From a virus (Duplodnaviria > Caudoviricetes), in the IMG/VR virus record IMGVR_UViG_3300044634_000910, positions 1 to 64,000 of that record: a stretch of DNA of 64,000 nucleotides. The stretch is one strand, 5' to 3'. The position numbers were made by a program, and so were the translations under genes. The stretch's first letter is position 1. Every line of letters starts with the position of its first letter. Positions 1 to 64,000 of this stretch are shown here, one piece after another. The notes below the pieces were generated by a model. That model saw only the letters and a program-made list of their open reading frames with translations. It made no database searches and was not told where the DNA came from.

Positions 1-1
1 C

Positions 2-289
2 GTACTTGATTTAGAAACTCAGATTGCTTATCACTTACAAGGTAATCACTATCCACCCGTACCACTAAGCATGGTTCAGCCTTGCATTGATGCTATCGAT
101 GCATACTATGATAATGATGCTATGCGATTTATTGCTATGCCAGAAGGAGTATTCTATAAGGGCATGAGCCATGCACCAGCATGGGCAGTAATTGAGCAAC
201 ACCATTTAGATTTTTGGTTGCCACAAGATGAAGATGATTTTTATGGCGCAGAAGATAACGGATACGAATTAGGATTGGGTTTAGAATAA
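2..289 (+). CDS. Hypothetical phage protein, 5'-truncated
   Basis: Frame is open from position 2 (VLDLETQIAYHLQGNHYPPVPLS) into ORF 71..289; stop overlaps the next start (TAATG). Confidence 0.75.
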   Translation, partial: VLDLETQIAYHLQGNHYPPVPLSMVQPCIDAIDAYYDNDAMRFIAMPEGVFYKGMSHAPAWAVIEQHHLDFWLPQDEDDFYGAEDNGYELGLGLE

Positions 290-528
290 TGTCTGATACA
301 ATGGTAAGCATGGAATTGATACACGCTGATAATCTAACGGCAGATCAAGTCATGATTGGTGATTTAATCAAGATTGATAATGACATTGTTGAAGTTATTT
401 TTATTGAGAGTGACTCAACAGGTGATAACTATGACATACAAACGCAAAATGAGTTTGGTGAAAAAGAAGTTACACAGTATGCATACAATGATGTAATTGC
501 GTTGTATGTTTTTACTGAAGAAGAATAG
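289..528 (+). CDS. Hypothetical acidic protein
   Basis: 79-aa ORF translationally coupled to the previous gene. Confidence 0.7.
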   Translation: MSDTMVSMELIHADNLTADQVMIGDLIKIDNDIVEVIFIESDSTGDNYDIQTQNEFGEKEVTQYAYNDVIALYVFTEEE

Positions 529-619
529 TAAAAGTATTTTTATGCACTTCCCCGCATAAAAATGCCTAGGCAATTTACCTAGCGTGTCTCTGTGTGAGAT
601 TGATCACTTTACGTAGCAT

Positions 620-648
620 TTGACATTTTTCCCCAAGTCTGCTAAGAT
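620..648 (+). promoter_or_regulatory. Housekeeping-sigma promoter driving a leaderless ORF
   Basis: TTGACA(620-625)-17 bp-TAAGAT(643-648), ATG at 655. Confidence 0.75.
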
Positions 649-654
649 TAATTT

Positions 655-804
655 ATGAAAAAGAATAAAGAGGAATTACGCAGGCTTATGGAACTACGCC
701 GTAGCAATGCAGCCTCTGCCGTACCTAATAAAAAGAAATACAATAGAAAAAAATGTCAGTCCCTTATGTTAGAATTAAAGAAAGAAAGAGGCCCTCATGA
801 GTAA
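655..804 (+). CDS. Small basic protein (49 aa)
   Basis: MKKNKEELRRLMELRRSNAASAVPNKKKYNRKK...; starts 6 nt after the -10 box; below the ORF-track cutoff. Confidence 0.6.
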   Translation: MKKNKEELRRLMELRRSNAASAVPNKKKYNRKKCQSLMLELKKERGPHE

Positions 805-1519
805 ATTACTAAGATCTAAAGATAGAAAGGTGGCTAACCTTGTCACACCCAACGGAAAGCAAGCAAGCATTGCCAATACATTCGGATTACCCGCAGGAAA
901 GGCTTATTCATGTCCTGGCGCAACGACTGTCTGCGAGAGTGTTTGCTACGCAGGCAAATTGGAAAAGGTATTCCCAACAGTAAAGAAAAACCTATTGCAC
1001 AATTGGTCATTGCTTAAGGACGCAGACGGTGAAACCATGGTTCGCCTACTTAATGAAATGATCACAGAATTCAAGGCTGATTGTGTAAAGCGTGAGGCAC
1101 CCATGTTATTCCGCATTCATTGGGACGGCGACTTCTTTAACGATACTTATGCATATGCATGGAAAGTAGTTATTGATAAGCATGAGGATGTTCAATTTTG
1201 GGTATACACTCGTGTGAAGAGCGCTGCACTTATTCTAAAGGACATTGCTAATCTTAGTTTATACTTTTCTGCAGATAGCGAAAATGTTAAAACTGCCGTT
1301 GATCTAAAAATTAATAGCGGTGTTCGCATGGCATACCTTGCTAAGAATTTTGCTATTGGTCAAGCAGATGTAAAAGAAATGATTGGTAAGCCTGCTGCTA
1401 AGTGTCCTGAGAATAATAAACAAATTCCACTTATCTCAACAAATGGAAGCGCTTGCGTTTCTTGCTCACTTTGTGTATACTCTAAGAGTGACATAATTTT
1501 TTCTGCAACTAAGAAATGA
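797..1519 (+). CDS. Gp88-like protein (Cys-rich, radical-SAM-related phage family)
   Basis: SCPGATTVCESVCYA, FRIHWDGDF, WVYTR and C-terminal CVSCSLC motifs. Confidence 0.75.
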   Translation: MSKLLRSKDRKVANLVTPNGKQASIANTFGLPAGKAYSCPGATTVCESVCYAGKLEKVFPTVKKNLLHNWSLLKDADGETMVRLLNEMITEFKADCVKREAPMLFRIHWDGDFFNDTYAYAWKVVIDKHEDVQFWVYTRVKSAALILKDIANLSLYFSADSENVKTAVDLKINSGVRMAYLAKNFAIGQADVKEMIGKPAAKCPENNKQIPLISTNGSACVSCSLCVYSKSDIIFSATKK

Positions 1520-1827
1520 GATGCAATGGGTGAAGTAATTATTTTATTTTTAACTGCAATATTTTTATTTGTTATGTTTTCGGCACCGTTGTGAAATGGA
1601 GCGCCTAGGGCCAAAACTTTTGATTTGTCAAGTTTAGACACGCCTTTAAGATGTGATTAAGGTCACACCCAAAAACCCTTGCAGGATTTGAGATTTATGA
1701 GATTTTTTGCTATACTTATTACATAACAGAATAACAATTCCACATAGTGAGATTATTCAGGTATCAACTTGATAAATGTCAGTAGGAAATGTTATACTTA
1801 ATACATACAACAACAAAGGAGAAATAA

Positions 1828-1992
1828 ATGTCAGTAGCAACAGCAACATACAAGGTAGGCGACCTCTACACAACTCAGAAGTCAAAGGTCACAGGCACAA
1901 TCGTAGCAATCGAACCACAGGCTAACGGAAATGTTCGTGTTAAGTTAGATGTAAATGGCTCACACCGATACACAACTTGGACGGCTAAGTAA
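1828..1992 (+). CDS. Small hypothetical protein (54 aa)
   Basis: AAGGAG RBS upstream; MSVATATYKVGDLYTTQKSKVTG...; followed by a pseudoknot copy. Confidence 0.75.
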   Translation: MSVATATYKVGDLYTTQKSKVTGTIVAIEPQANGNVRVKLDVNGSHRYTTWTAK

Positions 1993-2003
1993 TCTAATTA
2001 CTA

Positions 2004-2030
2004 ATTCCTGAGCATGAATACAAACTGCTC
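2004..2030 (+). ncRNA. Small H-type pseudoknot motif, copy 1
   Basis: ATTC-CT-GAGCA-T-GAAT-ACAAAC-TGCTC; S1 ATTC/GAAT, S2 GAGCA/TGCTC. Confidence 0.75.
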
Positions 2031-2065
2031 AACCCAACCCCCTAACAGTAAAGGAACAGACCCAC

Positions 2066-2488
2066 ATGGCAAGAGGAAAAGCAATCTCAGTAAAAATCGC
2101 AACACCTAAAATCATCAAAGCACTTGAGGCTAAGTTAGTAGAACTTAACACTAACTATGCTAATCAAGAAGCAAACGAAGCAAAATACACAAAGTCAAGA
2201 GAAAAGTGGCAGAAGGAACTTACTGCCTATGCCGTTTCTAACATCAAGAAGGCAGAGAACTTTCGTACCAACTATCGTTCTTGGAACAACACTCTCAACA
2301 TTGACTTTGACCTAACAGTTTCACCAACAGACCTCCCAACAGAGCCTGAGCGTGACTTTGAGCAAATGGGTTCTCATACATACAAGGAAATGAAGCAAGA
2401 AATTGAGAACGCAATTCGTATCCTCAAGATGACAGATGAGGAAACAGTTTCCACATCAACTTATCAAGCGGTATCTCGTTATCTCTAA
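2066..2488 (+). CDS. Hypothetical protein
   Basis: 140-aa ORF with AAGGAA RBS. Confidence 0.8.
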   Translation: MARGKAISVKIATPKIIKALEAKLVELNTNYANQEANEAKYTKSREKWQKELTAYAVSNIKKAENFRTNYRSWNNTLNIDFDLTVSPTDLPTEPERDFEQMGSHTYKEMKQEIENAIRILKMTDEETVSTSTYQAVSRYL

Positions 2489-2497
2489 TTAGATAAA

Positions 2498-2524
2498 CGA
2501 CCTGAGTATGTCGCTAAACTGCTC
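2498..2524 (+). ncRNA. Small H-type pseudoknot motif, copy 2
   Basis: CGAC-CT-GAGTA-T-GTCG-CTAAAC-TGCTC. Confidence 0.75.
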
Positions 2525-2526
2525 AC

Positions 2527-2600
2527 GCCTCTCCCCCTGGTTCAATCCAAGATCATGGATCTAATCCATAAATTTGGCTAAAGTCCCCTGGGGGAGTGGC
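2527..2600 (+). ncRNA. Candidate tRNA-sized multi-hairpin RNA
   Basis: Closing stem GCC.CTCCCC/GGGGAG.GGC encloses TGG-TTCAAT-CCA and ATGGA-TCTAA-TCCAT hairpins. Confidence 0.4.
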
Positions 2601-2662
2601 ACCTAATTTGTCAGCGGTACCCAGTATAATTAAATTAACCAACAAACAGAAAGAGGGCCCCC

Positions 2663-3079
2663 ATGGACCAACCAGTAATAGACAATCACTACATGACACG
2701 AGAGTTTTTAGAAACTACTCTTGTTCAAAACAAAGCACGGATTGATGAATTAGAAAAGCACATTCAAACAGTAACTCAGCGCTCATACGGCGAGGCTGCA
2801 GAGCGCAACCGTATGCGTAACGAAATGCAAGAGTGGACCTTAGAAGCAATGGAGCACGGTACCATTGATGAAAGCACTGCAGAAGAGATTGCAAGCATTT
2901 GCGGCTTTGAGTTAACAAAAGAATTTGAATTAGAAGTTACAGTTCAATATTCAATTACAGTCAATGCACGTGATGAAGAGAGTGCACAGAATGCAATTCA
3001 CGATATCGATTTTGATTCTGTATCATATGGTGAAGAGGTAACTTATTTGTCATCCAGCGTTGACAGAATAGATATTTAG
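2663..3079 (+). CDS. Hypothetical protein
   Basis: 138-aa ORF behind a TATAAT promoter and GAGG RBS. Confidence 0.8.
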   Translation: MDQPVIDNHYMTREFLETTLVQNKARIDELEKHIQTVTQRSYGEAAERNRMRNEMQEWTLEAMEHGTIDESTAEEIASICGFELTKEFELEVTVQYSITVNARDEESAQNAIHDIDFDSVSYGEEVTYLSSSVDRIDI

Positions 3080-3094
3080 TAGGGGGCTACTAAT

Positions 3095-3121
3095 AAACCT
3101 GAGCATGTTTTTAAACTGCTC
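3095..3121 (+). ncRNA. Small H-type pseudoknot motif, copy 3
   Basis: AAAC-CT-GAGCA-T-GTTT-TTAAAC-TGCTC. Confidence 0.75.
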
Positions 3122-3157
3122 ACCCACTTCCCTCAAAAATTTCCTAGGGGGCAAAAG

Positions 3158-3177
3158 TTATCCACAGGTTATCCACA
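3158..3177 (+). promoter_or_regulatory. Two tandem DnaA-type boxes
   Basis: TTATCCACA at 3158-3166 and 3169-3177. Confidence 0.65.
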
Positions 3178-3309
3178 TGACCAACATCACATGTGTTTAC
3201 GATCACATTAAAAAAATGTCCGATTTGCCCTTGTTTAACTATCCCGATTTGCATTTGTCAGCCCGTCCTGTTATACTTAAATAATCAACAACAAAAAAGG
3301 AGAAAACTC

Positions 3310-4326
3310 ATGGCACATGAAATCGAAACACAAAATGGTAAGGCTTCATTCGCATCATTTCGTGAACCCGCTTGGCATGGATTGGGTACCGTATTTACAG
3401 AAGAAAAAACAACAAGCGAAATGCTTGCTGCTGCCAATCTAAATAATTGGAATGTTCGTCTGGAAGATTTGGAAACCCCTACACATCTTACAAGCGACAA
3501 GGCGTACCAGTATGTCTTGCGTACTAACCCTACTGATAACTCTCAGACCGACATTCTTGGTGTCGTTGGTGAGCGTTACCATGTAATGCAGAATGAAGAT
3601 TTATTTTCATTCGGTGATAACATTCTCGACGGTGGAGGTCGTTGGGAAACCGCTGGCTCAATCAAGGGTGGTCGTGTAGTATTTGGCGCACTTGCATTAG
3701 AGCGTGAGACAGTTCTTGACCCTAACGGTGTTGCAGATAAGGTAAAGACTTATTTACTTATCAACACATCACATGACGGCTCAATCGCTATTCAAGCAAG
3801 CATTACACCTGTTCGTGTTGTGTGCGCTAATACTCTTAACCTTGCACTAAACACAACTAAGAAAAAGAATGGTGTCAAGCAATCTTTCAAGATTCGCCAC
3901 ACTCAGACCGCTTCTGGTAAGGTTGCCGTTGCTCGTGAGACTCTTGGCATGGCTCATAAGTACATGGATTCTTTTGACCTCATGGCTAAGGCTATGATTG
4001 AAACAGAAATCAATGCTAAGCAATTTAACGACATCATTCTTGCTGCATACCCTAAGCCTGAAAAAGATTCTAAGGGTGCTTTCAAGAAATGGGAAAACAA
4101 GGTTGATGTTATCAATGACATCTACACAGGCGAGTTTAACGGCATGATTGCTGGTAATGCTTGGGGTGCTTTCAATGCACTAACTGAACGCCTTGATTGG
4201 TACCGTTCTGCTCGTGGTGGTTCTAACGAATCTATCCTTGCATCTGCATCTGGTTTTGACCCTGCTATCAATGCAGAAAAAAATCGTTTGCTAAAAATTG
4301 TGCAAAGCACTTTGCAAATTGCATAA
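3310..4326 (+). CDS. DUF932 / TIGR03299-like phage-plasmid protein
   Basis: MAHEIE...REPAWHGLG, TSHDGS and TPVRVVCANTL motifs; AGGAG RBS places the start at 3310. Confidence 0.9.
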   Translation: MAHEIETQNGKASFASFREPAWHGLGTVFTEEKTTSEMLAAANLNNWNVRLEDLETPTHLTSDKAYQYVLRTNPTDNSQTDILGVVGERYHVMQNEDLFSFGDNILDGGGRWETAGSIKGGRVVFGALALERETVLDPNGVADKVKTYLLINTSHDGSIAIQASITPVRVVCANTLNLALNTTKKKNGVKQSFKIRHTQTASGKVAVARETLGMAHKYMDSFDLMAKAMIETEINAKQFNDIILAAYPKPEKDSKGAFKKWENKVDVINDIYTGEFNGMIAGNAWGAFNALTERLDWYRSARGGSNESILASASGFDPAINAEKNRLLKIVQSTLQIA

Positions 4327-4333
4327 CTAAAAA

Positions 4334-4361
4334 AATTCCTGAGTAAGAATTAAAACTGCTC
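4334..4361 (+). ncRNA. Small H-type pseudoknot motif, copy 4
   Basis: AATTC-CT-GAGTA-A-GAATT-AAAAC-TGCTC; ends 4 nt before tRNA-Asp. Confidence 0.75.
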
Positions 4362-4365
4362 ACAC

Positions 4366-4439
4366 GGTCCGTTAGAATAGTTGGTTAGTTCGCCACCCTG
4401 TCACGGTGGAGGTCACGGGTTCAAGTCCCGTACGGATCG
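4366..4439 (+). tRNA. tRNA-Asp(GTC)
   Basis: Acceptor GGTCCGT/ACGGATC, anticodon arm CCACC-CTGTCAC-GGTGG, T loop GTTCAAGTC. Confidence 0.95.
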
Positions 4440-4581
4440 CAAAATCGCCTAGGTGATCTAGGTGTCCGATATGTCCGAATTGGCATTTTTAATAATATCT
4501 ATTAAGATGATCAAATAATATTTCCCAGATTTTCCGATTACGATAGTTGACATTTGTTCCCCAAACCCCTATAATTAGTAT

Positions 4582-4746
4582 ATGACCCAAACAAAACCTT
4601 ACACAATAGATGAACTAATGCAAAAAATATATGATGAGAACTTTTCTCATTTTGATTTCATGGATAACATGAATGGTGGAGAGTGTGATTGCAATCTCCA
4701 TGTGGCTATGGATTTAATGTATGAATATGGTGGTGGACTATGTTAG
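4582..4746 (+). CDS. Small hypothetical protein, leaderless
   Basis: TTGACA...TATAAT-N6-ATG; 54 aa. Confidence 0.6.
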   Translation: MTQTKPYTIDELMQKIYDENFSHFDFMDNMNGGECDCNLHVAMDLMYEYGGGLC

Positions 4747-4898
4747 GCTATGAGAGAGATGATTTAGATAACATGGTTCTTGCTATTGATTCTGCTTTAA
4801 CTACCGTGAATCCTGACGATGACCCCTGGTTACACAGAAACCTAACACAAGCCTCAGACTTCTTGTCAGGGCTATGGGCAGAAGGGTACTTTGACTAA
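4740..4898 (+). CDS. Small hypothetical protein
   Basis: MLGYERDDLDNM...EGYFD, overlapping both neighbours. Confidence 0.6.
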   Translation: MLGYERDDLDNMVLAIDSALTTVNPDDDPWLHRNLTQASDFLSGLWAEGYFD

Positions 4899-5113
4899 TG
4901 TGGACTAAGTATGATTATCTATGTACTGATTGTGATGCTCTTATAGAGATTACTGCTTGTGCTGAGAAGGTTCTTGATCCCGCCTGCATTTGCGGGGGAT
5001 TAGGAATAGTTATCCTATTATCACAGGGAGATGGAGCAGGACCTCTCCTGGAGCCTGTGACGAAGGTCACACCCCCTAAACTTGTAAAAATCAACACGAA
5101 CCCGTATAATTAA
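4898..5113 (+). CDS. Small Cys-containing (zinc-ribbon-like) protein
   Basis: YDYLCTDCD...CICG; TAATG coupling. Confidence 0.6.
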   Translation: MWTKYDYLCTDCDALIEITACAEKVLDPACICGGLGIVILLSQGDGAGPLLEPVTKVTPPKLVKINTNPYN

Positions 5114-5117
5114 TACT

Positions 5118-5330
5118 ATGGACCTAAAAACATTCGAAGAATATGTAAGACTACACCTGCTGTCCTTGGAGCAAGACTCTGAGGAACTACAGAAGCAAAT
5201 GGGCTTCTATGATGACTATGATTGCGATGAGTATAAGGATTTGGAGATAGAAGATATTTCTACCAATGGACAGATTCTTGCCTGCTACCACTTCTTATCA
5301 GTATTAGAGGCTACAATAGATGAGCGATAA
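5118..5330 (+). CDS. Hypothetical protein, leaderless
   Basis: TTGTAA-17-TATAAT directly upstream. Confidence 0.7.
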   Translation: MDLKTFEEYVRLHLLSLEQDSEELQKQMGFYDDYDCDEYKDLEIEDISTNGQILACYHFLSVLEATIDER

Positions 5331-5580
5331 TACTACCCTTGACCCATATCTACGCAAGCAAGTTGATTTAGGTATGGACGGGGCAGACATAATGCACGGC
5401 CACCTAAAGACTATGATGTATGAGGCTGAAAAGCAATTGGCTGAGTATGCTGACAACGATGATGAACAGTATGACCAAACAGTTAATCGTTTACACCTTG
5501 AAGGATATCTTGAAGGTTTGTCAGAACTATATAGTTTGACATATGCTATTGCTTTTGCCAAAGGAGAAGTTAATGGATAA
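5320..5580 (+). CDS. Hypothetical protein
   Basis: 86-aa ORF with GAGG RBS, overlapping neighbours. Confidence 0.7.
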   Translation: MSDNTTLDPYLRKQVDLGMDGADIMHGHLKTMMYEAEKQLAEYADNDDEQYDQTVNRLHLEGYLEGLSELYSLTYAIAFAKGEVNG

Positions 5581-5959
5581 CTTCATTGAGATGACAATGG
5601 ATGAGTGGGAAGCCACTTACAAACCTATCTATAATCATATAGACAAAAATGCTTCCTTTCAGGATGAATCAGGTAATGGCATTATGTTTGAGACCTACGG
5701 CGATGAGGTAGAGTTTGTTAAGTCTCAATCCCCTGCCAATATCTGGATGTATGGTTCTGGCGATGACGGTGGCACCTACATCTGGAATGGCTGGGGATTT
5801 GTAAATAGATTAGGATACTTTATCACTGAAGTACCCTGCCCGACTGGTCTGACCATTCAGGTACAGGTAGGAGAGCCTGACTTGACATGCGACTACTGCG
5901 GTGATATACTTGATGAAGAACTAACCCACGACCCACTATGCGAAGGAATACAAGAATGA
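5573..5959 (+). CDS. Hypothetical phage protein
   Basis: AGGAG RBS before ATG 5573; FETYG and GWGFVNRLGYFITE motifs. Confidence 0.75.
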   Translation: MDNFIEMTMDEWEATYKPIYNHIDKNASFQDESGNGIMFETYGDEVEFVKSQSPANIWMYGSGDDGGTYIWNGWGFVNRLGYFITEVPCPTGLTIQVQVGEPDLTCDYCGDILDEELTHDPLCEGIQE

Positions 5960-6333
5960 CAGAAACAGACAACCTAACACTTATCGGACAATTTTTTGTA
6001 GATAGCGGTCAAGCAATGATTGGCGACCCGTGCTATTTAGATGAATGGAAGCATTGGGATAGCGGTTCAGATATCCCATTTGAGGAGCACAAAAATCGTA
6101 ATGGCGAGTATGGTTACCTTGGTGCCGCTAATGCTACTCTAAGCAAAAATGGCTATGGAGTCTTAGGCACTGAAGTTATTGAAGGTACTGGAATAACAGG
6201 AACCAATGCTGGTTCGGCAGTTGTTTTTTCTACAGGGTATGGAGACGGAGTCTATCCTGTATACGCAGACATTGACGAAGATGGTCGTGTTGCTCGTATT
6301 GTTATTGAATTTATTACAGATGAGGATAACTAA
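5956..6333 (+). CDS. DUF4241-like protein
   Basis: VDSGQAMIGDPCY and STGYGDGVYPVY motifs. Confidence 0.65.
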   Translation: MTETDNLTLIGQFFVDSGQAMIGDPCYLDEWKHWDSGSDIPFEEHKNRNGEYGYLGAANATLSKNGYGVLGTEVIEGTGITGTNAGSAVVFSTGYGDGVYPVYADIDEDGRVARIVIEFITDEDN

Positions 6334-6478
6334 TGTCAGAATTTAAAGTAGAGATTATCTTTGAGCCAACAGGCGACTACATGACATTTAGATACGATGC
6401 TGAATCAGATAATGAAGCAGACCTTATCAATGAAATACTAAACCAACTATCAATCGTATCTTTTAAGGAGCAAGACTA

Positions 6479-6841
6479 ATGGGAGCCCGTATCAACTTTG
6501 TATTTAAAGACGTTGAGGATGAAGCACACGTAGTCCTATATAGCCACTGGGGTGAGACTGAATGGCAGCGGGACTTGGCAATGGCACTGGAGCACTCTAA
6601 GCCACGCTGGAAAGACTATGCTTACTTCACCCGCATGATGATTAGTTATTTTATTCAAGACTCCGTGCTTGAAGAAACAGGGTTTGGAATTTATTCTATC
6701 AAGGGTACCAACTTTGAATTAGGCGAGACCACTATCGTTATCGATATCGCTAAAGAAACCGTCTATGAGGCAGGCAAGGACCTGCAGGTCGACTGGCAGT
6801 TATTTATTAATGCCTATATACCAAAAACCGTTAGCGCTTAG
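6479..6841 (+). CDS. Hypothetical phage protein
   Basis: MGARINF...LYSHWG; AAGGAG RBS. Confidence 0.75.
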   Translation: MGARINFVFKDVEDEAHVVLYSHWGETEWQRDLAMALEHSKPRWKDYAYFTRMMISYFIQDSVLEETGFGIYSIKGTNFELGETTIVIDIAKETVYEAGKDLQVDWQLFINAYIPKTVSA

Positions 6842-6963
6842 CGCAGCATATGATCAGTGCGGATGGGTCCCTCACTGATTAACTAAATAAGGATAGGGAC
6901 GGCGTAGCCTGTAGGGGTTGCGCCTCCCTTCCCCTTCCTGTATAATAGATAAAGAGGAGAGAC

Positions 6964-7206
6964 ATGGCGTACAGCGTTCGTAGGAAACCCGAAAGCACTA
7001 AAGAAATACAGTACTCTAATCGCATGGCTAAGTTATTAACTGAGGACATGGGACTTAACTTGGAAGCACTCGGCTTTCATTTAGTACATAACCACCCTGT
7101 CATTGTATCTCGCAGACTCGAAGTCGTTGCATTGACAGCGGGGGAAGAGTATGATAAAATGATGTCAGGGTACTTAGGAAAGGATTACACAGAACTATGG
7201 AAGTAA
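6964..7206 (+). CDS. Hypothetical protein
   Basis: TATAAT and GAGGAG upstream. Confidence 0.75.
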   Translation: MAYSVRRKPESTKEIQYSNRMAKLLTEDMGLNLEALGFHLVHNHPVIVSRRLEVVALTAGEEYDKMMSGYLGKDYTELWK

Positions 7207-7493
7207 ACTTTACAGATAGATGTGGCATTTTAGGACAGTTTTGGTATGAGTTCAGAGATGATGAGGATCTAAAGCCTTTCATCTCATACAACGATGTTGG
7301 CTTGCCACTTGCTTGGTTTATTGCAACGGGAGTAGTAACACCACTACCAATGGCTGAGGAGTATGTCAACGAAACATTCGCTATGTTCCTTGATGCAATG
7401 GAAGTAACAGAGGACGATGTCCTTGATGTTGATAATCTTGATGACCTGTTAGCAGTAGTTGAGTTAAAGAAAAGCGAAAGAGAAGCGGAGTAG
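7197..7493 (+). CDS. Hypothetical acidic protein
   Basis: 98-aa ORF, last gene of the early block. Confidence 0.7.
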   Translation: MEVNFTDRCGILGQFWYEFRDDEDLKPFISYNDVGLPLAWFIATGVVTPLPMAEEYVNETFAMFLDAMEVTEDDVLDVDNLDDLLAVVELKKSEREAE

Positions 7494-7501
7494 CCAAGGC
7501 T

Positions 7502-7517
7502 GCACCCTTCGGGGTGC
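7502..7517 (+). terminator. UUCG hairpin closing the early block
   Basis: GCACCC-TTCG-GGGTGC just after the stop at 7493; no U-tract. Confidence 0.6.
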
Positions 7518-7698
7518 GCCCTAGGTGATCTAGAAAATATACCACACATATCAAACCTTGTCAAATCAAATAGGGGTATTACGAACCTTATCAAAAATTT
7601 CCCAGAATCTTATTACGATGGTTTGAAAAAAATTCCCAGAAGTTTACCATATCAAACCTTATTTGTCAAACCTTTATATCCAGGTGTATAATAAAGAT

Positions 7699-7929
7699 AT
7701 GTCCCCACACCACTTTGCAGCAATGTATAGAAACCCATCACATAGACATGATGCAGATCATGACTCTATAGGGTTTGATAAAGCCATTGGTGCATTAACT
7801 GGTATGTTGTATTCTATTGTTACTCTTAAGGCTTTCTTTCCTTCATCCCCCGCCCCAGAAATGAATCATAATCCTGTTAAGGATGCCGCAGGCGGGGATT
7901 CAAAGTACACACAACTCACTCTATTCTAA
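7699..7929 (+). CDS. Hypothetical protein, leaderless
   Basis: TATAAT-N6-ATG at 7699. Confidence 0.5.
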   Translation: MSPHHFAAMYRNPSHRHDADHDSIGFDKAIGALTGMLYSIVTLKAFFPSSPAPEMNHNPVKDAAGGDSKYTQLTLF

Positions 7930-8304
7930 TAACAAACCTCTATAAAGGTATTACGAACGACTCTAAATTTTTCCCTGAGTTTTCAAACCTTTATAGAATT
8001 TTTTTTGATTTTATAAAAAGATTATGATCGTTTCGTAAAAAATCGCTGACTTTTTAAGGGCATATTCATGCATAAAAGGACTTGACAAACCATGGTTTTG
8101 CATGTATAATGCCCAAACCTTATATACTGGTTTGACAAATATGGACATATGTGGTATACAAGGTTTGGCGATACAAAGGTTTGGGGATATGAGGTTTGGA
8201 AAGGCCGCATTACGAACGCCCTCTATAAAAACGCACCAGTCACCACTATCCTCCACTTCACTCCACTTTAACCCTATCTAATAATCTAATCAGTAACATT
8301 TATC

Positions 8305-8358
8305 TGTGGATAACATGTGGATAACTATGACATTTTTAGCCTATTGACATGTGGATAA
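8305..8358 (-). promoter_or_regulatory. Three DnaA-type boxes
   Basis: TGTGGATAA at 8305, 8316 and 8350. Confidence 0.65.
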
Positions 8359-8485
8359 CTATCTGATATCATAGATATATGAAACCTTTTCTAATCATAA
8401 TGTTAGGCCTATTCTTATTTCTTAACTACATGGCTTATCTTCAACAAATCCGTATGGGTGGATAAAAAACCACGGTATATAAAGA

Positions 8486-8806
8486 TTACGAACACTCCTT
8501 TATAGCCCTATTGACCATACGGATCAACGCCCTACGGGTTATCTTTGAAGCATCAAAGGTCTCTGTGTATCCATTTTGAGGCATATCCGCCTTATCCAGG
8601 AAATGTCCATGTCTTTCCCTTAGTGTTTTTAGTACTATAGATTCGACCTTTCTTGCCTTATCCCGTTCGAAAAAATGCCAATACTTGATCAATATCCAGC
8701 CCTTGGTCCTATGGCTTGCAAACCTTCTACCTGATATGTCTGATATACCTATCTTGACAGCCTTATGTAGTGGGCTGTATAGTATATATAAGACTGTTGA
8801 TTCCAT
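8486..8806 (-). CDS. GIY-YIG/T5orf172-like nuclease-domain protein
   Basis: LYILY...VKIGIS...RRFASH...ARKVES...GYTETF; leaderless start after TATAAT. Confidence 0.65.
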   Translation of the reverse strand: MESTVLYILYSPLHKAVKIGISDISGRRFASHRTKGWILIKYWHFFERDKARKVESIVLKTLRERHGHFLDKADMPQNGYTETFDASKITRRALIRMVNRAIKECS

Positions 8807-8870
8807 GGGTTTATTATACTTGACATACCGTGGCAAATATGGGATACTTAAAATATGAAAGAAGATAATA

Positions 8871-9212
8871 ATGCCTAACAAGAAAAATAAAAAGATAGAC
8901 TGGTCAAATCCAGATAGAAAGATAGATTGGACAAACGCTATAGCCAAGGCTGAGCGTCAATTGGGTAGGAATAAGGCTGCTATTGAGTCATCTGTCATGG
9001 GTACCCCATCAAACTGGTCAAGACCTAACTATAACAAACCTATGGTTGCTCCAGATCAATCCCCTCCAGATGAGAAGGTTAAGAAACCTAAGAAACTAAG
9101 TAAAAAACAACGCAGAGCACACAATAAGGTCTTTGTCCCTCAACAAAAGCAAAAGGCTAAGAGGTCTACGGAAAACCAGGGTTTGCCAATAGTGAAGAAA
9201 GTTAACCAGTAG
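8871..9212 (+). CDS. Basic hypothetical protein
   Basis: 113-aa Lys-rich ORF downstream of a TTGACA promoter. Confidence 0.55.
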   Translation: MPNKKNKKIDWSNPDRKIDWTNAIAKAERQLGRNKAAIESSVMGTPSNWSRPNYNKPMVAPDQSPPDEKVKKPKKLSKKQRRAHNKVFVPQQKQKAKRSTENQGLPIVKKVNQ

Positions 9213-9262
9213 TGCCCGTTTAGGGCATAGGATGGTTTATAACTTCTATTTTGCGCCGAACT

Positions 9263-9595
9263 TTAAACCTCTTTATTTTTTTTATTTTTATGGTATTCCA
9301 TCGCTTCACCGCCGACAAATCGTGGATTGTCTGGATCCCATGACTCAGATGCCAGGTGTGAAACAAACTTACCGCAAGGACACAGCCCTGGAGCGCACTG
9401 ACATGTCTTGCTTGGGTCATTAAGATCTATTTCTTTTGCACCTGCTGGGCGTAGTGGATGAGGCAGTTTGTCTTTGTTTGCCTCTGTTAGCAGCACAAGG
9501 ATTGTATCTTCATTGCAGTAGTTACAAAAAGGCATTTCTCCTGCCAACGGTGTTATTGTATTACCACATATCATACACCTATAGGACATTTCCAT
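9263..9595 (-). CDS. Cys-rich hypothetical protein
   Basis: CMIC, CNYC and CQC..CPC motifs; AGGAAGG RBS. Confidence 0.55.
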   Translation of the reverse strand: MEMSYRCMICGNTITPLAGEMPFCNYCNEDTILVLLTEANKDKLPHPLRPAGAKEIDLNDPSKTCQCAPGLCPCGKFVSHLASESWDPDNPRFVGGEAMEYHKNKKNKEV

Positions 9596-9778
9596 ATAGT
9601 GACTACCTTCCTAAACAATATTAACTTATTGTATCATATGATATAATCTATATATGAATAAAACTAAGTGTTTCTTTTGTAAAGAGGATGCAACACATTA
9701 TGATATCGTGGTAGATCACGCTGATTATATTGTTGCAGATGTTTGCTTAGTTCATCTGTCTATGGGCCTTGTATCTTA

Positions 9779-10018
9779 ATGAATAGAAGAATACTTAAAG
9801 ATGGTTCTGAGGTTGACTCTTTTGACAAGCCAGTTGATTTAGTTATTCACACTAAGGCCCCTGGAAAATGGAAACTAATTGATTTAGAAACAGGAGAAGA
9901 GTATCTTGGCTCTGAGATAAGCACTGATTTTGCAGAAGTGCTAAGAGAAAAAGTTAACATTAATAAAATAGGCACTTGGGTAAAAACCAAGTGGAAACAA
10001 AAGCCAGTAGTTGACTAA
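9779..10018 (+). CDS. Hypothetical phage protein
   Basis: MNRRILKDGSEV...HTKAPGKWKLIDLETGEEY; TAATG coupling. Confidence 0.7.
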   Translation: MNRRILKDGSEVDSFDKPVDLVIHTKAPGKWKLIDLETGEEYLGSEISTDFAEVLREKVNINKIGTWVKTKWKQKPVVD

Positions 10019-10045
10019 ACCCTTACTTTAAGGTATACTGAATAC

Positions 10046-10330
10046 ATGGAACAATGGATGAACGACTATGCCTCATATATACTTGTACTAAGTGGCGCTG
10101 CCGCTATGTTTACTATTGGCCGTAAGAAGCGATGGGGTTGGCTTTGGTTTATATTTAATGAGTTTATGTGGACAGCATACGCATTGATTACAAAACAATA
10201 TGGATTCATACTTGGTGCCATACTGTATGGTGTGGTTGGAGTTAAATCATATATAAGATGGAAAGAATTGTCGTTAGACAAGCATTCATGGAACAAATTC
10301 TTAAGATTGGTATGGTCACGCAATGATTAA
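10046..10330 (+). CDS. PnuC-like small membrane protein
   Basis: Three hydrophobic helices, KRWGWLW, YIRWK; TTGACT..TATACT leaderless promoter. Confidence 0.6.
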   Translation: MEQWMNDYASYILVLSGAAAMFTIGRKKRWGWLWFIFNEFMWTAYALITKQYGFILGAILYGVVGVKSYIRWKELSLDKHSWNKFLRLVWSRND

Positions 10331-10529
10331 CATGGAGATTCCTGATCCATTTCAAACCTTTGTAGCCAAGAAATATGCTAACGCTAAGGGTTATGTTCAT
10401 GACTTCTTTACTGGGGAATGGTCTTACAAGTGTTTATCATGTAAGGAAGATCTTTCTGCTCCATCCCGCAAAATTATGACAAAGATTAGATTGTTTCACA
10501 CACGCAACGAATGCCTTGGAGGTTACTGA
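10323..10529 (+). CDS. Small zinc-finger-like protein
   Basis: CLSC...HTRNEC. Confidence 0.55.
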   Translation: MINMEIPDPFQTFVAKKYANAKGYVHDFFTGEWSYKCLSCKEDLSAPSRKIMTKIRLFHTRNECLGGY

Positions 10530-11265
10530 TGAGAATTAAAGTTAATCGTGGTACACAGACTGCTGGCTACTCTATTGGGTTTTATTTATACAATTGGGGA
10601 TATCCTATTGCCAATGAGTGGGAGTTGGGTATATACTTTTTAAAGTGGTACATAGGAGTGGAGTTGTTTAGATGAACGAAGAAGAGTTTGACTTAGAGTT
10701 TACTGTTGAAGAAATGATTAATCTTTATGGTATTAATAGCCTTGAAGATTTAGATAGGATTGACTAATGGATACTGAAGAAGAGTTTAATTTAGAAGACA
10801 TTACGAACGCCATAGTTAATCAGGCTAAGGCTGATGTTAAGTCTAAGTTTGGTAATAAGAAACGGCATAGACAATGATCTGCCCTAACTGTAAAATGGAC
10901 AAAGAAAACATTGAGTACTGGGATACTCATCAAACTATGAGTGATTACAAGGTGTGGTGTGCCAAAAGAGCCTAAGATTACGAAGATGGACTGGAGAGCC
11001 TTGGGATATTGGCCAGTATATAAGGATGGAAAGAAAGTATGGGAAAAAGATGATAACAAAACATCAGAAGACTAAAATAGTTCCACTTAGACTCATTGGA
11101 AACATTTGTGGTGGCTTTGCTGGTAACCATTTATTTAAGGCTATGTGTCTTGATGAAGATGGAGACCATGGTTGGCGTTATAAATACCACGGAAAAATGT
11201 GGGTTATTCTAAACAAACCATACACTTGGTGGGGAACGTACTATATTTTAGAAAGATAGTTCGTT

Positions 11266-11337
11266 GGCTCCATCGTCTATCGGTTAGGACAACGCCCTTT
11301 CACGGCGTAAAGACGGGTTCGATTCCCGTTGGGGCTA
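11266..11337 (+). tRNA. tRNA-Glu(TTC)
   Basis: Anticodon arm ACGCC-CTTTCAC-GGCGT; T arm ACGGG-TTCGATT-CCCGT. Confidence 0.93.
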
Positions 11338-11360
11338 CAAAGTTATGGTATTATGTATAC

Positions 11361-12044
11361 ATGGAAAAAATATACTTAGACGAAAACAAAAAGGTCTGGA
11401 TCATAGAAGACTTTCTAACAAAAGAAGAATTAGACTGGTTTAAAACTAATACAGAAGATGTAAATGCTTGGTATCCAACCATGAGATCACCATACAGAAA
11501 CATACTTAATAAGTTTTTAAATATTGTACCAAAGTATAATGCTGATGGAAACATAGAATTTCCAAATGAAAACTCAGAGGTTTTAGAACTTACAGTATTT
11601 TCAAAGCCTGGAGGAATATGGGATAGGCTGGAATCAGTTCTTCCACCAGGATACAAAAGACACGCAACACTTCAAACATTTAAGTACATGACAGATGAAG
11701 AAATTATTAATAATGCAAATGAAGATCTAATGAAAGAGTATGGCGTAGACAGAAACGAAATTGACTTTGCAATGTATTGGCATCAAGATCCAGGCGTAGA
11801 GCACAACATCTTGGCATCTTTCAGTCTTTATTTAAACGATGATTTTGAGGGTGGTGAACTTGAGTTCATGCACCTTCCAATTAAAATTAAGCCAAAGGCT
11901 GGCATGCTTGCTGTAATTCCTGGTGGTAATGAGTATACACACAGGGTAAATAAGGTTCTTGGGCCAAACTCAAGGCATACTCTTTATGGCAATTCTTTTG
12001 TAGACCTTGCATCTGCGCCTGTAAGCACAGCAGATGACTGCTAA
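11361..12044 (+). CDS. 2OG-Fe(II) oxygenase, prolyl-4-hydroxylase-like
   Basis: WHQD, LYLNDDFEGGEL, HRV...R motifs; the upstream ORF extension overlaps tRNA-Glu, so the start is set at 11361. Confidence 0.85.
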   Translation: MEKIYLDENKKVWIIEDFLTKEELDWFKTNTEDVNAWYPTMRSPYRNILNKFLNIVPKYNADGNIEFPNENSEVLELTVFSKPGGIWDRLESVLPPGYKRHATLQTFKYMTDEEIINNANEDLMKEYGVDRNEIDFAMYWHQDPGVEHNILASFSLYLNDDFEGGELEFMHLPIKIKPKAGMLAVIPGGNEYTHRVNKVLGPNSRHTLYGNSFVDLASAPVSTADDC

Positions 12045-12076
12045 TCTTAAAATAAAAAAGGTGCTATAATAACAAT

Positions 12077-12865
12077 ATGAAATCTATTTACGACATCCAG
12101 TTGGACTCTGCCGAAGGCACTCCAAATTTTCTTGAACAATTTAAAGGCAAAGTAGTTTTGCTAATCAATACCACTGTAGGTTGTGGTAACGCTGGTCAAA
12201 TGGAGTCCATCGAATGGATTCAGGAAGATATGGCAGGAGAAGATTTTACTGTTGTAGCAATTCCTACTAATGATTTCTGTGGTCCAAGCATAACAAAGGG
12301 TAAGTGGTCACAAGGTATTACATGTGGTCTGGACTCTAAGTTATACGGAGAAGATGTTTATGGTGTTACATTCCCATTCTCAGAAATGATCACATCTAAT
12401 CCCGCAGATATTCCATTAGAAGCACCATGGCTTGGCAAGGGTCCAGGACTTAACGGAAACGGTCAGCCTTTTGGAGAAAGACATGAACTTTATTTAGAAA
12501 TCTCTGAGCAGATTAAGGCATTACAGGAAGACAAAAGAGAAAAAGGATTAGTTGAAAAGACAGACTATGAATCAAGATACCTAAATGAGCATAACGGTGG
12601 TGTCATGATGAACGCAAACTTTGAGAAATATTTGATTGATAAGGATGGCTATGTAGTTAAGCACTATCCTGCTACAACATTGAACTGGGATGTAGAGCGT
12701 ACATTAAAGGAAGATCTTGCAGCACAAGGAATTCATGCTTCTATGGGTCCTGACAGATCAGAGTACATCTTCAACGAAGAAAATGCTGTTATCCGTGATC
12801 ACATCGAAAGACTTATGGCTGGCGAACGATCACGCATTAATCCTAACCTTGTTCTATCTAACTAA
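12077..12865 (+). CDS. Glutathione-peroxidase-like protein, long atypical form
   Basis: FKGKVVLLINTTVGCG, AIPTNDF and NFEKYLIDKDG motifs with insertions. Confidence 0.8.
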   Translation: MKSIYDIQLDSAEGTPNFLEQFKGKVVLLINTTVGCGNAGQMESIEWIQEDMAGEDFTVVAIPTNDFCGPSITKGKWSQGITCGLDSKLYGEDVYGVTFPFSEMITSNPADIPLEAPWLGKGPGLNGNGQPFGERHELYLEISEQIKALQEDKREKGLVEKTDYESRYLNEHNGGVMMNANFEKYLIDKDGYVVKHYPATTLNWDVERTLKEDLAAQGIHASMGPDRSEYIFNEENAVIRDHIERLMAGERSRINPNLVLSN

Positions 12866-12883
12866 CAGAAAGCAGAAATTCGC

Positions 12884-13318
12884 ATGAGTATATATGACTT
12901 GTCATTTATTGACAACAATGGTAATGAAATAAAACTGGAAAGTTTTAAAGGAAAAAATGTTTTAATAGTAAATACAGCAAGTCAGTGTGGATACACAAAA
13001 CAGTATGCTGATTTACAAAAAATTCAAAGTGACTCATTAGTTGTAATTGGATTTCCATGCAATCAGTTTGGCAATCAGGAGCCAGGAACAGATCAAGAAA
13101 TTAAAAACTTCTGCACAAGCGTATATGGAATAACATTTCCCATATCTCAAAAGGTAGAAGTAAACGGACCAAACGCTCATCCAATATATAAGTATTGCAA
13201 GGATGTTGCTACTCCAGGTAGAGAAATCGGTTGGAACTTTGAAAAATTCTTAATATCTGTTGATGGTTTGGTCACTCACTACCCCAACTCGTATCCAGTT
13301 TTAGAAATTAAGGTATAA
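12884..13318 (+). CDS. Glutathione peroxidase (Cys type, BtuE-like)
   Basis: NTASQCGYT, GFPCNQFGNQEPG and WNFEKFL motifs. Confidence 0.92.
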   Translation: MSIYDLSFIDNNGNEIKLESFKGKNVLIVNTASQCGYTKQYADLQKIQSDSLVVIGFPCNQFGNQEPGTDQEIKNFCTSVYGITFPISQKVEVNGPNAHPIYKYCKDVATPGREIGWNFEKFLISVDGLVTHYPNSYPVLEIKV

Positions 13319-13325
13319 TGATTTT

Positions 13326-14033
13326 ATGGAAAAAACATATTTAGATGGACAAGTTTGGTACATTGAGAACTTTTTAACTGATGAAGAACTATTAATTTTA
13401 AAGAAGTATTGGGATGCTCCTGGTGCTTGGTATGCAACTATGAGATCGCCATATAAAAACATATTAAACAGATGGCCAATGCATGTTCCAGAGCACGAAG
13501 AAGATGGAACTCTTTCAATTCCTACCAAGGACAGTGTAATGGTTCAAGAAGTCCTTGATCTTTTTTCTAATGAAAATGGTATCTGGAAGAGATTAGAATC
13601 TGTTCTGCCAGAAGGATATGCACCCAACAGCGGAATTCAAACATTTAAATATTGTACAGATGAAGAAATAGAAAGAGATAGGGATGAAAGCATGTCTCTT
13701 GGTGATGCAGAAATGCATGCTATTAGATCTAACCCAGAAGATGCTAAGGACATTGACTATGCAATGGACTGGCATTGGGAGGACACTGGTAAATATGGAA
13801 ACAGAGTTGCATCACACTCTATTTATCTTAATGATGATTTTGAGGGTGGAGAAATAGAATTTAGAAGTGGTCACTCAATTCATCCAAAGGCTGGAATGCT
13901 AATTAATATTCCAGTAGGAAAAGAATTTGAGCACAGAGTTAAAAAAGTTCTTGGACCTAACAATAGACATACTCTTTATGGTCAGTGCTGGTCTACTTCA
14001 GAAGTTCCGCTAAGCACTAAAGATGATTGCTGA
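13326..14033 (+). CDS. 2OG-Fe(II) oxygenase, paralogue of 11361..12044
   Basis: Shares TMRSPY.NILN, YLNDDFEGGE, HRV.KVLGPN.RHTLYG and C-terminal ST.DDC. Confidence 0.85.
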   Translation: MEKTYLDGQVWYIENFLTDEELLILKKYWDAPGAWYATMRSPYKNILNRWPMHVPEHEEDGTLSIPTKDSVMVQEVLDLFSNENGIWKRLESVLPEGYAPNSGIQTFKYCTDEEIERDRDESMSLGDAEMHAIRSNPEDAKDIDYAMDWHWEDTGKYGNRVASHSIYLNDDFEGGEIEFRSGHSIHPKAGMLINIPVGKEFEHRVKKVLGPNNRHTLYGQCWSTSEVPLSTKDDC

Positions 14034-14335
14034 TATAAACAAACAACCTTCTTGACATTGCTTGTGCATCAGTGTATAATTAATATATGAGCATAGATGA
14101 TATGATATTAAGAGAAGAAATTGCACGGGAGATAGAAAATATCTCACTTGGTGAAGAAAACGCACAACTAAATGCATTAGGAATGCGTATGCTTGCTGCA
14201 AAGGTAGCAAGAGGAGACAACAATATGTTTGAGAGACAGGTGGATTTTGAATGATTAACATATTTTTTTTAATTCCTACAATTATTGTAGGGTTTGCTTT
14301 AGGGTTTGTAGCATGTTATTTTAGAATGACTTATA

Positions 14336-14803
14336 ATGTTGATCAAGGTTGATATAAGGCCTACTGCTTACATATTTGACGTTGATGGCACATTGGCTAA
14401 TGTAGATCCCTACCTACACCTTGTTCGTGGCTCTAATAGGGACTACAATGCCTTTCATGAGGCTTCTATAGATGCCCTGCCAAACCTGGATGTAGTTGAA
14501 ATGTTAAATAATGCAGTTGCTGACCGACATTCTATCCTTGTTGTAACATCCCGCAAGGAAAAATATCGTGGACTAACATCTATGTGGCTTGCTAAAAATA
14601 ATATTAGATCTCATGGTTTATTTATGAGGTCAGACGACGATAACAGACCAGACTATGAAGCAAAGAAAGATATGCTTGATAAGATAAGTATCCTTTGGAA
14701 TGTTGTTCATGCTGTTGATGATAACCCAAATGTAATAAAGTTGTGGCAAGATCATGACATTCCTACAACAAAGATTGGCACTTGGGATGGGAACAAGGAT
14801 TGA
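14336..14803 (+). CDS. HAD-family phosphatase (PNKP phosphatase-like)
   Basis: FDVDGTLA, VTSR, FMRSDDDNRPD and VDDNP motifs. Confidence 0.85.
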   Translation: MLIKVDIRPTAYIFDVDGTLANVDPYLHLVRGSNRDYNAFHEASIDALPNLDVVEMLNNAVADRHSILVVTSRKEKYRGLTSMWLAKNNIRSHGLFMRSDDDNRPDYEAKKDMLDKISILWNVVHAVDDNPNVIKLWQDHDIPTTKIGTWDGNKD

Positions 14804-15294
14804 ACTTGTCTATGGATTATGGTATGATTAGTTTATGAGCAAACGAGTTAAGAAAATATACAAGTGCAATGAGTGTGAAACTATGATTACTATTATAACA
14901 AAGGTTCACGAACTTCCAGAATCAATTATCTGTCCTTGTGACAGCGTAGCAGAAAATCAAGGTGCAAAGTGAAAAAGTCAAACGACAAGGTATCTCAGCA
15001 TAAGATTAAGAGAGCAAACAAAAATAAAAAAAGGATACAGGCTAAGCCACATCTTTCAAAGTTTGAACGCACACAGAAAAAAATTAGAGAAGAACTTCTT
15101 CTTGGTGTGTTACGCCCAACATCTAAATAAGATCGGAGTTAGTCGTGGTAGATTACGATAAATTAAAAAAAATTCCAGACGAATTAAAGCATGTAATTAT
15201 TAAAGAACATATGAAAACTTACTATCATTGGACAGTTGGCATTCTTTGTTTCTTAATTGGAACATTCTTTGGCTTATTAATCAAGTAAGGTTTA

Positions 15295-15369
15295 GCACCA
15301 GTAGCCAAGTTGGTTAAGGCACCGAACTCATAATTCGGCTATTCGTAGGTTCAAGTCCTACCTGGTGTA
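15295..15369 (+). tRNA. tRNA with CAT anticodon (elongator Met or Ile2)
   Basis: CCGAA-CTCATAA-TTCGG arm; lacks the initiator GGG/CCC anticodon stem. Confidence 0.9.
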
Positions 15370-15400
15370 CAAAACGAGTGTTAAAGATAGGAGCAAGTTA

Positions 15401-16168
15401 ATGGAAAAGAACGTCATAAAGTTTCATTCTGTTCATCCAGCAAATAATAATAGTGATATGTACAGACCAGAACCCGTTAAAAATCATAAACCACAGTGGT
15501 TTTTAGATAAGGATAAATACTCTAAAGATTCAAATGGAAAATATCGTACAGATCTTTTTAGAAACAGAGAAACCAGGGCATTAGAAATTCACAAGATACC
15601 TTCTTGGAAGTCCTGCCCTGCAATGTTAGATGTTTTTAGTTCTGGATATTATTTATTTACCCCTACAGATATTACATTTAAAGAAAATTTAGAAATAGAA
15701 CATGATGATCAATGGGGAAATGGTGGTGGTGGATGGAAGTTCTGTAGTCCAAGAGGAGTAGAAGATGGAATGCCTCATCCAGAAGGGTATTCTTCTAATA
15801 CCTTCGCTTGGGTTCCTAACTGGAAAATGGAGGTTGATAAAGACTATACAGTTTTGCTTACTCATCCAATTAATATAAATGACCTTCCGTTTAAAACAAT
15901 TTCAGGATTTATTGATGCTTCTAATATTTTAATGGGTACTGGAAATATATCATTTTATATAAAAGAAAATTGGACTGGTACTATCCCAGCGGGTACCCCA
16001 TATGCTCAAGTCATACCTTTTAAAAATGAGTCTTGGTCTTCTGAAATAGTTAACTATACAAATGAACAGATTCAAGAAAATGCACAAAATACATTTGATA
16101 AATATCTTATTGGGCCAGGATTAACAAGATATAAGCAGACTGATTGGTTAAAGAAACATTACGAATAA
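15401..16168 (+). CDS. Conserved hypothetical phage protein
   Basis: KSCPAMLD...GY, HP.N..DLPF and GTIPAGTPYAQVIPF motifs; AGGAG RBS. Confidence 0.75.
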   Translation: MEKNVIKFHSVHPANNNSDMYRPEPVKNHKPQWFLDKDKYSKDSNGKYRTDLFRNRETRALEIHKIPSWKSCPAMLDVFSSGYYLFTPTDITFKENLEIEHDDQWGNGGGGWKFCSPRGVEDGMPHPEGYSSNTFAWVPNWKMEVDKDYTVLLTHPININDLPFKTISGFIDASNILMGTGNISFYIKENWTGTIPAGTPYAQVIPFKNESWSSEIVNYTNEQIQENAQNTFDKYLIGPGLTRYKQTDWLKKHYE

Positions 16169-16177
16169 TTATTTAAT

Positions 16178-16249
16178 ACCTCTGTAACTCAGCGGAAGAG
16201 TAGCGGACTTCTAATCCGTTTGTCGCAGGTTCGATTCCTGCCAGGGGTG
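16178..16249 (+). tRNA. tRNA-Arg(TCT)
   Basis: GCGGA-CTTCTAA-TCCGT anticodon arm; GCAGG-TTCGATT-CCTGC T arm. Confidence 0.93.
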
Positions 16250-16263
16250 CTATAATAGTAATA

Positions 16264-16326
16264 AGGGTGTGGTTAGCCTGTATGTGTCGGGAAACACTTA
16301 TGGCCTATGTTGCAACACCACACCCT
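16264..16326 (+). ncRNA. Candidate small structured RNA
   Basis: 10-bp closing stem AGGGTGTGGT/ACCACACCCT, internal GTGT/ACAC hairpin, TATAAT at 16251. Confidence 0.5.
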
Positions 16327-16327
16327 C

Positions 16328-17071
16328 CTAAAAATTTTTATTCCAAAACAATAGATCGTTATCGTATACTTCTTTATCAGTAAAAAAGTTTTGATATATT
16401 TTTGCAATATCTTTACTGTTTAGTTTATTAAAAAGAAATTCTGAATTATTGTTTTTATAACGCTCTCTGTCGATTAAAGAACTATCAAAGTTTATCTTAA
16501 CACCCAAATCATTTGATATCTTATCTACCAAAATAGAATAGTCCATAGACTTTAGATCTGCATGCCTTATCATTAAATTAGTTCTGTCAAGTCTTTCATA
16601 AAGTAACTCTTTGTCTATAAATGTTCCAAATTTGTTATACATTCTTCTTGAATGCGTAACAAGATTAATATCTTCTGGTGTCAAAATAAAGTTTTGAGAT
16701 TGAAAATCTTTTAAATATTTAAGTTGTTCCATCATGCTAAACAAATATTCTTTATCTATATCTAAAATTGTTGATTTATTATTTATTACTTGATCATTTT
16801 CATGATCTATTAAACCCTTTTCATCTGAAACCATGTGTGCAATTAAACTTGCCATAAACTCTGCAGGGTCTCTAAATATAGAAACAATATATGTGCTATC
16901 ATCAATATCTTTATGCCAGCCACCATGCTTGTCAACATTTTGTGGTAGTTGAAGTATCTTTATGCCATTTTCTTCTAAAGTTCTTTCTATTGGCCTAATT
17001 ATATACTCTGTAAAAAATCTTCCACCCGTTTTTGGAATGTGTAAAAAATAAAACTTATTATATTTTTTCAT
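16328..17071 (-). CDS. Sulfotransferase family protein
   Basis: FLHIPKTGG PAPS-binding motif and SIFRDP. Confidence 0.8.
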   Translation of the reverse strand: MKKYNKFYFLHIPKTGGRFFTEYIIRPIERTLEENGIKILQLPQNVDKHGGWHKDIDDSTYIVSIFRDPAEFMASLIAHMVSDEKGLIDHENDQVINNKSTILDIDKEYLFSMMEQLKYLKDFQSQNFILTPEDINLVTHSRRMYNKFGTFIDKELLYERLDRTNLMIRHADLKSMDYSILVDKISNDLGVKINFDSSLIDRERYKNNNSEFLFNKLNSKDIAKIYQNFFTDKEVYDNDLLFWNKNF

Positions 17072-17201
17072 TATTTTTTTTAGGGTGCTTTGGTTCATAC
17101 GGAGCAACTGCTGACTTTATACGACCATCTTTGTATAATCTAACAATCCATCCATCTTTAATCTGAATAGGGTTAAACGCTGATGCTTTTTTCTTTGGCA
17201 T
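17058..17201 (-). CDS. Small basic protein (47 aa)
   Basis: MPKKKASAFNPIQIKDGWIVRLYKDGRIK; AAGGA RBS. Confidence 0.6.
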   Translation of the reverse strand: MPKKKASAFNPIQIKDGWIVRLYKDGRIKSAVAPYEPKHPKKNNEKI

Positions 17202-17203
17202 AA

Positions 17204-17527
17204 TTATTCCTTAAATAGGCTAGTAACTCTTGTTTGCTTTGAGTAATCTTTTGCTGAAAAAAATATTGATTCATTCTTGGCTACTGGGACACAGTTAGGA
17301 ACTGGATTGCCGTCTGCTCCTGGCTTCATTCCTCTTTGAACGTAGCCTTCCCAACATGGATCAGCCTTCCCTATTGATGAGTCATACATAGCCATAGCAA
17401 CCTCTGAGTCTGTATCTTCTTCTTTAGAACATACTGGATAGTCTGGACAATCTACATTTAGTTGTTTGCAGGTTTCGCAGTCGTATCCTTGATAGGTGCT
17501 TGTTGGCATCATTGAATCATCACTCAT
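17204..17527 (-). CDS. Hypothetical protein with CWxGY...VPNCV module
   Basis: PCWEGYVQRGMK...VPNCVP; leaderless TATACT-N6-ATG. Confidence 0.7.
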   Translation of the reverse strand: MSDDSMMPTSTYQGYDCETCKQLNVDCPDYPVCSKEEDTDSEVAMAMYDSSIGKADPCWEGYVQRGMKPGADGNPVPNCVPVAKNESIFFSAKDYSKQTRVTSLFKE

Positions 17528-17545
17528 ACTATCAGTATATCATAC

Positions 17546-17812
17546 TTAGCCAGCAAGGCGATTGTGTGTTCTTATCCTGTGACAGTTAGCACAAACTACC
17601 TCACACTTTTCTATCTCTTTCTTTATAGCCTTCCATGAAAACCCATCATGGATCATCCTTGACACATTATACTTCTTGTCTCTTATGTGGTCAAAATCTA
17701 AGATAATATGATTACTGATACCACAATCTACACAGCCAGAATCCTCTTTTATCTTAGCAAGCATCTTCTTATACTGCTGCTTATTATAATGGTCTAACTC
17801 TTTGTCAGTCAT
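17546..17812 (-). CDS. HNH endonuclease
   Basis: CVDCG...LDFDH...KCEVVCANCHRIRT. Confidence 0.85.
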   Translation of the reverse strand: MTDKELDHYNKQQYKKMLAKIKEDSGCVDCGISNHIILDFDHIRDKKYNVSRMIHDGFSWKAIKKEIEKCEVVCANCHRIRTHNRLAG

Positions 17813-17839
17813 TGATATTATTATACCGCCAAATGTTAG

Positions 17840-17923
17840 GTCCCACACAAGCAATTCACCTGACTTGCGCCACGGTCTCTATCCAATGGGTAACTAATCC
17901 ATCACTAAGGTCCTGTGTGGGAC
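17840..17923 (-). ncRNA. Candidate 84-nt structured RNA
   Basis: Closing stem GTCCCACACA/TGTGTGGGAC; TGC-TACAAT lies 6 nt before the first G. Confidence 0.6.
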
Positions 17924-17946
17924 AATTATATTGTAGCATAGGAAAT

Positions 17947-17977
17947 GAGCAGTTTATAGACGACTGCTCAGGTCTAT
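17947..17977 (-). ncRNA. Small H-type pseudoknot motif, copy 5
   Basis: ATAGAC-CT-GAGCAG-TC-GTCTAT-AAA-CTGCTC on the - strand. Confidence 0.75.
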
Positions 17978-18072
17978 TAGCCACGAAGATTCGACTCCTG
18001 CTAACTCTCCACTCATAGGAGCATCCGTTGTAAAACCTTTTAAAGTCTTATATCGGAATGTTATCTATTATA

Positions 18073-18489
18073 CTACTTAATTTTAATAGATTTAGGCTTC
18101 TTTTCTTCAGGAACAATACGAACCACATTAACATGCAGCATACCATCCTTAAGTTCTGCAGATGTTACTTCCATGTACTCTCCCAGTGCAAAAGATCTTA
18201 CGAACTTTCTTCCTGCGATTCCCTTGTGAACTACCTCTGCATCTGTCACTTCAACAATCTCACCCTTGATAATTAATGTTCCATTATCTACTGAAACATC
18301 AATATCATCCTTTGAAAACCCAGCGACAGCAAGTGAAATCTTGTATGTGTCTTCATCCAGTTTAATAAGATCATACGGAGGGTACGAATGTGAGTTTGTT
18401 TTATGTGCTGTATTTAGGCGACTCAACTCTCTGTTGAAGCCAATAAAAAAAGGATCATTGAATAGATCCATAGCGTATTTTGTTACCAT
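18073..18489 (-). CDS. Small heat-shock protein (Hsp20/IbpA-like)
   Basis: YPPYDL, LAVAGF, HKGIAGRKFVRSF and PEEKKPKSIKI motifs. Confidence 0.95.
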   Translation of the reverse strand: MVTKYAMDLFNDPFFIGFNRELSRLNTAHKTNSHSYPPYDLIKLDEDTYKISLAVAGFSKDDIDVSVDNGTLIIKGEIVEVTDAEVVHKGIAGRKFVRSFALGEYMEVTSAELKDGMLHVNVVRIVPEEKKPKSIKIK

Positions 18490-18544
18490 GTTATTCCCCT
18501 TTCAAGCGAATAAGTTAATTCCCCCCATTTGGGCAGGTAACAAT

Positions 18545-18573
18545 ATTATAACATAGAAAAGCAGGCCTGTCAA
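18545..18573 (-). promoter_or_regulatory. Consensus promoter for hsp20
   Basis: TTGACA-17 bp-TATAAT, overlapping a terminator hairpin. Confidence 0.8.
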
Positions 18574-18586
18574 ATAACAAGCCTGC
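18557..18586 (-). terminator. Intrinsic terminator after the holin-like gene
   Basis: GCAGGCTTGT..ACAGGCCTGC followed by TTTT. Confidence 0.65.
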
Positions 18587-18601
18587 CAGTCTATATCAAG
18601 A

Positions 18602-18901
18602 TTACTTTACTTGATTAGTTGTCTTTCCTCCGCCAGATGACTTCTTTGCAGGAGCCTTCTTTGCGGTCTTCTTAACAACCTTTGCAGACTTAACTGCCTT
18701 ATCGACCTCTTCAACTGAAGGCATTCTTCCGAATGCTGTATCTGAAGGGTTTGCTGCTCTCAATACAACAGGCACAAGTGCACCAAGTAGTGAGTATGCT
18801 AGTGTCTGTGGATCTGTTACTCCAGATGCATACAACGCTGTTGCTGCACCAAGAACTGATCTTCCGTATGACGCTAGTACTGCTTTGATTTGTTCGTTCA
18901 T
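18602..18901 (-). CDS. Putative holin-like membrane protein
   Basis: SYGRS, two hydrophobic segments, RAANPSD..FG and a basic tail; GAGGAG RBS. Confidence 0.55.
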   Translation of the reverse strand: MNEQIKAVLASYGRSVLGAATALYASGVTDPQTLAYSLLGALVPVVLRAANPSDTAFGRMPSVEEVDKAVKSAKVVKKTAKKAPAKKSSGGGKTTNQVK

Positions 18902-18926
18902 TTTTTCCTCCTATAGGATATTTTAT

Positions 18927-19805
18927 TTATTTACCAGCCTGTTGGCCAGCAAAATCTTTTCTTGATTCTACATAATGTTTTACAAATGAAACAATCTTTG
19001 TAGACTCTGATCTTGGGACTGCATTTATTAACAAGTGATTAATATTATCTTCTTCAAGCATTTGAATAAATTCATGAAAACTGTCATGTGTAAAATATTC
19101 TACATCTTCTACAACTTTTGTAACGTCTCCTTTTTTCCATACGGGCTTCATGGCATGATGTGCTAAAGTTTCAAGTTCCTCTTTTGTTTCTCTAATGACT
19201 GGAGTCATTGCTAACATTATTTCAATGTCACCTCTTTCAAACTCAATCTTTAATGAAGGATCTTTGAGCCAGTCAGACCAAAATCCACGCTTATATATGC
19301 TGTATGGAAGGATAATTTTATTTTTATATTTTTTAACTGCATCAAAAACATAGTTGTTAGTCGTTGATATATAAACATCGAGTTGCTCTTCTTTCTTTTT
19401 GTTTTTTGATATCTCATCTAAACTTTCAATAAACTTAATAGTATAGTTTGATCTTTCAACTGAAGAAGATGAGTCGCTAACATCACCAACAATTCCACCA
19501 ACATTGCTTTCATGGTCTTTGATGTATCCTGCAATTATATTTATTTGTAGTCTATCTTTTTGAATCTCGCTTATTGATTGATTGATAGCATATAGGTACT
19601 GTGGAGATATTGTATAAGGTCTAATTGCAATAAGGTATTTAATTTTTTCGTTTAACTTGATATCTCTGGCAACTCTAACGAACATATCTCCTTGTGTAGC
19701 ATCATAGGTAAACATAACTCCATCAAAGTGATGACTATTTAGGGTAGATGTGTCTTCAAGTGTATCGTTTTCATTAAATGTCCCGCCAAAGTAATAAAAT
19801 TTCAT
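18927..19805 (-). CDS. Luciferase-like (flavin monooxygenase fold) protein
   Basis: MKFYYF, KYLIAIRPYTISPQYL and RLQINIIAG resemble SsuD/LLM N-terminal motifs. Confidence 0.7.
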   Translation of the reverse strand: MKFYYFGGTFNENDTLEDTSTLNSHHFDGVMFTYDATQGDMFVRVARDIKLNEKIKYLIAIRPYTISPQYLYAINQSISEIQKDRLQINIIAGYIKDHESNVGGIVGDVSDSSSSVERSNYTIKFIESLDEISKNKKKEEQLDVYISTTNNYVFDAVKKYKNKIILPYSIYKRGFWSDWLKDPSLKIEFERGDIEIMLAMTPVIRETKEELETLAHHAMKPVWKKGDVTKVVEDVEYFTHDSFHEFIQMLEEDNINHLLINAVPRSESTKIVSFVKHYVESRKDFAGQQAGK

Positions 19806-20659
19806 TATTTGTTTATTTCCCTATACTCTTCTGACTGAACATAGTCCCTAATAAAAGGTATTATTACATTATTTTCTTCTTGAGGAACAGCATTAATTAA
19901 TAAATAGTTTATGTTATCTTTCTTCAACTGTTTAATAAATTCATGAAAACTTTTATGAGTAAAGTATCCCACATCATTAACTACTTTTGGTATTTCTCCT
20001 TTTTGCCATACAGGTCTTAATGCATAATTGTTTAAAGATTCTAGTTCTTCCTGAGTCTCTCTAATAATTGGTGTAATTGCTAACATTATTTGTTTGCTTG
20101 AAACATCTAAAGATTTATTATATTTTTTAAACCAAAGATTATCTTTGTATAAACTGTATGGAAGAATTATTTTATTGTTATATTTATTTACTGTGTCAAG
20201 AACTCTTGGATTTGTTGTTGTTACAAAAAAATCTAAAGGGGACCTAAGATTTTTTCCTGACTGCATTTCATTTAGTGTATTTAGAAACTCTGTCATGTAT
20301 TTTCTTTTAGCAACTTTGTCTGATTGATCGTTTACCTCTCCAACAATTCCATTAAAACTATTCTCATGATCTTTTGTATATCCTGTAATTAAGTTTAGTT
20401 GAATCCTATTTTTATCTATCTTATTTAAAGAATCATTAATCATATAAAGGTATTGAGGAGATATTGTGTATGGTCTTATGGCAATTAAATATTTAATGTT
20501 TTTAGTTTCTTTTATATCTAATGCTGCCTTTACAAATATATCTCCTTGAGGGATATCATGTGTGAACATAACTCCAGAAAAATGGTGCTTTTCTAAATAT
20601 GCTGGGGACTTAACAGATCCTTCTTCTCCAATTACTCCACCAAAATAATAAAATTTCAT
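19805..20659 (-). CDS. Luciferase-like protein, tandem paralogue
   Basis: Same motifs as the neighbouring gene. Confidence 0.7.
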   Translation of the reverse strand: MKFYYFGGVIGEEGSVKSPAYLEKHHFSGVMFTHDIPQGDIFVKAALDIKETKNIKYLIAIRPYTISPQYLYMINDSLNKIDKNRIQLNLITGYTKDHENSFNGIVGEVNDQSDKVAKRKYMTEFLNTLNEMQSGKNLRSPLDFFVTTTNPRVLDTVNKYNNKIILPYSLYKDNLWFKKYNKSLDVSSKQIMLAITPIIRETQEELESLNNYALRPVWQKGEIPKVVNDVGYFTHKSFHEFIKQLKKDNINYLLINAVPQEENNVIIPFIRDYVQSEEYREINK

Positions 20660-20801
20660 TTTGTCGCCTGACTATAGTGTAGATCACACAGTTCTACAAT
20701 TCTGCTTTCAGAACTTGCCCAAATCTGTGTTCCCTCATCCTGGCACAACTCCTCTTCGCATATGAACATGCTAAGATTTTTAGTTGATTTAAGGACTATC
20801 A

Positions 20802-21227
20802 TTACTCTATTTTATCATAGTCTTCTGGTAGTAGTTTCTTTAGTTCTTTGTATGCCACCGAAATTTTCTTCATTGAGTGGTAATGAGGATAAGCAGATCC
20901 AACCTCTCCATACTCATCAAAATATGCTATCTCTGGTTCTATATCAGTAATAAACTTATTTAGTGATGACTGGAAACCTTCTATATACTGATAAGCCCAA
21001 TCTCTAGAATCTGAAACAAATTTTAAAAAAGCATCTGAGTCATTTTCTTTTTTTAACAAATTTCGTGCTGATGCTTCAAATAGTTTTTCAGCCAAGATTG
21101 TTTTATCTATGTGTGCTTGAATCAACTGTTTAGATATAGCAGAAATCTTAAAATTAAACCTAATATTGTTTACTATCAAAGCAAAAAATAAGATTATAAA
21201 AAATGCAAAAGAAATAAATTCAATCAT
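20802..21227 (-). CDS. Membrane-anchored hypothetical protein
   Basis: N-terminal TM helix; FLKFVSDSRDWAYQYIE. Confidence 0.75.
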   Translation of the reverse strand: MIEFISFAFFIILFFALIVNNIRFNFKISAISKQLIQAHIDKTILAEKLFEASARNLLKKENDSDAFLKFVSDSRDWAYQYIEGFQSSLNKFITDIEPEIAYFDEYGEVGSAYPHYHSMKKISVAYKELKKLLPEDYDKIE

Positions 21228-21460
21228 AGATCTTTACCGCCCTCTCTAACTAACAAAACAATTGCTCCATTTTCTTCAAGTGCTTTTTTTGTACGAATCA
21301 TATACTCTACAGCCTCTTTTCTTTCTTCTCCCGAAAGACTCATAAACTGTTTTTCACTTGCTTTAACTGTTAAAAAATTGTCATGATCTACTATCTGAAG
21401 TTCAAAACCCTTTGGACCTTTGATAGAACGAAAAGCCATTCTCATTGAATCTGTATACAT
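21224..21460 (-). CDS. Hypothetical protein
   Basis: 78-aa ORF coupled within the operon. Confidence 0.7.
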   Translation of the reverse strand: MYTDSMRMAFRSIKGPKGFELQIVDHDNFLTVKASEKQFMSLSGEERKEAVEYMIRTKKALEENGAIVLLVREGGKDL

Positions 21461-21461
21461 T

Positions 21462-21746
21462 TTATTGCTCCGTTGTTAGTCTTTGCCATGTGTTTGCCCA
21501 GTCTGATTTAGACTTATGCTTAGAAAACTCTTTAGAAATTTGCCCACCTTCAAGGTAAACTCCTCCCCAAACTCCCCATTCTTTTTGTGAAACTCCAACG
21601 GCAAAACACATCTTTGATACTGGACACATAGAGCATAGTTTATCTATTGCTGGTCTAAGCAACTCATCATCTTCATACTTTTCAAAGAATAAATTTGTAT
21701 CGTAATCTAAACATAAAGCATTGTCTTTCCATTCATGTTTAGGCAT
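21462..21746 (-). CDS. whiB: WhiB-family transcription factor
   Basis: W...ALC, CSMCPVSKMC and GVWGG; four conserved Cys. Confidence 0.9.
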   Translation of the reverse strand: MPKHEWKDNALCLDYDTNLFFEKYEDDELLRPAIDKLCSMCPVSKMCFAVGVSQKEWGVWGGVYLEGGQISKEFSKHKSKSDWANTWQRLTTEQ

Positions 21747-21747
21747 G

Positions 21748-21957
21748 CTAACCTACAAACTTGTCTGGTATGTCCCATCCATTCTTAGAAGGTACAAAAC
21801 GACGCTGTAGGTGCCACTTGCCATCTACGAATGCACCCTGTGGTGCTGTTCTACCCTTCTCAGAAGGATAAGTATTTACCACTGTCCATCCATCCCACAC
21901 CAAAGATTTGTTTGCATTAACAATCTTTTCCATTTGCTCTAATGATTTAATTTGCAT
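21748..21957 (-). CDS. Hypothetical protein
   Basis: MQIKSLEQME...WDGWTV; AAGGA RBS. Confidence 0.7.
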   Translation of the reverse strand: MQIKSLEQMEKIVNANKSLVWDGWTVVNTYPSEKGRTAPQGAFVDGKWHLQRRFVPSKNGWDIPDKFVG

Positions 21958-21970
21958 CTTTATTCCTTTG

Positions 21971-22321
21971 TTAGTATCTGAAAATGCCATATTCGACATT
22001 ATTATTTTTTGCTTCATCAACAAGTTTTGAGACCTGTTCTCTTTCTTTACTTAAGAAAGCAAAGTAGTTTATATCTGAAATATTTTCTGCAACCCATGAA
22101 GGGGCAACAGCCTTATACTTAATACTTTTGCCACGAGCCTTTAGTCCTCGCTCTGAAAGGTTTGCAAACTCCATAGCCATAGAATTAATGTTTGCAGGTC
22201 CTGCAGAGTAAATATAAAAATATGGATCTTCTTCTTTTAAAGAAGACATTGTAACTGCCATGGCTCTAAGAAAAACCTGGTAGTCATCAAAACTACTGGT
22301 TCCTTGAATCCCCACTATCAT
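21971..22321 (-). CDS. Hypothetical protein (possibly SLOG/YspA-like)
   Basis: MIVGIQGTSSFDDY N-terminus. Confidence 0.55.
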   Translation of the reverse strand: MIVGIQGTSSFDDYQVFLRAMAVTMSSLKEEDPYFYIYSAGPANINSMAMEFANLSERGLKARGKSIKYKAVAPSWVAENISDINYFAFLSKEREQVSKLVDEAKNNNVEYGIFRY

Positions 22322-22715
22322 TTTTCTTCCCATCTCTAAGTTGATCCATTATAAATAGCATCTTATCTAATTGTACCTTATCCATACCCATCGTGTCAAC
22401 TACGGTTGCACTCTGTTTGTCTATAGAATCTCCATCCACATCAGCACAATAAAAGCCTCCATCCTTAACAAAATAAGCCTTGTTATCAAGGATTACAACC
22501 CTTATGTTTACCTTTTCATCATGCTTGCTTGACTGGGTAGGCATCCTTTTTCTATAAGTTTTAAGATCTGGAAGCAGTGGCATAACCAATGTGTGTATAT
22601 GGCTTTGGCTATATCTAATATTATTTACTTTGGTTTTTAGGGTGCGTGGAAGTATTAGCCTTGTTGTTATAAACATGGCTAAAATGGTTAGCGCAGATCC
22701 TAAAAAGTATTCCAT
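22293..22715 (-). CDS. Membrane-anchored hypothetical protein
   Basis: N-terminal hydrophobic helix; TATAAT and GGAG upstream. Confidence 0.7.
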   Translation of the reverse strand: MEYFLGSALTILAMFITTRLILPRTLKTKVNNIRYSQSHIHTLVMPLLPDLKTYRKRMPTQSSKHDEKVNIRVVILDNKAYFVKDGGFYCADVDGDSIDKQSATVVDTMGMDKVQLDKMLFIMDQLRDGKKNDSGDSRNQ

Positions 22716-22736
22716 AGTGTCTCCAAAACAATTATA

Positions 22737-23075
22737 CTACTTATCTAAAAGAATAACTCTGATTATCTCTTTCAATGTAGCCTGAGACTCTTTACTTAGT
22801 TTAGAAACCGCTTCCTGATCCAGCGCTTTAGGAGTCAATGTAACTATTGGATTTTTTTCAGTAACATCCATATCTAAAAATCCATGGCTCCACAAAGACA
22901 TAGTCTCACGAGAAAAATATAGAGATACTTCCCTATGTAGTTCTGGGCTTATATCTATCAACTTTTCTGTAAAATTGTATATAGGCTCACCAGTATCCAT
23001 ATCTATTCCAGAAACTTCAAGGGCACCAGCCAAGATTAATTGGTCTATTGCATCATCTTCATCTTTAAAGTTCAT
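22737..23075 (-). CDS. Hypothetical protein
   Basis: LILAGALEVSGID..TGE..Y; paralogous to the next ORF. Confidence 0.7.
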   Translation of the reverse strand: MNFKDEDDAIDQLILAGALEVSGIDMDTGEPIYNFTEKLIDISPELHREVSLYFSRETMSLWSHGFLDMDVTEKNPIVTLTPKALDQEAVSKLSKESQATLKEIIRVILLDK

Positions 23076-23296
23076 TGACGAATTCTCCATGTCATTCTTG
23101 TAGGACCCTGCTCAATTAGTTGAAACATGTGGTGCTCATACTGATCTTTTAGTTCTTCGTATATATCTGGACTGACTTCTTTCATCTTATCAGTAATTGT
23201 ATACATCATCTCACCAGTTGCTTCATCTATACCCTGAAATTCAACAGCACCCTGAAGCATTAAGTGTTCAAGCATGGCTTGTTCTTTAAGCCCCAT
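23072..23296 (-). CDS. Hypothetical protein
   Basis: LMLQGAVEFQGID..TGE..Y. Confidence 0.7.
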   Translation of the reverse strand: MGLKEQAMLEHLMLQGAVEFQGIDEATGEMMYTITDKMKEVSPDIYEELKDQYEHHMFQLIEQGPTRMTWRIRQ

Positions 23297-23297
23297 A

Positions 23298-23705
23298 TTA
23301 CTTACCTGACTTTGCTCTTGCCTTCTTCAAAGCGTCAAAATCTTTGACCTTTGTCTCTCCCATATAGCCCCAGGCATGGCCATCATTGATCATCTTGTCA
23401 TTAATTGAGACGGTATCTCCATCAAGGTAGACCCAACCAAGGATGCGACCATACTTTTCTGATGAGTCCATCTTCTCTGTCTTGATCACTACAGACTTAG
23501 CACTGTCAATAGCAGCCTTCAAATAAGCCTTTGCTTCCAGTCCTAAAGCCTTTTCAGCCTTGTCTGTAGTACGAGACTCAGGTGTATCAATACCAGCCAG
23601 TCTTACCCTTGAACTAAAAGAAATATCAAACCCTAAATCAATATCGACATCAATGGTATCTCCATCAACGACTTTTGTTACTTTCTTTACATAATATTCA
23701 AACAT
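23298..23705 (-). CDS. Thermonuclease (SNase-like)
   Basis: VVDGDTID, VRLAGIDTPE and KYGRILG motifs. Confidence 0.9.
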   Translation of the reverse strand: MFEYYVKKVTKVVDGDTIDVDIDLGFDISFSSRVRLAGIDTPESRTTDKAEKALGLEAKAYLKAAIDSAKSVVIKTEKMDSSEKYGRILGWVYLDGDTVSINDKMINDGHAWGYMGETKVKDFDALKKARAKSGK

Positions 23706-23715
23706 TTGTGCCCCC

Positions 23716-24000
23716 TTAGACCCAATACTTAATTATAGCAGTTGCTGCAAGAATTGACCAGATTATATTAAACCAAATAATTGTTGGTAATGTTTTTACT
23801 GTTGATGACCAAATTAAAGATAAACTGGTTATTAATGCAAAGATGTATAGCCACCAAAACTGTACACCAAAAATAAGACCTGGAATAATAATTGCTGCCT
23901 TGGTCATAAAGGCAAAGAACTCTACCGTATTTGGTAGGTTCCAATAAGACTTATGCTTCATTGTCTTTAGAGCATTAATCCACTCTGTTCTAAATTTCAT
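23716..24000 (-). CDS. Small membrane protein
   Basis: Three hydrophobic segments. Confidence 0.7.
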   Translation of the reverse strand: MKFRTEWINALKTMKHKSYWNLPNTVEFFAFMTKAAIIIPGLIFGVQFWWLYIFALITSLSLIWSSTVKTLPTIIWFNIIWSILAATAIIKYWV

Positions 24001-25520
24001 TTTAGTCCCTCCAAAAATTGCCTATGATTTGTACATTCTGAAACTTTGTACTGTCTGTACTTGCTGTGATATTCATAGTTTTCTACTGCTTTTTTATACT
24101 CATCAGAAAGTTCTACATATTCTTTTGCAAGATTTTTATTAATTTTTTCTTGTGCTGAACCAATCAAAAACCAACTCTTAGAGTGCCAATGGTTTCCGTT
24201 ATCTCGTGAACTTGGCATTCTTTTTTGCCAAGCGTCTAACTTTTTCTTTATTTTTTCTGGTGCATTTTCATATGAAAATTTGTTCCAGAATTTTGTATCT
24301 TTGCGTAGGGCCATGTAATGAAAATATATAAGGTCTAGAACATCATCATTCATATTTACAATAATCTTATTAAACTCTGCTCTTATTTCAGGAGAATTAT
24401 TGGTTAGAAAGTCTGGACTACCAAATATCTCAGTCAATTCAACCATACTTACCCACAAAGAAGTCGCCTCAAGTGGCTCTACAAAGTTTGCTGCCAAGCC
24501 AACTGCTACACAGTTGTTTTGCCATGGCTCCTCAAATGCTCCTGGGCTAAATTTAAAACCACCCTTATCTTTTCTTGGATAGTGAGGAACAAAGCCTAAG
24601 AAATCTTCAATCTCTTTAATTGCTTCTTCTTCTGATATCAGAGACGAGTCATAGACATAGCCACAACCAAACCTTGTCTGTAGAGGAATCTTCCACATCC
24701 ATCCATATTTCATTGCAATTGCTTCTGTATATGGTGGAATTTCTTCTGTCATATCCAAGAAAAATGGAATTGCAGAATCTGTTGGCAAAAATTCTTTATA
24801 ACTTTTCCATTTAGAGTTAAAGGTTTTTCCAATAATTAGCCTATGAAATCCACTACAATCAAACACAAAGTCGCACAGAATATTTGATCCACCATCTAAG
24901 TCCAAACTGATTACATTATTGTCTTTATCTAAATGAACATTAGTTATTGTGTCCTCAAATACTTCAATACCTCTTTCAAGACCTATCTCTTTAAATCTTG
25001 CTGCAAGTTTTGTAGCATTAAAATGAAAAGATGTATAGCCTATCTTTTTATAATCTGAAAGAGTATTCCCATCTTTATTTTTTTCAAGAACAAAAGGAAC
25101 TTTATTTTTTTCTGAAACTATTTCTGTAAAGTCTATATCCCTTACATTATTATTTAATACAATGCTTGAGACCATCATTGGGCTTGCAGACAAGAACCGA
25201 GAAGAAAGTGCCTCTGTTCCAAGAGCATTGTCCGTAAATGCAAAACCATGATAATAAAAGTCATTTTCGTTATTCCAATTTGTAAATTTAATTCCATTTT
25301 TTATTGTTGCATCACAATTTTTTACTAAGTCTTCAAAAGTTATATCTAAGGTTTCTAAAAATGCAGGTAAGTATGGTGTGGAGCCTTCTCCTGCACCCAA
25401 GATACCAATATCTTTTGACTCTATTACAATAACATTTAGTTTTGGATACTTCTTTTTTGCGGTCAACGCCGTAAGCCATCCAGCACTTCCTCCACCAACA
25501 ACAACTATATTCTTTGTCAT
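23997..25520 (-). CDS. Tryptophan-halogenase-family flavoprotein
   Basis: GGGSAGW, GAGEGS, ATIKNGIKF, DCSGF, WMWKIP and FVEPLEATS motifs. Confidence 0.9.
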   Translation of the reverse strand: MTKNIVVVGGGSAGWLTALTAKKKYPKLNVIVIESKDIGILGAGEGSTPYLPAFLETLDITFEDLVKNCDATIKNGIKFTNWNNENDFYYHGFAFTDNALGTEALSSRFLSASPMMVSSIVLNNNVRDIDFTEIVSEKNKVPFVLEKNKDGNTLSDYKKIGYTSFHFNATKLAARFKEIGLERGIEVFEDTITNVHLDKDNNVISLDLDGGSNILCDFVFDCSGFHRLIIGKTFNSKWKSYKEFLPTDSAIPFFLDMTEEIPPYTEAIAMKYGWMWKIPLQTRFGCGYVYDSSLISEEEAIKEIEDFLGFVPHYPRKDKGGFKFSPGAFEEPWQNNCVAVGLAANFVEPLEATSLWVSMVELTEIFGSPDFLTNNSPEIRAEFNKIIVNMNDDVLDLIYFHYMALRKDTKFWNKFSYENAPEKIKKKLDAWQKRMPSSRDNGNHWHSKSWFLIGSAQEKINKNLAKEYVELSDEYKKAVENYEYHSKYRQYKVSECTNHRQFLEGLK

Positions 25521-25723
25521 TACTTTCTTCCCCATTGTATATAGTTCCATCCACGCTCATGTGCGTAGTAGATAAATACTTTAACTACCGTTTCCCAAAA
25601 TGCAATCGTCACAGAGAGAGAAGCGTTTTTTGTAATGACATAGGCAACAGCAACAGAGGAAAGCGTTCCCCATATGCGATAACTAAGTGCCTTAACAAAT
25701 GACCTTGCCTTGGTTACTGTCAT
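25520..25723 (-). CDS. DUF2061 membrane protein
   Basis: RSFVKALSYR...YYAHERGW. Confidence 0.85.
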   Translation of the reverse strand: MTVTKARSFVKALSYRIWGTLSSVAVAYVITKNASLSVTIAFWETVVKVFIYYAHERGWNYIQWGRK

Positions 25724-25923
25724 TCCTTGCCCCACCTAACAGCATTCCAAATTCTTTCATGATAATAGTATGCCACAAAGTTAACCCCATTGGTTATTAG
25801 TGTAGCAATAGTAGCCAGACTAATATCTTCGCTCAAAGCATAAAGAGTCACAAACCCTGAAACCATTGCGACAACTCTCCATGTTAAAGACTTAACAAGT
25901 GATCTACTTTTCTTTACGCTCAT
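25720..25923 (-). CDS. DUF2061 membrane protein
   Basis: RSLVKSLTWR...YYYHERIW. Confidence 0.85.
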   Translation of the reverse strand: MSVKKSRSLVKSLTWRVVAMVSGFVTLYALSEDISLATIATLITNGVNFVAYYYHERIWNAVRWGKE

Positions 25924-25988
25924 CTTTGTCTCCAAACATTATTCGCTCTTCTGCTTCGTTCATTAAGCGACCAGACTCTTCTAAATAA

Positions 25989-26750
25989 TTAAAGACCCAA
26001 CTGCTTGCGTTTTTCAGTAGCCGATATAGCATGAATGTCTGCCCCCAAATCCACTTGCTCAATCTTGTATCCTACATCACGACCATATACAATGTTGGTA
26101 ATGTTTGGTAGTCTTAATACCAATGCACCATCCATAAAGTCGTCCTTGGCAATATATTCCTTTACCTGATCAAACTTAAGAGGATCCTTATCGCTTGTAT
26201 TGTAGGTATTACGGACTCCAAGCAGTACTTGGTCTGTTCTCTTCCCTGCCTCTTTATAAAGGGCGTGGTGGCCCTCGTGCCAGGGCTGGTACCTACCCAG
26301 CATAAGTGTTGTAGGTGCAGACCAATCATGAAGACTAAACTTATCGATGATGTGAGATGCCTTTGCTTCTGCATCTAAGTTGTGACTAATAAAAGATACA
26401 TCTGCATTGGTTGGTCGTTCAAACATTTTGTTTGTGTCTTCGAATCTACCCTCAGCAATAGTGTCCATGAATACTAAAATGTCTGGCTTGCCAAATGCTG
26501 CACGAGTTAGATCTGTTGGGCATACAAAGTCAACAATTACTGAAGCAACGCCTTGCTTAGCAATAAGCCTTGCCATCTCTCCCATACGACGAGCCTGCTC
26601 AAGTCTGTCCTCTGGTGCAAACCCCAAGTCTGAGTTGACTGTTGCACGAACCTCATCTGCATTAAGATGAATAGCATTAATGCGTTCTTTAAGTGCCTTT
26701 GCTAATTCTGTTTTACCAGAACCTGGTAGTCCAATAATTTGAATAATCAT
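25989..26750 (-). CDS. Adenylylsulfate-kinase-like domain fused to an HxGH nucleotidyltransferase
   Basis: GLPGSGKT, NADEVR, DLGF..EDR; C-terminal GRYQPWHEGH and ISAT. Confidence 0.85.
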   Translation of the reverse strand: MIIQIIGLPGSGKTELAKALKERINAIHLNADEVRATVNSDLGFAPEDRLEQARRMGEMARLIAKQGVASVIVDFVCPTDLTRAAFGKPDILVFMDTIAEGRFEDTNKMFERPTNADVSFISHNLDAEAKASHIIDKFSLHDWSAPTTLMLGRYQPWHEGHHALYKEAGKRTDQVLLGVRNTYNTSDKDPLKFDQVKEYIAKDDFMDGALVLRLPNITNIVYGRDVGYKIEQVDLGADIHAISATEKRKQLGL

Positions 26751-27310
26751 TTTTTCCCTATTTCTATGTTTGGCATAATATCAATCAATAAATGCACTCT
26801 ATCTATTTTACTACCATTCTTTACAAAATGAGTTCTTGAGTTATTGATTTCCCAGCATTCCCCAGTACCCATCTTAACTTGTTCATCACCTACGCCAAAA
26901 AATACATCATCAGAAGTCACAATTGGTATGTGATTTCTTTTTGAAAGCATAAGATAATCTCCTGAGTCATGGTGTGGTGCTATGTCCTGACCTGCCTTTA
27001 ACTTAATCAAAAGTACCATACCTCTAACTCCGTCTTGTGTTTTTTCAAGGTCTGACACTATTGGCTCAAGCAGTTCAAGCAAATTCTTGTCGTTGGATGT
27101 AGTCTCAGTGGCAAACTCACTACCCTCTTTCCAACGAAGGTCTGCAGTATAAACAAAATATGAGTTTGTATCTTTATGAACATAGTGCTTATCTTGCCTT
27201 GATGTGTTAAGAAACCATTCTTTAGAAAAACTATCTATGTAATTTTTGATTGGCTCAACATCATATTTTCCATGATGCTTAAAATTAAAGTCTTCCAATG
27301 TTTTTCTCAT
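26747..27310 (-). CDS. Aspartyl/asparaginyl beta-hydroxylase-like 2OG oxygenase
   Basis: PHHD, RNHIPIVT, WEINN..TH.V.N and RVHLLID motifs. Confidence 0.85.
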   Translation of the reverse strand: MRKTLEDFNFKHHGKYDVEPIKNYIDSFSKEWFLNTSRQDKHYVHKDTNSYFVYTADLRWKEGSEFATETTSNDKNLLELLEPIVSDLEKTQDGVRGMVLLIKLKAGQDIAPHHDSGDYLMLSKRNHIPIVTSDDVFFGVGDEQVKMGTGECWEINNSRTHFVKNGSKIDRVHLLIDIMPNIEIGKK

Positions 27311-27891
27311 TTTTTCTCCAGGGTTTTACTAAAATCTTTAGAATATTCAAAGTTTATGAAATCAGAACTGTATAGTTCCTGAGTCATATCTATTGCTTTT
27401 TCTGTGTAGTCTTCCATATATGATTCTACCACATAGTTTCCTAAATTATAAAACCCAAGTGTCCACCCAAGTTCATTCTCTAACTCTTTTAAGTTTTCAA
27501 ACCTATATAATCTATTAACCTGTAGGCTGCCATTATCAATAATATAAAATGATTGTGGAAGATGCAATAGTGGGCTTATCGGAGATATATTGTTTTGCCT
27601 AATATTGTCTAAATATTTTACAAAAGATATATCTGTCTTGTTAACCTTATTAAATTGCTTATAACAACTATAAGTCCTTGTGTATGGATTTCTTACAACA
27701 GAAAAAGAAAAAACACTCTCATCAATTTTGTTTGCTTCCTTTAGATAGGAATAAGGGTCATGGTGTCTTGGCCATGCCCTATTCCAGTTATCTAAATTAT
27801 TATCGTTCAGCACCTTAGAGATGGACGAGCCAGCAGTCTTTGGGATGTGAACAAACAAAACGTGAGAATATTGCTTTTCTTTTATAAGCAT
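27307..27891 (-). CDS. Sulfotransferase family protein
   Basis: FVHIPKTAGSSI, VRNPYTR..S.Y, H..PQ and RFENL motifs. Confidence 0.85.
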   Translation of the reverse strand: MLIKEKQYSHVLFVHIPKTAGSSISKVLNDNNLDNWNRAWPRHHDPYSYLKEANKIDESVFSFSVVRNPYTRTYSCYKQFNKVNKTDISFVKYLDNIRQNNISPISPLLHLPQSFYIIDNGSLQVNRLYRFENLKELENELGWTLGFYNLGNYVVESYMEDYTEKAIDMTQELYSSDFINFEYSKDFSKTLEKK

Positions 27892-27897
27892 ACTAGT

Positions 27898-28125
27898 TTA
27901 ACTAACTAGTTTTTGTCGCTCATCAAGTACCGTCAAAGCAAAGGACATCATCTTCTTGTACCCATCTTTGTTGTTCATGATGTTGTTGTAATGGTGACCA
28001 CAAAATAGCAGGTATCCGCTAATACCAGAGACCTTTACCAAAGCCTCAGCGTTGCACCTATCGCATCGATCTGCTGGAGATAGTTGCCACTCTTGCCTTA
28101 CTTCATCTTTAACCATTGTAAACAT
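27898..28125 (-). CDS. Small actinobacterial-type zinc-binding protein
   Basis: DRCDRC.A.A...LLFCGHH. Confidence 0.7.
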   Translation of the reverse strand: MFTMVKDEVRQEWQLSPADRCDRCNAEALVKVSGISGYLLFCGHHYNNIMNNKDGYKKMMSFALTVLDERQKLVS

Positions 28126-28129
28126 TATA

Positions 28130-28315
28130 CTACCGCTTTCTGTTATCAGTGGAATAAAATCCACTACCGTTGAATACTGCTCCTATATTAGAGTATACAC
28201 GAACCAGAGGCAGATTGCAAGTTTCGCAATCGTACCCTGGATCGTCTTCTTTAATTGATCTTTCTTTTGTATACCTTTGACCGCAAGGCATACAATCGTA
28301 TTCGTATAATGCCAT
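28130..28315 (-). CDS. FmdB-family zinc-ribbon protein
   Basis: YEYDC..C...C..C...FNGSGFYSTD. Confidence 0.85.
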   Translation of the reverse strand: MALYEYDCMPCGQRYTKERSIKEDDPGYDCETCNLPLVRVYSNIGAVFNGSGFYSTDNRKR

Positions 28316-28426
28316 TATGTTATTTCTTTTTCTTTTCTTTTATATACCAAACAGGCAGTTTTAGTTCATCTCCAGACCATTCATAGCCTAAAGCCTTTAC
28401 AACAAACTTAATAATTTTAATACGCA

Positions 28427-28645
28427 TTATTTTACCTTGTGTCCAAACTTTGCCCAGACTCTCTCATGTAGGTAATAGAATGTCATTTCTAATGCCATGT
28501 ATGAAAGTGCATATAGTCCAACATACTCCCATTCAGCCTCACCATAAATTATATGGCTTGCTGCAAATAAAATTCCAGCAACAAAAGTAAAATGTACAAA
28601 TGGCCAACTGATTGTTTTTAGTAGTGATTTCTTTTTAGATTCCAT
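28427..28645 (-). CDS. DUF2061 membrane protein
   Basis: ESKKKSLLKTISW...YYLHERVW. Confidence 0.8.
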   Translation of the reverse strand: MESKKKSLLKTISWPFVHFTFVAGILFAASHIIYGEAEWEYVGLYALSYMALEMTFYYLHERVWAKFGHKVK

Positions 28646-29292
28646 TATAGAGCCACTGGACCCTTTCCTCCGCCACCAGATGACTTCTTTGCAGTAGGCT
28701 TAATTTCCTTTGGTTCTGCCTTCTTAACTGGTGCTGCAGAGGTTGCAGATGTAACAATCTTATTTAATAGTGGAGCATTCTCTTCACCAGTGTAAACTGG
28801 ACGGCCCCAACCAACAACAGCGTTAACCAACTTCTTCTTGTTGTTCTTTACATATGCACGAGTCTTCTCTACGCACATTCCGCCGTTGCGCTGATCTCCC
28901 TTTGCAGTTCCTGAAGTGTTTCCTTCAATAACTTGAATAGTTCCATCACCATTATTCTTAATGCAAAGACCAACATGTGAAATGCGATTTACACCATCTT
29001 CTGGGAAATCAAAATAGATCCAGTCTCCTGGAGTTGGATCATCATTACGAGCATCTGACCAACGCTCAGCCTTCTTAAACCAGTCTGCTGCTGCTACTGT
29101 TGATGCAGACTTAGGGAATGACTTTACCCCCGCAGTAAATGCTGACCAAGAAACAAACGATTGGCACCATGGTTGGAAGTTTACCTTAATCCATGCACCG
29201 TACTTTGTTTCGTTATCCTTTGGGCCTTCAATTGTGCCCACTTCTTTCTTTGCAACCTCAATGATTGCTTCTACTGATCCTTTTGCTGCCAT
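28645..29292 (-). CDS. CHAP-domain amidase (putative endolysin)
   Basis: QPWCQSFVSW, SHVG, IEGNT and GWGRP motifs. Confidence 0.85.
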   Translation of the reverse strand: MAAKGSVEAIIEVAKKEVGTIEGPKDNETKYGAWIKVNFQPWCQSFVSWSAFTAGVKSFPKSASTVAAADWFKKAERWSDARNDDPTPGDWIYFDFPEDGVNRISHVGLCIKNNGDGTIQVIEGNTSGTAKGDQRNGGMCVEKTRAYVKNNKKKLVNAVVGWGRPVYTGEENAPLLNKIVTSATSAAPVKKAEPKEIKPTAKKSSGGGGKGPVAL

Positions 29293-29348
29293 TTTATTCC
29301 TCCTTGTAGGTATGACAATATAATTATATCATGACAGGGTATGCCCAT

Positions 29349-29936
29349 TTATAGGGATTGCCATCTCAAATATTTTCTGTATCCTTCTAAATCTACTACA
29401 TTTGGATCTACCCACCAATCCTCATGGTACTCTCTAACAACCAGTGAGTAGCCAAGTGAATCTAAAATCTCTCGTTGGGCATCTCTTATTGCAACATTTC
29501 TCCAATACATATTTGCATCATGCTCAAATGAAATAACTGTAAATCTATACTTATTTAATGGGACAGCAATAAGTCCGTGCAAAGATTGATGGGCATTCCC
29601 ATCAGGTCTTCCATTGAGTTTGTATCCAGAGTCAATGTCTACCTGCAAATAATCAATCTGCTTTGGAAATCTATTTTCTTCAAAGTATCTCACATAATCA
29701 AATTTTGTTGCATCGCCAAGAATACATGGGTTCTTTCTATTTTCTGAAACTTCTTTATGCAATTCTGGAACAATTTCAAAAGACACACCCTTCCAGTCAA
29801 ACTCTGTTTCTAGTCTATATGTGTTACTTCCTTTTACAGAATGATATGCTCCAAGTTCTACATAGTACCCGCCAGTTTTTTTGTCTAATAAGTCTATTAC
29901 AAATTCTTCTTGTCTGCTTGTTGGTGCAACCTGCAT
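29349..29936 (-). CDS. FkbM-like methyltransferase
   Basis: YVELGA...SNTY.LE..W.G, IDYLQVDID, FEHD and EDWWV motifs. Confidence 0.75.
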   Translation of the reverse strand: MQVAPTSRQEEFVIDLLDKKTGGYYVELGAYHSVKGSNTYRLETEFDWKGVSFEIVPELHKEVSENRKNPCILGDATKFDYVRYFEENRFPKQIDYLQVDIDSGYKLNGRPDGNAHQSLHGLIAVPLNKYRFTVISFEHDANMYWRNVAIRDAQREILDSLGYSLVVREYHEDWWVDPNVVDLEGYRKYLRWQSL

Positions 29937-29961
29937 TGTTATCCCTTTCATTGGTTTTGCG

Positions 29962-30034
29962 CTGCCCCACCTGGCCTCGATCCAGGGACATCCGAATTAA
30001 CAGTTCGGCACTCTACCAACTGAGTTATAGGGCA
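29962..30034 (-). tRNA. tRNA-Asn(GTT)
   Basis: Acceptor TGCCCTA/TGGGGCA; CCGAA-CTGTTAA-TTCGG; atypical T loop ATCGAGG. Confidence 0.9.
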
Positions 30035-30037
30035 TTG

Positions 30038-30065
30038 AGGCAGTTTTAAGTCATACCAAGGACTT
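30038..30065 (-). ncRNA. Small H-type pseudoknot motif, copy 6 (variant S2)
   Basis: AAGTC-CTT-GGTA-T-GACTT-AAAAC-TGCC-T; lies between the peptidase stop and tRNA-Asn. Confidence 0.65.
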
Positions 30066-30069
30066 TTAA

Positions 30070-30963
30070 TTAGTTACGAGTATAAGATGTAGTGCCAATT
30101 AAAATCTTTGGAAGAGACAAGAGGTACTCTCCAAAAGTCTTATGTGTATTTCTATTTACATATGATGCTGCTGATACTGCAGTTGCTACAGAACTTCCAG
30201 CAGTTTCAATTGGTGAACCATTATACTTAGTAATGCTTACTTTCCCAGGTGCAACCATATCAAGACCAGGACCTGTGTTGGTTAGTCCCTCAAGTTGAGT
30301 TGCGTTTCCAAGTGCTCCTACTCCAATAACACCGTTAACGCATGATGGAAAACCAACCACATCTTTTCGTCTATCATTTCCTGTTGCAGCGAACACTGGA
30401 ATATTGTTTGCATTTAGAGATGCAACTGAATCAATTACGACTGTACTTTTTGAGCATAGTGCAAGGTTGTTAGCACTTACTGAAGACTGACTAATTGATA
30501 AAGCATCGATGCTGTACTTTGATGCATTCTTTGATACCCAGTCAATTGCTGAGGTTAGTGCTCTTACATCTCCTCGTGAGTTTCCAAGACTTGTAACATC
30601 ACTAAATCTAATAAAAACAATCTTTAGATTTGGATTAACTGTTAGTGCAGCCTTTACCATTTGGTCTCCGTGAAAAGTTGAATTGTTAAGATCAAAGTTG
30701 GTGCTGTTCTTTTGCAAAGGCCATGGTGCGGATGCTGCTCCTGGACCTTCCATAAATAGTTCTCCGTTAGGACATGACATGTTCTGAGTAACAATCTTAG
30801 ACTTTACAGTAGTAAAGCAAACCTCATGAATAATTGATGGAAAATTCTTTGCATTAATTGCTGTGTCAATAATTGCCAAGACTCTTTCATCTTGTGCTTG
30901 TGCTGGTGCAATTGCTGTAAATGCAAGTGCGATTGTTAGTAGTGATAGTAGTACTTTCTTCAT
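30070..30963 (-). CDS. Secreted subtilisin-like (S8) peptidase
   Basis: Signal peptide; IIDTA, HGDQM, AATGND and GSSVATA motifs. Confidence 0.8.
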   Translation of the reverse strand: MKKVLLSLLTIALAFTAIAPAQAQDERVLAIIDTAINAKNFPSIIHEVCFTTVKSKIVTQNMSCPNGELFMEGPGAASAPWPLQKNSTNFDLNNSTFHGDQMVKAALTVNPNLKIVFIRFSDVTSLGNSRGDVRALTSAIDWVSKNASKYSIDALSISQSSVSANNLALCSKSTVVIDSVASLNANNIPVFAATGNDRRKDVVGFPSCVNGVIGVGALGNATQLEGLTNTGPGLDMVAPGKVSITKYNGSPIETAGSSVATAVSAASYVNRNTHKTFGEYLLSLPKILIGTTSYTRN

Positions 30964-30980
30964 TGTTTTCTCCTTGTTTA

Positions 30981-31199
30981 TTATTGTTTGATTTTTAAAA
31001 CTACTTGGCAAGGGTCTCCGCCCTCTTCCCATTCTTGCTGTTCTTCATCTGTCATATAGGGATCTCCCTCATGAGTGTTGCAGAACGGCTCTGTTACCCA
31101 TCCCCGCTCAATTCCATTTTCAAGCCAGATCTCAAACTCATCAAAGTCTGACTCTATGTTCTGAATGTCCTTTAGGATCTCTTCAAATTCTTCGCTCAT
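30981..31199 (-). CDS. Acidic hypothetical protein
   Basis: CNTHEG...GGDPC; leaderless promoter. Confidence 0.7.
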   Translation of the reverse strand: MSEEFEEILKDIQNIESDFDEFEIWLENGIERGWVTEPFCNTHEGDPYMTDEEQQEWEEGGDPCQVVLKIKQ

Positions 31200-31214
31200 A
31201 TTATAAGTATACTC

Positions 31215-31739
31215 CTAAGCGCTTATGATGTCAACTGGTCCCATGCAGGATGGGTTAAATTTAATTGCTGCAGATACTGCCTGTTGTACTCTATTCCTTG
31301 CATTTTTTTGTTTGTCTGTTGCATACATTACTCCATATGCATACTCTGAACCAGAGCCAATAGAAATATATGGCAATGAGTATTTAGACAAAGACATATC
31401 TCCAGAACTATGCTCGTATATTTCTCCACGAATACCAATAATCAAACTAAGTTCTCCATCTTTAGATGTATCAATCCAAAACTCGTTATAGAATTCACGA
31501 AGTTCTTTAATGAACTTAGTATGCATATACTTATCTGTGTCTTTAATGTTAGGTGCTGATGGTCTAAAGTTGTGTCTAATTCTGTCACCATCCATTGATC
31601 CAGCGTATCCGATTAAATAAGGTCCAACTTTCCAAACCTTTGGTGATTCAAGTGCAAGGATTACTCCGTCATCTGATGCTCCACGATCTCCAGCCATATA
31701 AATCTTTTCTTCATGGCGTAAAGCAACAATACAGGTCAT
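31215..31739 (-). CDS. Ntn-hydrolase (HslV/proteasome-beta-like) protein
   Basis: N-terminal (M)TCIVAL, AGD, GYAG and IGSGS motifs. Confidence 0.8.
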   Translation of the reverse strand: MTCIVALRHEEKIYMAGDRGASDDGVILALESPKVWKVGPYLIGYAGSMDGDRIRHNFRPSAPNIKDTDKYMHTKFIKELREFYNEFWIDTSKDGELSLIIGIRGEIYEHSSGDMSLSKYSLPYISIGSGSEYAYGVMYATDKQKNARNRVQQAVSAAIKFNPSCMGPVDIISA

Positions 31740-31816
31740 GACAAAGCCCTCTCCAGATAGGTGATACTCAAGTATACCATTGCCCAGAGAGGGCTGTCAA
31801 CTAAGGTCAATAATGA

Positions 31817-32101
31817 CTAATTAGCCTTTTTGTCTACCGTCTTAAACGCATCATTGATTTCTGCCAATGTGAGTTTTCCATCGTCCAAAAAAGCCCTTGC
31901 CAGTCTTTCAATGACAGTTGCTACGCCTAATAGTCCTGCTAAGAATACTGCCTGTATTGTGTCAATTCCTACAACTGCTCCAGCACCAAGTACTGATAGA
32001 CCAGAAGCAGCGAAAACTGCTACGATTCTCATCAAGATATTAGTGATTGCCTTTTGTGGGTGCTCCTTCTTGGGAGGCTCTACTACCTTTTTAGTTGCCA
32101 T
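31817..32101 (-). CDS. Small membrane protein
   Basis: Two TM segments followed by DDGKLTLAEI; GGAGG RBS. Confidence 0.7.
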   Translation of the reverse strand: MATKKVVEPPKKEHPQKAITNILMRIVAVFAASGLSVLGAGAVVGIDTIQAVFLAGLLGVATVIERLARAFLDDGKLTLAEINDAFKTVDKKAN

Positions 32102-32103
32102 AT

Positions 32104-32310
32104 TTAGTCCTCCTTTCTTAGTGGGATTGTTATTAGCCAGATTACTGTGGTTGCAAGTACTGCAATACCAACAATGTCTCTTGCTGATCCCGTCAAAGTT
32201 AACCATGCTATGAAGAAGCCAAGGAGGGTAAAGGCTTGTGCGATTATTTCCACCCCTGCATCTTTTATCCATGTGAAGAATCCCTTCACAACCTTTTTGA
32301 TTATTTTCAT
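32104..32310 (-). CDS. Small membrane protein
   Basis: Two TM segments; GAGGAGG RBS. Confidence 0.7.
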   Translation of the reverse strand: MKIIKKVVKGFFTWIKDAGVEIIAQAFTLLGFFIAWLTLTGSARDIVGIAVLATTVIWLITIPLRKED

Positions 32311-32311
32311 A

Positions 32312-34453
32312 TTACCTCCTCATCCCAATCATTACGTTTGCAATCTGTGAAACAATGATTACTGGGATAATGACTTCCTGGGCTTTTTCTCTCTGATCAT
32401 CTGTCATGTCCATACCTAATTCAGAGAAATTAGATAGGAGTTCTGCTACATCCACTTCAAATACTGCACCAAGTGGATCCTCAAGAAATGCCTCTGTTTG
32501 TACTTCTGTTACTGCATCTGCTAATGTAAATGGCATTGGTGTATCCCCTGCTGATTCTGCTCTATCTGTAAACTCAACGAATGCTTCTGCCAGTGCTGGG
32601 TTAGACTTCATCTGCTCAGCAATCTGTGCAACTTCTGACGGCTTAATACCAAGGTCTTCTGCAACTTCTACTTTTGCTTCTTGCGTCAATGCTTTGAGTG
32701 TTTGGCTAACTGCTGTAACTTGTTCAGGGGAAAGAGTAACTAACTTATTATCCTTGCTTGTAAGGTTAGCAATAACTCCAGATAAATCTTCTGATGTACC
32801 AGTTCCCTTTTCAGGAATGAGGGCTGCTAATACTTCATCTTTGATTTCTGCATCTGGTTCAGTCCAAGGATTATCTTCTGGCTCTGGATCTGGTCCAGGT
32901 TCTGGGGAAGGCTCTGGGGTAGGTTCTTCAGTAGGATCTACAACTGGCTCCTCAGTTGGTTCTGGATCTGGTGTAACCTCTGGGGTAGGTTCAGGTGTAG
33001 GCTCGTCTGTAGGGTCTACTGTAGGCTCTGGAGAAGGCTCTGGTGTAGGTTCTTCAGTTGGTTCATCTGTTGGGTCTGGGGATGGCTCTGGTGTAGGTTC
33101 TTCAGTTGGCTCTTCAGTCGGTTCTGGAGAAGGTTCTGGTGTGGGTTCTGGGGTAGGCTGATTGGCTGCAGCATTTGCTGCTGCTTGAGCAATAGCAGCA
33201 TTAAGTTCTCTTTCTGCCTGATAATAATAATATTCCCAAGCATCACTAATAGCATTATTTAAGTCAAGGATTGACTGATTGTATATTTCTATTCTGCTAT
33301 TCTTCAACTCTAAAGCATCTTCTGTATCTGCAACTGCATCAAGATGTTCTTGTGTCTTTGTTTGCAATACCTGGTTCATTGATGACAGTGTTGAATTTTC
33401 AGAGTTGTATACGCTTAGTTTGTCATTGTATACTGCCAATTTATTGTTATAGTTTGTTTGTGCTATAGCCTGTGCTGCAACAGCATCATTGTAAGCATTT
33501 AACTGTGATTGAGTTGGTCCTGATCCAGAGGAAAATGTATTAAGATTACAACTAAAATTTTGTCCCCATACTCTTGGGTTTCCAGCATAATCACATCCTG
33601 CACCAGTCCACCCTCCAGGGATTCCCCAGCCAAGAAGGTAGGAACCTGGTCCTCCACCGTTATACCACCATATTTCTACATCTAAAGTTTTGTCTTCACT
33701 AACATCATATACGGGAGAGTAATCGCTCCAAGTTGTCCCTTGCTCTACCCAGTTATCAACAGCAAGTTGTCCGTCAACATACATCCTAAAACCATCATCC
33801 GTATATCCTGCAAAGTAGGTTTGTGTAAACCATGAAGGGACTGTTATCTGTCCAGTAAATTTAACTATAAGGTTTTCATATCTATTTCCGCACACTGGAA
33901 GTTGCATGCTGCTTGAGTTCCAGGTGCCAGAACAAAGAACAGATCCTGGGGTAGCAACATTACCCTGTCTAACAAGAGTGTAAACAGTGTATGCCAAACC
34001 TGTTCCTCCAGCACTCTGCATATTTGATTGAGTGGTTTGAACATTAATGTTGGCTATGCTTAGTGCATCTTGAGCATCATTCTTTTCTTCAAGAGCGTTC
34101 TCTTTATGTTCAAGGGCCAAGGCTACTGTGGCTGTCTGACCATCCACATTTGACTGGGCAAGGTTCTTTGCTTCTAAGGCTGTGGCTTCTGCTTCTACTG
34201 CATCTTCGTGGGCATCATAGGCATCATCTTTAAGTTCCTTCGCATTTGTGGCTGAGGCAAACTTATTTTCTGCTATCTCTATAAGATCTATAAAATCATC
34301 TTGGTAGCCAAGATCGTCTACGCTATCGTTAAGTTCCTGTATTTCTTGGGCTGCAACTGTGAGTGGATCGTCAGAGTGGGCACCTTCTGGGGAGATAATG
34401 AGCCAGCCGAATGCTAAAAGTGTGGCTGCTAGTATGCGTATTAGTCTTTTAAT
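32312..34453 (-). CDS. Secreted/surface protein with PA14-like domain, coiled coils and Pro/Thr/Glu linker; probable ATT start
   Basis: Frame is open to ATT at 34453, giving a signal peptide; TDDGFRMYVDG and WWYNGGG PA14-like motifs; (EPT/EPS)n repeats. Confidence 0.75.
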   Translation of the reverse strand: MKRLIRILAATLLAFGWLIISPEGAHSDDPLTVAAQEIQELNDSVDDLGYQDDFIDLIEIAENKFASATNAKELKDDAYDAHEDAVEAEATALEAKNLAQSNVDGQTATVALALEHKENALEEKNDAQDALSIANINVQTTQSNMQSAGGTGLAYTVYTLVRQGNVATPGSVLCSGTWNSSSMQLPVCGNRYENLIVKFTGQITVPSWFTQTYFAGYTDDGFRMYVDGQLAVDNWVEQGTTWSDYSPVYDVSEDKTLDVEIWWYNGGGPGSYLLGWGIPGGWTGAGCDYAGNPRVWGQNFSCNLNTFSSGSGPTQSQLNAYNDAVAAQAIAQTNYNNKLAVYNDKLSVYNSENSTLSSMNQVLQTKTQEHLDAVADTEDALELKNSRIEIYNQSILDLNNAISDAWEYYYYQAERELNAAIAQAAANAAANQPTPEPTPEPSPEPTEEPTEEPTPEPSPDPTDEPTEEPTPEPSPEPTVDPTDEPTPEPTPEVTPDPEPTEEPVVDPTEEPTPEPSPEPGPDPEPEDNPWTEPDAEIKDEVLAALIPEKGTGTSEDLSGVIANLTSKDNKLVTLSPEQVTAVSQTLKALTQEAKVEVAEDLGIKPSEVAQIAEQMKSNPALAEAFVEFTDRAESAGDTPMPFTLADAVTEVQTEAFLEDPLGAVFEVDVAELLSNFSELGMDMTDDQREKAQEVIIPVIIVSQIANVMIGMRR
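32870..33160 (-). repeat. Coding low-complexity PTPE/PTEE repeats
   Basis: Repeated EPTPEPSP(E/D)PT units. Confidence 0.85.
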
Positions 34454-34513
34454 TTACCTTTCCCCCTTGCAGACCTGATGTCTGATAGGATGATTATACC
34501 ATTTTATTGCACA

Positions 34514-34545
34514 AAAAAGGGGCTACCATAATTGGCAACCCCTTT
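34514..34545 (-). terminator. Intrinsic terminator
   Basis: AAAGGGGTTGCC..GGTAGCCCC followed by a T-tract, after the 34560 stop. Confidence 0.75.
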
Positions 34546-34559
34546 AGTGTTGGACTAAA

Positions 34560-35699
34560 TTACTTAACTAGAGTAACCTTTGCCTTTGGATTCTTCTTGT
34601 TCCAATTGTTTGCTAGTGTGTTGAATGCCTTCTTCAAAGAAGCAAGTGCTGCTGCATTATCTGCAGTCAACTTGGCAATCTGTGCATCCTTAGCAGCAAG
34701 TGCTGCATCAGAAGCGACCTTTGCATCAGCAAGAGCCTTTGCAGAAGCAGCCTTCTCAGCAGCAAGAGCAGCAGCAGATGCTGCCTTCTCTGTTGCTAGT
34801 GCAGCAGCAGCATCAGCGTTAGCCTTTACAACTGCAGCATCTGAAATAGCCTTAGCAGCAAGTGCTGCATCCTTTGCAGCCTTCTCAGCAGCAAGTTCTG
34901 ATACTAGATCACGAACTGCAATCTCTGCGAATGGTGCAAGTGTTGGAGCAGTCAAACCAACTACTGCTGCTGAAACTGCATCTGATGATGTTGTTGGTGC
35001 AAAAGTAATTAGTGAGCGTGTTCCTGTTGTTGGAAGAGTAGCCTTAAAGGTTGCTGTTCCAAAGTCTGTTAGAGTAGCACCAGTTGTTACTGTTGCTGTA
35101 TCCATAACTGCTGTTGAAGCAAATACGGTTGCTGTAATTGACTTGCCAGATACCTTGTTGCCAAATGCATCTGTTGCAGTTACAACGATATCCTGCTTAG
35201 TTCCTGCTGCACCTGCTGAAGGTGCTGAAACTGTTAGGTTGTTGATCTTACCAGCAGTACCCTGTACATAGTATGTAAGAGTTGTTCCACCATTGTTAAT
35301 TACAACGGTTCCAATTGCTGTTGTCTTTGTGTAGACAAAAAATGTTGCAGTTGTTCCAGTGCCTGTTGCGATTGTCAAAGATGATGATCCTGACGATGCT
35401 CCGACTGGTGCTGCTGATGTGTGTAGTGCTGATACGATTGTTGCGTTAGTTGCTACTGCAGAAACTGATGTTCCTGCTGCTACTGTTGCCACAAAGCGTA
35501 ATGCATCTGCTGCATCGATTGTGTTATCTGCTGGTACTGGCAATGTGGCAGGGGTAGCAATTACACCATTAGTTGTATTTGCTGTTCCATCTAGCGTTAC
35601 CGCTACTGTCATTACTGTAGCATTTGCAGGTGCTACGGCGACCATGCCCAAAGTCATGGCTGCAACCACGGCTAGTGCGATTTTCTTGAATGAATTCAT
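34560..35699 (-). CDS. Secreted Ala/Thr-rich protein with beta-rich region and Ala/Lys coiled tail
   Basis: Signal peptide ending APANA, ATDAFGN motif, AAAEKA repeats; AAGGAG RBS. Confidence 0.75.
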   Translation of the reverse strand: MNSFKKIALAVVAAMTLGMVAVAPANATVMTVAVTLDGTANTTNGVIATPATLPVPADNTIDAADALRFVATVAAGTSVSAVATNATIVSALHTSAAPVGASSGSSSLTIATGTGTTATFFVYTKTTAIGTVVINNGGTTLTYYVQGTAGKINNLTVSAPSAGAAGTKQDIVVTATDAFGNKVSGKSITATVFASTAVMDTATVTTGATLTDFGTATFKATLPTTGTRSLITFAPTTSSDAVSAAVVGLTAPTLAPFAEIAVRDLVSELAAEKAAKDAALAAKAISDAAVVKANADAAAALATEKAASAAALAAEKAASAKALADAKVASDAALAAKDAQIAKLTADNAAALASLKKAFNTLANNWNKKNPKAKVTLVK

Positions 35700-35716
35700 T
35701 CGGTATTTCTCCTTAT

Positions 35717-37489
35717 TTATAGTAGATTTAATCTATCCAAATAGTCTTTTACGTCATCTGGCATAGGTTTATATTGTATCACGTTCTCAGGTAGTTCGTC
35801 AACTCGCTTAGATCTGTCTCTAAAAGTATGAACCTCTACTTCACTGTCTGTATTTTTAGGGGTATGAGATATAGCCCCAAAAATAGCACCACACACAGCA
35901 TCGGCCAAGTCTTTTGACTTTTTGCGTGGGTGGTCAACTCTATCATTTTTCATAATCTTTAACTGTGTTAGTTCATCAAATAATAAATCAATTGCTGGCA
36001 TGGCAAGTCTTTCCTCATACACGAGCATAGCCATATCCTCATAATGTTTCTTGGCAACAGAAACAGTATCAGTTCTCATTCCAACCTGCTTCAATTCATT
36101 TTGTATATCAAATGATTGCCAACGGTCAAAAGAAACCATTCCAATATCAAATCCAAGCCTTCTAAGATTTTGAATCCATTGTTTAACTTCTGATAGATTT
36201 ACTGGGCCTTCTACCTTTGGTTCCCACCATGCTACTGCATCTACTACTACGATTGGTGCTACCTGTTCATAGTTATTAATTACTTGTATGTTTACCCATT
36301 TTTCCACATGTGCAATAGCCACAGCACACTTATCGTGTTTCTGTGCAAGGTCAGCGTGTACATAATACTTCTTTGTTGGGTCTGGCTTAAATGATTCATC
36401 AAATCTTTTAAAAGTGTCTACTGGGTTTCTTAGTGTCATGCATGCTCTTACCTTGTCTGCCTGTTTAAAGAATGCATCAGAAGCAAAAGTTGGTACACAT
36501 GCAAAGCGCATCATAGCATCTCCAAGGTCTGTTAAAAATGCAATCATAAAGTCATCAATTTTACGTGTAGGGTTTACTTCCCATGTAGGTCTCTTTAATG
36601 CAAATACTCCTGGATATTTGTATGATGTGATTTGATCTTCGTCCCAAGAAATTTCAAAAGAATTGTCTGCACTGTCTTCTGGAAGCAATGGATTGATAGT
36701 AAACTTATGTGTTCGTTCTATAGTTTCTTTTTCAGCAATAACATCTTCGTATCTTTCTGAAATAAAGTCTCCTGGATATCTTGGGAAAGACAAAAGAACA
36801 ACCTTACCAAGGTCAGGGAAGCGAGAGTCTACTGATCCACGAAAAGCCTTATAGATGTTGTCAGCAGTCTTGCCTTGTTCGTTACCTGTTCCAACCTCAG
36901 ATGCAAAACCAGAAATCTCATCAAGCACTGCAAGAAGAAGGTTTAGTCCCTCATGTGACTCACGCTCTGAGTGACCAGAATAAACAGTAATTGATTTATC
37001 AAACTCAACTGAATCTGCTTTAGCATAATACTTTCCTACAAACCATGGTGATCTTTCAATCTTTGATTTAAAACCTTTAAAGAAAACATTCTTTGCTTGT
37101 TGAGCGTTAATAGCCACATTGATTAGGTCGATAGCATCTCCAGATGGCTTACCAAAATACTTTGCTGGGTCTTTAAGACATAGAAGTTTATATACGATGT
37201 ATGAGCATGCTACGGTTGATGTGAAGTCTTTTCCAGATCCCTTGCCAAGTTGCAGAATGATTTCGTTCTTTGTGTACTTGTCGTAGTATCTTGTTCCTTC
37301 TTCTTCTCCCATAATATTAATGAGATCTTCTTTGCGATAGATCTGGCTCATGGCCTCTACGATGTCATACTGAATGTCAGACAGTGGTGGCTGTCCAAGG
37401 TATGCTTCACCTTCAACAAATGTTCTTGCGTCTACTGGTATCTCATTAAAATGATCGTCCTGTAGTGCTTCAAGAAACTCATTGAACAT
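35717..37489 (-). CDS. terL: Terminase large subunit
   Basis: GKGSGKD Walker A, AVLDE Walker B; nuclease motifs HADLA and KDLADA. Confidence 0.9.
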   Translation of the reverse strand: MFNEFLEALQDDHFNEIPVDARTFVEGEAYLGQPPLSDIQYDIVEAMSQIYRKEDLINIMGEEEGTRYYDKYTKNEIILQLGKGSGKDFTSTVACSYIVYKLLCLKDPAKYFGKPSGDAIDLINVAINAQQAKNVFFKGFKSKIERSPWFVGKYYAKADSVEFDKSITVYSGHSERESHEGLNLLLAVLDEISGFASEVGTGNEQGKTADNIYKAFRGSVDSRFPDLGKVVLLSFPRYPGDFISERYEDVIAEKETIERTHKFTINPLLPEDSADNSFEISWDEDQITSYKYPGVFALKRPTWEVNPTRKIDDFMIAFLTDLGDAMMRFACVPTFASDAFFKQADKVRACMTLRNPVDTFKRFDESFKPDPTKKYYVHADLAQKHDKCAVAIAHVEKWVNIQVINNYEQVAPIVVVDAVAWWEPKVEGPVNLSEVKQWIQNLRRLGFDIGMVSFDRWQSFDIQNELKQVGMRTDTVSVAKKHYEDMAMLVYEERLAMPAIDLLFDELTQLKIMKNDRVDHPRKKSKDLADAVCGAIFGAISHTPKNTDSEVEVHTFRDRSKRVDELPENVIQYKPMPDDVKDYLDRLNLL

Positions 37490-38015
37490 CGTGGACAACT
37501 GTAATCACCTCATTGTCTTTTGCAAATGCAGAAAGTCTACGCATAATTTCATCACGAACCTGTGGATACTCTGAGGCAATATCTTTTAGAATAAGAACAA
37601 GAATCTCTTGACGCTTTTCAATTTCCATCATCTCTTCAGCAAGTTCTTTATTCTCAAGAAGTCCAGCCTTTTGTAGCATATCAATACGCTTAGACTCAAT
37701 GTCCATTACAAGTTTAATTGCTGCAGTCTTTGCACTAAGATTATTTGTCATTGATGCCTCATCAATAACTTCGTACGTGCGAGAGACTAACTTGCTGTAG
37801 TGTGTGTCTGCTGCTGCTAATGCCTCTTTAGCACGAGCACGGATAGCATCGTTAGCAGATGCCATGACTTTCCACTCATTAATAAGTGTAACCACTCTTT
37901 GTCTTGGTATATCAAGTTGCTTTGAAATTGCTGTTGGATCGTTGCCCTTTAGGTATTCTTCTACTACCTGATTAACCTGGTCAAGGTGCTTAACTAAATC
38001 ATCTTCAGTTGACAT
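37479..38015 (-). CDS. HTH/helical protein, probable terminase small subunit
   Basis: N-terminal HTH-like ISKQLDIPRQRV; directly upstream of terL. Confidence 0.5.
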   Translation of the reverse strand: MSTEDDLVKHLDQVNQVVEEYLKGNDPTAISKQLDIPRQRVVTLINEWKVMASANDAIRARAKEALAAADTHYSKLVSRTYEVIDEASMTNNLSAKTAAIKLVMDIESKRIDMLQKAGLLENKELAEEMMEIEKRQEILVLILKDIASEYPQVRDEIMRRLSAFAKDNEVITVVHDVQ

Positions 38016-38250
38016 ACTTACCTTCTAATCTATTGATCTCATCTTTAATATAAAAGATTGCTTTCTCAAGATCCTGAATAGTTTTTGATTCATCCTTGAT
38101 ACCCGCTCTCCAAAGATACTTAAAAGCATTGCCAATGTTAAAGTTGCGATGGCGTGTAATCTGAATACATTCCACCCCAGAAGGATCTGTTGTGTAGTGT
38201 GTTGGGTGGTTAACTTGGTCAACCGTTATGTTCAGGTTTTCACTCATCAT
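38005..38250 (-). CDS. DUF3310-family protein
   Basis: VNHPTHY...ECI...GNAFKYLWRAG.K...DLEKA.FY. Confidence 0.85.
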   Translation of the reverse strand: MMSENLNITVDQVNHPTHYTTDPSGVECIQITRHRNFNIGNAFKYLWRAGIKDESKTIQDLEKAIFYIKDEINRLEGKYVN

Positions 38251-38358
38251 CTTCCTCCCAGTCAAACGCTTCTGGCATATTACGCAGTGTTGCAGTGGCA
38301 TAGGAGATACCAACTGCTGCTACTAATGATAATATAAAAAGCATATACTTAATCTTTT

Positions 38359-38514
38359 TCATCGCTTTGATTTCCTTAATTTAAATTTTGCAAGGTAGAC
38401 ATAGATGGTCTCAACACTAGCACCACACTCCTTAGCAATTTCTTCTGGAGTCCTTTTATCCACAAGATATCTCTTACGCATATAGACTTCGCTTGTATAT
38501 AGTTTAGCACCCAC
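38359..38514 (-). CDS. Small HTH DNA-binding protein
   Basis: GTG start; TPEEIAKECGASVETIYVYL; below the ORF-track cutoff. Confidence 0.65.
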   Translation of the reverse strand: MGAKLYTSEVYMRKRYLVDKRTPEEIAKECGASVETIYVYLAKFKLRKSKR

Positions 38515-38518
38515 GGTA

Positions 38519-39163
38519 TTAATTGTCAACCCCTTTCTCTTCTATATCATAATTAAATCTATTAGAGTTTTCCATAATCCATTTATCCTGATTTTCAACA
38601 TCATATTTTCTCTCATTAATTATTCTATCAATCAGGTATTCTTTTTCAAGTGTAAATGATGGCTCATAAATACGAACTCTGTTGTTAGGCTGAATGGCAA
38701 AATTCCCATCATCTCTTTGTATAACATGCCCACATTTATGGTCTGCAGGGCTTTCGGAGTAGCCGTCATCTAAAACATTTGTATCTGGATTGTGCCAGTC
38801 TAATGTGAATAGATAGGTTCCTTTATGCATTGTTTTTGTTCTATCAATGTAAGACATTCTAAGGTTAGTTAAATTTTCAAACCGAGTTACTGCAATGTGA
38901 TGGCTAAAAGAATTCCACAAAACTAAATTGTGAAGATCTACTTCAGGTACTCCTGGCTCAGTACAAAATGCAGAGATTGGAAGTCTCCACCAAAGTCCAC
39001 CATCTGGCATCATAATGTGGAACAATGGGCTTCTGGACTTCAAACTTGACACACCAAAAACAACACACTCAAAGTATTTATCGTGGCTATCTTGGTGATT
39101 TCTTAAATAGTTTCCACGCACATAGCAATTTATTGGTGGTATGTTTGCATTTAACTCTGGCAT
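38519..39163 (-). CDS. Conserved hypothetical phage protein
   Basis: LNANIPP, RLPISAF, YLFTLDW and QPNNR motifs. Confidence 0.8.
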   Translation of the reverse strand: MPELNANIPPINCYVRGNYLRNHQDSHDKYFECVVFGVSSLKSRSPLFHIMMPDGGLWWRLPISAFCTEPGVPEVDLHNLVLWNSFSHHIAVTRFENLTNLRMSYIDRTKTMHKGTYLFTLDWHNPDTNVLDDGYSESPADHKCGHVIQRDDGNFAIQPNNRVRIYEPSFTLEKEYLIDRIINERKYDVENQDKWIMENSNRFNYDIEEKGVDN

Positions 39164-39759
39164 TATTCAGTCCACCCTACTGCTTTATTCCAATTCTTAA
39201 TTGCCCAATGACCAATTCCGCAGGCATCTGCCACATCGTTGTCTGTTATTGTTCTGTCGTATTGCATGTTAATAAAACTAATTGTTCTTTGCTTTCTTAG
39301 TTCTCTCTCATAAGACTTAAGCCATGACTCTGACTTCCCTGGGTTTTGTGACTTAATAAATAGTTTTTCATCTTTAGATATCTTCTTGTTTCCAATAAAG
39401 TTCTGCCAAGTAATTGGCGCTACCTTTCCTATAACCTTCGTACCAGACTGTCCTGCTGCTCCAAGAATAGCGCCTTGTACAAGAGCAAGATCAGCAGCAG
39501 TCTTAGGGCTATTCATAAACACTGTGTGCTCAATGACGATAGCCTCAAACCCTTCGTATATATCAAGAAAGGCCTTTACCTTTTGTCCAGCATCCATAAC
39601 CTTTTCATAAGTGTCCTTGCCTTTAAAGTTAATCTTGCCTACCGACTTTAATGTTTTTTCCTGTGTATCAAAAATAGCAAAGGCAAGACTATTAGTGCTT
39701 GCATCGATAGCACAAATAGTTTTTGGAGGTTTAGTTCCTATTGCCTCTGCTAATTTCAT
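39163..39759 (-). CDS. RuvC-like Holliday junction resolvase
   Basis: AIDAS, VIE and DVADACGI acidic motifs. Confidence 0.8.
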   Translation of the reverse strand: MKLAEAIGTKPPKTICAIDASTNSLAFAIFDTQEKTLKSVGKINFKGKDTYEKVMDAGQKVKAFLDIYEGFEAIVIEHTVFMNSPKTAADLALVQGAILGAAGQSGTKVIGKVAPITWQNFIGNKKISKDEKLFIKSQNPGKSESWLKSYERELRKQRTISFINMQYDRTITDNDVADACGIGHWAIKNWNKAVGWTE

Positions 39760-40031
39760 TTTAAATTATCCTTAATTTTTTTTAACGCTTTTGCTACATC
39801 TGAAGGGTTGACATTGCATTTTACGCAAAGAGTTTCGTCATTATATATTGACAAAGGCTCTTTGCATGACTTACAATTTCTTTCCTTTCCTTTTCTTTTT
39901 TGTCGTCTAGAAACTATATACCTTGCAGCAATTTTTTCTTTTGTTGCCATGTCTCTACACTCTGGTGAGCAATATATTTGATATGCTATATCTGTTTTAA
40001 ATTGTTTATCACACCATTGACAATGCTTCAT
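39756..40031 (-). CDS. Zinc-finger protein
   Basis: CQWC, YCSPEC, CKSC and CVKC. Confidence 0.75.
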   Translation of the reverse strand: MKHCQWCDKQFKTDIAYQIYCSPECRDMATKEKIAARYIVSRRQKRKGKERNCKSCKEPLSIYNDETLCVKCNVNPSDVAKALKKIKDNLK

Positions 40032-40809
40032 CTATAGGCTCCAAGGACTTTAGTTTAAAGTCTCCCTTGCCAGCATCTGCACAAGCCTTTTTAATAGGAC
40101 ATGATTTGCAAATTTTTGAATTTGAACGATAGTTCTTTTCAGGCAGAGTTCTGTCGACCCAAGCCTTACGAACTGATCTCATCCATTCAAACGTCTGGTC
40201 TACCCACCGACGATAATAATCATTTACTTCTACTGGAAGAATAAGCAACTCGTGATTGTTTTTATTTTCATAAATAAGAACAGCCTTTGCTTTCTTAAGA
40301 ATCTTCATATAAATAAGTAACTGAACAAGGTGTCCAGTCTTAGGTTTCATATGTGCCTTACGGTACTCAAAACCTTCATTCATCATTGTTTTAATTTCGC
40401 CAAGGAGTTCTTCTCCCTGCCAATTAATCATAACATCTCCATAGCCAAAGATTGGCGGATCAGTATAAGTTATTTTAAACTCTTCGTCTACAAGAAAATC
40501 AGGAACATTTCTCATTGCTTCCTGAATTCTTTCGTGTGATTTTGTTCCTGCAGTCATATTGGCTGCGCTATATGGTGTTGCATCATCTTCAAACATCTGA
40601 CCATCAAAAGCAAGGTACCAATATCTTGGGCACTCTCCATGCCCGTAGGCAATTGTAGATGGTGCAAAAGTCTTCTTCTGTGTCTGTTTGTCAATGCGGT
40701 TAACAGTATAACCAGACTGAATTTTTTCAGTCAAGCCAGCAACATCTATTGAGTGTACTGGTGGCTTTTCCTGCTTTACCATAATCTGTTGCAATAAACT
40801 TTTTGTCAT
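40009..40809 (-). CDS. Cas4-like PD-(D/E)XK exonuclease
   Basis: CPR, H, GYGD, EIKT, QLLIY and CKSCPIKKAC. Confidence 0.85.
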   Translation of the reverse strand: MTKSLLQQIMVKQEKPPVHSIDVAGLTEKIQSGYTVNRIDKQTQKKTFAPSTIAYGHGECPRYWYLAFDGQMFEDDATPYSAANMTAGTKSHERIQEAMRNVPDFLVDEEFKITYTDPPIFGYGDVMINWQGEELLGEIKTMMNEGFEYRKAHMKPKTGHLVQLLIYMKILKKAKAVLIYENKNNHELLILPVEVNDYYRRWVDQTFEWMRSVRKAWVDRTLPEKNYRSNSKICKSCPIKKACADAGKGDFKLKSLEPIDEALSMV

Positions 40810-40844
40810 TTTTTACTCGTTTCTATTAGTATAAGTATAGCAGA

Positions 40845-41150
40845 TTAGCGTGTAATATATTTGAGTGCAGACACTAAATTATTAAGCGACTCTGCTGCCG
40901 TATAATAAAGATTCTTTTTTCCACGATCTGACTTGTCAACATTTGCCATCCATGTAGCCTTAAAAGCCATTTTTGCAGCAATTGCCTGAAGTCGCACTAT
41001 CTCTACGTGAGCAACATTAATTGGGATGTCTGGCTTTATAATTAGTTTAGCAATCATTGTTAGTGCAACTGTTAGTTCTTCGTCTTCCATATAGTCTGCA
41101 ATCTCTGCAAGACCGTTTACCATATCTATTGTTGTTCCCTGCTGTTCCAT
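40845..41150 (-). CDS. Hypothetical helical protein
   Basis: 101-aa ORF with GGAGG RBS. Confidence 0.75.
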   Translation of the reverse strand: MEQQGTTIDMVNGLAEIADYMEDEELTVALTMIAKLIIKPDIPINVAHVEIVRLQAIAAKMAFKATWMANVDKSDRGKKNLYYTAAESLNNLVSALKYITR

Positions 41151-41431
41151 TATTCCTCCACCATGTTTTCTAAAATACTCATCTCAATTATAGCAAGTCT
41201 TACCTTTGCATTACCCTCGCCCATTACCACAACGATGGCTGGGTCCTTGCCATTCTTCATGGCATCTGTTGTTGCCTTAGCCCAAACCTCTTTATTCAAA
41301 GTAAAAGATTTTCCAACCTCTTTAAAATCTACAACAAAGTTTTTCCAGGAAGCATCTCCCTTTTGAGTATTGCGACCAGAGTTCTTGTGCTGCTTAGCAC
41401 CTATTCTCTTAGACTCACTCTTCTCTGTCAT
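41150..41431 (-). CDS. Small PD-(D/E)XK resolvase-like protein
   Basis: NSGR...KGD...VDFK motif. Confidence 0.6.
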   Translation of the reverse strand: MTEKSESKRIGAKQHKNSGRNTQKGDASWKNFVVDFKEVGKSFTLNKEVWAKATTDAMKNGKDPAIVVVMGEGNAKVRLAIIEMSILENMVEE

Positions 41432-41583
41432 TACCCTTCCATTTCTGCTTTCCAAACTTAACAGTACTTAGGTGTTTACTTGGACACATCCATGTTGCAG
41501 TTTTTGTATCTGCATAAAGCCTTAAAGATTTAACCTCTGCTTTGCATTCATGGCAAACAAACTTTCCATTATAAACTGTATAA

Positions 41584-42594
41584 CTAGCCATTTAGTTTAG
41601 CCTTGATTGATTCTTGCAAGTCAAGATCCTCTCTTACACGATTAACAAACGCTTCCTTGCCCTGCACTTTTGTTCCATCAGGAAGTATGTACCAGGCACC
41701 TGTACGCTCTACAATGCCGTTTAATTCTGCGGTAGTAACCAAATCACCAATGGTATCAAGACCAATATCGTCACCTCTAAAATAAAAATCGTACTCACCA
41801 GACTGGAACCCTGGAGAGGTTTTGGAGAACTGAAGTTCCCACTTAATAGTTCTACCAATCTTTTCTTCAATTAATTTATCTCCTACCTTGATCTTTCCCT
41901 TAATCGCTTGATTGTCTGACTCTGAAGAAAAGAGTTTAATAATACATGAGGAATAAAACTTAGTAGCCTGACCACCAGAAGGCTGCTGGCTAGTATACAT
42001 AGCATTAATATTATTACGAGACTGAGAAATGAGAACAAGCAAAGTTGGCTTAACTTTATTGTTTGCATAGTTAAGCATTTTCCATGCGTTACTAAAGTCA
42101 CGGGATTCTGCTCCAATCTGCTTTGTGTTTTCCAAAGCCTTCATTTCATCTGTGTCCTTTTCAAAATAAATTGCAGGAAGCATAGATGTAATAGAGTCTA
42201 CCACAATTAAATCAACTCCAGCATTCATCAGCCCTACTCCAACATCTACCATGTCACTGATAGTTCTTGCTTGTGAGTAGATTAGTTTTTCTGGATCTAC
42301 ACCAAGAGTTCTAGCCCATTCTTCTGAGTACGACATCTCTGAGTCAATCCATGCACACAACTTGCCCTCTGCCTGTGCTAAAGCAATCATTTGAAGGCAC
42401 ATAGAGGACTTTGCAGAAGACTTAGAACCCCAGATAAGGACTTGTCTGCCGTAAGGAAGCCCACCACCCAAGGCACGGTTCAAACCAAAACTGGGTGTAG
42501 GCTGGTACTCATAGTTAACTCCTACCCCGCTACCCAATCTCTTTCTTAACTTTGGGTCAAGTTGTGCTAACGCTTCTTCTATACTAACTGACAT
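41584..42594 (-). CDS. recA: RecA/UvsX-like recombinase
   Basis: LNRALGGGLPYGR, WIDSE, VVDS, ISQ.R, SGG and GAWY motifs. Confidence 0.92.
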   Translation of the reverse strand: MSVSIEEALAQLDPKLRKRLGSGVGVNYEYQPTPSFGLNRALGGGLPYGRQVLIWGSKSSAKSSMCLQMIALAQAEGKLCAWIDSEMSYSEEWARTLGVDPEKLIYSQARTISDMVDVGVGLMNAGVDLIVVDSITSMLPAIYFEKDTDEMKALENTKQIGAESRDFSNAWKMLNYANNKVKPTLLVLISQSRNNINAMYTSQQPSGGQATKFYSSCIIKLFSSESDNQAIKGKIKVGDKLIEEKIGRTIKWELQFSKTSPGFQSGEYDFYFRGDDIGLDTIGDLVTTAELNGIVERTGAWYILPDGTKVQGKEAFVNRVREDLDLQESIKAKLNG

Positions 42595-45500
42595 GTACAT
42601 CCTCCAATGTTACGGTTCCGTCTTTAGTCTTACCAAAATCAAACTTATAAGATTTTCCTTCTTCAATATGCATGTACGCTTTTGCAAAAGATGTAGGGAA
42701 AACTGTAATAGAATGCAGATCTCTACTTGTATCTGCAAGTGTAAGAGATGCCATCTTCTTGCCAGTCTTTGTAACTCTTGGTTTAAAAGAGACTACAAAC
42801 ATTTCATCATCTTTGTATGGAAGTTGCTTATAACTTAAGAACTTTACAAGAGCATGTGATGATTCTTTTATCTCATCTGAAGGTATGAAAGAAACAATCC
42901 TATTATCATTACACAAGACCAGATAAGAACGACCTGTCTCAATAGTTGTATTTTCATCATCAAATATACCGACACTGCCAGTTTTGTCCAAAATTTCAAC
43001 TCGTGACCATCCTGTTCCTCGTTTAATAGATTTTACCATACCCATAAAAATGTATGATCCTTTTTCTTCAAAGTCTACAATATCCTGAATGAACGCATAA
43101 TAATGAGAAGGTATTGTAATATTAAACTCTGGAAGGTTTAAGTATTCATACAGGTTCTCTTTAATCTCCTGATCATTTCTGGGATTATCATTAAATGTTG
43201 CTGCACCAATTACTTTTAGTGCCTGGAGTGCACGGCTGTTTACTCCGTTTCCTTTTGTAAAGGTAAACTCTTCGAGTTCTTTATATGAACTAAAAGGTCG
43301 TGCTGAGATATATCTCTCACCAATCTTGTCAGATATGAACTTGATAGCACTGAGTCCAAACCTAATGCCCTTACCCTCAATCTTAAAATCAATATCCGAA
43401 TCGTTAATGTGAGGTAACTTAATGCTAATGCCCATTCTTTTTGCTTCAATAAGGTATTCAGTTCTTGCATCTTTGTCCTTTTCATTCTTTAGCACTGAGT
43501 ACATAAACTCAAGTGGGTAATAATACTTTAACCATGCTGTCCAATAGGATAGCGTTGAGTATGCTACTGCGTGAGATTTATTAAATGAATACCCTGCGTG
43601 AGCCTCAAAGTCATGCCATAGATCACGAGCAGCGTTAGGAGCAATAAACTTAGATGCACCCTCTACGAACTTCTCTTTAAACTGATCAAATTCTTTAGCA
43701 TCTTTTTTCTTGCCAATGATTTTTCTAACTTTATCTGCTTCCGACATGGACATACCGCCAAGGTGTACGCATGCTTGCATAACCTGTTCCTGGTAAAGAA
43801 TACAGCCATATGTGTCCTCCGTAAATTGTTTTAGTACTTGGTGAGTATAGGAAATGTTTTGACGACCATGCTTACGATCAACATAGTCCTTACCAATAGT
43901 ATTCATTGCACCTGGACGAACAAGAGCATTTGATGCTGCAAGTTCATTTAGATTCTTGACACCCATCTTAACAAGAAGGTTTGTGTATGGTGCTGCTTCA
44001 CACTGAAACACTCCCTTTGTATATCCGTCAGATAGCATCTGATAAACATTTGCATCATCCATCTTGATCTTAAGAAGGTCGATCTTCTTTCCATCTCGCT
44101 CTTTAATAATATCAATTGTATTCTTAAGAACAGACAATGTCTTAAGACCAAGCGCATCAATCTTAATTAAACCAATTCTTTCAGCCTCTTCCATGTCAAC
44201 ACCAACTACTGGAATTCTTTCGTCAGACCCAGTAGATGATCTTGTTTCAAGTGGTGCATACCTAAAGATTGGTTCTTTTGCAGTTACAACACCAGCAGCG
44301 TGAATACCTGTGCCACGAATTCGACCACGAAGTTGTTCTCCGTAAACCTCTACCTCTGGATACTTCTCACGAAACTCGTATGTTGATTTTGATGTACAGA
44401 AATCATCCCATGTATCTACAGTCTTTAAAACCTTATTAACATCTGATAGAGGAATGTTTAATACTCGTGCAACATCTCTAACAATTCCCTTACCTGTAAA
44501 CTCAAGGAAGGTGGCAATAGATGCAACATGTCGATACTGTCTAACAAGATAATCTTTAACTTCTTCACGACGAGTATCTTGAATATCTGTATCGATATCT
44601 GGGAAGTCGTTACGCTCTGGATTAATAAAGCGGAAGAACAAAAGATTGTGCTCAATAGGATCAATGTCTGTAATCTTTAATGCATAACAAACCAGAGAAC
44701 CAGCAGATGAGCCACGACCTGGGCCTACCATAATCTCTTCCTTCTTGGCCCAGTTGATCATGTTACTTACAACAAGGAAGTAGGGCGCAAACTTCTTATC
44801 CTTAATAATCTGCAACTCTTCTTCAAGTCTATCAAGGTACTCTTGGTTTTCTGACAAACCTCGCTCTACCAAACCTTCCAATGCAGCCTTTGCAAGTTCC
44901 TTGTCAGGACTCTTATACTGTACTGGTAAAAGGTTTAGTCCTTCTTGAATGCCATAGTCTCCTACTGTCTCTGCTAATAGGAGTGTGTTTGAGTAGATGT
45001 CTGGTCTATCAATACCCTGCGCTTCCATGGCTGCTTTGATCTCTTCATAAGATAGAAGGTGGATGTCAAACTTATTAAATGACATCTGACGGTCTTCGCC
45101 ATAGAGATAATCAAGGCGCTGCATCATGTTGCCTTTTTTCTTTGATTTTTCATATGTTGTATCTTTTACAAACTTACCATGTGTGTTCATAAGCAACTTA
45201 AACTCTTGAACTTCTTTTTGTGATGGGTCAACATGGTGGCAGTCTGGTGTAACAATAACTTTGATATCAAACTCATCCGCAAGTTCTATTAAATACTTAT
45301 TTATGTGTGCTTCATTGTGAGGCATAACCTCAATGTAGTAGTCATCAGCAAAGCGCTCTTTAAACCAAGAGATGTATTTCTTTGCAAGAGCAAACTCTTC
45401 TTCCTCAAGTGCTTTAACTAAAACGCTACTTGGGCAAGCAGAAGAAACAATAATTCCTTCTTTATATTTTTCTAATATAGTAAAATCAAATCTTGGCTTC

Positions 45501-45859
45501 TTAAAGAAACCATCTGTCCAAGATAGTTCACTAATCTTATTAAGGTTTTCCAAACCAATTTGATTCTTGGCTAGAAGGATAATGTGGTTGTAGACAAGGT
45601 CTTGTTGACCTTCTCTTTCAGACTTATCTCGTGTATCAGATATGTCTGCACACATGTATCCTTCTAGACCTAGAATTGGCTTAATGCCCTTTGCTTTTGC
45701 AATACGGTGCAGTTCCCTATGCCCAGATAAAGTACCGTGGTCAGTGATGGCAATTGCTGGCATCCCTAACTCAACTGCACGGTTCACGTATTCTTCTGGA
45801 GTAGCAATCCCATCAAATAAACTAAAATGGGTATGGACATGTAAGCCGACGTAGTTCAT
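42584..45859 (-). CDS. dnaE: DNA polymerase III alpha subunit (DnaE-type)
   Basis: PHP motifs HVHTHFS and TDHG; GPGRGSSAGS, PDIDTD and FNKSHA. Confidence 0.95.
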   Translation of the reverse strand: MNYVGLHVHTHFSLFDGIATPEEYVNRAVELGMPAIAITDHGTLSGHRELHRIAKAKGIKPILGLEGYMCADISDTRDKSEREGQQDLVYNHIILLAKNQIGLENLNKISELSWTDGFFKKPRFDFTILEKYKEGIIVSSACPSSVLVKALEEEEFALAKKYISWFKERFADDYYIEVMPHNEAHINKYLIELADEFDIKVIVTPDCHHVDPSQKEVQEFKLLMNTHGKFVKDTTYEKSKKKGNMMQRLDYLYGEDRQMSFNKFDIHLLSYEEIKAAMEAQGIDRPDIYSNTLLLAETVGDYGIQEGLNLLPVQYKSPDKELAKAALEGLVERGLSENQEYLDRLEEELQIIKDKKFAPYFLVVSNMINWAKKEEIMVGPGRGSSAGSLVCYALKITDIDPIEHNLLFFRFINPERNDFPDIDTDIQDTRREEVKDYLVRQYRHVASIATFLEFTGKGIVRDVARVLNIPLSDVNKVLKTVDTWDDFCTSKSTYEFREKYPEVEVYGEQLRGRIRGTGIHAAGVVTAKEPIFRYAPLETRSSTGSDERIPVVGVDMEEAERIGLIKIDALGLKTLSVLKNTIDIIKERDGKKIDLLKIKMDDANVYQMLSDGYTKGVFQCEAAPYTNLLVKMGVKNLNELAASNALVRPGAMNTIGKDYVDRKHGRQNISYTHQVLKQFTEDTYGCILYQEQVMQACVHLGGMSMSEADKVRKIIGKKKDAKEFDQFKEKFVEGASKFIAPNAARDLWHDFEAHAGYSFNKSHAVAYSTLSYWTAWLKYYYPLEFMYSVLKNEKDKDARTEYLIEAKRMGISIKLPHINDSDIDFKIEGKGIRFGLSAIKFISDKIGERYISARPFSSYKELEEFTFTKGNGVNSRALQALKVIGAATFNDNPRNDQEIKENLYEYLNLPEFNITIPSHYYAFIQDIVDFEEKGSYIFMGMVKSIKRGTGWSRVEILDKTGSVGIFDDENTTIETGRSYLVLCNDNRIVSFIPSDEIKESSHALVKFLSYKQLPYKDDEMFVVSFKPRVTKTGKKMASLTLADTSRDLHSITVFPTSFAKAYMHIEEGKSYKFDFGKTKDGTVTLEDVHVS

Positions 45860-45860
45860 A

Positions 45861-46514
45861 TTACCAATCAGCGTTTGTTGCTGAAGTGGCAGATGGGCCA
45901 TCAAAGCCCAAATAGAACGCTTCTTGTTCTGCGTAAGGAACCTTGCGTAGTGCAGATTCTAGTGGGTAAGGCTTAATGTCTCCCCAGTTAAATGGTTCCT
46001 TGTCTGGTGCAGATGGAATTAGTGTGTAGTTAGTTTCAGTTCCCTGACCATTACGCTTTAACTTCCACTGTACATTTGAGATGCTTCCTGTTTCAAGTGC
46101 ATACTCACGAATTGTGTTGAATGATGATTGCTTGCTGATACCCATTGACCAGATTGCAACATATGGTGCTTCAATGCCATCGTCTACAAGAACGTTGCAA
46201 TAGAAACGAAGACGTGCTCTCCAGCCAGCCTTTGGATCCTTGCGGTGCATTTCTTCAGCCCAGTCACGACCTTCTGTATCCATTGTGTCTACAGCCTTGC
46301 GCTTGTAGTCCTTTGGGTTTGTGTGTTCTGATACAACGATTGCTAGACCACGCTCTGCATTGTAGTTTGCTGAGTCTTCGTCAAGTTCTTCTAAAAATCT
46401 AATCTTTACAGACTGACCGTCTGCAAGTTTTAGCCACTTAACCTTTGGGCCGTCGCCACCCTTTGGGCCATCTAGTACTGGGCCCATCTCTTTGATTCCT
46501 CTTAGTATTGCCAT
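45861..46514 (-). CDS. Single-stranded DNA-binding protein (gp32-like)
   Basis: LKLADGQSVKIRF and KLKRNGQGTETNY; located between primase and polymerase. Confidence 0.7.
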   Translation of the reverse strand: MAILRGIKEMGPVLDGPKGGDGPKVKWLKLADGQSVKIRFLEELDEDSANYNAERGLAIVVSEHTNPKDYKRKAVDTMDTEGRDWAEEMHRKDPKAGWRARLRFYCNVLVDDGIEAPYVAIWSMGISKQSSFNTIREYALETGSISNVQWKLKRNGQGTETNYTLIPSAPDKEPFNWGDIKPYPLESALRKVPYAEQEAFYLGFDGPSATSATNADW

Positions 46515-46538
46515 GTGTTTCTCCTTTGTGTCGTTATG

Positions 46539-47483
46539 TTAGTTTAGCATAGACTGTATTGATTTGTCAAACTGGAAGTCCAGTTCTTTAATTGACTTAT
46601 CGTCCATGTCGCCTATATCTTTATATTCTTTATTTAGTTGTATTACGGATACACGAGAACCAAGTTTTTCAACTATCTTGGTTTTCATATTTCCACCTGC
46701 TTCATCATTATCCGCAATAACAATTATATCATTGAAGTACTTTTGAAGCAACTCTATCTGTATATTAGAAACATTTGATCCAAGTGTAGCGACAGCAGGA
46801 AGTCCTACCTGATCAAGCCTGATGGCATCAAATGATGACTCAACAACGTAAACTGTTCCAGAACTTTTTACCCTATGCAAATTAAATAATGTCTTAGACT
46901 TTGGAAGTCCTGGAGTATTTTTAAACTCCTTACCTTCAATCGATCTGCCAACAAACCCAATTGGTAAGCCATCTGGACTGTGAACTGGAACAGTAACCAT
47001 ATCTTGTTTATCTGAATACCCTAAAGAAAATTTAGAAGCAGAATCTTTTGTTATTTTCCTATAAGTAAAATAATCTTTTGCTCTATCAGATGATAAAAGG
47101 TTATTATGTAGACGCTTAAGAACTAACTCGTCAAACATTGTAAACTCTGGCTTTTTATATAGTGCCCTGTCAATGTCTGTTTCAATACTTGTATCTGTCT
47201 CTTTGCTCTTTATAAATCTTGCAGCCTCAAAGTATGTCCTGTTTGACATGTGCATAACAAATTCGATAAATCCAGTTACGTGGTGGCATGCAAAGCAAAA
47301 GAAGGTTCCGTTGTTTTTATCTATTTCTCCCGCTGGGGTCCTGTTGTTGTTGTGATATGGACAAAAAATAATATAGTCTGAGTCAACCTCAGACTCAATC
47401 GTTACACCTGTTCCTGTGAGAACTCTTTTGATTTGTTCTTTTGTGTATAGATTGCTGTGCTTCCGTCTATTCCTGCTATCCAT
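46539..47483 (-). CDS. DNA primase (DnaG-like)
   Basis: CPYH...CFAC zinc finger; TOPRIM motifs VESSFD and DNDEAG. Confidence 0.9.
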   Translation of the reverse strand: MDSRNRRKHSNLYTKEQIKRVLTGTGVTIESEVDSDYIIFCPYHNNNRTPAGEIDKNNGTFFCFACHHVTGFIEFVMHMSNRTYFEAARFIKSKETDTSIETDIDRALYKKPEFTMFDELVLKRLHNNLLSSDRAKDYFTYRKITKDSASKFSLGYSDKQDMVTVPVHSPDGLPIGFVGRSIEGKEFKNTPGLPKSKTLFNLHRVKSSGTVYVVESSFDAIRLDQVGLPAVATLGSNVSNIQIELLQKYFNDIIVIADNDEAGGNMKTKIVEKLGSRVSVIQLNKEYKDIGDMDDKSIKELDFQFDKSIQSMLN

Positions 47484-47755
47484 TCGCTTTGTTTTCTCCC
47501 CGTATATGTTCCGTGTACTGTTAACTGAAATTCAAAATATTTTTTATTGTGGTTATAGTCTAATGTAAAGTCTGGTAATATATCGATTCTTGGAACATAC
47601 CCCGAAAGTCGCATCTCTGACTCAAGGAGTCTAACATACTCTTCCTTAAGTCTGCCAAGTGCTGACTCATCATGTATAACCCCATCAAGGTAAAACTTTT
47701 TGATAGGCTTATGATGATAGAAGGTAGGCGGAATATTTTCCTTACTTTTCGACAT
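47402..47755 (-). CDS. Hypothetical protein
   Basis: 117-aa ORF between helicase and primase. Confidence 0.7.
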   Translation of the reverse strand: MSKSKENIPPTFYHHKPIKKFYLDGVIHDESALGRLKEEYVRLLESEMRLSGYVPRIDILPDFTLDYNHNKKYFEFQLTVHGTYTGRKQSEWIAGIDGSTAIYTQKNKSKEFSQEQV

Positions 47756-47767
47756 ACCATATTATAA

Positions 47768-48988
47768 CTACTTATCTTCATAATCTTTGTACCTGTAGTA
47801 TCCCTTGTCAAAATCAACCTGGACTAAAAAATCTCCCATGAATCCATTACGATTCTTTCTAAAAGCACACTCAATAATGTCGCTATTGGATGCACGGCCC
47901 AAGGCAATAACCCAGTCTGCATCGTAGGCAATCTGTCTCGACCATGCTGTCTGTCCAAGAGTTGGCACACCGCTAAGATCATTGACATCGTCTGGTGTAG
48001 CAGATGAGATAGCAATGATAGGAACTTCTTCACCAATAGCCATCAGTTTAAGTTCTCGTGAAAGGTTCTTCATTCGTACAGTTTCATTATCTGACTTCTG
48101 GTTTGGAGCCATCAACTGAAGGTAGTCAACGATTACAAAGTCTGGCTTGTACTGGTCAATCTTTCCACGAAGAACTGATGGGTTGATTTCTCCACCTTGG
48201 TCATTTGAAATAATATGAAACTCTGGCTTACCCTTTAAGTGTCTTTCGTGCCAAGCCTTAAGAGTGTCTAACTCAACATCTCCGTTAGATAGTTTTCTAT
48301 GTGACCAAAGTCCTTCTCCCATAATTGTAAAGACACGGTTACGAACTTCTGTCTCAGACATCTCAAGAGAGATTACAAGTGGTGTCTTACCCTGCTTCCA
48401 GGCCTGTACAGCAAAGTAAAGAGCCATCCAGGACTTTCCTATACCTGGGTATGCTAAGAAGACTCCTAACTGCCCTGGCATAATTCCAGAAGGAAGATAG
48501 TTGTCGAATCCTGGAAGATTTGTTTTAATTCCAACATGACCTGCTGCCTGTTGAATCTTTAGGTTTTCAAAGTATGCAATTGCAGACTCTAAGTCTGTTA
48601 CATCAATGTCACGAATTGCTGAAGTATTTTTCTTTAACTCTGATGTCTGTGTAATTAAATCATTTAGTGCAACATTGCCTTGGTTATTCTGAACATTAGT
48701 TGCAGCAGACCTTAATATATCTTTTAGGCTGTCATTTAAGTATTCGCCCTGCAACTCTTCTAAATGGTGCTTAGTTGCACCAACATTGTCTATTGGTGAG
48801 AAGTCTCTAAACTTTTCTGTTACAAGTTCTGCAGGAGGAAGAGACTTGTTATTCTCAAAGTATAGCCTGATAAAGTTCCAGATATCTCCATGAGTTCTGA
48901 GCAAGTTGTCTACGTTTGCCTGTAAAAGAACGTGAATCTGCTTGTCTTGAAGAACTGCAGTAATTAGTTTGGACTCTGTATTATTCAC
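47768..48988 (-). CDS. DnaB-like replicative helicase
   Basis: AYPGIGKS, SLEM, VDYLQL and KNRNG motifs. Confidence 0.92.
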   Translation of the reverse strand: MNNTESKLITAVLQDKQIHVLLQANVDNLLRTHGDIWNFIRLYFENNKSLPPAELVTEKFRDFSPIDNVGATKHHLEELQGEYLNDSLKDILRSAATNVQNNQGNVALNDLITQTSELKKNTSAIRDIDVTDLESAIAYFENLKIQQAAGHVGIKTNLPGFDNYLPSGIMPGQLGVFLAYPGIGKSWMALYFAVQAWKQGKTPLVISLEMSETEVRNRVFTIMGEGLWSHRKLSNGDVELDTLKAWHERHLKGKPEFHIISNDQGGEINPSVLRGKIDQYKPDFVIVDYLQLMAPNQKSDNETVRMKNLSRELKLMAIGEEVPIIAISSATPDDVNDLSGVPTLGQTAWSRQIAYDADWVIALGRASNSDIIECAFRKNRNGFMGDFLVQVDFDKGYYRYKDYEDK

Positions 48989-49289
48989 TTAGCCACTCCT
49001 TTGCCATTCTTCTACGCTCTGCTCTCTCTTCATCGTCTCTTTTTTTATCTTTTTGTGCCTGTAAAATTTTTTCTGCGTTATAAGCAAAGTAGTTCCACGA
49101 CGGATTCTCTGCAACTGAAAAGTAATACTCAAGTATATCGTAACACCCAGAAAGTCCGTATGACTCTACAAGGCCATCAGAGGCCCACTGCTCTACGTTT
49201 AGATTAAGTGATGGCTTTGACTCGTACCTTGCGGTATGATACTTGCTGTATCTTGAAAGCAAAGCCATACGGTCTTTGCGTTCAGCCAT
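48981..49289 (-). CDS. Hypothetical protein
   Basis: 102-aa ORF coupled to the helicase gene. Confidence 0.7.
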   Translation of the reverse strand: MAERKDRMALLSRYSKYHTARYESKPSLNLNVEQWASDGLVESYGLSGCYDILEYYFSVAENPSWNYFAYNAEKILQAQKDKKRDDEERAERRRMAKEWLSE

Positions 49290-49516
49290 TACTCGTTTAT
49301 TTCAGACTTTGCTTCGTTAATCTTTTCAGTTAACTTATCTTCTACAAACTTATACACACGCTCAAATGCCTGGTTAACATTTTCTTCACTTTTACGTGAA
49401 TCTACAACGCCAAGATCAAGTCTTAGTGATTGAAAATTTCCTAGATTTAATGTGTATCCAAGCGTTACAGATACCTTTGTTGGTTCATTCGTTACTACAT
49501 AATTGCTGTCTGACAT
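49289..49516 (-). CDS. Hypothetical phage protein
   Basis: YTLNLGNFQSLRLD motif. Confidence 0.7.
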   Translation of the reverse strand: MSDSNYVVTNEPTKVSVTLGYTLNLGNFQSLRLDLGVVDSRKSEENVNQAFERVYKFVEDKLTEKINEAKSEINE

Positions 49517-49529
49517 TTCATACCCTTCG

Positions 49530-50072
49530 TTAAATAGATTCAGACCAGATAGGAATGAATCGTCCATCTTCAGTTCTCGTATATGTAAGTATACCATCGC
49601 CCATTCTTCGTGTCAACTCTTGTTTGCTTGGGGTGATATCGTTTGTTATTAAATTATCTTTTCTTGGTCTACCAATATGGTATGTAGCAAGTATATCACG
49701 AATCTCTCTTACCTGTGATTCTGAGTAATATGATCTTACTTGAAATCCTCTTGCGCCTCCCTTTTGAGATCCCGTTGGAAATGGAATGATTCCTCGTCTC
49801 ATTAATGATGGCATGTATTTTTTATGACGATTAACTAAATCAGCAGTCTCTCTAACAGTGTATGCTCGTTCACGCTTCTTTTTAAAATCAGAAATTAAAC
49901 AACTTTCAATTTGATCTTTTGTTATATTGTAAACAGACATAATACCATTAGACTTATTGAGATGATGGACTCTTACTAAGTCTCCGTTTAAGAACCAAAC
50001 TTTTTTATTCCCTGGAATTACAGGGAGGACATTGTAGCCTTCGCTCTCGATACTTCCCTTTTTAATAGCCAT
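49530..50072 (-). CDS. MerR-like HTH DNA-binding protein
   Basis: YTVRETADLVNRH...RSYYSESQV. Confidence 0.65.
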   Translation of the reverse strand: MAIKKGSIESEGYNVLPVIPGNKKVWFLNGDLVRVHHLNKSNGIMSVYNITKDQIESCLISDFKKKRERAYTVRETADLVNRHKKYMPSLMRRGIIPFPTGSQKGGARGFQVRSYYSESQVREIRDILATYHIGRPRKDNLITNDITPSKQELTRRMGDGILTYTRTEDGRFIPIWSESI

Positions 50073-50209
50073 AAACCCTCCGCAGAACTTGTTGGTGGAT
50101 TAAAAAAATTTCTGTTGCCACAAGACATACAATATGTTTCAAGGTGGCCGATTGTGCTGTACTGTCTATCAAGAAACATTCTTCCTTTGCACTTTGTACA
50201 TTTCAGCAT
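50018..50209 (-). CDS. Small zinc-ribbon protein
   Basis: CTKCKGRMF...CMSCG. Confidence 0.65.
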   Translation of the reverse strand: MLKCTKCKGRMFLDRQYSTIGHLETYCMSCGNRNFFNPPTSSAEGLWLLKREVSRAKATMSSL

Positions 50210-50652
50210 TAGTTTGGTACGCCAATGATAATAAGGTTTACATCTACAGAAACATCTCCAGAAGTGTTAAATCTAACTACTCCTTCAAGGCCTGAAGTTG
50301 TGACGCTCTTAAGGACAACTGTTACATTTTTGCCAGCAACAGTATTGCCAGTATTGATTGGTGTGGCTGTTGCAATTGGGGAGTACTTAAACTCTCCTGG
50401 AAAAGAATATGTAAAAGATTTTTCTTCACCTGCGGTTATGGTACCGCTATTAACAACACGAACATATCCACCAATTACTCTTGCCTCTGTTGCTTTAATG
50501 TTTTGCTTACCAGCGTTAGGTGTATCAATTGAGGTGTACTTGTATGTTGATGGTGATATTGCTGTTGACAGTTCATTGACTGCCTGGGCCAACTGAGAGA
50601 TGTATGTAACATCTAAAGGTTGTCCTCTTTCTGGTAAAGGTATTTTTGCCAT
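50209..50652 (-). CDS. Putative tail-associated protein
   Basis: Beta-rich C-terminus ending NLIIIG; end of the tail module. Confidence 0.55.
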   Translation of the reverse strand: MAKIPLPERGQPLDVTYISQLAQAVNELSTAISPSTYKYTSIDTPNAGKQNIKATEARVIGGYVRVVNSGTITAGEEKSFTYSFPGEFKYSPIATATPINTGNTVAGKNVTVVLKSVTTSGLEGVVRFNTSGDVSVDVNLIIIGVPN

Positions 50653-50670
50653 GGTTATATAATTATACCA

Positions 50671-51102
50671 CTAAACCGCTATTGGCGATGAGGTAAATAA
50701 TGCAGCCCCAGAAAAATATTGCTTAGGATATGTTGGAAGTTGTACAGCAACACGCAGAGTTGAGACTGAATCTGCAATCAGTGTTGAAAACTGGGTTGAC
50801 GATGAACTTGATATATATACCCAGTCAGCACTATCTAATTTAAAATAGATATCATATTGCTTAATTGCCGATACAGTAGGCTGCTTCCAAACCATATTTA
50901 CTACATTTGCAGTTACTGTTACAGAGCATTCTAATTGCTCTGGAGATGGATTTGATACAGAATAATACGGTGACCAATGAGAAGATCTGTTCTTGTCTTC
51001 TGAGACTACTCTATATCTTACAGAGTGCTTTTGTGTGGTTCCATTAAATGCTGGAAGATCTTCTTTTTTGATAACTACCTTTTTTATTTGTGAGTCTGAC
51101 AC
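50671..51102 (-). CDS. Putative tail protein (FN3-like)
   Basis: RYRVVSED.NR.S.WSP motif; tail-module context. Confidence 0.55.
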   Translation of the reverse strand: MSDSQIKKVVIKKEDLPAFNGTTQKHSVRYRVVSEDKNRSSHWSPYYSVSNPSPEQLECSVTVTANVVNMVWKQPTVSAIKQYDIYFKLDSADWVYISSSSSTQFSTLIADSVSTLRVAVQLPTYPKQYFSGAALFTSSPIAV

Positions 51103-52220
51103 TATAGAACATCCATCCCAAACCTAAACTCAATATGATTAGTTGTATTAGCAGTCTTAGTAATCGTCTCTGCATTTTTATTTTTAATGACTGAGTATCC
51201 TGTTAGACCATAGACTGGGTTTGAAGATGTAGTATTTTCTAATCGCAATGCATCTAAGCATACATAGTAATCATCTGATACTGCGCCATTTTTAATTACT
51301 GCAACATAAAACTTTACAACATCAACTACGCTCCAAGTAAAACCGTTGCTCTTGTACAAATCTTGGAATGATTTCTGTGAAACAAAATATCTATTAGTTG
51401 CAAAATCTACACCAGGATCAGACTCTTTAACTACTGTCTCAAACCTTGCCCACTCTCCAGTTCCATGAACATCAGACTCTGCAAACTCTATCATTATTCT
51501 AACCTCATCTGGCTGAACATTTGATTCTCCGTCTTTATTGACTACAGAAAATGCAAGTCTAAGATCGTCTGTTGGTGCATTCTTATTAAAGTCAAGTGCT
51601 GCGCCAGTAAGGTGTATATGCTTTGAGGCAGGTGGAACAACCAAATGGCCACCAGATACAGAAAGGTTTGTCATGTCTCCTCTTATAACCATAATGTTAT
51701 TTAAGAATCTGCATCTTTCATACCTGTTCACACGTTCCTGGTTTGTAAAAATCTTGTTGTCTGCATTTGTTTGAAACACTTGGTCCGTAATATTTATAAT
51801 GTTGTCATCTGAATCTAATGGTGTGTAGTATACAGGAATCGCTGTTGCTGTTGTCGTTCCATGGTATTCCCAGTTTTCATTTGAAGTAAATGAATAAATG
51901 TTCTTGCTATCATATGCTCCTGCTGTTGGATTTGATCCAGCAGACCAAACACCAACCTCTGTAATCTCATATCTTTCTGCTGTAGGAAGTTCTGCAGTAA
52001 AGACTATCTTTGATTGTCCGCCCTCTGTAACATAGCCACGAGATGTAATTGGCACACGAAACATCTCAAAATCTAATGCCTGTTTACCTGAGTAGTCTCC
52101 AAGAGTTGCGTCTGTATTTAGTGGCTTTGCTCCACAGCCTATGGCAATATATGAAGCATATGCAGGTGCTTGACCTACAAGATACTTTGCCAGAATATTC
52201 TTGCCTGTATTAGTTATCAT
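51102..52220 (-). CDS. Putative tail/baseplate protein
   Basis: MITNTGK...YIAIG.G and ITEVG motifs typical of tail-associated proteins. Confidence 0.7.
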   Translation of the reverse strand: MITNTGKNILAKYLVGQAPAYASYIAIGCGAKPLNTDATLGDYSGKQALDFEMFRVPITSRGYVTEGGQSKIVFTAELPTAERYEITEVGVWSAGSNPTAGAYDSKNIYSFTSNENWEYHGTTTATAIPVYYTPLDSDDNIINITDQVFQTNADNKIFTNQERVNRYERCRFLNNIMVIRGDMTNLSVSGGHLVVPPASKHIHLTGAALDFNKNAPTDDLRLAFSVVNKDGESNVQPDEVRIMIEFAESDVHGTGEWARFETVVKESDPGVDFATNRYFVSQKSFQDLYKSNGFTWSVVDVVKFYVAVIKNGAVSDDYYVCLDALRLENTTSSNPVYGLTGYSVIKNKNAETITKTANTTNHIEFRFGMDVL

Positions 52221-52223
52221 TTT

Positions 52224-52718
52224 TTATACCGCCCCATATATTGTACCATTAAGTATCTCACCGTTGTTTACTATTTGAACCTCTATTTGCTCATCTGAAT
52301 CAAGGTTAGTTACATTGATTACCAAATCACCTGTTGTTTGATCTATATAGACTATCTGTCCAGCAGGACCTGAGCCTACTGATGGGATTTTGTTCTCAAG
52401 CCTGATTGGAAAGTTCTTAAAATAAGTATCTGCTGTGTTCTCAAGTTTAATTATATTGTTAGGATTGTATTCTAAGTAAAGGCTTTGCAGGTTTTTAATT
52501 GGGCTATACAAAACATCTTGTCCATTAATAATATCGTTTCTTGATATATTGATTAATTCTTGGCCTCCTATATTTTCAAATATAAGATCTGCCATAATAT
52601 CAATTTCAAGTGGTGGATTGCTAAGAGCAATTAAAGAAGGAGTTGCAACCTTAACCGCTGGATTAACTGCTGGCTTTGCTTGGGATGCTGGTTGATTTGC
52701 TACTGAATCAGTTGTCAT
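52224..52718 (-). CDS. Putative tail protein
   Basis: Coupled between tail genes. Confidence 0.6.
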   Translation of the reverse strand: MTTDSVANQPASQAKPAVNPAVKVATPSLIALSNPPLEIDIMADLIFENIGGQELINISRNDIINGQDVLYSPIKNLQSLYLEYNPNNIIKLENTADTYFKNFPIRLENKIPSVGSGPAGQIVYIDQTTGDLVINVTNLDSDEQIEVQIVNNGEILNGTIYGAV

Positions 52719-55700
52719 TGCACTACCTCACTTAAAAATATTGTCATTTCTGGACCGTATTTTTCTTTAGAATATTCTATATTATATACCACAAACCTTG
52801 AGTCCTTAGATCCGACCTTATCTATTTGATTTTCAGTGTAGTCAACAGATACAATATCTCCAAGTTGAATCATTGGGTTTGCAAAAACCTTAACACCTAT
52901 AGACTTTCTTGGCTTCATTATTTTTTTAATTACCCAAGCCAAAAGGTTTTCTGCGTCATCATGTGACTGAATATATGGAGCCTCTAATGAAAAATCTTTT
53001 TTGCCATAAGTCATGCGACTTAACTTTATGTCCTCATAATCTTTTGCAATTTTATTAGGATATGATACCAACGAATTAGCAACAAACTGTGGGTCTGCTA
53101 AATTACTATTCTTTGAAAAGTATTCATCCACAGTAAGATCGTTGCTTGATTGCTGAGTAAATGTAATGCCTTGAATTCTTAGATAGTTTCCGCTTGTCTC
53201 GTCAAGGCTGAGTGCTGTGTCTGTAGAATTAAATATTAAAAATTCTGCTCCATATGCCCCTGCTCTAAATCCTGAAACAGCATAACCCTTTAATCTATTA
53301 AATGTTGGAGATAACTTTGCATACAAAGCAGGATATGCCTTGTCATATTTAAAATTAAATGATGCTGCTTCTCTCATTATTGTTCCGAACTCTTCAAAGT
53401 ACATGCTAAACTTTGGGGGCTCAGCAGAACTAATCCCAGTAAGATAGGTTGATTGAACTGCACCTGACATGGCGTATTTCATAAATGAATCGTTTGCATT
53501 TATTTCAGAGTCTCCGAATGCTGAACTAATTGGAGCATCAATTTGAAACGCTGTATTTTGTGAATAGTTGTTTGCCAATGCATAGATATTTTCAAACATA
53601 ACTCTTGAAGATCCACGAACAAACAATGACATGTTATTGTATATTGGAAGCGGGTCAGTGTCATCTATTGTAGCAATTAGGTTATTGTTTAGGTATAGAA
53701 AAAACCTTCTGCGTGAGCCTATGTCTTGATACTCAACTGCTAAGTCATATACTGTTGGTTTTTCTTCTGCAGCCATTCTGTACTGTCCCGTAAATTTTCC
53801 ATCGTCTACAATTATGTTTGTAAGTCCTTCATACAGTTTTACTGGCACTGCAGATGTGGTTTCTGTTCCAGCAGTAGCAGCCTTTAGTTTATAAAATATA
53901 ACATTGTGAACATTGTCTTTCTCAGAGTTATTAAGTTTGTTTGCTCCTAACGCAATGATTTCAAAATAATACCCGTTGTTTGTTTCTGGGTTTATCATCA
54001 CACCAAGACCGCCTGACCCACCGACAATACTTATGTTCTTGTCTGGAGTAGTTCCTGGAACAGTGTAGTAAGTAGATCCCCCTACTGGTGTCTGGCCACG
54101 ATTAATATCATTTTCAATTTTACCAATAATTCTCATTCTAGTTCCAAAGTGCTTATACTTGTTTGTTAATGGCTTGTACACATATGATATAAAATCAATT
54201 GGTGACTCTGTTGTTGTAAACCCTGGACCATTCATAACCAAAGCAGAGGACTGGACTGTTCCAGTTTGTGTTGAAAGCATTGCATTAATGCTTGTCTCTG
54301 CAATATACTTTGATGAAAGAAAGTTTTTAATAATGCCATTTCTTGTTGTTTTCTGTGCAAGGGTGTTGCTTAGTCCTGCTGCAAAAACTCTTGTATCTGG
54401 CAATGTTTGATCTGATTTAAATAAATACTTTGAGTCCATTGTACATCCACGAACATTTGCGTTGTCTGACCAGTATGGATTTAAGCCAGCAGTATGTAGT
54501 GTTACTGGCGTTCCAAACTGTCCTCTTCCGTGCTTTGCAACAGGGCCATTCTTTAACTTTACAATTCCAGAAATTTCTTCGTAGTTTGGTTCAGAATATA
54601 TTCTTACTAAGCCAGTTGGATAAATCTTTCCGTTAAAAGGAAGGGATGAAAAGTACTTCTCATACTCTTGCACATTGTTAATCCAAACATCTCCAGTACC
54701 AGAAATATTATATTGAACAGCATCATACTTTATAATCTCTCCGTTAGAATAAAAATATCCATTGTATCTTGTTATCCAGTAAACTCCTTCTCCTAAATCC
54801 ATAACATTATTAACAACTACGTTATTAGAAACATTTGGAACTGTGGCAGAAAGATTAGAGTTTAATGGTATTGCGCTTAACATGTACGTAGACTGGTTTC
54901 CAATCTCTCCATTAGCAGACTTAGTATTTTCTGTACCTGCAACTTCCCACAAAAGTACTGGCTTATATATCCAGGTCTTTTCGGCATCTACAAGGCTTGC
55001 CTGCTTTATGCTTCCAATAGATCTTTGAATATGTCTTGTTGTATAAACAATCTTTCCATCATTGTAAACATCGTTGTCTTCAGATGTTACCTCTACAATG
55101 TTTGCAAGTTTTGTTTTTGTTCTTTCGTTTTTAACCACTCCAGAATCTTGTGAGTCAGAGGACCCGTACAGAACTATGTCTGTTGGTCTTTGCGCTAATG
55201 ATGGCATTATATAGTTTTTACTCATCATTACAAAGTTATTGTATTCGTCAAAGAACATGGCTGTCTGTGTTGAGATTGCTATATCTTCTAATATCTCAGC
55301 AACAGTTTTTTCTGGTGGTATAAAGAAATATGGAATTATGGCTTCTGATTCTCCGTCTACTCTTTTAAATACATAGTTTGAAAAACCTATTGAGTCTAAA
55401 AGAAGTGAAACTGCTGCGCTCACTGATGTATTTGTTGAAAGAATTTCTGGGGCAGTTTGAGATTCAAAGTAGAAGTATAAATCTCTTAGGTCAATAGATA
55501 CCTGCTTTGAATCATTTGATGTTTTTGGAAATCCATCTGAGTACATAGTTTTAATTGGAACGTAGTAGTCCACACCTTCTACATCCATAATTATCTCGTA
55601 AAGTTTTACTTGTATGTTTTTTGACACATACTTTCCAATAACACTATTTGTATTGTTTGCATTAAAGGCATCATCAAAATCAAAAAGTTCAAGTTTACCA

Positions 55701-56998
55701 GTAGATGCAAGTAGTTGCCCAACAGGAAGTCCGCTTGCACCAAGGTCTGATGCGCTTTTATTAACTGAAAAATTTAACACTCTGTCTGAAATGTCTGCCG
55801 ATAGTCTAGAAGACATTTCAATTAAATCAAATGTTGAGTCAAACTTATTCATGCTTTCAACTACGATTCTAATTCCAGAAATATATTCAAACTCTTTATA
55901 TTTTTTAGCAGTACCAGAGTTGTAGTATTTTGGGGATGTTAAATCAGTTACAAAGTTTGTTAGACTGTCTACAGAACTTTCTTCAAGTTTCCAACCATAT
56001 GTTGGAGTAAATGTTTTCCATTCAGAGTCGTACCAAATATGATATGTGCCAAGTTCTCCATCATTTTGTATTACTAAAAACGAATGCCCTTCTTCTGCGG
56101 TATCTGGTCTAAGAGTTGCAGAAGGTAGTTCTCCTTTAAAAATAAATATATCTGAATATAACTTAGGAACTATAAGGCCATAAGAAAGTTCAACGTATCC
56201 ATCAGACTTAATTATATCTGTTCCATCTTTTCTTTTGTCTTTGTCTGTAAACGATACAGCGTCTACCCAGTTGTTATTTTTTAAAACCTGAATCTTCCAT
56301 CTATCTGGAGTTGTTTTATTTGTATCGCCAAAGTATGGATCTAAAAATGTACCTGCTGAGTTTGAAAATGTTCCATAATCCAGTTCTCCAACATTGGTTT
56401 GCATCTTTACAATAACTCTGTTTGCTGGAACTTGCTGCTTGTATACAACGAATGGAGCAGCATCTTCTATTCTGTGTCTTCCATTTATAGTTTTATTTGC
56501 AACACCATACTCAATTTTATTTTCAGTTCTAAAAGATGTCCAGTATTTAAATGGATCATTCTTGTCTGGCATATAGTATCTTGGTCTTTTTGCCATATTA
56601 ATATTTGGGTTGTGTAAGTATCTACCATTTAAATATGTTGCTTTGTTAATTCCAGATCTTGGTCTTTGTGGCTTTAGACAATCTTCTAAAGAGTAAAGCA
56701 TCTTTAACTTTTCTTTGTATGCTGTCAAAGTTGTTGGCTCTCCATTATCATCAAAGCCTCCATCAATTTTTACGTCTGCATCAGTTGCCCCAGTGTAATA
56801 GTTTCCAGCATCGGAAGGATCAAAGGTGTTTGGAAGTGCGCTATAAATAGAGCCACTAGTGTTTGGCCTGTATCGGTAGTTTCCAGCAATAGATATATTT
56901 GAGGGTATGTTCATATTCCACTCAACTACAACTGCAGACTGTGTCTTTACAGAAGAACTTGTCTCTAAATGATTTTGTAATTTTTTACCCTGGAACAT
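52715..56998 (-). CDS. Large minor tail protein (hub/tip-like)
   Basis: About 1427 aa, second gene after the tape measure; C-terminal ANPMIQLGDIV motif. Confidence 0.75.
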   Translation of the reverse strand: MFQGKKLQNHLETSSSVKTQSAVVVEWNMNIPSNISIAGNYRYRPNTSGSIYSALPNTFDPSDAGNYYTGATDADVKIDGGFDDNGEPTTLTAYKEKLKMLYSLEDCLKPQRPRSGINKATYLNGRYLHNPNINMAKRPRYYMPDKNDPFKYWTSFRTENKIEYGVANKTINGRHRIEDAAPFVVYKQQVPANRVIVKMQTNVGELDYGTFSNSAGTFLDPYFGDTNKTTPDRWKIQVLKNNNWVDAVSFTDKDKRKDGTDIIKSDGYVELSYGLIVPKLYSDIFIFKGELPSATLRPDTAEEGHSFLVIQNDGELGTYHIWYDSEWKTFTPTYGWKLEESSVDSLTNFVTDLTSPKYYNSGTAKKYKEFEYISGIRIVVESMNKFDSTFDLIEMSSRLSADISDRVLNFSVNKSASDLGASGLPVGQLLASTGKLELFDFDDAFNANNTNSVIGKYVSKNIQVKLYEIIMDVEGVDYYVPIKTMYSDGFPKTSNDSKQVSIDLRDLYFYFESQTAPEILSTNTSVSAAVSLLLDSIGFSNYVFKRVDGESEAIIPYFFIPPEKTVAEILEDIAISTQTAMFFDEYNNFVMMSKNYIMPSLAQRPTDIVLYGSSDSQDSGVVKNERTKTKLANIVEVTSEDNDVYNDGKIVYTTRHIQRSIGSIKQASLVDAEKTWIYKPVLLWEVAGTENTKSANGEIGNQSTYMLSAIPLNSNLSATVPNVSNNVVVNNVMDLGEGVYWITRYNGYFYSNGEIIKYDAVQYNISGTGDVWINNVQEYEKYFSSLPFNGKIYPTGLVRIYSEPNYEEISGIVKLKNGPVAKHGRGQFGTPVTLHTAGLNPYWSDNANVRGCTMDSKYLFKSDQTLPDTRVFAAGLSNTLAQKTTRNGIIKNFLSSKYIAETSINAMLSTQTGTVQSSALVMNGPGFTTTESPIDFISYVYKPLTNKYKHFGTRMRIIGKIENDINRGQTPVGGSTYYTVPGTTPDKNISIVGGSGGLGVMINPETNNGYYFEIIALGANKLNNSEKDNVHNVIFYKLKAATAGTETTSAVPVKLYEGLTNIIVDDGKFTGQYRMAAEEKPTVYDLAVEYQDIGSRRRFFLYLNNNLIATIDDTDPLPIYNNMSLFVRGSSRVMFENIYALANNYSQNTAFQIDAPISSAFGDSEINANDSFMKYAMSGAVQSTYLTGISSAEPPKFSMYFEEFGTIMREAASFNFKYDKAYPALYAKLSPTFNRLKGYAVSGFRAGAYGAEFLIFNSTDTALSLDETSGNYLRIQGITFTQQSSNDLTVDEYFSKNSNLADPQFVANSLVSYPNKIAKDYEDIKLSRMTYGKKDFSLEAPYIQSHDDAENLLAWVIKKIMKPRKSIGVKVFANPMIQLGDIVSVDYTENQIDKVGSKDSRFVVYNIEYSKEKYGPEMTIFLSEVVQ

Positions 56999-57654
56999 TA
57001 CGCCTCTTCCAGTGTTAAGGCAACATTCCAAAAATCAAAGTTCAAACCACTTCTTTTGATAACTGAATAATTAAAGTCTGCAAAAAATACTTCTATTACC
57101 TCATTGTATTTGTTTGTATTTTTAAATCTATCATCTTCTACAGTTAGTGGATCATTGCTAAAATTAGTATACTTATCATAAGCAAGGTAAACCCAAAAAG
57201 ATCCTTTATGGTTTTTATACCAGTCAAGTAGTTCTACACCGCCTGCTCCTCCGTCGCTAGTAAACTCTAGGGGGCTTTGTCTTGTTTCTGTCTTAACCAT
57301 GTTAGGATTTCCATTAGAATCAAATCCAGGATAAGTATCGTATGCTCTTGATGGTAGCATGTCCCAGGATACTGATATTTGAAGTTTATCGGCAATATGA
57401 TAAGATCTCATACGACCATTAATCATTCTCTCCTTTTTTTCTATTCTGGAAGGATTAAAGGTTATGGGTGACCTGTTATCATCAGATAGTATTATAAACT
57501 CGCCAGAAGAGTCTCCAGAGGCTGCTGCTGACCCTATTTCAACTCCCGAAGGAATATGAAATCCATCAACCTTCGTTCCCTGGTTGTCTGCAAATAGCAT
57601 TGCCTGTGGTCTTGAATATTTTTTTCTTCCAGACATATATGTGTTAGTTGCCAT
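56998..57654 (-). CDS. Distal-tail-like protein
   Basis: Directly after the tape measure; RMINGRMR and LTLEEA end. Confidence 0.65.
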   Translation of the reverse strand: MATNTYMSGRKKYSRPQAMLFADNQGTKVDGFHIPSGVEIGSAAASGDSSGEFIILSDDNRSPITFNPSRIEKKERMINGRMRSYHIADKLQISVSWDMLPSRAYDTYPGFDSNGNPNMVKTETRQSPLEFTSDGGAGGVELLDWYKNHKGSFWVYLAYDKYTNFSNDPLTVEDDRFKNTNKYNEVIEVFFADFNYSVIKRSGLNFDFWNVALTLEEA

Positions 57655-60600
57655 TATAATCTATTCCCCCTGAGTTTCTGTGAGTCAATACCCTTTATTT
57701 GTGTCATCACAACTCTTGCAATTTCATCTGGGTTTGCATCTGATTTTACATTAACACTAATACTATAATTATACACTGAGTCGCCTACTGATGAGCCATT
57801 ATTTATTGCCCTCATTGTATCTGCTCCATGAGACTGTACAGCATACTTACTCATTACAAATTCTCCAGGGGTAAGCATTGCTGGGATAGTGTCTGTTCCA
57901 GAAGCGTATCCGCCTTTAGCGAAGTAACTTGGAACTAGTCCACCCTTAGAAAGCATCATCATACTTGCCATTCCACCGCCACCGCCACTGCCAAACCCAC
58001 CACTTAAAACTTTATCATCGGAACTTACTTGTGAAGTAGAACCTAAAGAAGGAATGCTTGCAATAGCCTTTGATGCACCGTATAAAGAAAGACCAGTAAT
58101 ACCAGCGACTGTTCCCAGCATAGTTGCAACAGCAGATTTGCTTGTACCAATTTTTGAAGTTTCTTTTAGATTTGGTTCAACGATAGCAGGAATATCTGTT
58201 CTTGGAACCATAACTACTCTACCATCTTTTACTACTGCCTGAAGATCTGGGGCATCCACAACCTTTAGGTTCATTCCAGGAATATTTCCAACACCCCAAT
58301 TTGTGTATGCATCTCCATGTCTATATCCAATATAACCAGCCTTAAGTAGTTCTTGCATAAATGGATCAGTTATGTCAGCATTTATACTGCTCATATCTCT
58401 TGGCTGAATACCAGTTTTTTTAACATATGCTTCTTTAAACTTTTTTAATCCTTCTGGATCTATAAATCCTTTGCTAGATAAAACCTTAGCGATTGCACGT
58501 GGTTCTAAGTCTATTCCATATTGATAAGACCCAAATTGTCCAAAATGCTCTTTAGACATTAGTGGACTAGTTGCACTATACAGTCCTGGACCAAAGGCAT
58601 TAACTGGTGTTGCTGTTGGATCTGTTTTTGATTTTAAATATCTTTCTAAAGGAGACGGAAGGTCATCTATAGGCTTTCCATGTCTATGAACGCCCCGCTT
58701 CATTGTAATCAAAGCACCTAATCCACCTGGAATTGAGTCTATGATTGCCTGAGTCTTGTAGTGTTTTACAAATGCCTCTGCATCATCTCCACCTACCTCC
58801 CTAGTTAAACGTGCAAGACTTATATTTCTTCCAAAGTTTGTGTCTGCAAGTCGTTTTGCTATTGGAGCAACTATTGCTTCTTTTAATTTGCCAAGTGTTA
58901 CCTTAACTGGGTCCATCATATCTTTTCCTATGTTTTTAAACATATTAGAATATGAAGCATTTGAATATTTTTTACTTTCATCAAACATAGACTTTTGAAG
59001 ATATGAAAGGTCTTGAATATCTGTTTCATGAAGTCTTCTAGGATTAATCTTTTTACCTAAATCAGAAACATATGGTACTGCTTTAGATGCTAATGTGCTT
59101 CCAAGTTTAGTACTTAAGAATGATTCGTTTATGTTTGTATCTTTGCCTCCATATTTCCACGCACTTTGTAATGGAATTTGAAGGTTGCTTGCAAACCTTC
59201 CAGGAGCAAGAAAGGCACTTTCTAATGCTCTTCCAATTGGGCCACCATTGCCATATAGAGCACTAGCAATTCTTGACTTAAGAGGAAGAGGACCTGGAAC
59301 CCAATCGTCATACTTGCCCCATTCTGTGCTATCCCATTCTCCCTTTCCAGTAGAGGCTGTAGGAATAGTTAGTTTTTCTTCCACTAAACTTGTAGTTGGC
59401 GCTGGGGCATCATTTGCTTTACTTGCTACTTTACTAAATATATCTATACCGTTTTTACCAAGTGATTCTTTTATTCTTTTAGGAATTACGTTTCCTATCT
59501 TATTTATTATTGGCTTTACTGCTTTAAGACCTGGAAATGGTGCAACCGCTAGAGCAGCATTTAAGTTGTCTTTTATGTCAGACTTCATTGGCTGACCTGC
59601 TAACTTAGCAGCAAACATTTGAGGAATACCGCCATACTTTGCAATATCCAAAGCAGTTTTTGCTATTGATGGAAGCGCAAAGAAGTTAGCAGTTTTTTCC
59701 CATATCTTCTTATCAAATAATGATGTTGCTCTTTTTTCTTCTTCTTTAGCCTTTGGTTTTGCAGATCCCATAGATGACATTCCTAGACCGTGTGGTGCAC
59801 TTACTGTTCCACCAGTTGAAAATCTTTGAACATTTATATCATTTAAGAATCCTTCGCCGTACTGATCAACTGCAGACTTTCTAACTACAAACTCTCCTGG
59901 AGTTAACATTGCAGGTACAGTGTCTGTACCCTTTGGAGTAAATCCTCCATCTGCAAAATACTTAGGAACAACTCCTCCAGAACTTAGTCCTCCCCAATTT
60001 CCAAATGATCCAAGCCAAGCATCTGCTGCTGATTCAGCATCTGCCTTAGCCTCTGCATCCTTAAGTAATTTAAGGGCTCCATCTGCTGCTGCTTTCGCCG
60101 CTTTGTCTGCTGCATCTTTTGCCGCTTTGTCTGCTGCATCTTTTGCCGCTTTGTCTGCTGCATCTTTTGCCGCTTTGTCTGATCCTGTTTTTCCATCATT
60201 TCCACCAGATCCACCAAGATTAACTGTAGTAACATATCTAGTAATATATTCAGTTATGTTTCTAATTTCATTGATTATCTGATCTGTCTCAACGCTCTTA
60301 GGAATTTTATTAATAGTGTCTAAAATTGTAGACCAAGAGGTTGATGTGTTTGCTGCTGATGTTTCTGCTGCTGCTAAAGCAATCGCATATGATTTTGCTA
60401 GTTCATCAACAGCGGTTATCTTGTCGACTGTCTCTTGCCACTTTTCAAGAGTCATTCCAGTTGTCTCATCAATTGCAACTGCTTCATCTGCAATACTTTG
60501 TAGGTATGCTTCTTGAGATGCCAATTCTAAGTCTTGTGCTTCTAATTTCCTTAGTATCTCTGCTTGAGTTTTTTCTTGTTCTAATAGGCTGGCTTCTTGT

Positions 60601-63600
60601 GCTTTTAGATTTGCAACTGCTGCTATGTGTGCTGCTTCTGCTGCCTTAAGTGCTGCTGCTCTAAGAACCTCTTGTGCTTCAATTTTTTCTTGTTCTAAGG
60701 TAATGCTTTCTTGAATTCTCAATATGCTTAGGTTTAAAGCCTCTATTTCTTTTTCTATTGCAAGTCTAGCAGGGTCTGTTTCTAATCTATATATTTCTTG
60801 ACTTATAACAAACTGTCTTTCTGAAATCTCATCTCTAGTCATCTTGCTTTCTGCGCCAGTAAGAGATCCTAGTTCATTAGTTCTGGACAGTTCAAGACCT
60901 TGCATAATCATGTCTGCTTGACTATTTGCTGATGCGGCTCTCATTTCTTGTGCAACTCTTGCTGCTGCTGCAATATCTCCTTGAGAAAGAGCATCAGCCA
61001 AACCTAATTGCTGACCTTGAGAGTCAATTATCTGCTTGTTTAAATCATTTACTTGCTGTAAAGCCTCTACCTGCTTGTCATACTTTTCATTAATATCTTC
61101 TGCAGCCTTGTCCATTATTGCAAGGTCGTTGTTAAGCATTTGGTTTTCTTTGTTAAAGGCTTCTATCTTGTCGATAAACTTTGTTTTTATTTCATCTTCT
61201 TTTGCCTTAATACTTTTTTCTATTGACTTAATGTTATTTTCGTATTTTTTAATTACATCTTCAATTCCCTTTATTGTTTGATCAAACGAATTATTTACAG
61301 CGTCTAGTGCCTTTTCTAAATCATTTTGAGCATTAGCAATTTTATCTTGAATTTCAGACCTGCTTCTTTGAATGCTTTGAAGGTTTGAGGATGCTATATC
61401 TATTGTTTTACCAAGAGATGCTCTTTCTTTTCCAATGCTGTTTAAACTTGCTCCTGCAGGAATTGTTGGTATTGCAACTCCTGCTGCCTTATATCTTGCT
61501 GCTACATTTGCAGTTGCAATTTTTCCAACTTGTTGTGGGGCTTTGTTTGGATCTCTGTATGCAGATGTTGCACTTTCTAGTTGTGATCTGTTCAAATAAG
61601 AATAGACAGTTCTCTTTGAATCCATCACCTTGGTTGCTGCATCTGCTCCATCACGAATCTGATCTGCAACATTTTTTACTGCAAACTCAAGAGCAATTTT
61701 TATATTTGAGTTTGCTTGTATAGCCTTAAGACCAGCCACGATATCTTTAAGTCTGTCTGCTGCTCCCGCTGCTCCCGACTTGTAGTCTTCCATTGCTGCG
61801 ATTGCTTCTGCTAGTGATTCTGGATCACCTATAATATCTTTTAGGGCTTTTGAAGATACTCCCTGACTTCCTAAAAACTTTATGACATCTGGAATTTGTT
61901 TAATATTTTTTTGTTGATTAAGTGCTTCTGATCCCTTAGCAATTAAGTTGTTAATTTTTTGTCTATTTGTTAACTGCTTGCTTAGTTCAACGTTTGTCTT
62001 TAGTTCTTCATCTGTTATCTTTCCAGTAGCAATTGCTGCTGTTGTATACTCATCCTGAAGAATATTTTCTATTGATACAGCATCATATCCAGCAGCAACC
62101 AGTTTGCGTCTTACTGCTTCTTGTTCATTTAGTAATAAGATAGACTTGCTTGCATAGGAATTAAACTCTCCAACTACCGCTGCATCAAAGGCCTTATTGT
62201 ATAGTTCTCCAAGTTCAGAAAGTACAACATCTCCTGACTTTGCTGTCTTTGGCAATAACTTTTTACTATCGTATGGGTTTAATATTCTTCCCTTGTTTTT
62301 CCCAGTCTTAATTTTAGACCCTGCAGTAGTAAAATACTTTTTCTGTTCTGTTGGATCTTGTGACATAGCAAAGTCAATAAACTGTCTATTACGTCCTTGA
62401 GCATTCATCTGTTGCTCTATTCCTCTAAACTTATTCTGGACAGACTTTGAGTTTCCTTCTGCTAGAGCCTTATTTAATTCTTTAATTCCACCTGCTGCAT
62501 TAATAGCAGCATTTCTAACGTTCTTTAATCTTTCTAAAATAAATTGAAATGGATCTGCTTTTTTACTTCCTCCACTATCATCATCTAGCAGATCATTTGC
62601 TGCTTTTGAAGCAATTTCTTGATCAGTCATTTGCATTACTGTGTCTCCAGCAATTTTATCTCTGTATGCCTTGTCGGTTGGACTGTTAGCAATAAGGGAT
62701 GCTGCATGGGAAGGAATGCCTTGGCTTACCGCTTTTGCCATATCTCTTGCACGGGCAGCGGAAATGTCACCATCTGTTATGGTTTTATGTATTGCAATAT
62801 ATTGTGCAATAACTGTTCTTATTACTTCTTGAGGTTGATTTTTCCATCTATCAAAAATAGGTATAAGACCATCCAGGCTTACTCCACCAATTTCTTTTGT
62901 TTCAATTAAAACTTGTTTTGTTATTGGTCCCTTTACATCGTCAATTGCTTTAAGTGATTTGGTTAAGGCTTCAAGTTTTGCCATAGGATCAATAGAATTG
63001 CCATTTTCATCTTTGCTAGAAAAGAATGCATCGATGTTGATTTCTTTCCCCTGTAGTTTTTGAACTAGCCCAATTGCGTCAATTAGGTCTGATCTTTCTG
63101 CTGGATCTTTTTCAATAATCTTAATGAATATTCTCTTTGCATCAGACTCGCTTTCGAGAATACTAAGTGCATTTACTAACTCAATTGTTTCTGCAGAATC
63201 TTGAGTTATTAGCAAGTCCAATGCTGCATCAAGTTGGGCCTCATTTTTTTCACCCTTGCCAAACATTGATATAAGAGATGTTCCAACTTCTGGAGTTGCT
63301 CCTTCATAGGCAACGAAGGTTTTAATTTTTACTTCTAGTTCTTCTGACTTTAAATTATTTTTTGCAGAACCAAGAAAAACATCTGCATATGGATCTCCCT
63401 CAAATTTTGTTCTTACTTGAGTGTCTACGGAATTCATAAACGCTTTAGAATAGTAGTCGTCTCCACTAAGTCCAATATTTTTAACCTTCTTATAGTTGGC
63501 TACTTGATCATTTAAAAGTTTTTTTGATTCATTTCTTAAAGAACTTAAGCCATCCTTTTTCTTACCTTCTAAAGCCGCAATCTCATCATCTATTTTTTTC

Positions 63601-63998
63601 TGTTTTGCTTTATCAGATGTAATCTCTTTTTGTTTTCTTAATACCTCAATTTGTGTATCGTAGTATTTAGACAAAGAGTCTTGCTGTGCCTGTGCTAATT
63701 CTAATGATGAAACTCCTAGTGCTGCAGTAGTTGCTGCTGCTTTTTCTCCTGCTGATTCTGTAAATACTGGAGCAAAAAATTTCGCTGGATTCCACCATTG
63801 GTAATCTTGTCCAATAGCATCCTGCATACCCTTTACAACATCTTCATTAATCTTTCCTTGTTCTCTTACTAGATTAACTCTAACATTTAGTGGGTCAGTC
63901 TTAAGGTCTTGTCCTTCTGGTCCAATTAGTTCTAAAAGGTTTCCACTAATCTGAGATGTCAATGTAGAGTTATTTAATTCTATTCCTATTTGACTTGC
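57654..63998 (-). CDS. Tape measure protein, 5'-truncated
   Basis: >2100-aa helical/coiled-coil ORF open to the window edge; two GTDT.PAMLTPGEFV motifs. Confidence 0.85.
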   Translation of the reverse strand, partial: ASQIGIELNNSTLTSQISGNLLELIGPEGQDLKTDPLNVRVNLVREQGKINEDVVKGMQDAIGQDYQWWNPAKFFAPVFTESAGEKAAATTAALGVSSLELAQAQQDSLSKYYDTQIEVLRKQKEITSDKAKQKKIDDEIAALEGKKKDGLSSLRNESKKLLNDQVANYKKVKNIGLSGDDYYSKAFMNSVDTQVRTKFEGDPYADVFLGSAKNNLKSEELEVKIKTFVAYEGATPEVGTSLISMFGKGEKNEAQLDAALDLLITQDSAETIELVNALSILESESDAKRIFIKIIEKDPAERSDLIDAIGLVQKLQGKEINIDAFFSSKDENGNSIDPMAKLEALTKSLKAIDDVKGPITKQVLIETKEIGGVSLDGLIPIFDRWKNQPQEVIRTVIAQYIAIHKTITDGDISAARARDMAKAVSQGIPSHAASLIANSPTDKAYRDKIAGDTVMQMTDQEIASKAANDLLDDDSGGSKKADPFQFILERLKNVRNAAINAAGGIKELNKALAEGNSKSVQNKFRGIEQQMNAQGRNRQFIDFAMSQDPTEQKKYFTTAGSKIKTGKNKGRILNPYDSKKLLPKTAKSGDVVLSELGELYNKAFDAAVVGEFNSYASKSILLLNEQEAVRRKLVAAGYDAVSIENILQDEYTTAAIATGKITDEELKTNVELSKQLTNRQKINNLIAKGSEALNQQKNIKQIPDVIKFLGSQGVSSKALKDIIGDPESLAEAIAAMEDYKSGAAGAADRLKDIVAGLKAIQANSNIKIALEFAVKNVADQIRDGADAATKVMDSKRTVYSYLNRSQLESATSAYRDPNKAPQQVGKIATANVAARYKAAGVAIPTIPAGASLNSIGKERASLGKTIDIASSNLQSIQRSRSEIQDKIANAQNDLEKALDAVNNSFDQTIKGIEDVIKKYENNIKSIEKSIKAKEDEIKTKFIDKIEAFNKENQMLNNDLAIMDKAAEDINEKYDKQVEALQQVNDLNKQIIDSQGQQLGLADALSQGDIAAAARVAQEMRAASANSQADMIMQGLELSRTNELGSLTGAESKMTRDEISERQFVISQEIYRLETDPARLAIEKEIEALNLSILRIQESITLEQEKIEAQEVLRAAALKAAEAAHIAAVANLKAQEASLLEQEKTQAEILRKLEAQDLELASQEAYLQSIADEAVAIDETTGMTLEKWQETVDKITAVDELAKSYAIALAAAETSAANTSTSWSTILDTINKIPKSVETDQIINEIRNITEYITRYVTTVNLGGSGGNDGKTGSDKAAKDAADKAAKDAADKAAKDAADKAAKAAADGALKLLKDAEAKADAESAADAWLGSFGNWGGLSSGGVVPKYFADGGFTPKGTDTVPAMLTPGEFVVRKSAVDQYGEGFLNDINVQRFSTGGTVSAPHGLGMSSMGSAKPKAKEEEKRATSLFDKKIWEKTANFFALPSIAKTALDIAKYGGIPQMFAAKLAGQPMKSDIKDNLNAALAVAPFPGLKAVKPIINKIGNVIPKRIKESLGKNGIDIFSKVASKANDAPAPTTSLVEEKLTIPTASTGKGEWDSTEWGKYDDWVPGPLPLKSRIASALYGNGGPIGRALESAFLAPGRFASNLQIPLQSAWKYGGKDTNINESFLSTKLGSTLASKAVPYVSDLGKKINPRRLHETDIQDLSYLQKSMFDESKKYSNASYSNMFKNIGKDMMDPVKVTLGKLKEAIVAPIAKRLADTNFGRNISLARLTREVGGDDAEAFVKHYKTQAIIDSIPGGLGALITMKRGVHRHGKPIDDLPSPLERYLKSKTDPTATPVNAFGPGLYSATSPLMSKEHFGQFGSYQYGIDLEPRAIAKVLSSKGFIDPEGLKKFKEAYVKKTGIQPRDMSSINADITDPFMQELLKAGYIGYRHGDAYTNWGVGNIPGMNLKVVDAPDLQAVVKDGRVVMVPRTDIPAIVEPNLKETSKIGTSKSAVATMLGTVAGITGLSLYGASKAIASIPSLGSTSQVSSDDKVLSGGFGSGGGGGMASMMMLSKGGLVPSYFAKGGYASGTDTIPAMLTPGEFVMSKYAVQSHGADTMRAINNGSSVGDSVYNYSISVNVKSDANPDEIARVVMTQIKGIDSQKLRGNRL
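60085..60180 (-). repeat. 24-bp coding tandem repeat (DKAAKDAA x~4)
   Basis: GCCGCTTTGTCTGCTGCATCTTTT repeated on the + strand. Confidence 0.85.
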
Positions 63999-64000
63999 TA

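What the first reader, a model, noticed from the sequence alone, without database searches (positions are those of the whole stretch)
2004..30065. Six-copy covarying mini-pseudoknot placed after stop codons and before tRNAs
Seen: copies at 2004-2030, 2498-2524, 3095-3121, 4334-4361 (+) and 17947-17977, 30038-30065 (-) follow S1-CT-S2-(1-2 nt)-S1'-..AAAC-S2'. Stem 1 varies in sequence but always pairs (ATTC/GAAT, CGAC/GTCG, AAAC/GTTT, AATTC/GAATT, ATAGAC/GTCTAT, AAGTC/GACTT), and stem 2 covaries in copy 6 (GAGYA/TGCTC becomes GGTA/TGCC). Every copy is on the locally transcribed strand. Five begin 4-15 nt after a stop codon. Two end 3-4 nt before a tRNA and one ends 2 nt before a tRNA-sized fold. 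None has a U-tract. Inference: a genome-wide RNA end-processing or protection signal, such as a nuclease roadblock, cleavage guide, U-less terminator or protein-binding site. From memory it may relate to the small DUF805/DUF805b Rfam motifs of unknown function; this is unverified.
Basis: partly seen in the sequence, partly recalled or inferred. Interest (0 to 1): 0.88.

Follow-up and report, generated by a model that had tools for sequence, protein, structure and literature searches.

The report
Phage RNA pseudoknot behind stop codons
The six repeats are real copies of a tiny knotted RNA fold, in no RNA catalogue, that phages of many bacterial groups place a few bases after a gene's stop codon, probably to give that gene's message a protected end, though this is untested.

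Summary
Observation confirmed. The window holds exactly six copies, and so does the whole 80-kb phage record. Each is a 27-31-nt H-type pseudoknot: variable S1 closed by C-G, then CU, GAGYA, N, S1', NN-AAAC, UGCUC, usually followed by A. All six lie on the locally coding strand.

The motif occurs in at least 120 viral contigs and in prophages or MAG contigs of many phyla. Both stems covary. U-G pairs are frequent, which points to sense-strand RNA.

Rfam 15 has no match, so the DUF805 guess fails.

S1 never starts 0-3 nt after the stop codon and most often starts 5-6 nt after it. The distance to the next start codon is broad. U-tracts are 5-10 times enriched directly after the knot. tRNAs follow the knot 4-13 nt downstream in 16 of 222 copies.

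Best reading (0.4): a self-folding end-cap that sits just outside the terminating ribosome and protects the upstream message's 3' end. Main rival (0.25): a 5'->3' roadblock like the plant-virus coremin xrRNA. The knot shares coremin's closing pair, loop ends and AAACU, but fails two of its defining features.

No function has been tested. Earlier agents of this scan noted the same fold on other phage DNA.

The parts
2004..2030 (+). Copy 1. S1 2004-2007, L1 CU 2008-2009, S2 2010-2014, L2 2015, S1' 2016-2019, L3 2020-2025 (ends AAAC), S2' 2026-2030. Starts 11 nt after the stop codon at 1990-1992. The next start codon is at 2066.
   Evidence: 38.3 bits, E 3.4e-8
2498..2524 (+). Copy 2. S1 2498-2501, CU, S2 GAGUA 2504-2508 (one U-G pair), L2 2509, S1' 2510-2513, L3 2514-2519, S2' 2520-2524. 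Starts 9 nt after the stop codon at 2486-2488.
   Evidence: 41.0 bits
2527..2600 (+). Stable 74-nt fold directly behind copy 2, closed by a long stem. Not a tRNA by ARAGORN and not in Rfam. A possible stable RNA or processing substrate; whether it belongs to the unit is uncertain.
   Evidence: MFE -31.8 kcal/mol, z -3.47, 0 of 200 shuffles as good
3095..3121 (+). Copy 3. S1 3095-3098, CU, S2 3101-3105, L2 3106, S1' 3107-3110, L3 3111-3116, S2' 3117-3121. Starts 15 nt after the stop codon at 3077-3079.
   Evidence: 42.4 bits
4334..4361 (+). Copy 4. 5-bp S1 4334-4338 with 4347-4351, S2 4341-4345, S2' 4357-4361. Starts 7 nt after the stop codon of the phrog_1221 gene (3310-4326). Ends 4 nt before tRNA-Asp.
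   Evidence: 40.8 bits
4366..4440 (+). tRNA-Asp (GUC), directly downstream of copy 4. RNase P cleavage at its 5' end would leave the knot plus 4 nt as the 3' end of the upstream message (inference).
17947..17977 (-). Copy 5, a variant with 6-bp S1 (17977-17972 with 17961-17956), 3-nt L2 and 4-nt L3 (AAAC). The same variant occurs in other viral contigs. It lies 95 nt after the Hsp20-like ORF.
   Evidence: (31.5 bits)
30038..30065 (-). Copy 6. S1 30065-30061 with 30052-30048. S2 is changed to GGUA/UGCC (4 pairs, one double change). Starts 4 nt after the stop codon of ORF 30070-31032. Ends 3 nt before tRNA-Asn.
   Evidence: 27.2 bits, E 2.7e-5
29961..30034 (-). tRNA-Asn (GUU), directly downstream of copy 6.

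Best explanation
The element is a self-folding H-type RNA pseudoknot in the 3' untranslated stretch of a phage gene. It sits as close to the stop codon as it can while staying outside the terminating ribosome, so it remains folded while the gene is translated. The transcript's 3' end is then made just downstream in one of three ways: termination at a U-tract, RNase P cutting at a following tRNA, or an endonuclease cutting the A/U-rich RNA behind the knot. The knot remains as the terminal structure and stops 3'->5' exonucleases before they reach the coding region. Each cistron thereby gets its own protected end.

Shown here: the fold, its covariation, its strand, its anchoring to stop codons, and what follows it. 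Inferred: that it blocks exonucleases, and from which side.
For: (1) The structure is real, and it is RNA of the sense strand.
- 144 of 146 copies picked by sequence pattern alone have at least 3 contiguous S1 pairs.
- 16 of 18 copies with non-consensus S2, picked without asking for S2 pairing, pair 5 of 5.
- 97.9% of cells are paired against 79.8% in shuffles, 8 of 9 pairs show changes on both sides, and 0 of 500 shuffles reach these values. This alignment was pre-filtered for pairing.
- 37 of 150 copies have U-G at one S2 pair. On the other strand this would be an A-C mismatch.

(2) The knot is tied to the upstream gene.
- The distance from stop codon to S1 start is never 0-3 nt. It is 4 nt in 7 copies, 5 in 17, 6 in 23, 7 in 13, and then decays. 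116 of 205 copies lie within 4-20 nt.
- The distance to the next start codon is broad, with 121 of 202 copies more than 50 nt away.
- A same-strand gene lies upstream in 129 of 164 copies; an opposite-strand gene does so in 7.
- A minimum of 4 nt puts S1 at about +11 from the P site. From recalled literature, this is where the ribosome starts to unwind mRNA.

(3) What follows the knot marks an RNA 3' end.
- Windows with at least 5 T in 8 occur in 18-24% of copies at +1 to +10, against 2-5% at all other offsets.
- A same-strand tRNA starts 4-13 nt downstream in 16 of 222 copies. Only 1 of 222 has a tRNA within 30 nt upstream.
- 6-9 of 164 copies sit at convergent gene ends.

(4) In this window's early region (600-4800), promoter-like sites precede the genes, and no + strand intrinsic terminator is predicted. 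The knots occupy the place where terminators usually stand.
Against: - No RNA ends were seen. The only RNA data available were assembled contigs of relatives. These run through copies 2 and 4, so the knot is transcribed and is not a tight stop.
- A plain G+C-rich hairpin would block 3' exonucleases as well. This reading therefore does not explain why a marginally stable, sequence-conserved pseudoknot is kept across phyla.
- The closest known relative, coremin, is documented to block 5'->3' enzymes, not 3'->5' enzymes.
- 91 of 164 copies lie between two same-strand genes, and some have the next ribosome-binding site only 12-15 nt downstream. There a cut would be needed to make a 3' end.
- In a Lacticaseibacillus prophage the knot lies just before the scaffold gene. 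Protecting the downstream message would make more biological sense there.
- 75-80% of copies have no U-tract.
Confidence: 0.4

Rival explanations
1. A phage counterpart of an exoribonuclease-resistant RNA. The knot is a mechanical block to machines moving 5'->3', such as RNase J, RNase E scanning from a 5' end, or ribosomes. Decay that starts in one cistron stops at the knot, and the downstream RNA survives with a knotted 5' end.
For: - The knot resembles the coremin xrRNA and its Watson-Crick variant. Shared features: a 3-5-bp hairpin with a C-G closing pair, a loop starting with C and ending A-D, a tolerant NN, then AAACU, and loop-to-spacer pairing.
- Coremin blocks Xrn1 and scanning ribosomes and stimulates -1 frameshifting in vitro (abstracts and passages read).
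- A flaviviral xrRNA stops bacterial RNase J1 in vitro, so such blocks are not enzyme-specific.
- Most copies are inside same-strand gene runs (91 of 164).
- The Lacticaseibacillus prophage copy lies just upstream of the scaffold gene.
Against: - The knot is anchored to the upstream stop codon, not to the downstream ribosome-binding site.
- A U-tract directly behind the knot and a tRNA 4-13 nt behind it are not expected for a 5' protector.
- 6-9 copies have no same-strand gene downstream.
- Two defining coremin features fail: G at loop position 2, and the second hairpin.
- MAG labels include lineages that, by recall, lack RNase J. Such labels are unreliable for phage contigs.
Confidence: 0.25
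2. A pseudoknot-type transcription terminator or pause signal. Formation of S2 next to RNA polymerase acts like a terminator hairpin, with or without a U-tract.
For: - U-tracts are 5-10 times enriched exactly behind S2'.
- The knots stand where terminators are expected, and no + strand intrinsic terminator is predicted in 600-4800.
- The knots lie close behind stop codons.
Against: - 75-80% of copies, and all six in this window, lack a U-tract.
- RNA-library contigs of relatives continue past copies 2 and 4. DNA carry-over in those libraries cannot be excluded.
- Many copies have a ribosome-binding site and gene 16-30 nt downstream with no room for a promoter.
- tRNAs 4 nt downstream would not be transcribed.
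Confidence: 0.1
3. A recognition site for a universal host RNase or protein. One example is a tRNA acceptor-arm mimic cut by RNase P in L1, between the conserved U and the first G of S2. This would make it a processing site equivalent to the hammerhead ribozymes that punctuate phage operons.
For: - The sequence is conserved across phages assigned to many phyla, which suggests a universal partner.
- The layout resembles an RNase P site: U before S2, a G-C first pair (141 of 150), and A after S2' (98 of 137).
- ACCA follows S2' in 16 of 222 copies, against about 1 expected from base composition by my estimate.
- The knots sit next to tRNAs.
- Hammerheads flank genes in prophages (passages read).
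Against: - ACC follows in only 30 of 222 copies, many of which may be orthologous.
- The stacked helix is 9-10 bp with no T-loop, which by recall makes a poor RNase P substrate.
- No protein family recurs near the knots beyond one clade of related lake phages (22 of 168 loci).
- The resemblance to coremin, which works without any protein, explains the conserved bases without a partner.
Confidence: 0.1
4. A recoding signal (stop-codon read-through or frameshifting), or a DNA-level site such as a protein-binding or origin-type hairpin.
For: - The spacing of 4-9 nt from the stop codon equals that of frameshift and read-through stimulators.
- Coremin-type knots stimulate -1 frameshifting in reporters.
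Against: - The spacing shows no 3-nt periodicity: 29, 34 and 35 copies in the three phases for 4-12 nt.
- The knot carries UGA, and often UAA, so no frame stays open. In copy 1 the next in-frame stop is 3 codons on.
- Against a DNA-level site: U-G pairs are frequent on the sense strand only, the orientation follows transcription in 129 copies against 7, and S1 varies freely in sequence.
Confidence: 0.04

Closest known systems
Coremin motif (xrRNA-C) of beny-, cucumo- and other eukaryotic RNA viruses, and its Watson-Crick variant xrRNA-WCC (Dilweg et al. 2019 PMC6546385; 2023 PMC10520033; 2023 PMC10321173)
   Same: - A short first hairpin of 3-5 bp with a C-G loop-closing pair.
- A loop that starts with a pyrimidine and ends A then D; loops of 4-8 nt are allowed.
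- Two tolerant bases followed by an essential AAACU.
- In the WCC variant, the loop pairs with the spacer to form a small H-type pseudoknot.
- About 27 nt in size.
- Placed in 3' UTRs and intergenic regions, sometimes around a stop codon.
   Different: - The second loop base is U, not the required G.
- S2 has 5-6 Watson-Crick pairs instead of 0-3.
- After AAACU comes GCUC, not AC.
- The second hairpin needed for Xrn1 resistance is not enriched (56 of 220 against 56 of 217 in controls).
- The hosts are bacteria, which have no Xrn1.
- Whether the resemblance reflects common descent or convergence is unknown.
Hammerhead ribozymes flanking genes in phage and prophage operons (Perreault et al. 2011, PMC3088659)
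   Same: Small structured RNAs placed in several copies between phage genes, proposed to divide long transcripts into gene-length units.
   Different: Hammerheads cut themselves and have a defined catalytic core. This knot lacks that core, since its CUGAGYA differs from CUGANGA at the catalytic G. No Rfam ribozyme family matches.
Compact triplex-stabilised H-type pseudoknots (luteoviral and retroviral frameshifters, phage T2/T4 gene 32 leader pseudoknot, preQ1-I riboswitch). These are recalled from general knowledge, apart from a mention of the gene 32 knot in PMC10690425.
   Same: The same topology and size: short L1, an A-rich L3 that can lie in the S1 minor groove, and nearly coaxial stems.
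   Different: There is no slippery site and no open extension frame. The knot is multi-copy and sits behind stop codons rather than ahead of one regulated gene. The junction base L2 is variable and tolerates inserted hairpins, which argues against a ligand pocket. The Rfam preQ1 model does not match.
Intrinsic terminators and 3' stabiliser hairpins (such as T7 RNase III sites and REP elements; recalled)
   Same: Positioned just behind stop codons at the ends of transcription units. A subset (18-24%) carries a U-tract directly behind the structure.
   Different: The structure is a pseudoknot rather than a G+C-rich hairpin. Its sequence is conserved across unrelated phages. Most copies have no U-tract.

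Membership tests
Coremin / xrRNA-C | First hairpin of 3-5 bp with a C-G loop-closing pair (G-C abolishes function) | tested here: met
   C-G in 148 of 150 aligned copies. S1 has 3-7 contiguous pairs in 144 of 146 pattern-selected copies. The rule is from PMC6546385, Results.
Coremin / xrRNA-C | Loop consensus YGAD or YGNNAD: first Y, second G, penultimate A, last not C | tested here: not met
   The loop is C-U-G-A-G-Y-A-N. The first base C and the penultimate A fit. The last base was not tabulated; by eye in the 150 rows of A1 it is mostly U or A and sometimes C. The second base is U in every copy, where G is required (rule). The search pattern fixed CU, so its invariance is partly by selection; copies found only by the covariance model keep it.
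Coremin / xrRNA-C | Conserved spacer NN-AAACUAC, with A16-A20 essential | tested here: inconclusive
   NN-AAAC-U is present in 150 of 150 copies. This is partly by selection, but it is kept in model-only hits. The next bases are GCUC, paired with the loop, instead of AC.
Coremin / xrRNA-C | Second hairpin of at least 4 bp directly downstream, needed for Xrn1 resistance | tested here: not met
   A hairpin of at least 4 bp starting within 4 nt of S2' is found in 56 of 220 copies. Controls give 56 of 217 (60 nt further on), 56 of 218 (upstream) and 23% (shuffled).
Coremin / xrRNA-C | Stalls a 5'->3' exoribonuclease in vitro without protein | not testable with these tools
   Needs an RNase J1 or Xrn1 digestion assay.
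   At gathering score the window has no match other than the five tRNAs. With E up to 10 over 1950-4450, no hit overlaps a copy except a chance CRISPR-DR66 hit on the opposite strand (E 2.8, 20 bits against a gathering score of 45).
Intrinsic (Rho-independent) terminator | Stable stem-loop followed directly by a U-tract | tested here: not met
   None of the six window copies has a U-tract, and no + strand terminator is predicted in 600-4800. In the family, 18-24% of copies do have at least 5 T in 8 at +1 to +10.
Recoding stimulator (-1 frameshift or read-through pseudoknot) | A fixed reading-frame relation and an open extension frame beyond the stop codon | tested here: not met
   The spacing shows no 3-nt periodicity (29, 34 and 35). 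In copy 1 the next in-frame stop is 3 codons on, and the motif contains UGA.
tRNA-like acceptor pseudoknot (tymovirus type; recalled) | Pseudoknotted helix ending in a single-stranded NCCA 3' tail | tested here: not met
   A follows S2' in 98 of 137 copies, but ACC follows in only 30 of 222 and ACCA in 16 of 222. ACCA is enriched over composition but is not a rule.

The most novel reading that the evidence does not exclude
This is the first exoribonuclease- and ribosome-resistant RNA class of DNA phages. It would be a protein-independent mechanical roadblock with the same core fold as the coremin xrRNA of eukaryotic RNA viruses. Phages of many bacterial phyla would use it to cut polycistronic messages into separately stable units. 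If so, one minimal RNA fold blocks processive enzymes in both bacteria and eukaryotes.
Probability: 0.25. Interest if true: 0.85.

Novelty: new variant of a known kind. Interest (0 to 1): 0.76.

Why it matters
The fold is only 27 nt long, is widespread, covaries strongly, and is in no catalogue. Its placement is stereotyped: just outside the terminating ribosome and just ahead of tRNAs, U-tracts and promoters.

If it is a roadblock or end-cap, it would show how phages set the stability of single genes inside long transcripts without any phage protein and in hosts of many phyla. It would also link bacterial viruses to the coremin-type xrRNAs of plant and fungal viruses. Practically, it would offer a very small portable part for stabilising or insulating bacterial mRNAs.

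It also makes a direct test possible of whether bacterial exonucleases, both 3'->5' and RNase J, are stopped by minimal pseudoknots.

Tried and rejected
- **Rfam membership, including DUF805, preQ1 and ribozymes.** No match.
- **Second hairpin as in coremin.** Not enriched.
- **Recoding.** No frame periodicity and no open extension frame.
- **A phage-encoded partner protein.** I clustered 4,505 ORFs from the 168 loci that hold a bona fide copy. The only recurrent families belong to one clade of related lake phages: a phrog_1221-like protein in 22 loci, a 140-aa and a 181-aa protein in 18 loci each, and WhiB-like and Hsp20-like proteins. None is shared across the set.
- **Host genome-wide element.** Three isolate genomes hold only the 1, 1 and 2 copies already found, and Streptomyces phage EGole holds none. 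EGole was chosen because it shares the phrog_1221-like gene.
- **A seventh, degenerate copy at 28350-28380 (-).** It lies inside a coding sequence and has E 5.3. Rejected.
- **Opposite-strand ORFs over the knots.** Mostly short shadow ORFs. The long ones are in bacterial loci that are chance pattern matches.
- **RNA evidence.** Only assembled contigs of relatives could be laid. No starts, ends or strand can be read from them, so uncovered bins mean nothing.
- **Pattern hits in bacterial genomes.** 68 of 122 have fewer than 3 S1 pairs and are taken as chance.
- **My first relaxed scan.** It had a distance bug and is superseded. The L1/L3 relaxation was confounded by the reverse strand of the same motif and was not used.
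- **Literature.** Searches found no paper describing this phage motif. The catalogue of 10,006 candidate viral RNAs (PMC10690425; abstract and passages read) may contain it.

Full report
**What the window is.** It is the first 64 kb of an 80,434-base uncultured phage record. It encodes a tape-measure protein, a minor tail protein, a DnaE-type polymerase, a DnaB-like helicase and a terminase. Genes run on the + strand up to about 16.2 kb and on the - strand beyond. Near-identical DNA occurs in lake-water metagenome runs.

**The observation.** The anatomy is:
- S1: 4-6 bp, free in sequence, closed by C-G
- L1: CU
- S2: GAGYA
- L2: one base (three in copy 5)
- S1'
- L3: 0-2 free bases, then AAAC
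- S2': UGCUC, usually followed by A

The strict pattern gives 5 matches where shuffles give 0.06. A covariance model built from other phages finds exactly these six in the window (E 3e-9 to 2.7e-5, next hit E = 1) and six in the whole record. The stop-codon gaps (11, 9, 15, 7 and 4 nt; copy 5 is 95 nt from the nearest ORF of 50 aa or more), the tRNA gaps (4 and 3 nt) and the 74-nt fold 2 nt after copy 2 are all as described.

**How widespread it is.** In the viral set, 144 of 146 copies have at least 3 contiguous S1 pairs and 119 have at least 4. In the genome set only 54 of 122 have at least 3, so the remainder are chance matches in that much larger collection.

Well-formed genome copies lie on contigs labelled Saccharibacteria, Aminicenantes, Lachnospiraceae, Eggerthellaceae, Alistipes, Calothrix, Polynucleobacter, Lacticaseibacillus, Clostridium and others. 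The Lacticaseibacillus copy lies in a prophage, between the minor head protein gene and the scaffold gene. Three isolate genomes hold only the 1, 1 and 2 copies already found, so this is not a host genome-wide repeat.

**Covariation.**
- S1 was tested without bias, because the copies were chosen by the conserved sequence alone.
- S2 was tested without bias by selecting candidates on S1 pairing, CU and AAAC only. Of 18 candidates whose S2 differs from the consensus, 16 pair 5 of 5, one pairs 4 of 5 (window copy 6) and one pairs 3 of 5 (probably a chance hit). The reversed-sequence control gave 3 candidates in all. Variants include GGGUA/UACCC, GGACA/UGUCC, AAGCA/UGCUU, AGACA/UGUCU, AGGCA/UGCCU and GGGCG/CGCCC.
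- On a 150-row alignment, 97.9% of cells pair against 79.8% in shuffles. 8 of 9 pairs show changes on both sides, and no shuffle or slid register comes near.
- That alignment was pre-filtered: at least 3 S1 pairs, a paired S2 and the commonest 7-nt spacing. It holds 145 of the 164 such copies plus 5 window copies. I therefore use it for description, not as the test.
- U-G occurs at one S2 pair in 37 of 150 copies. On the other strand it would be A-C, so the structure belongs to the sense-strand RNA.
- L2 tolerates inserted hairpins in two viral contigs.

**Known families.** Rfam 15 gives nothing, so the DUF805 idea falls. Four literature searches found no description of the phage motif.

Notes of earlier agents in this scan report the same kind of knot in other phages and point to the plant-virus coremin motif. 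I checked that lead in the papers themselves: Results of PMC6546385, the first 10,000 characters of the Results of PMC10520033 and passages of PMC10321173.

Coremin consists of:
- a 3-5-bp hairpin with a C-G closing pair,
- a loop of YGAD or YGNNAD type (4-8 nt),
- a spacer GUU-AAACUAC in which A16 to A20 are essential and UU is tolerant,
- an obligatory second hairpin.

A Watson-Crick variant pairs three loop bases with the spacer.

The phage knot shares the closing pair, the first and last two loop positions, the tolerant NN and AAACU. It differs in four ways. Its second loop base is U. It has 5-6 Watson-Crick loop-spacer pairs. Its continuation after AAACU is different. It shows no enrichment of a second hairpin (56 of 220 against 56 of 217). 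It is therefore not a member by the published definition, but it may use a related fold.

**Context statistics.** These are based on 222 copies with at least 3 S1 pairs and a paired S2. They come from viral loci, genome loci and this record, and ORF calling was crude.
- S1 never starts 0-3 nt after the stop codon of the nearest same-strand ORF of 50 aa or more. The counts are 7, 17, 23, 13, 10, 8, 9, 7 and 4 for gaps of 4 to 12 nt, and 116 of 205 copies lie within 4-20 nt. There is no 3-nt periodicity.
- The distance to the next start codon is broad, with a minimum of about 16 nt.
- Among the 164 copies in viral loci and this record, a same-strand gene lies within 400 nt upstream in 129 and an opposite-strand gene in 7. 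91 copies are between two same-strand genes, and 6-9 are at convergent ends.
- Sixteen copies are followed within 4-13 nt by a same-strand tRNA. Many of these are orthologous tRNA-Asp loci; others are tRNA-Arg and tRNA-Ser. Only one copy follows a tRNA within 30 nt.
- T-rich windows (at least 5 of 8) are found in 18-24% of copies at +1 to +10, against 2-5% at every other offset tested up- or downstream.
- A follows S2' in 98 of 137 copies and could extend S2 by a U-A pair.
- In this window's early region, promoter-like sites precede the genes at 1828, 2663, 3310 and 4582. No + strand terminator is predicted. The knots stand where terminators would be expected.

**Mechanism.** The sharp floor of 4 nt matches the point at which a ribosome holding the stop codon in its A site begins to unwind mRNA, about +11 from the P site (recalled literature). 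The knot is therefore placed to stay folded during translation of the upstream gene.

Where intergenic space is available, it lies behind the knot rather than in front of it. This fits an element that must stay joined to the ribosome-covered coding region, so that no endonuclease can cut between them. That is the expected behaviour of a 3' protector of the upstream cistron. The U-tract enrichment, the tRNAs directly behind the knot, the convergent ends and the terminator-free early region point the same way. I therefore commit to the 3' end-cap reading at 0.4.

That reading does not explain why a conserved pseudoknot is used instead of a hairpin. The coremin resemblance favours a 5'->3' block (0.25), and a flaviviral xrRNA does stop bacterial RNase J1 in vitro. 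The two readings are not exclusive: a knot stiffened on both stems could insulate cistrons in both directions.

The other readings rank lower, for the reasons given under rivals: a leaky pseudoknot terminator (0.1), an RNase P-type processing site (0.1), and recoding or a DNA-level site (0.04).

**Limits.** No RNA ends could be observed. RNA-library contigs of relatives cover the early genes and run through copies 2 and 4, which shows only that the knots are transcribed. Gene calls in the loci are my own simple ORF rules. Host labels of MAG contigs are unreliable for phage DNA. Many copies are orthologous, so the counts are not independent events.

Noticed in passing
window 2527-2600 (+): A 74-nt fold with a long closing stem lies directly after copy 2 (MFE -31.8 kcal/mol, z -3.47). 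It is followed by ACC. It is not called a tRNA and is not in Rfam. Relatives appear to keep a similar C-rich start after their orthologous knot.
   Followed up: partly
window 4547-4575 (+): A perfect sigma-70 consensus promoter (TTGACA, 17 nt, TATAAT) lies between tRNA-Asp and the gene starting at 4582.
   Followed up: no
family-wide, +1 to +4 after S2': ACCA follows the knot in 16 of 222 copies, and ACC in 30, far above what base composition predicts. This is a tRNA-like 3' tail in a minority of copies, and its meaning is unexplained.
   Followed up: partly
L077:6626-6672 (+) and L085:3082-3143 (-): Knot variants with a small extra hairpin inserted at L2, between S2 and S1'. This turns the junction into a three-way arrangement while CU and AAAC are kept.
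   Followed up: no
L240 (contig of a MAG labelled Methanobrevibacter): A canonical copy with a U-tract sits on a contig binned to an archaeon. It may be a misbinned phage contig or an archaeal virus.
   Followed up: no
window 23997-25550 (-): A 517-aa ORF matches the PHROG annotated as tryptophan halogenase (E 3e-103), which is unusual cargo for a phage.
   Followed up: no
window 57654-64000 (-), running off the window: An ORF of more than 2,100 aa with weak tape-measure matches.
   Followed up: no
window 3310-4326 (+): The phrog_1221-like gene is the stretch best covered by metatranscriptome contigs of relatives, and it is followed by the knot in 16 of the 22 loci that carry it.
   Followed up: partly
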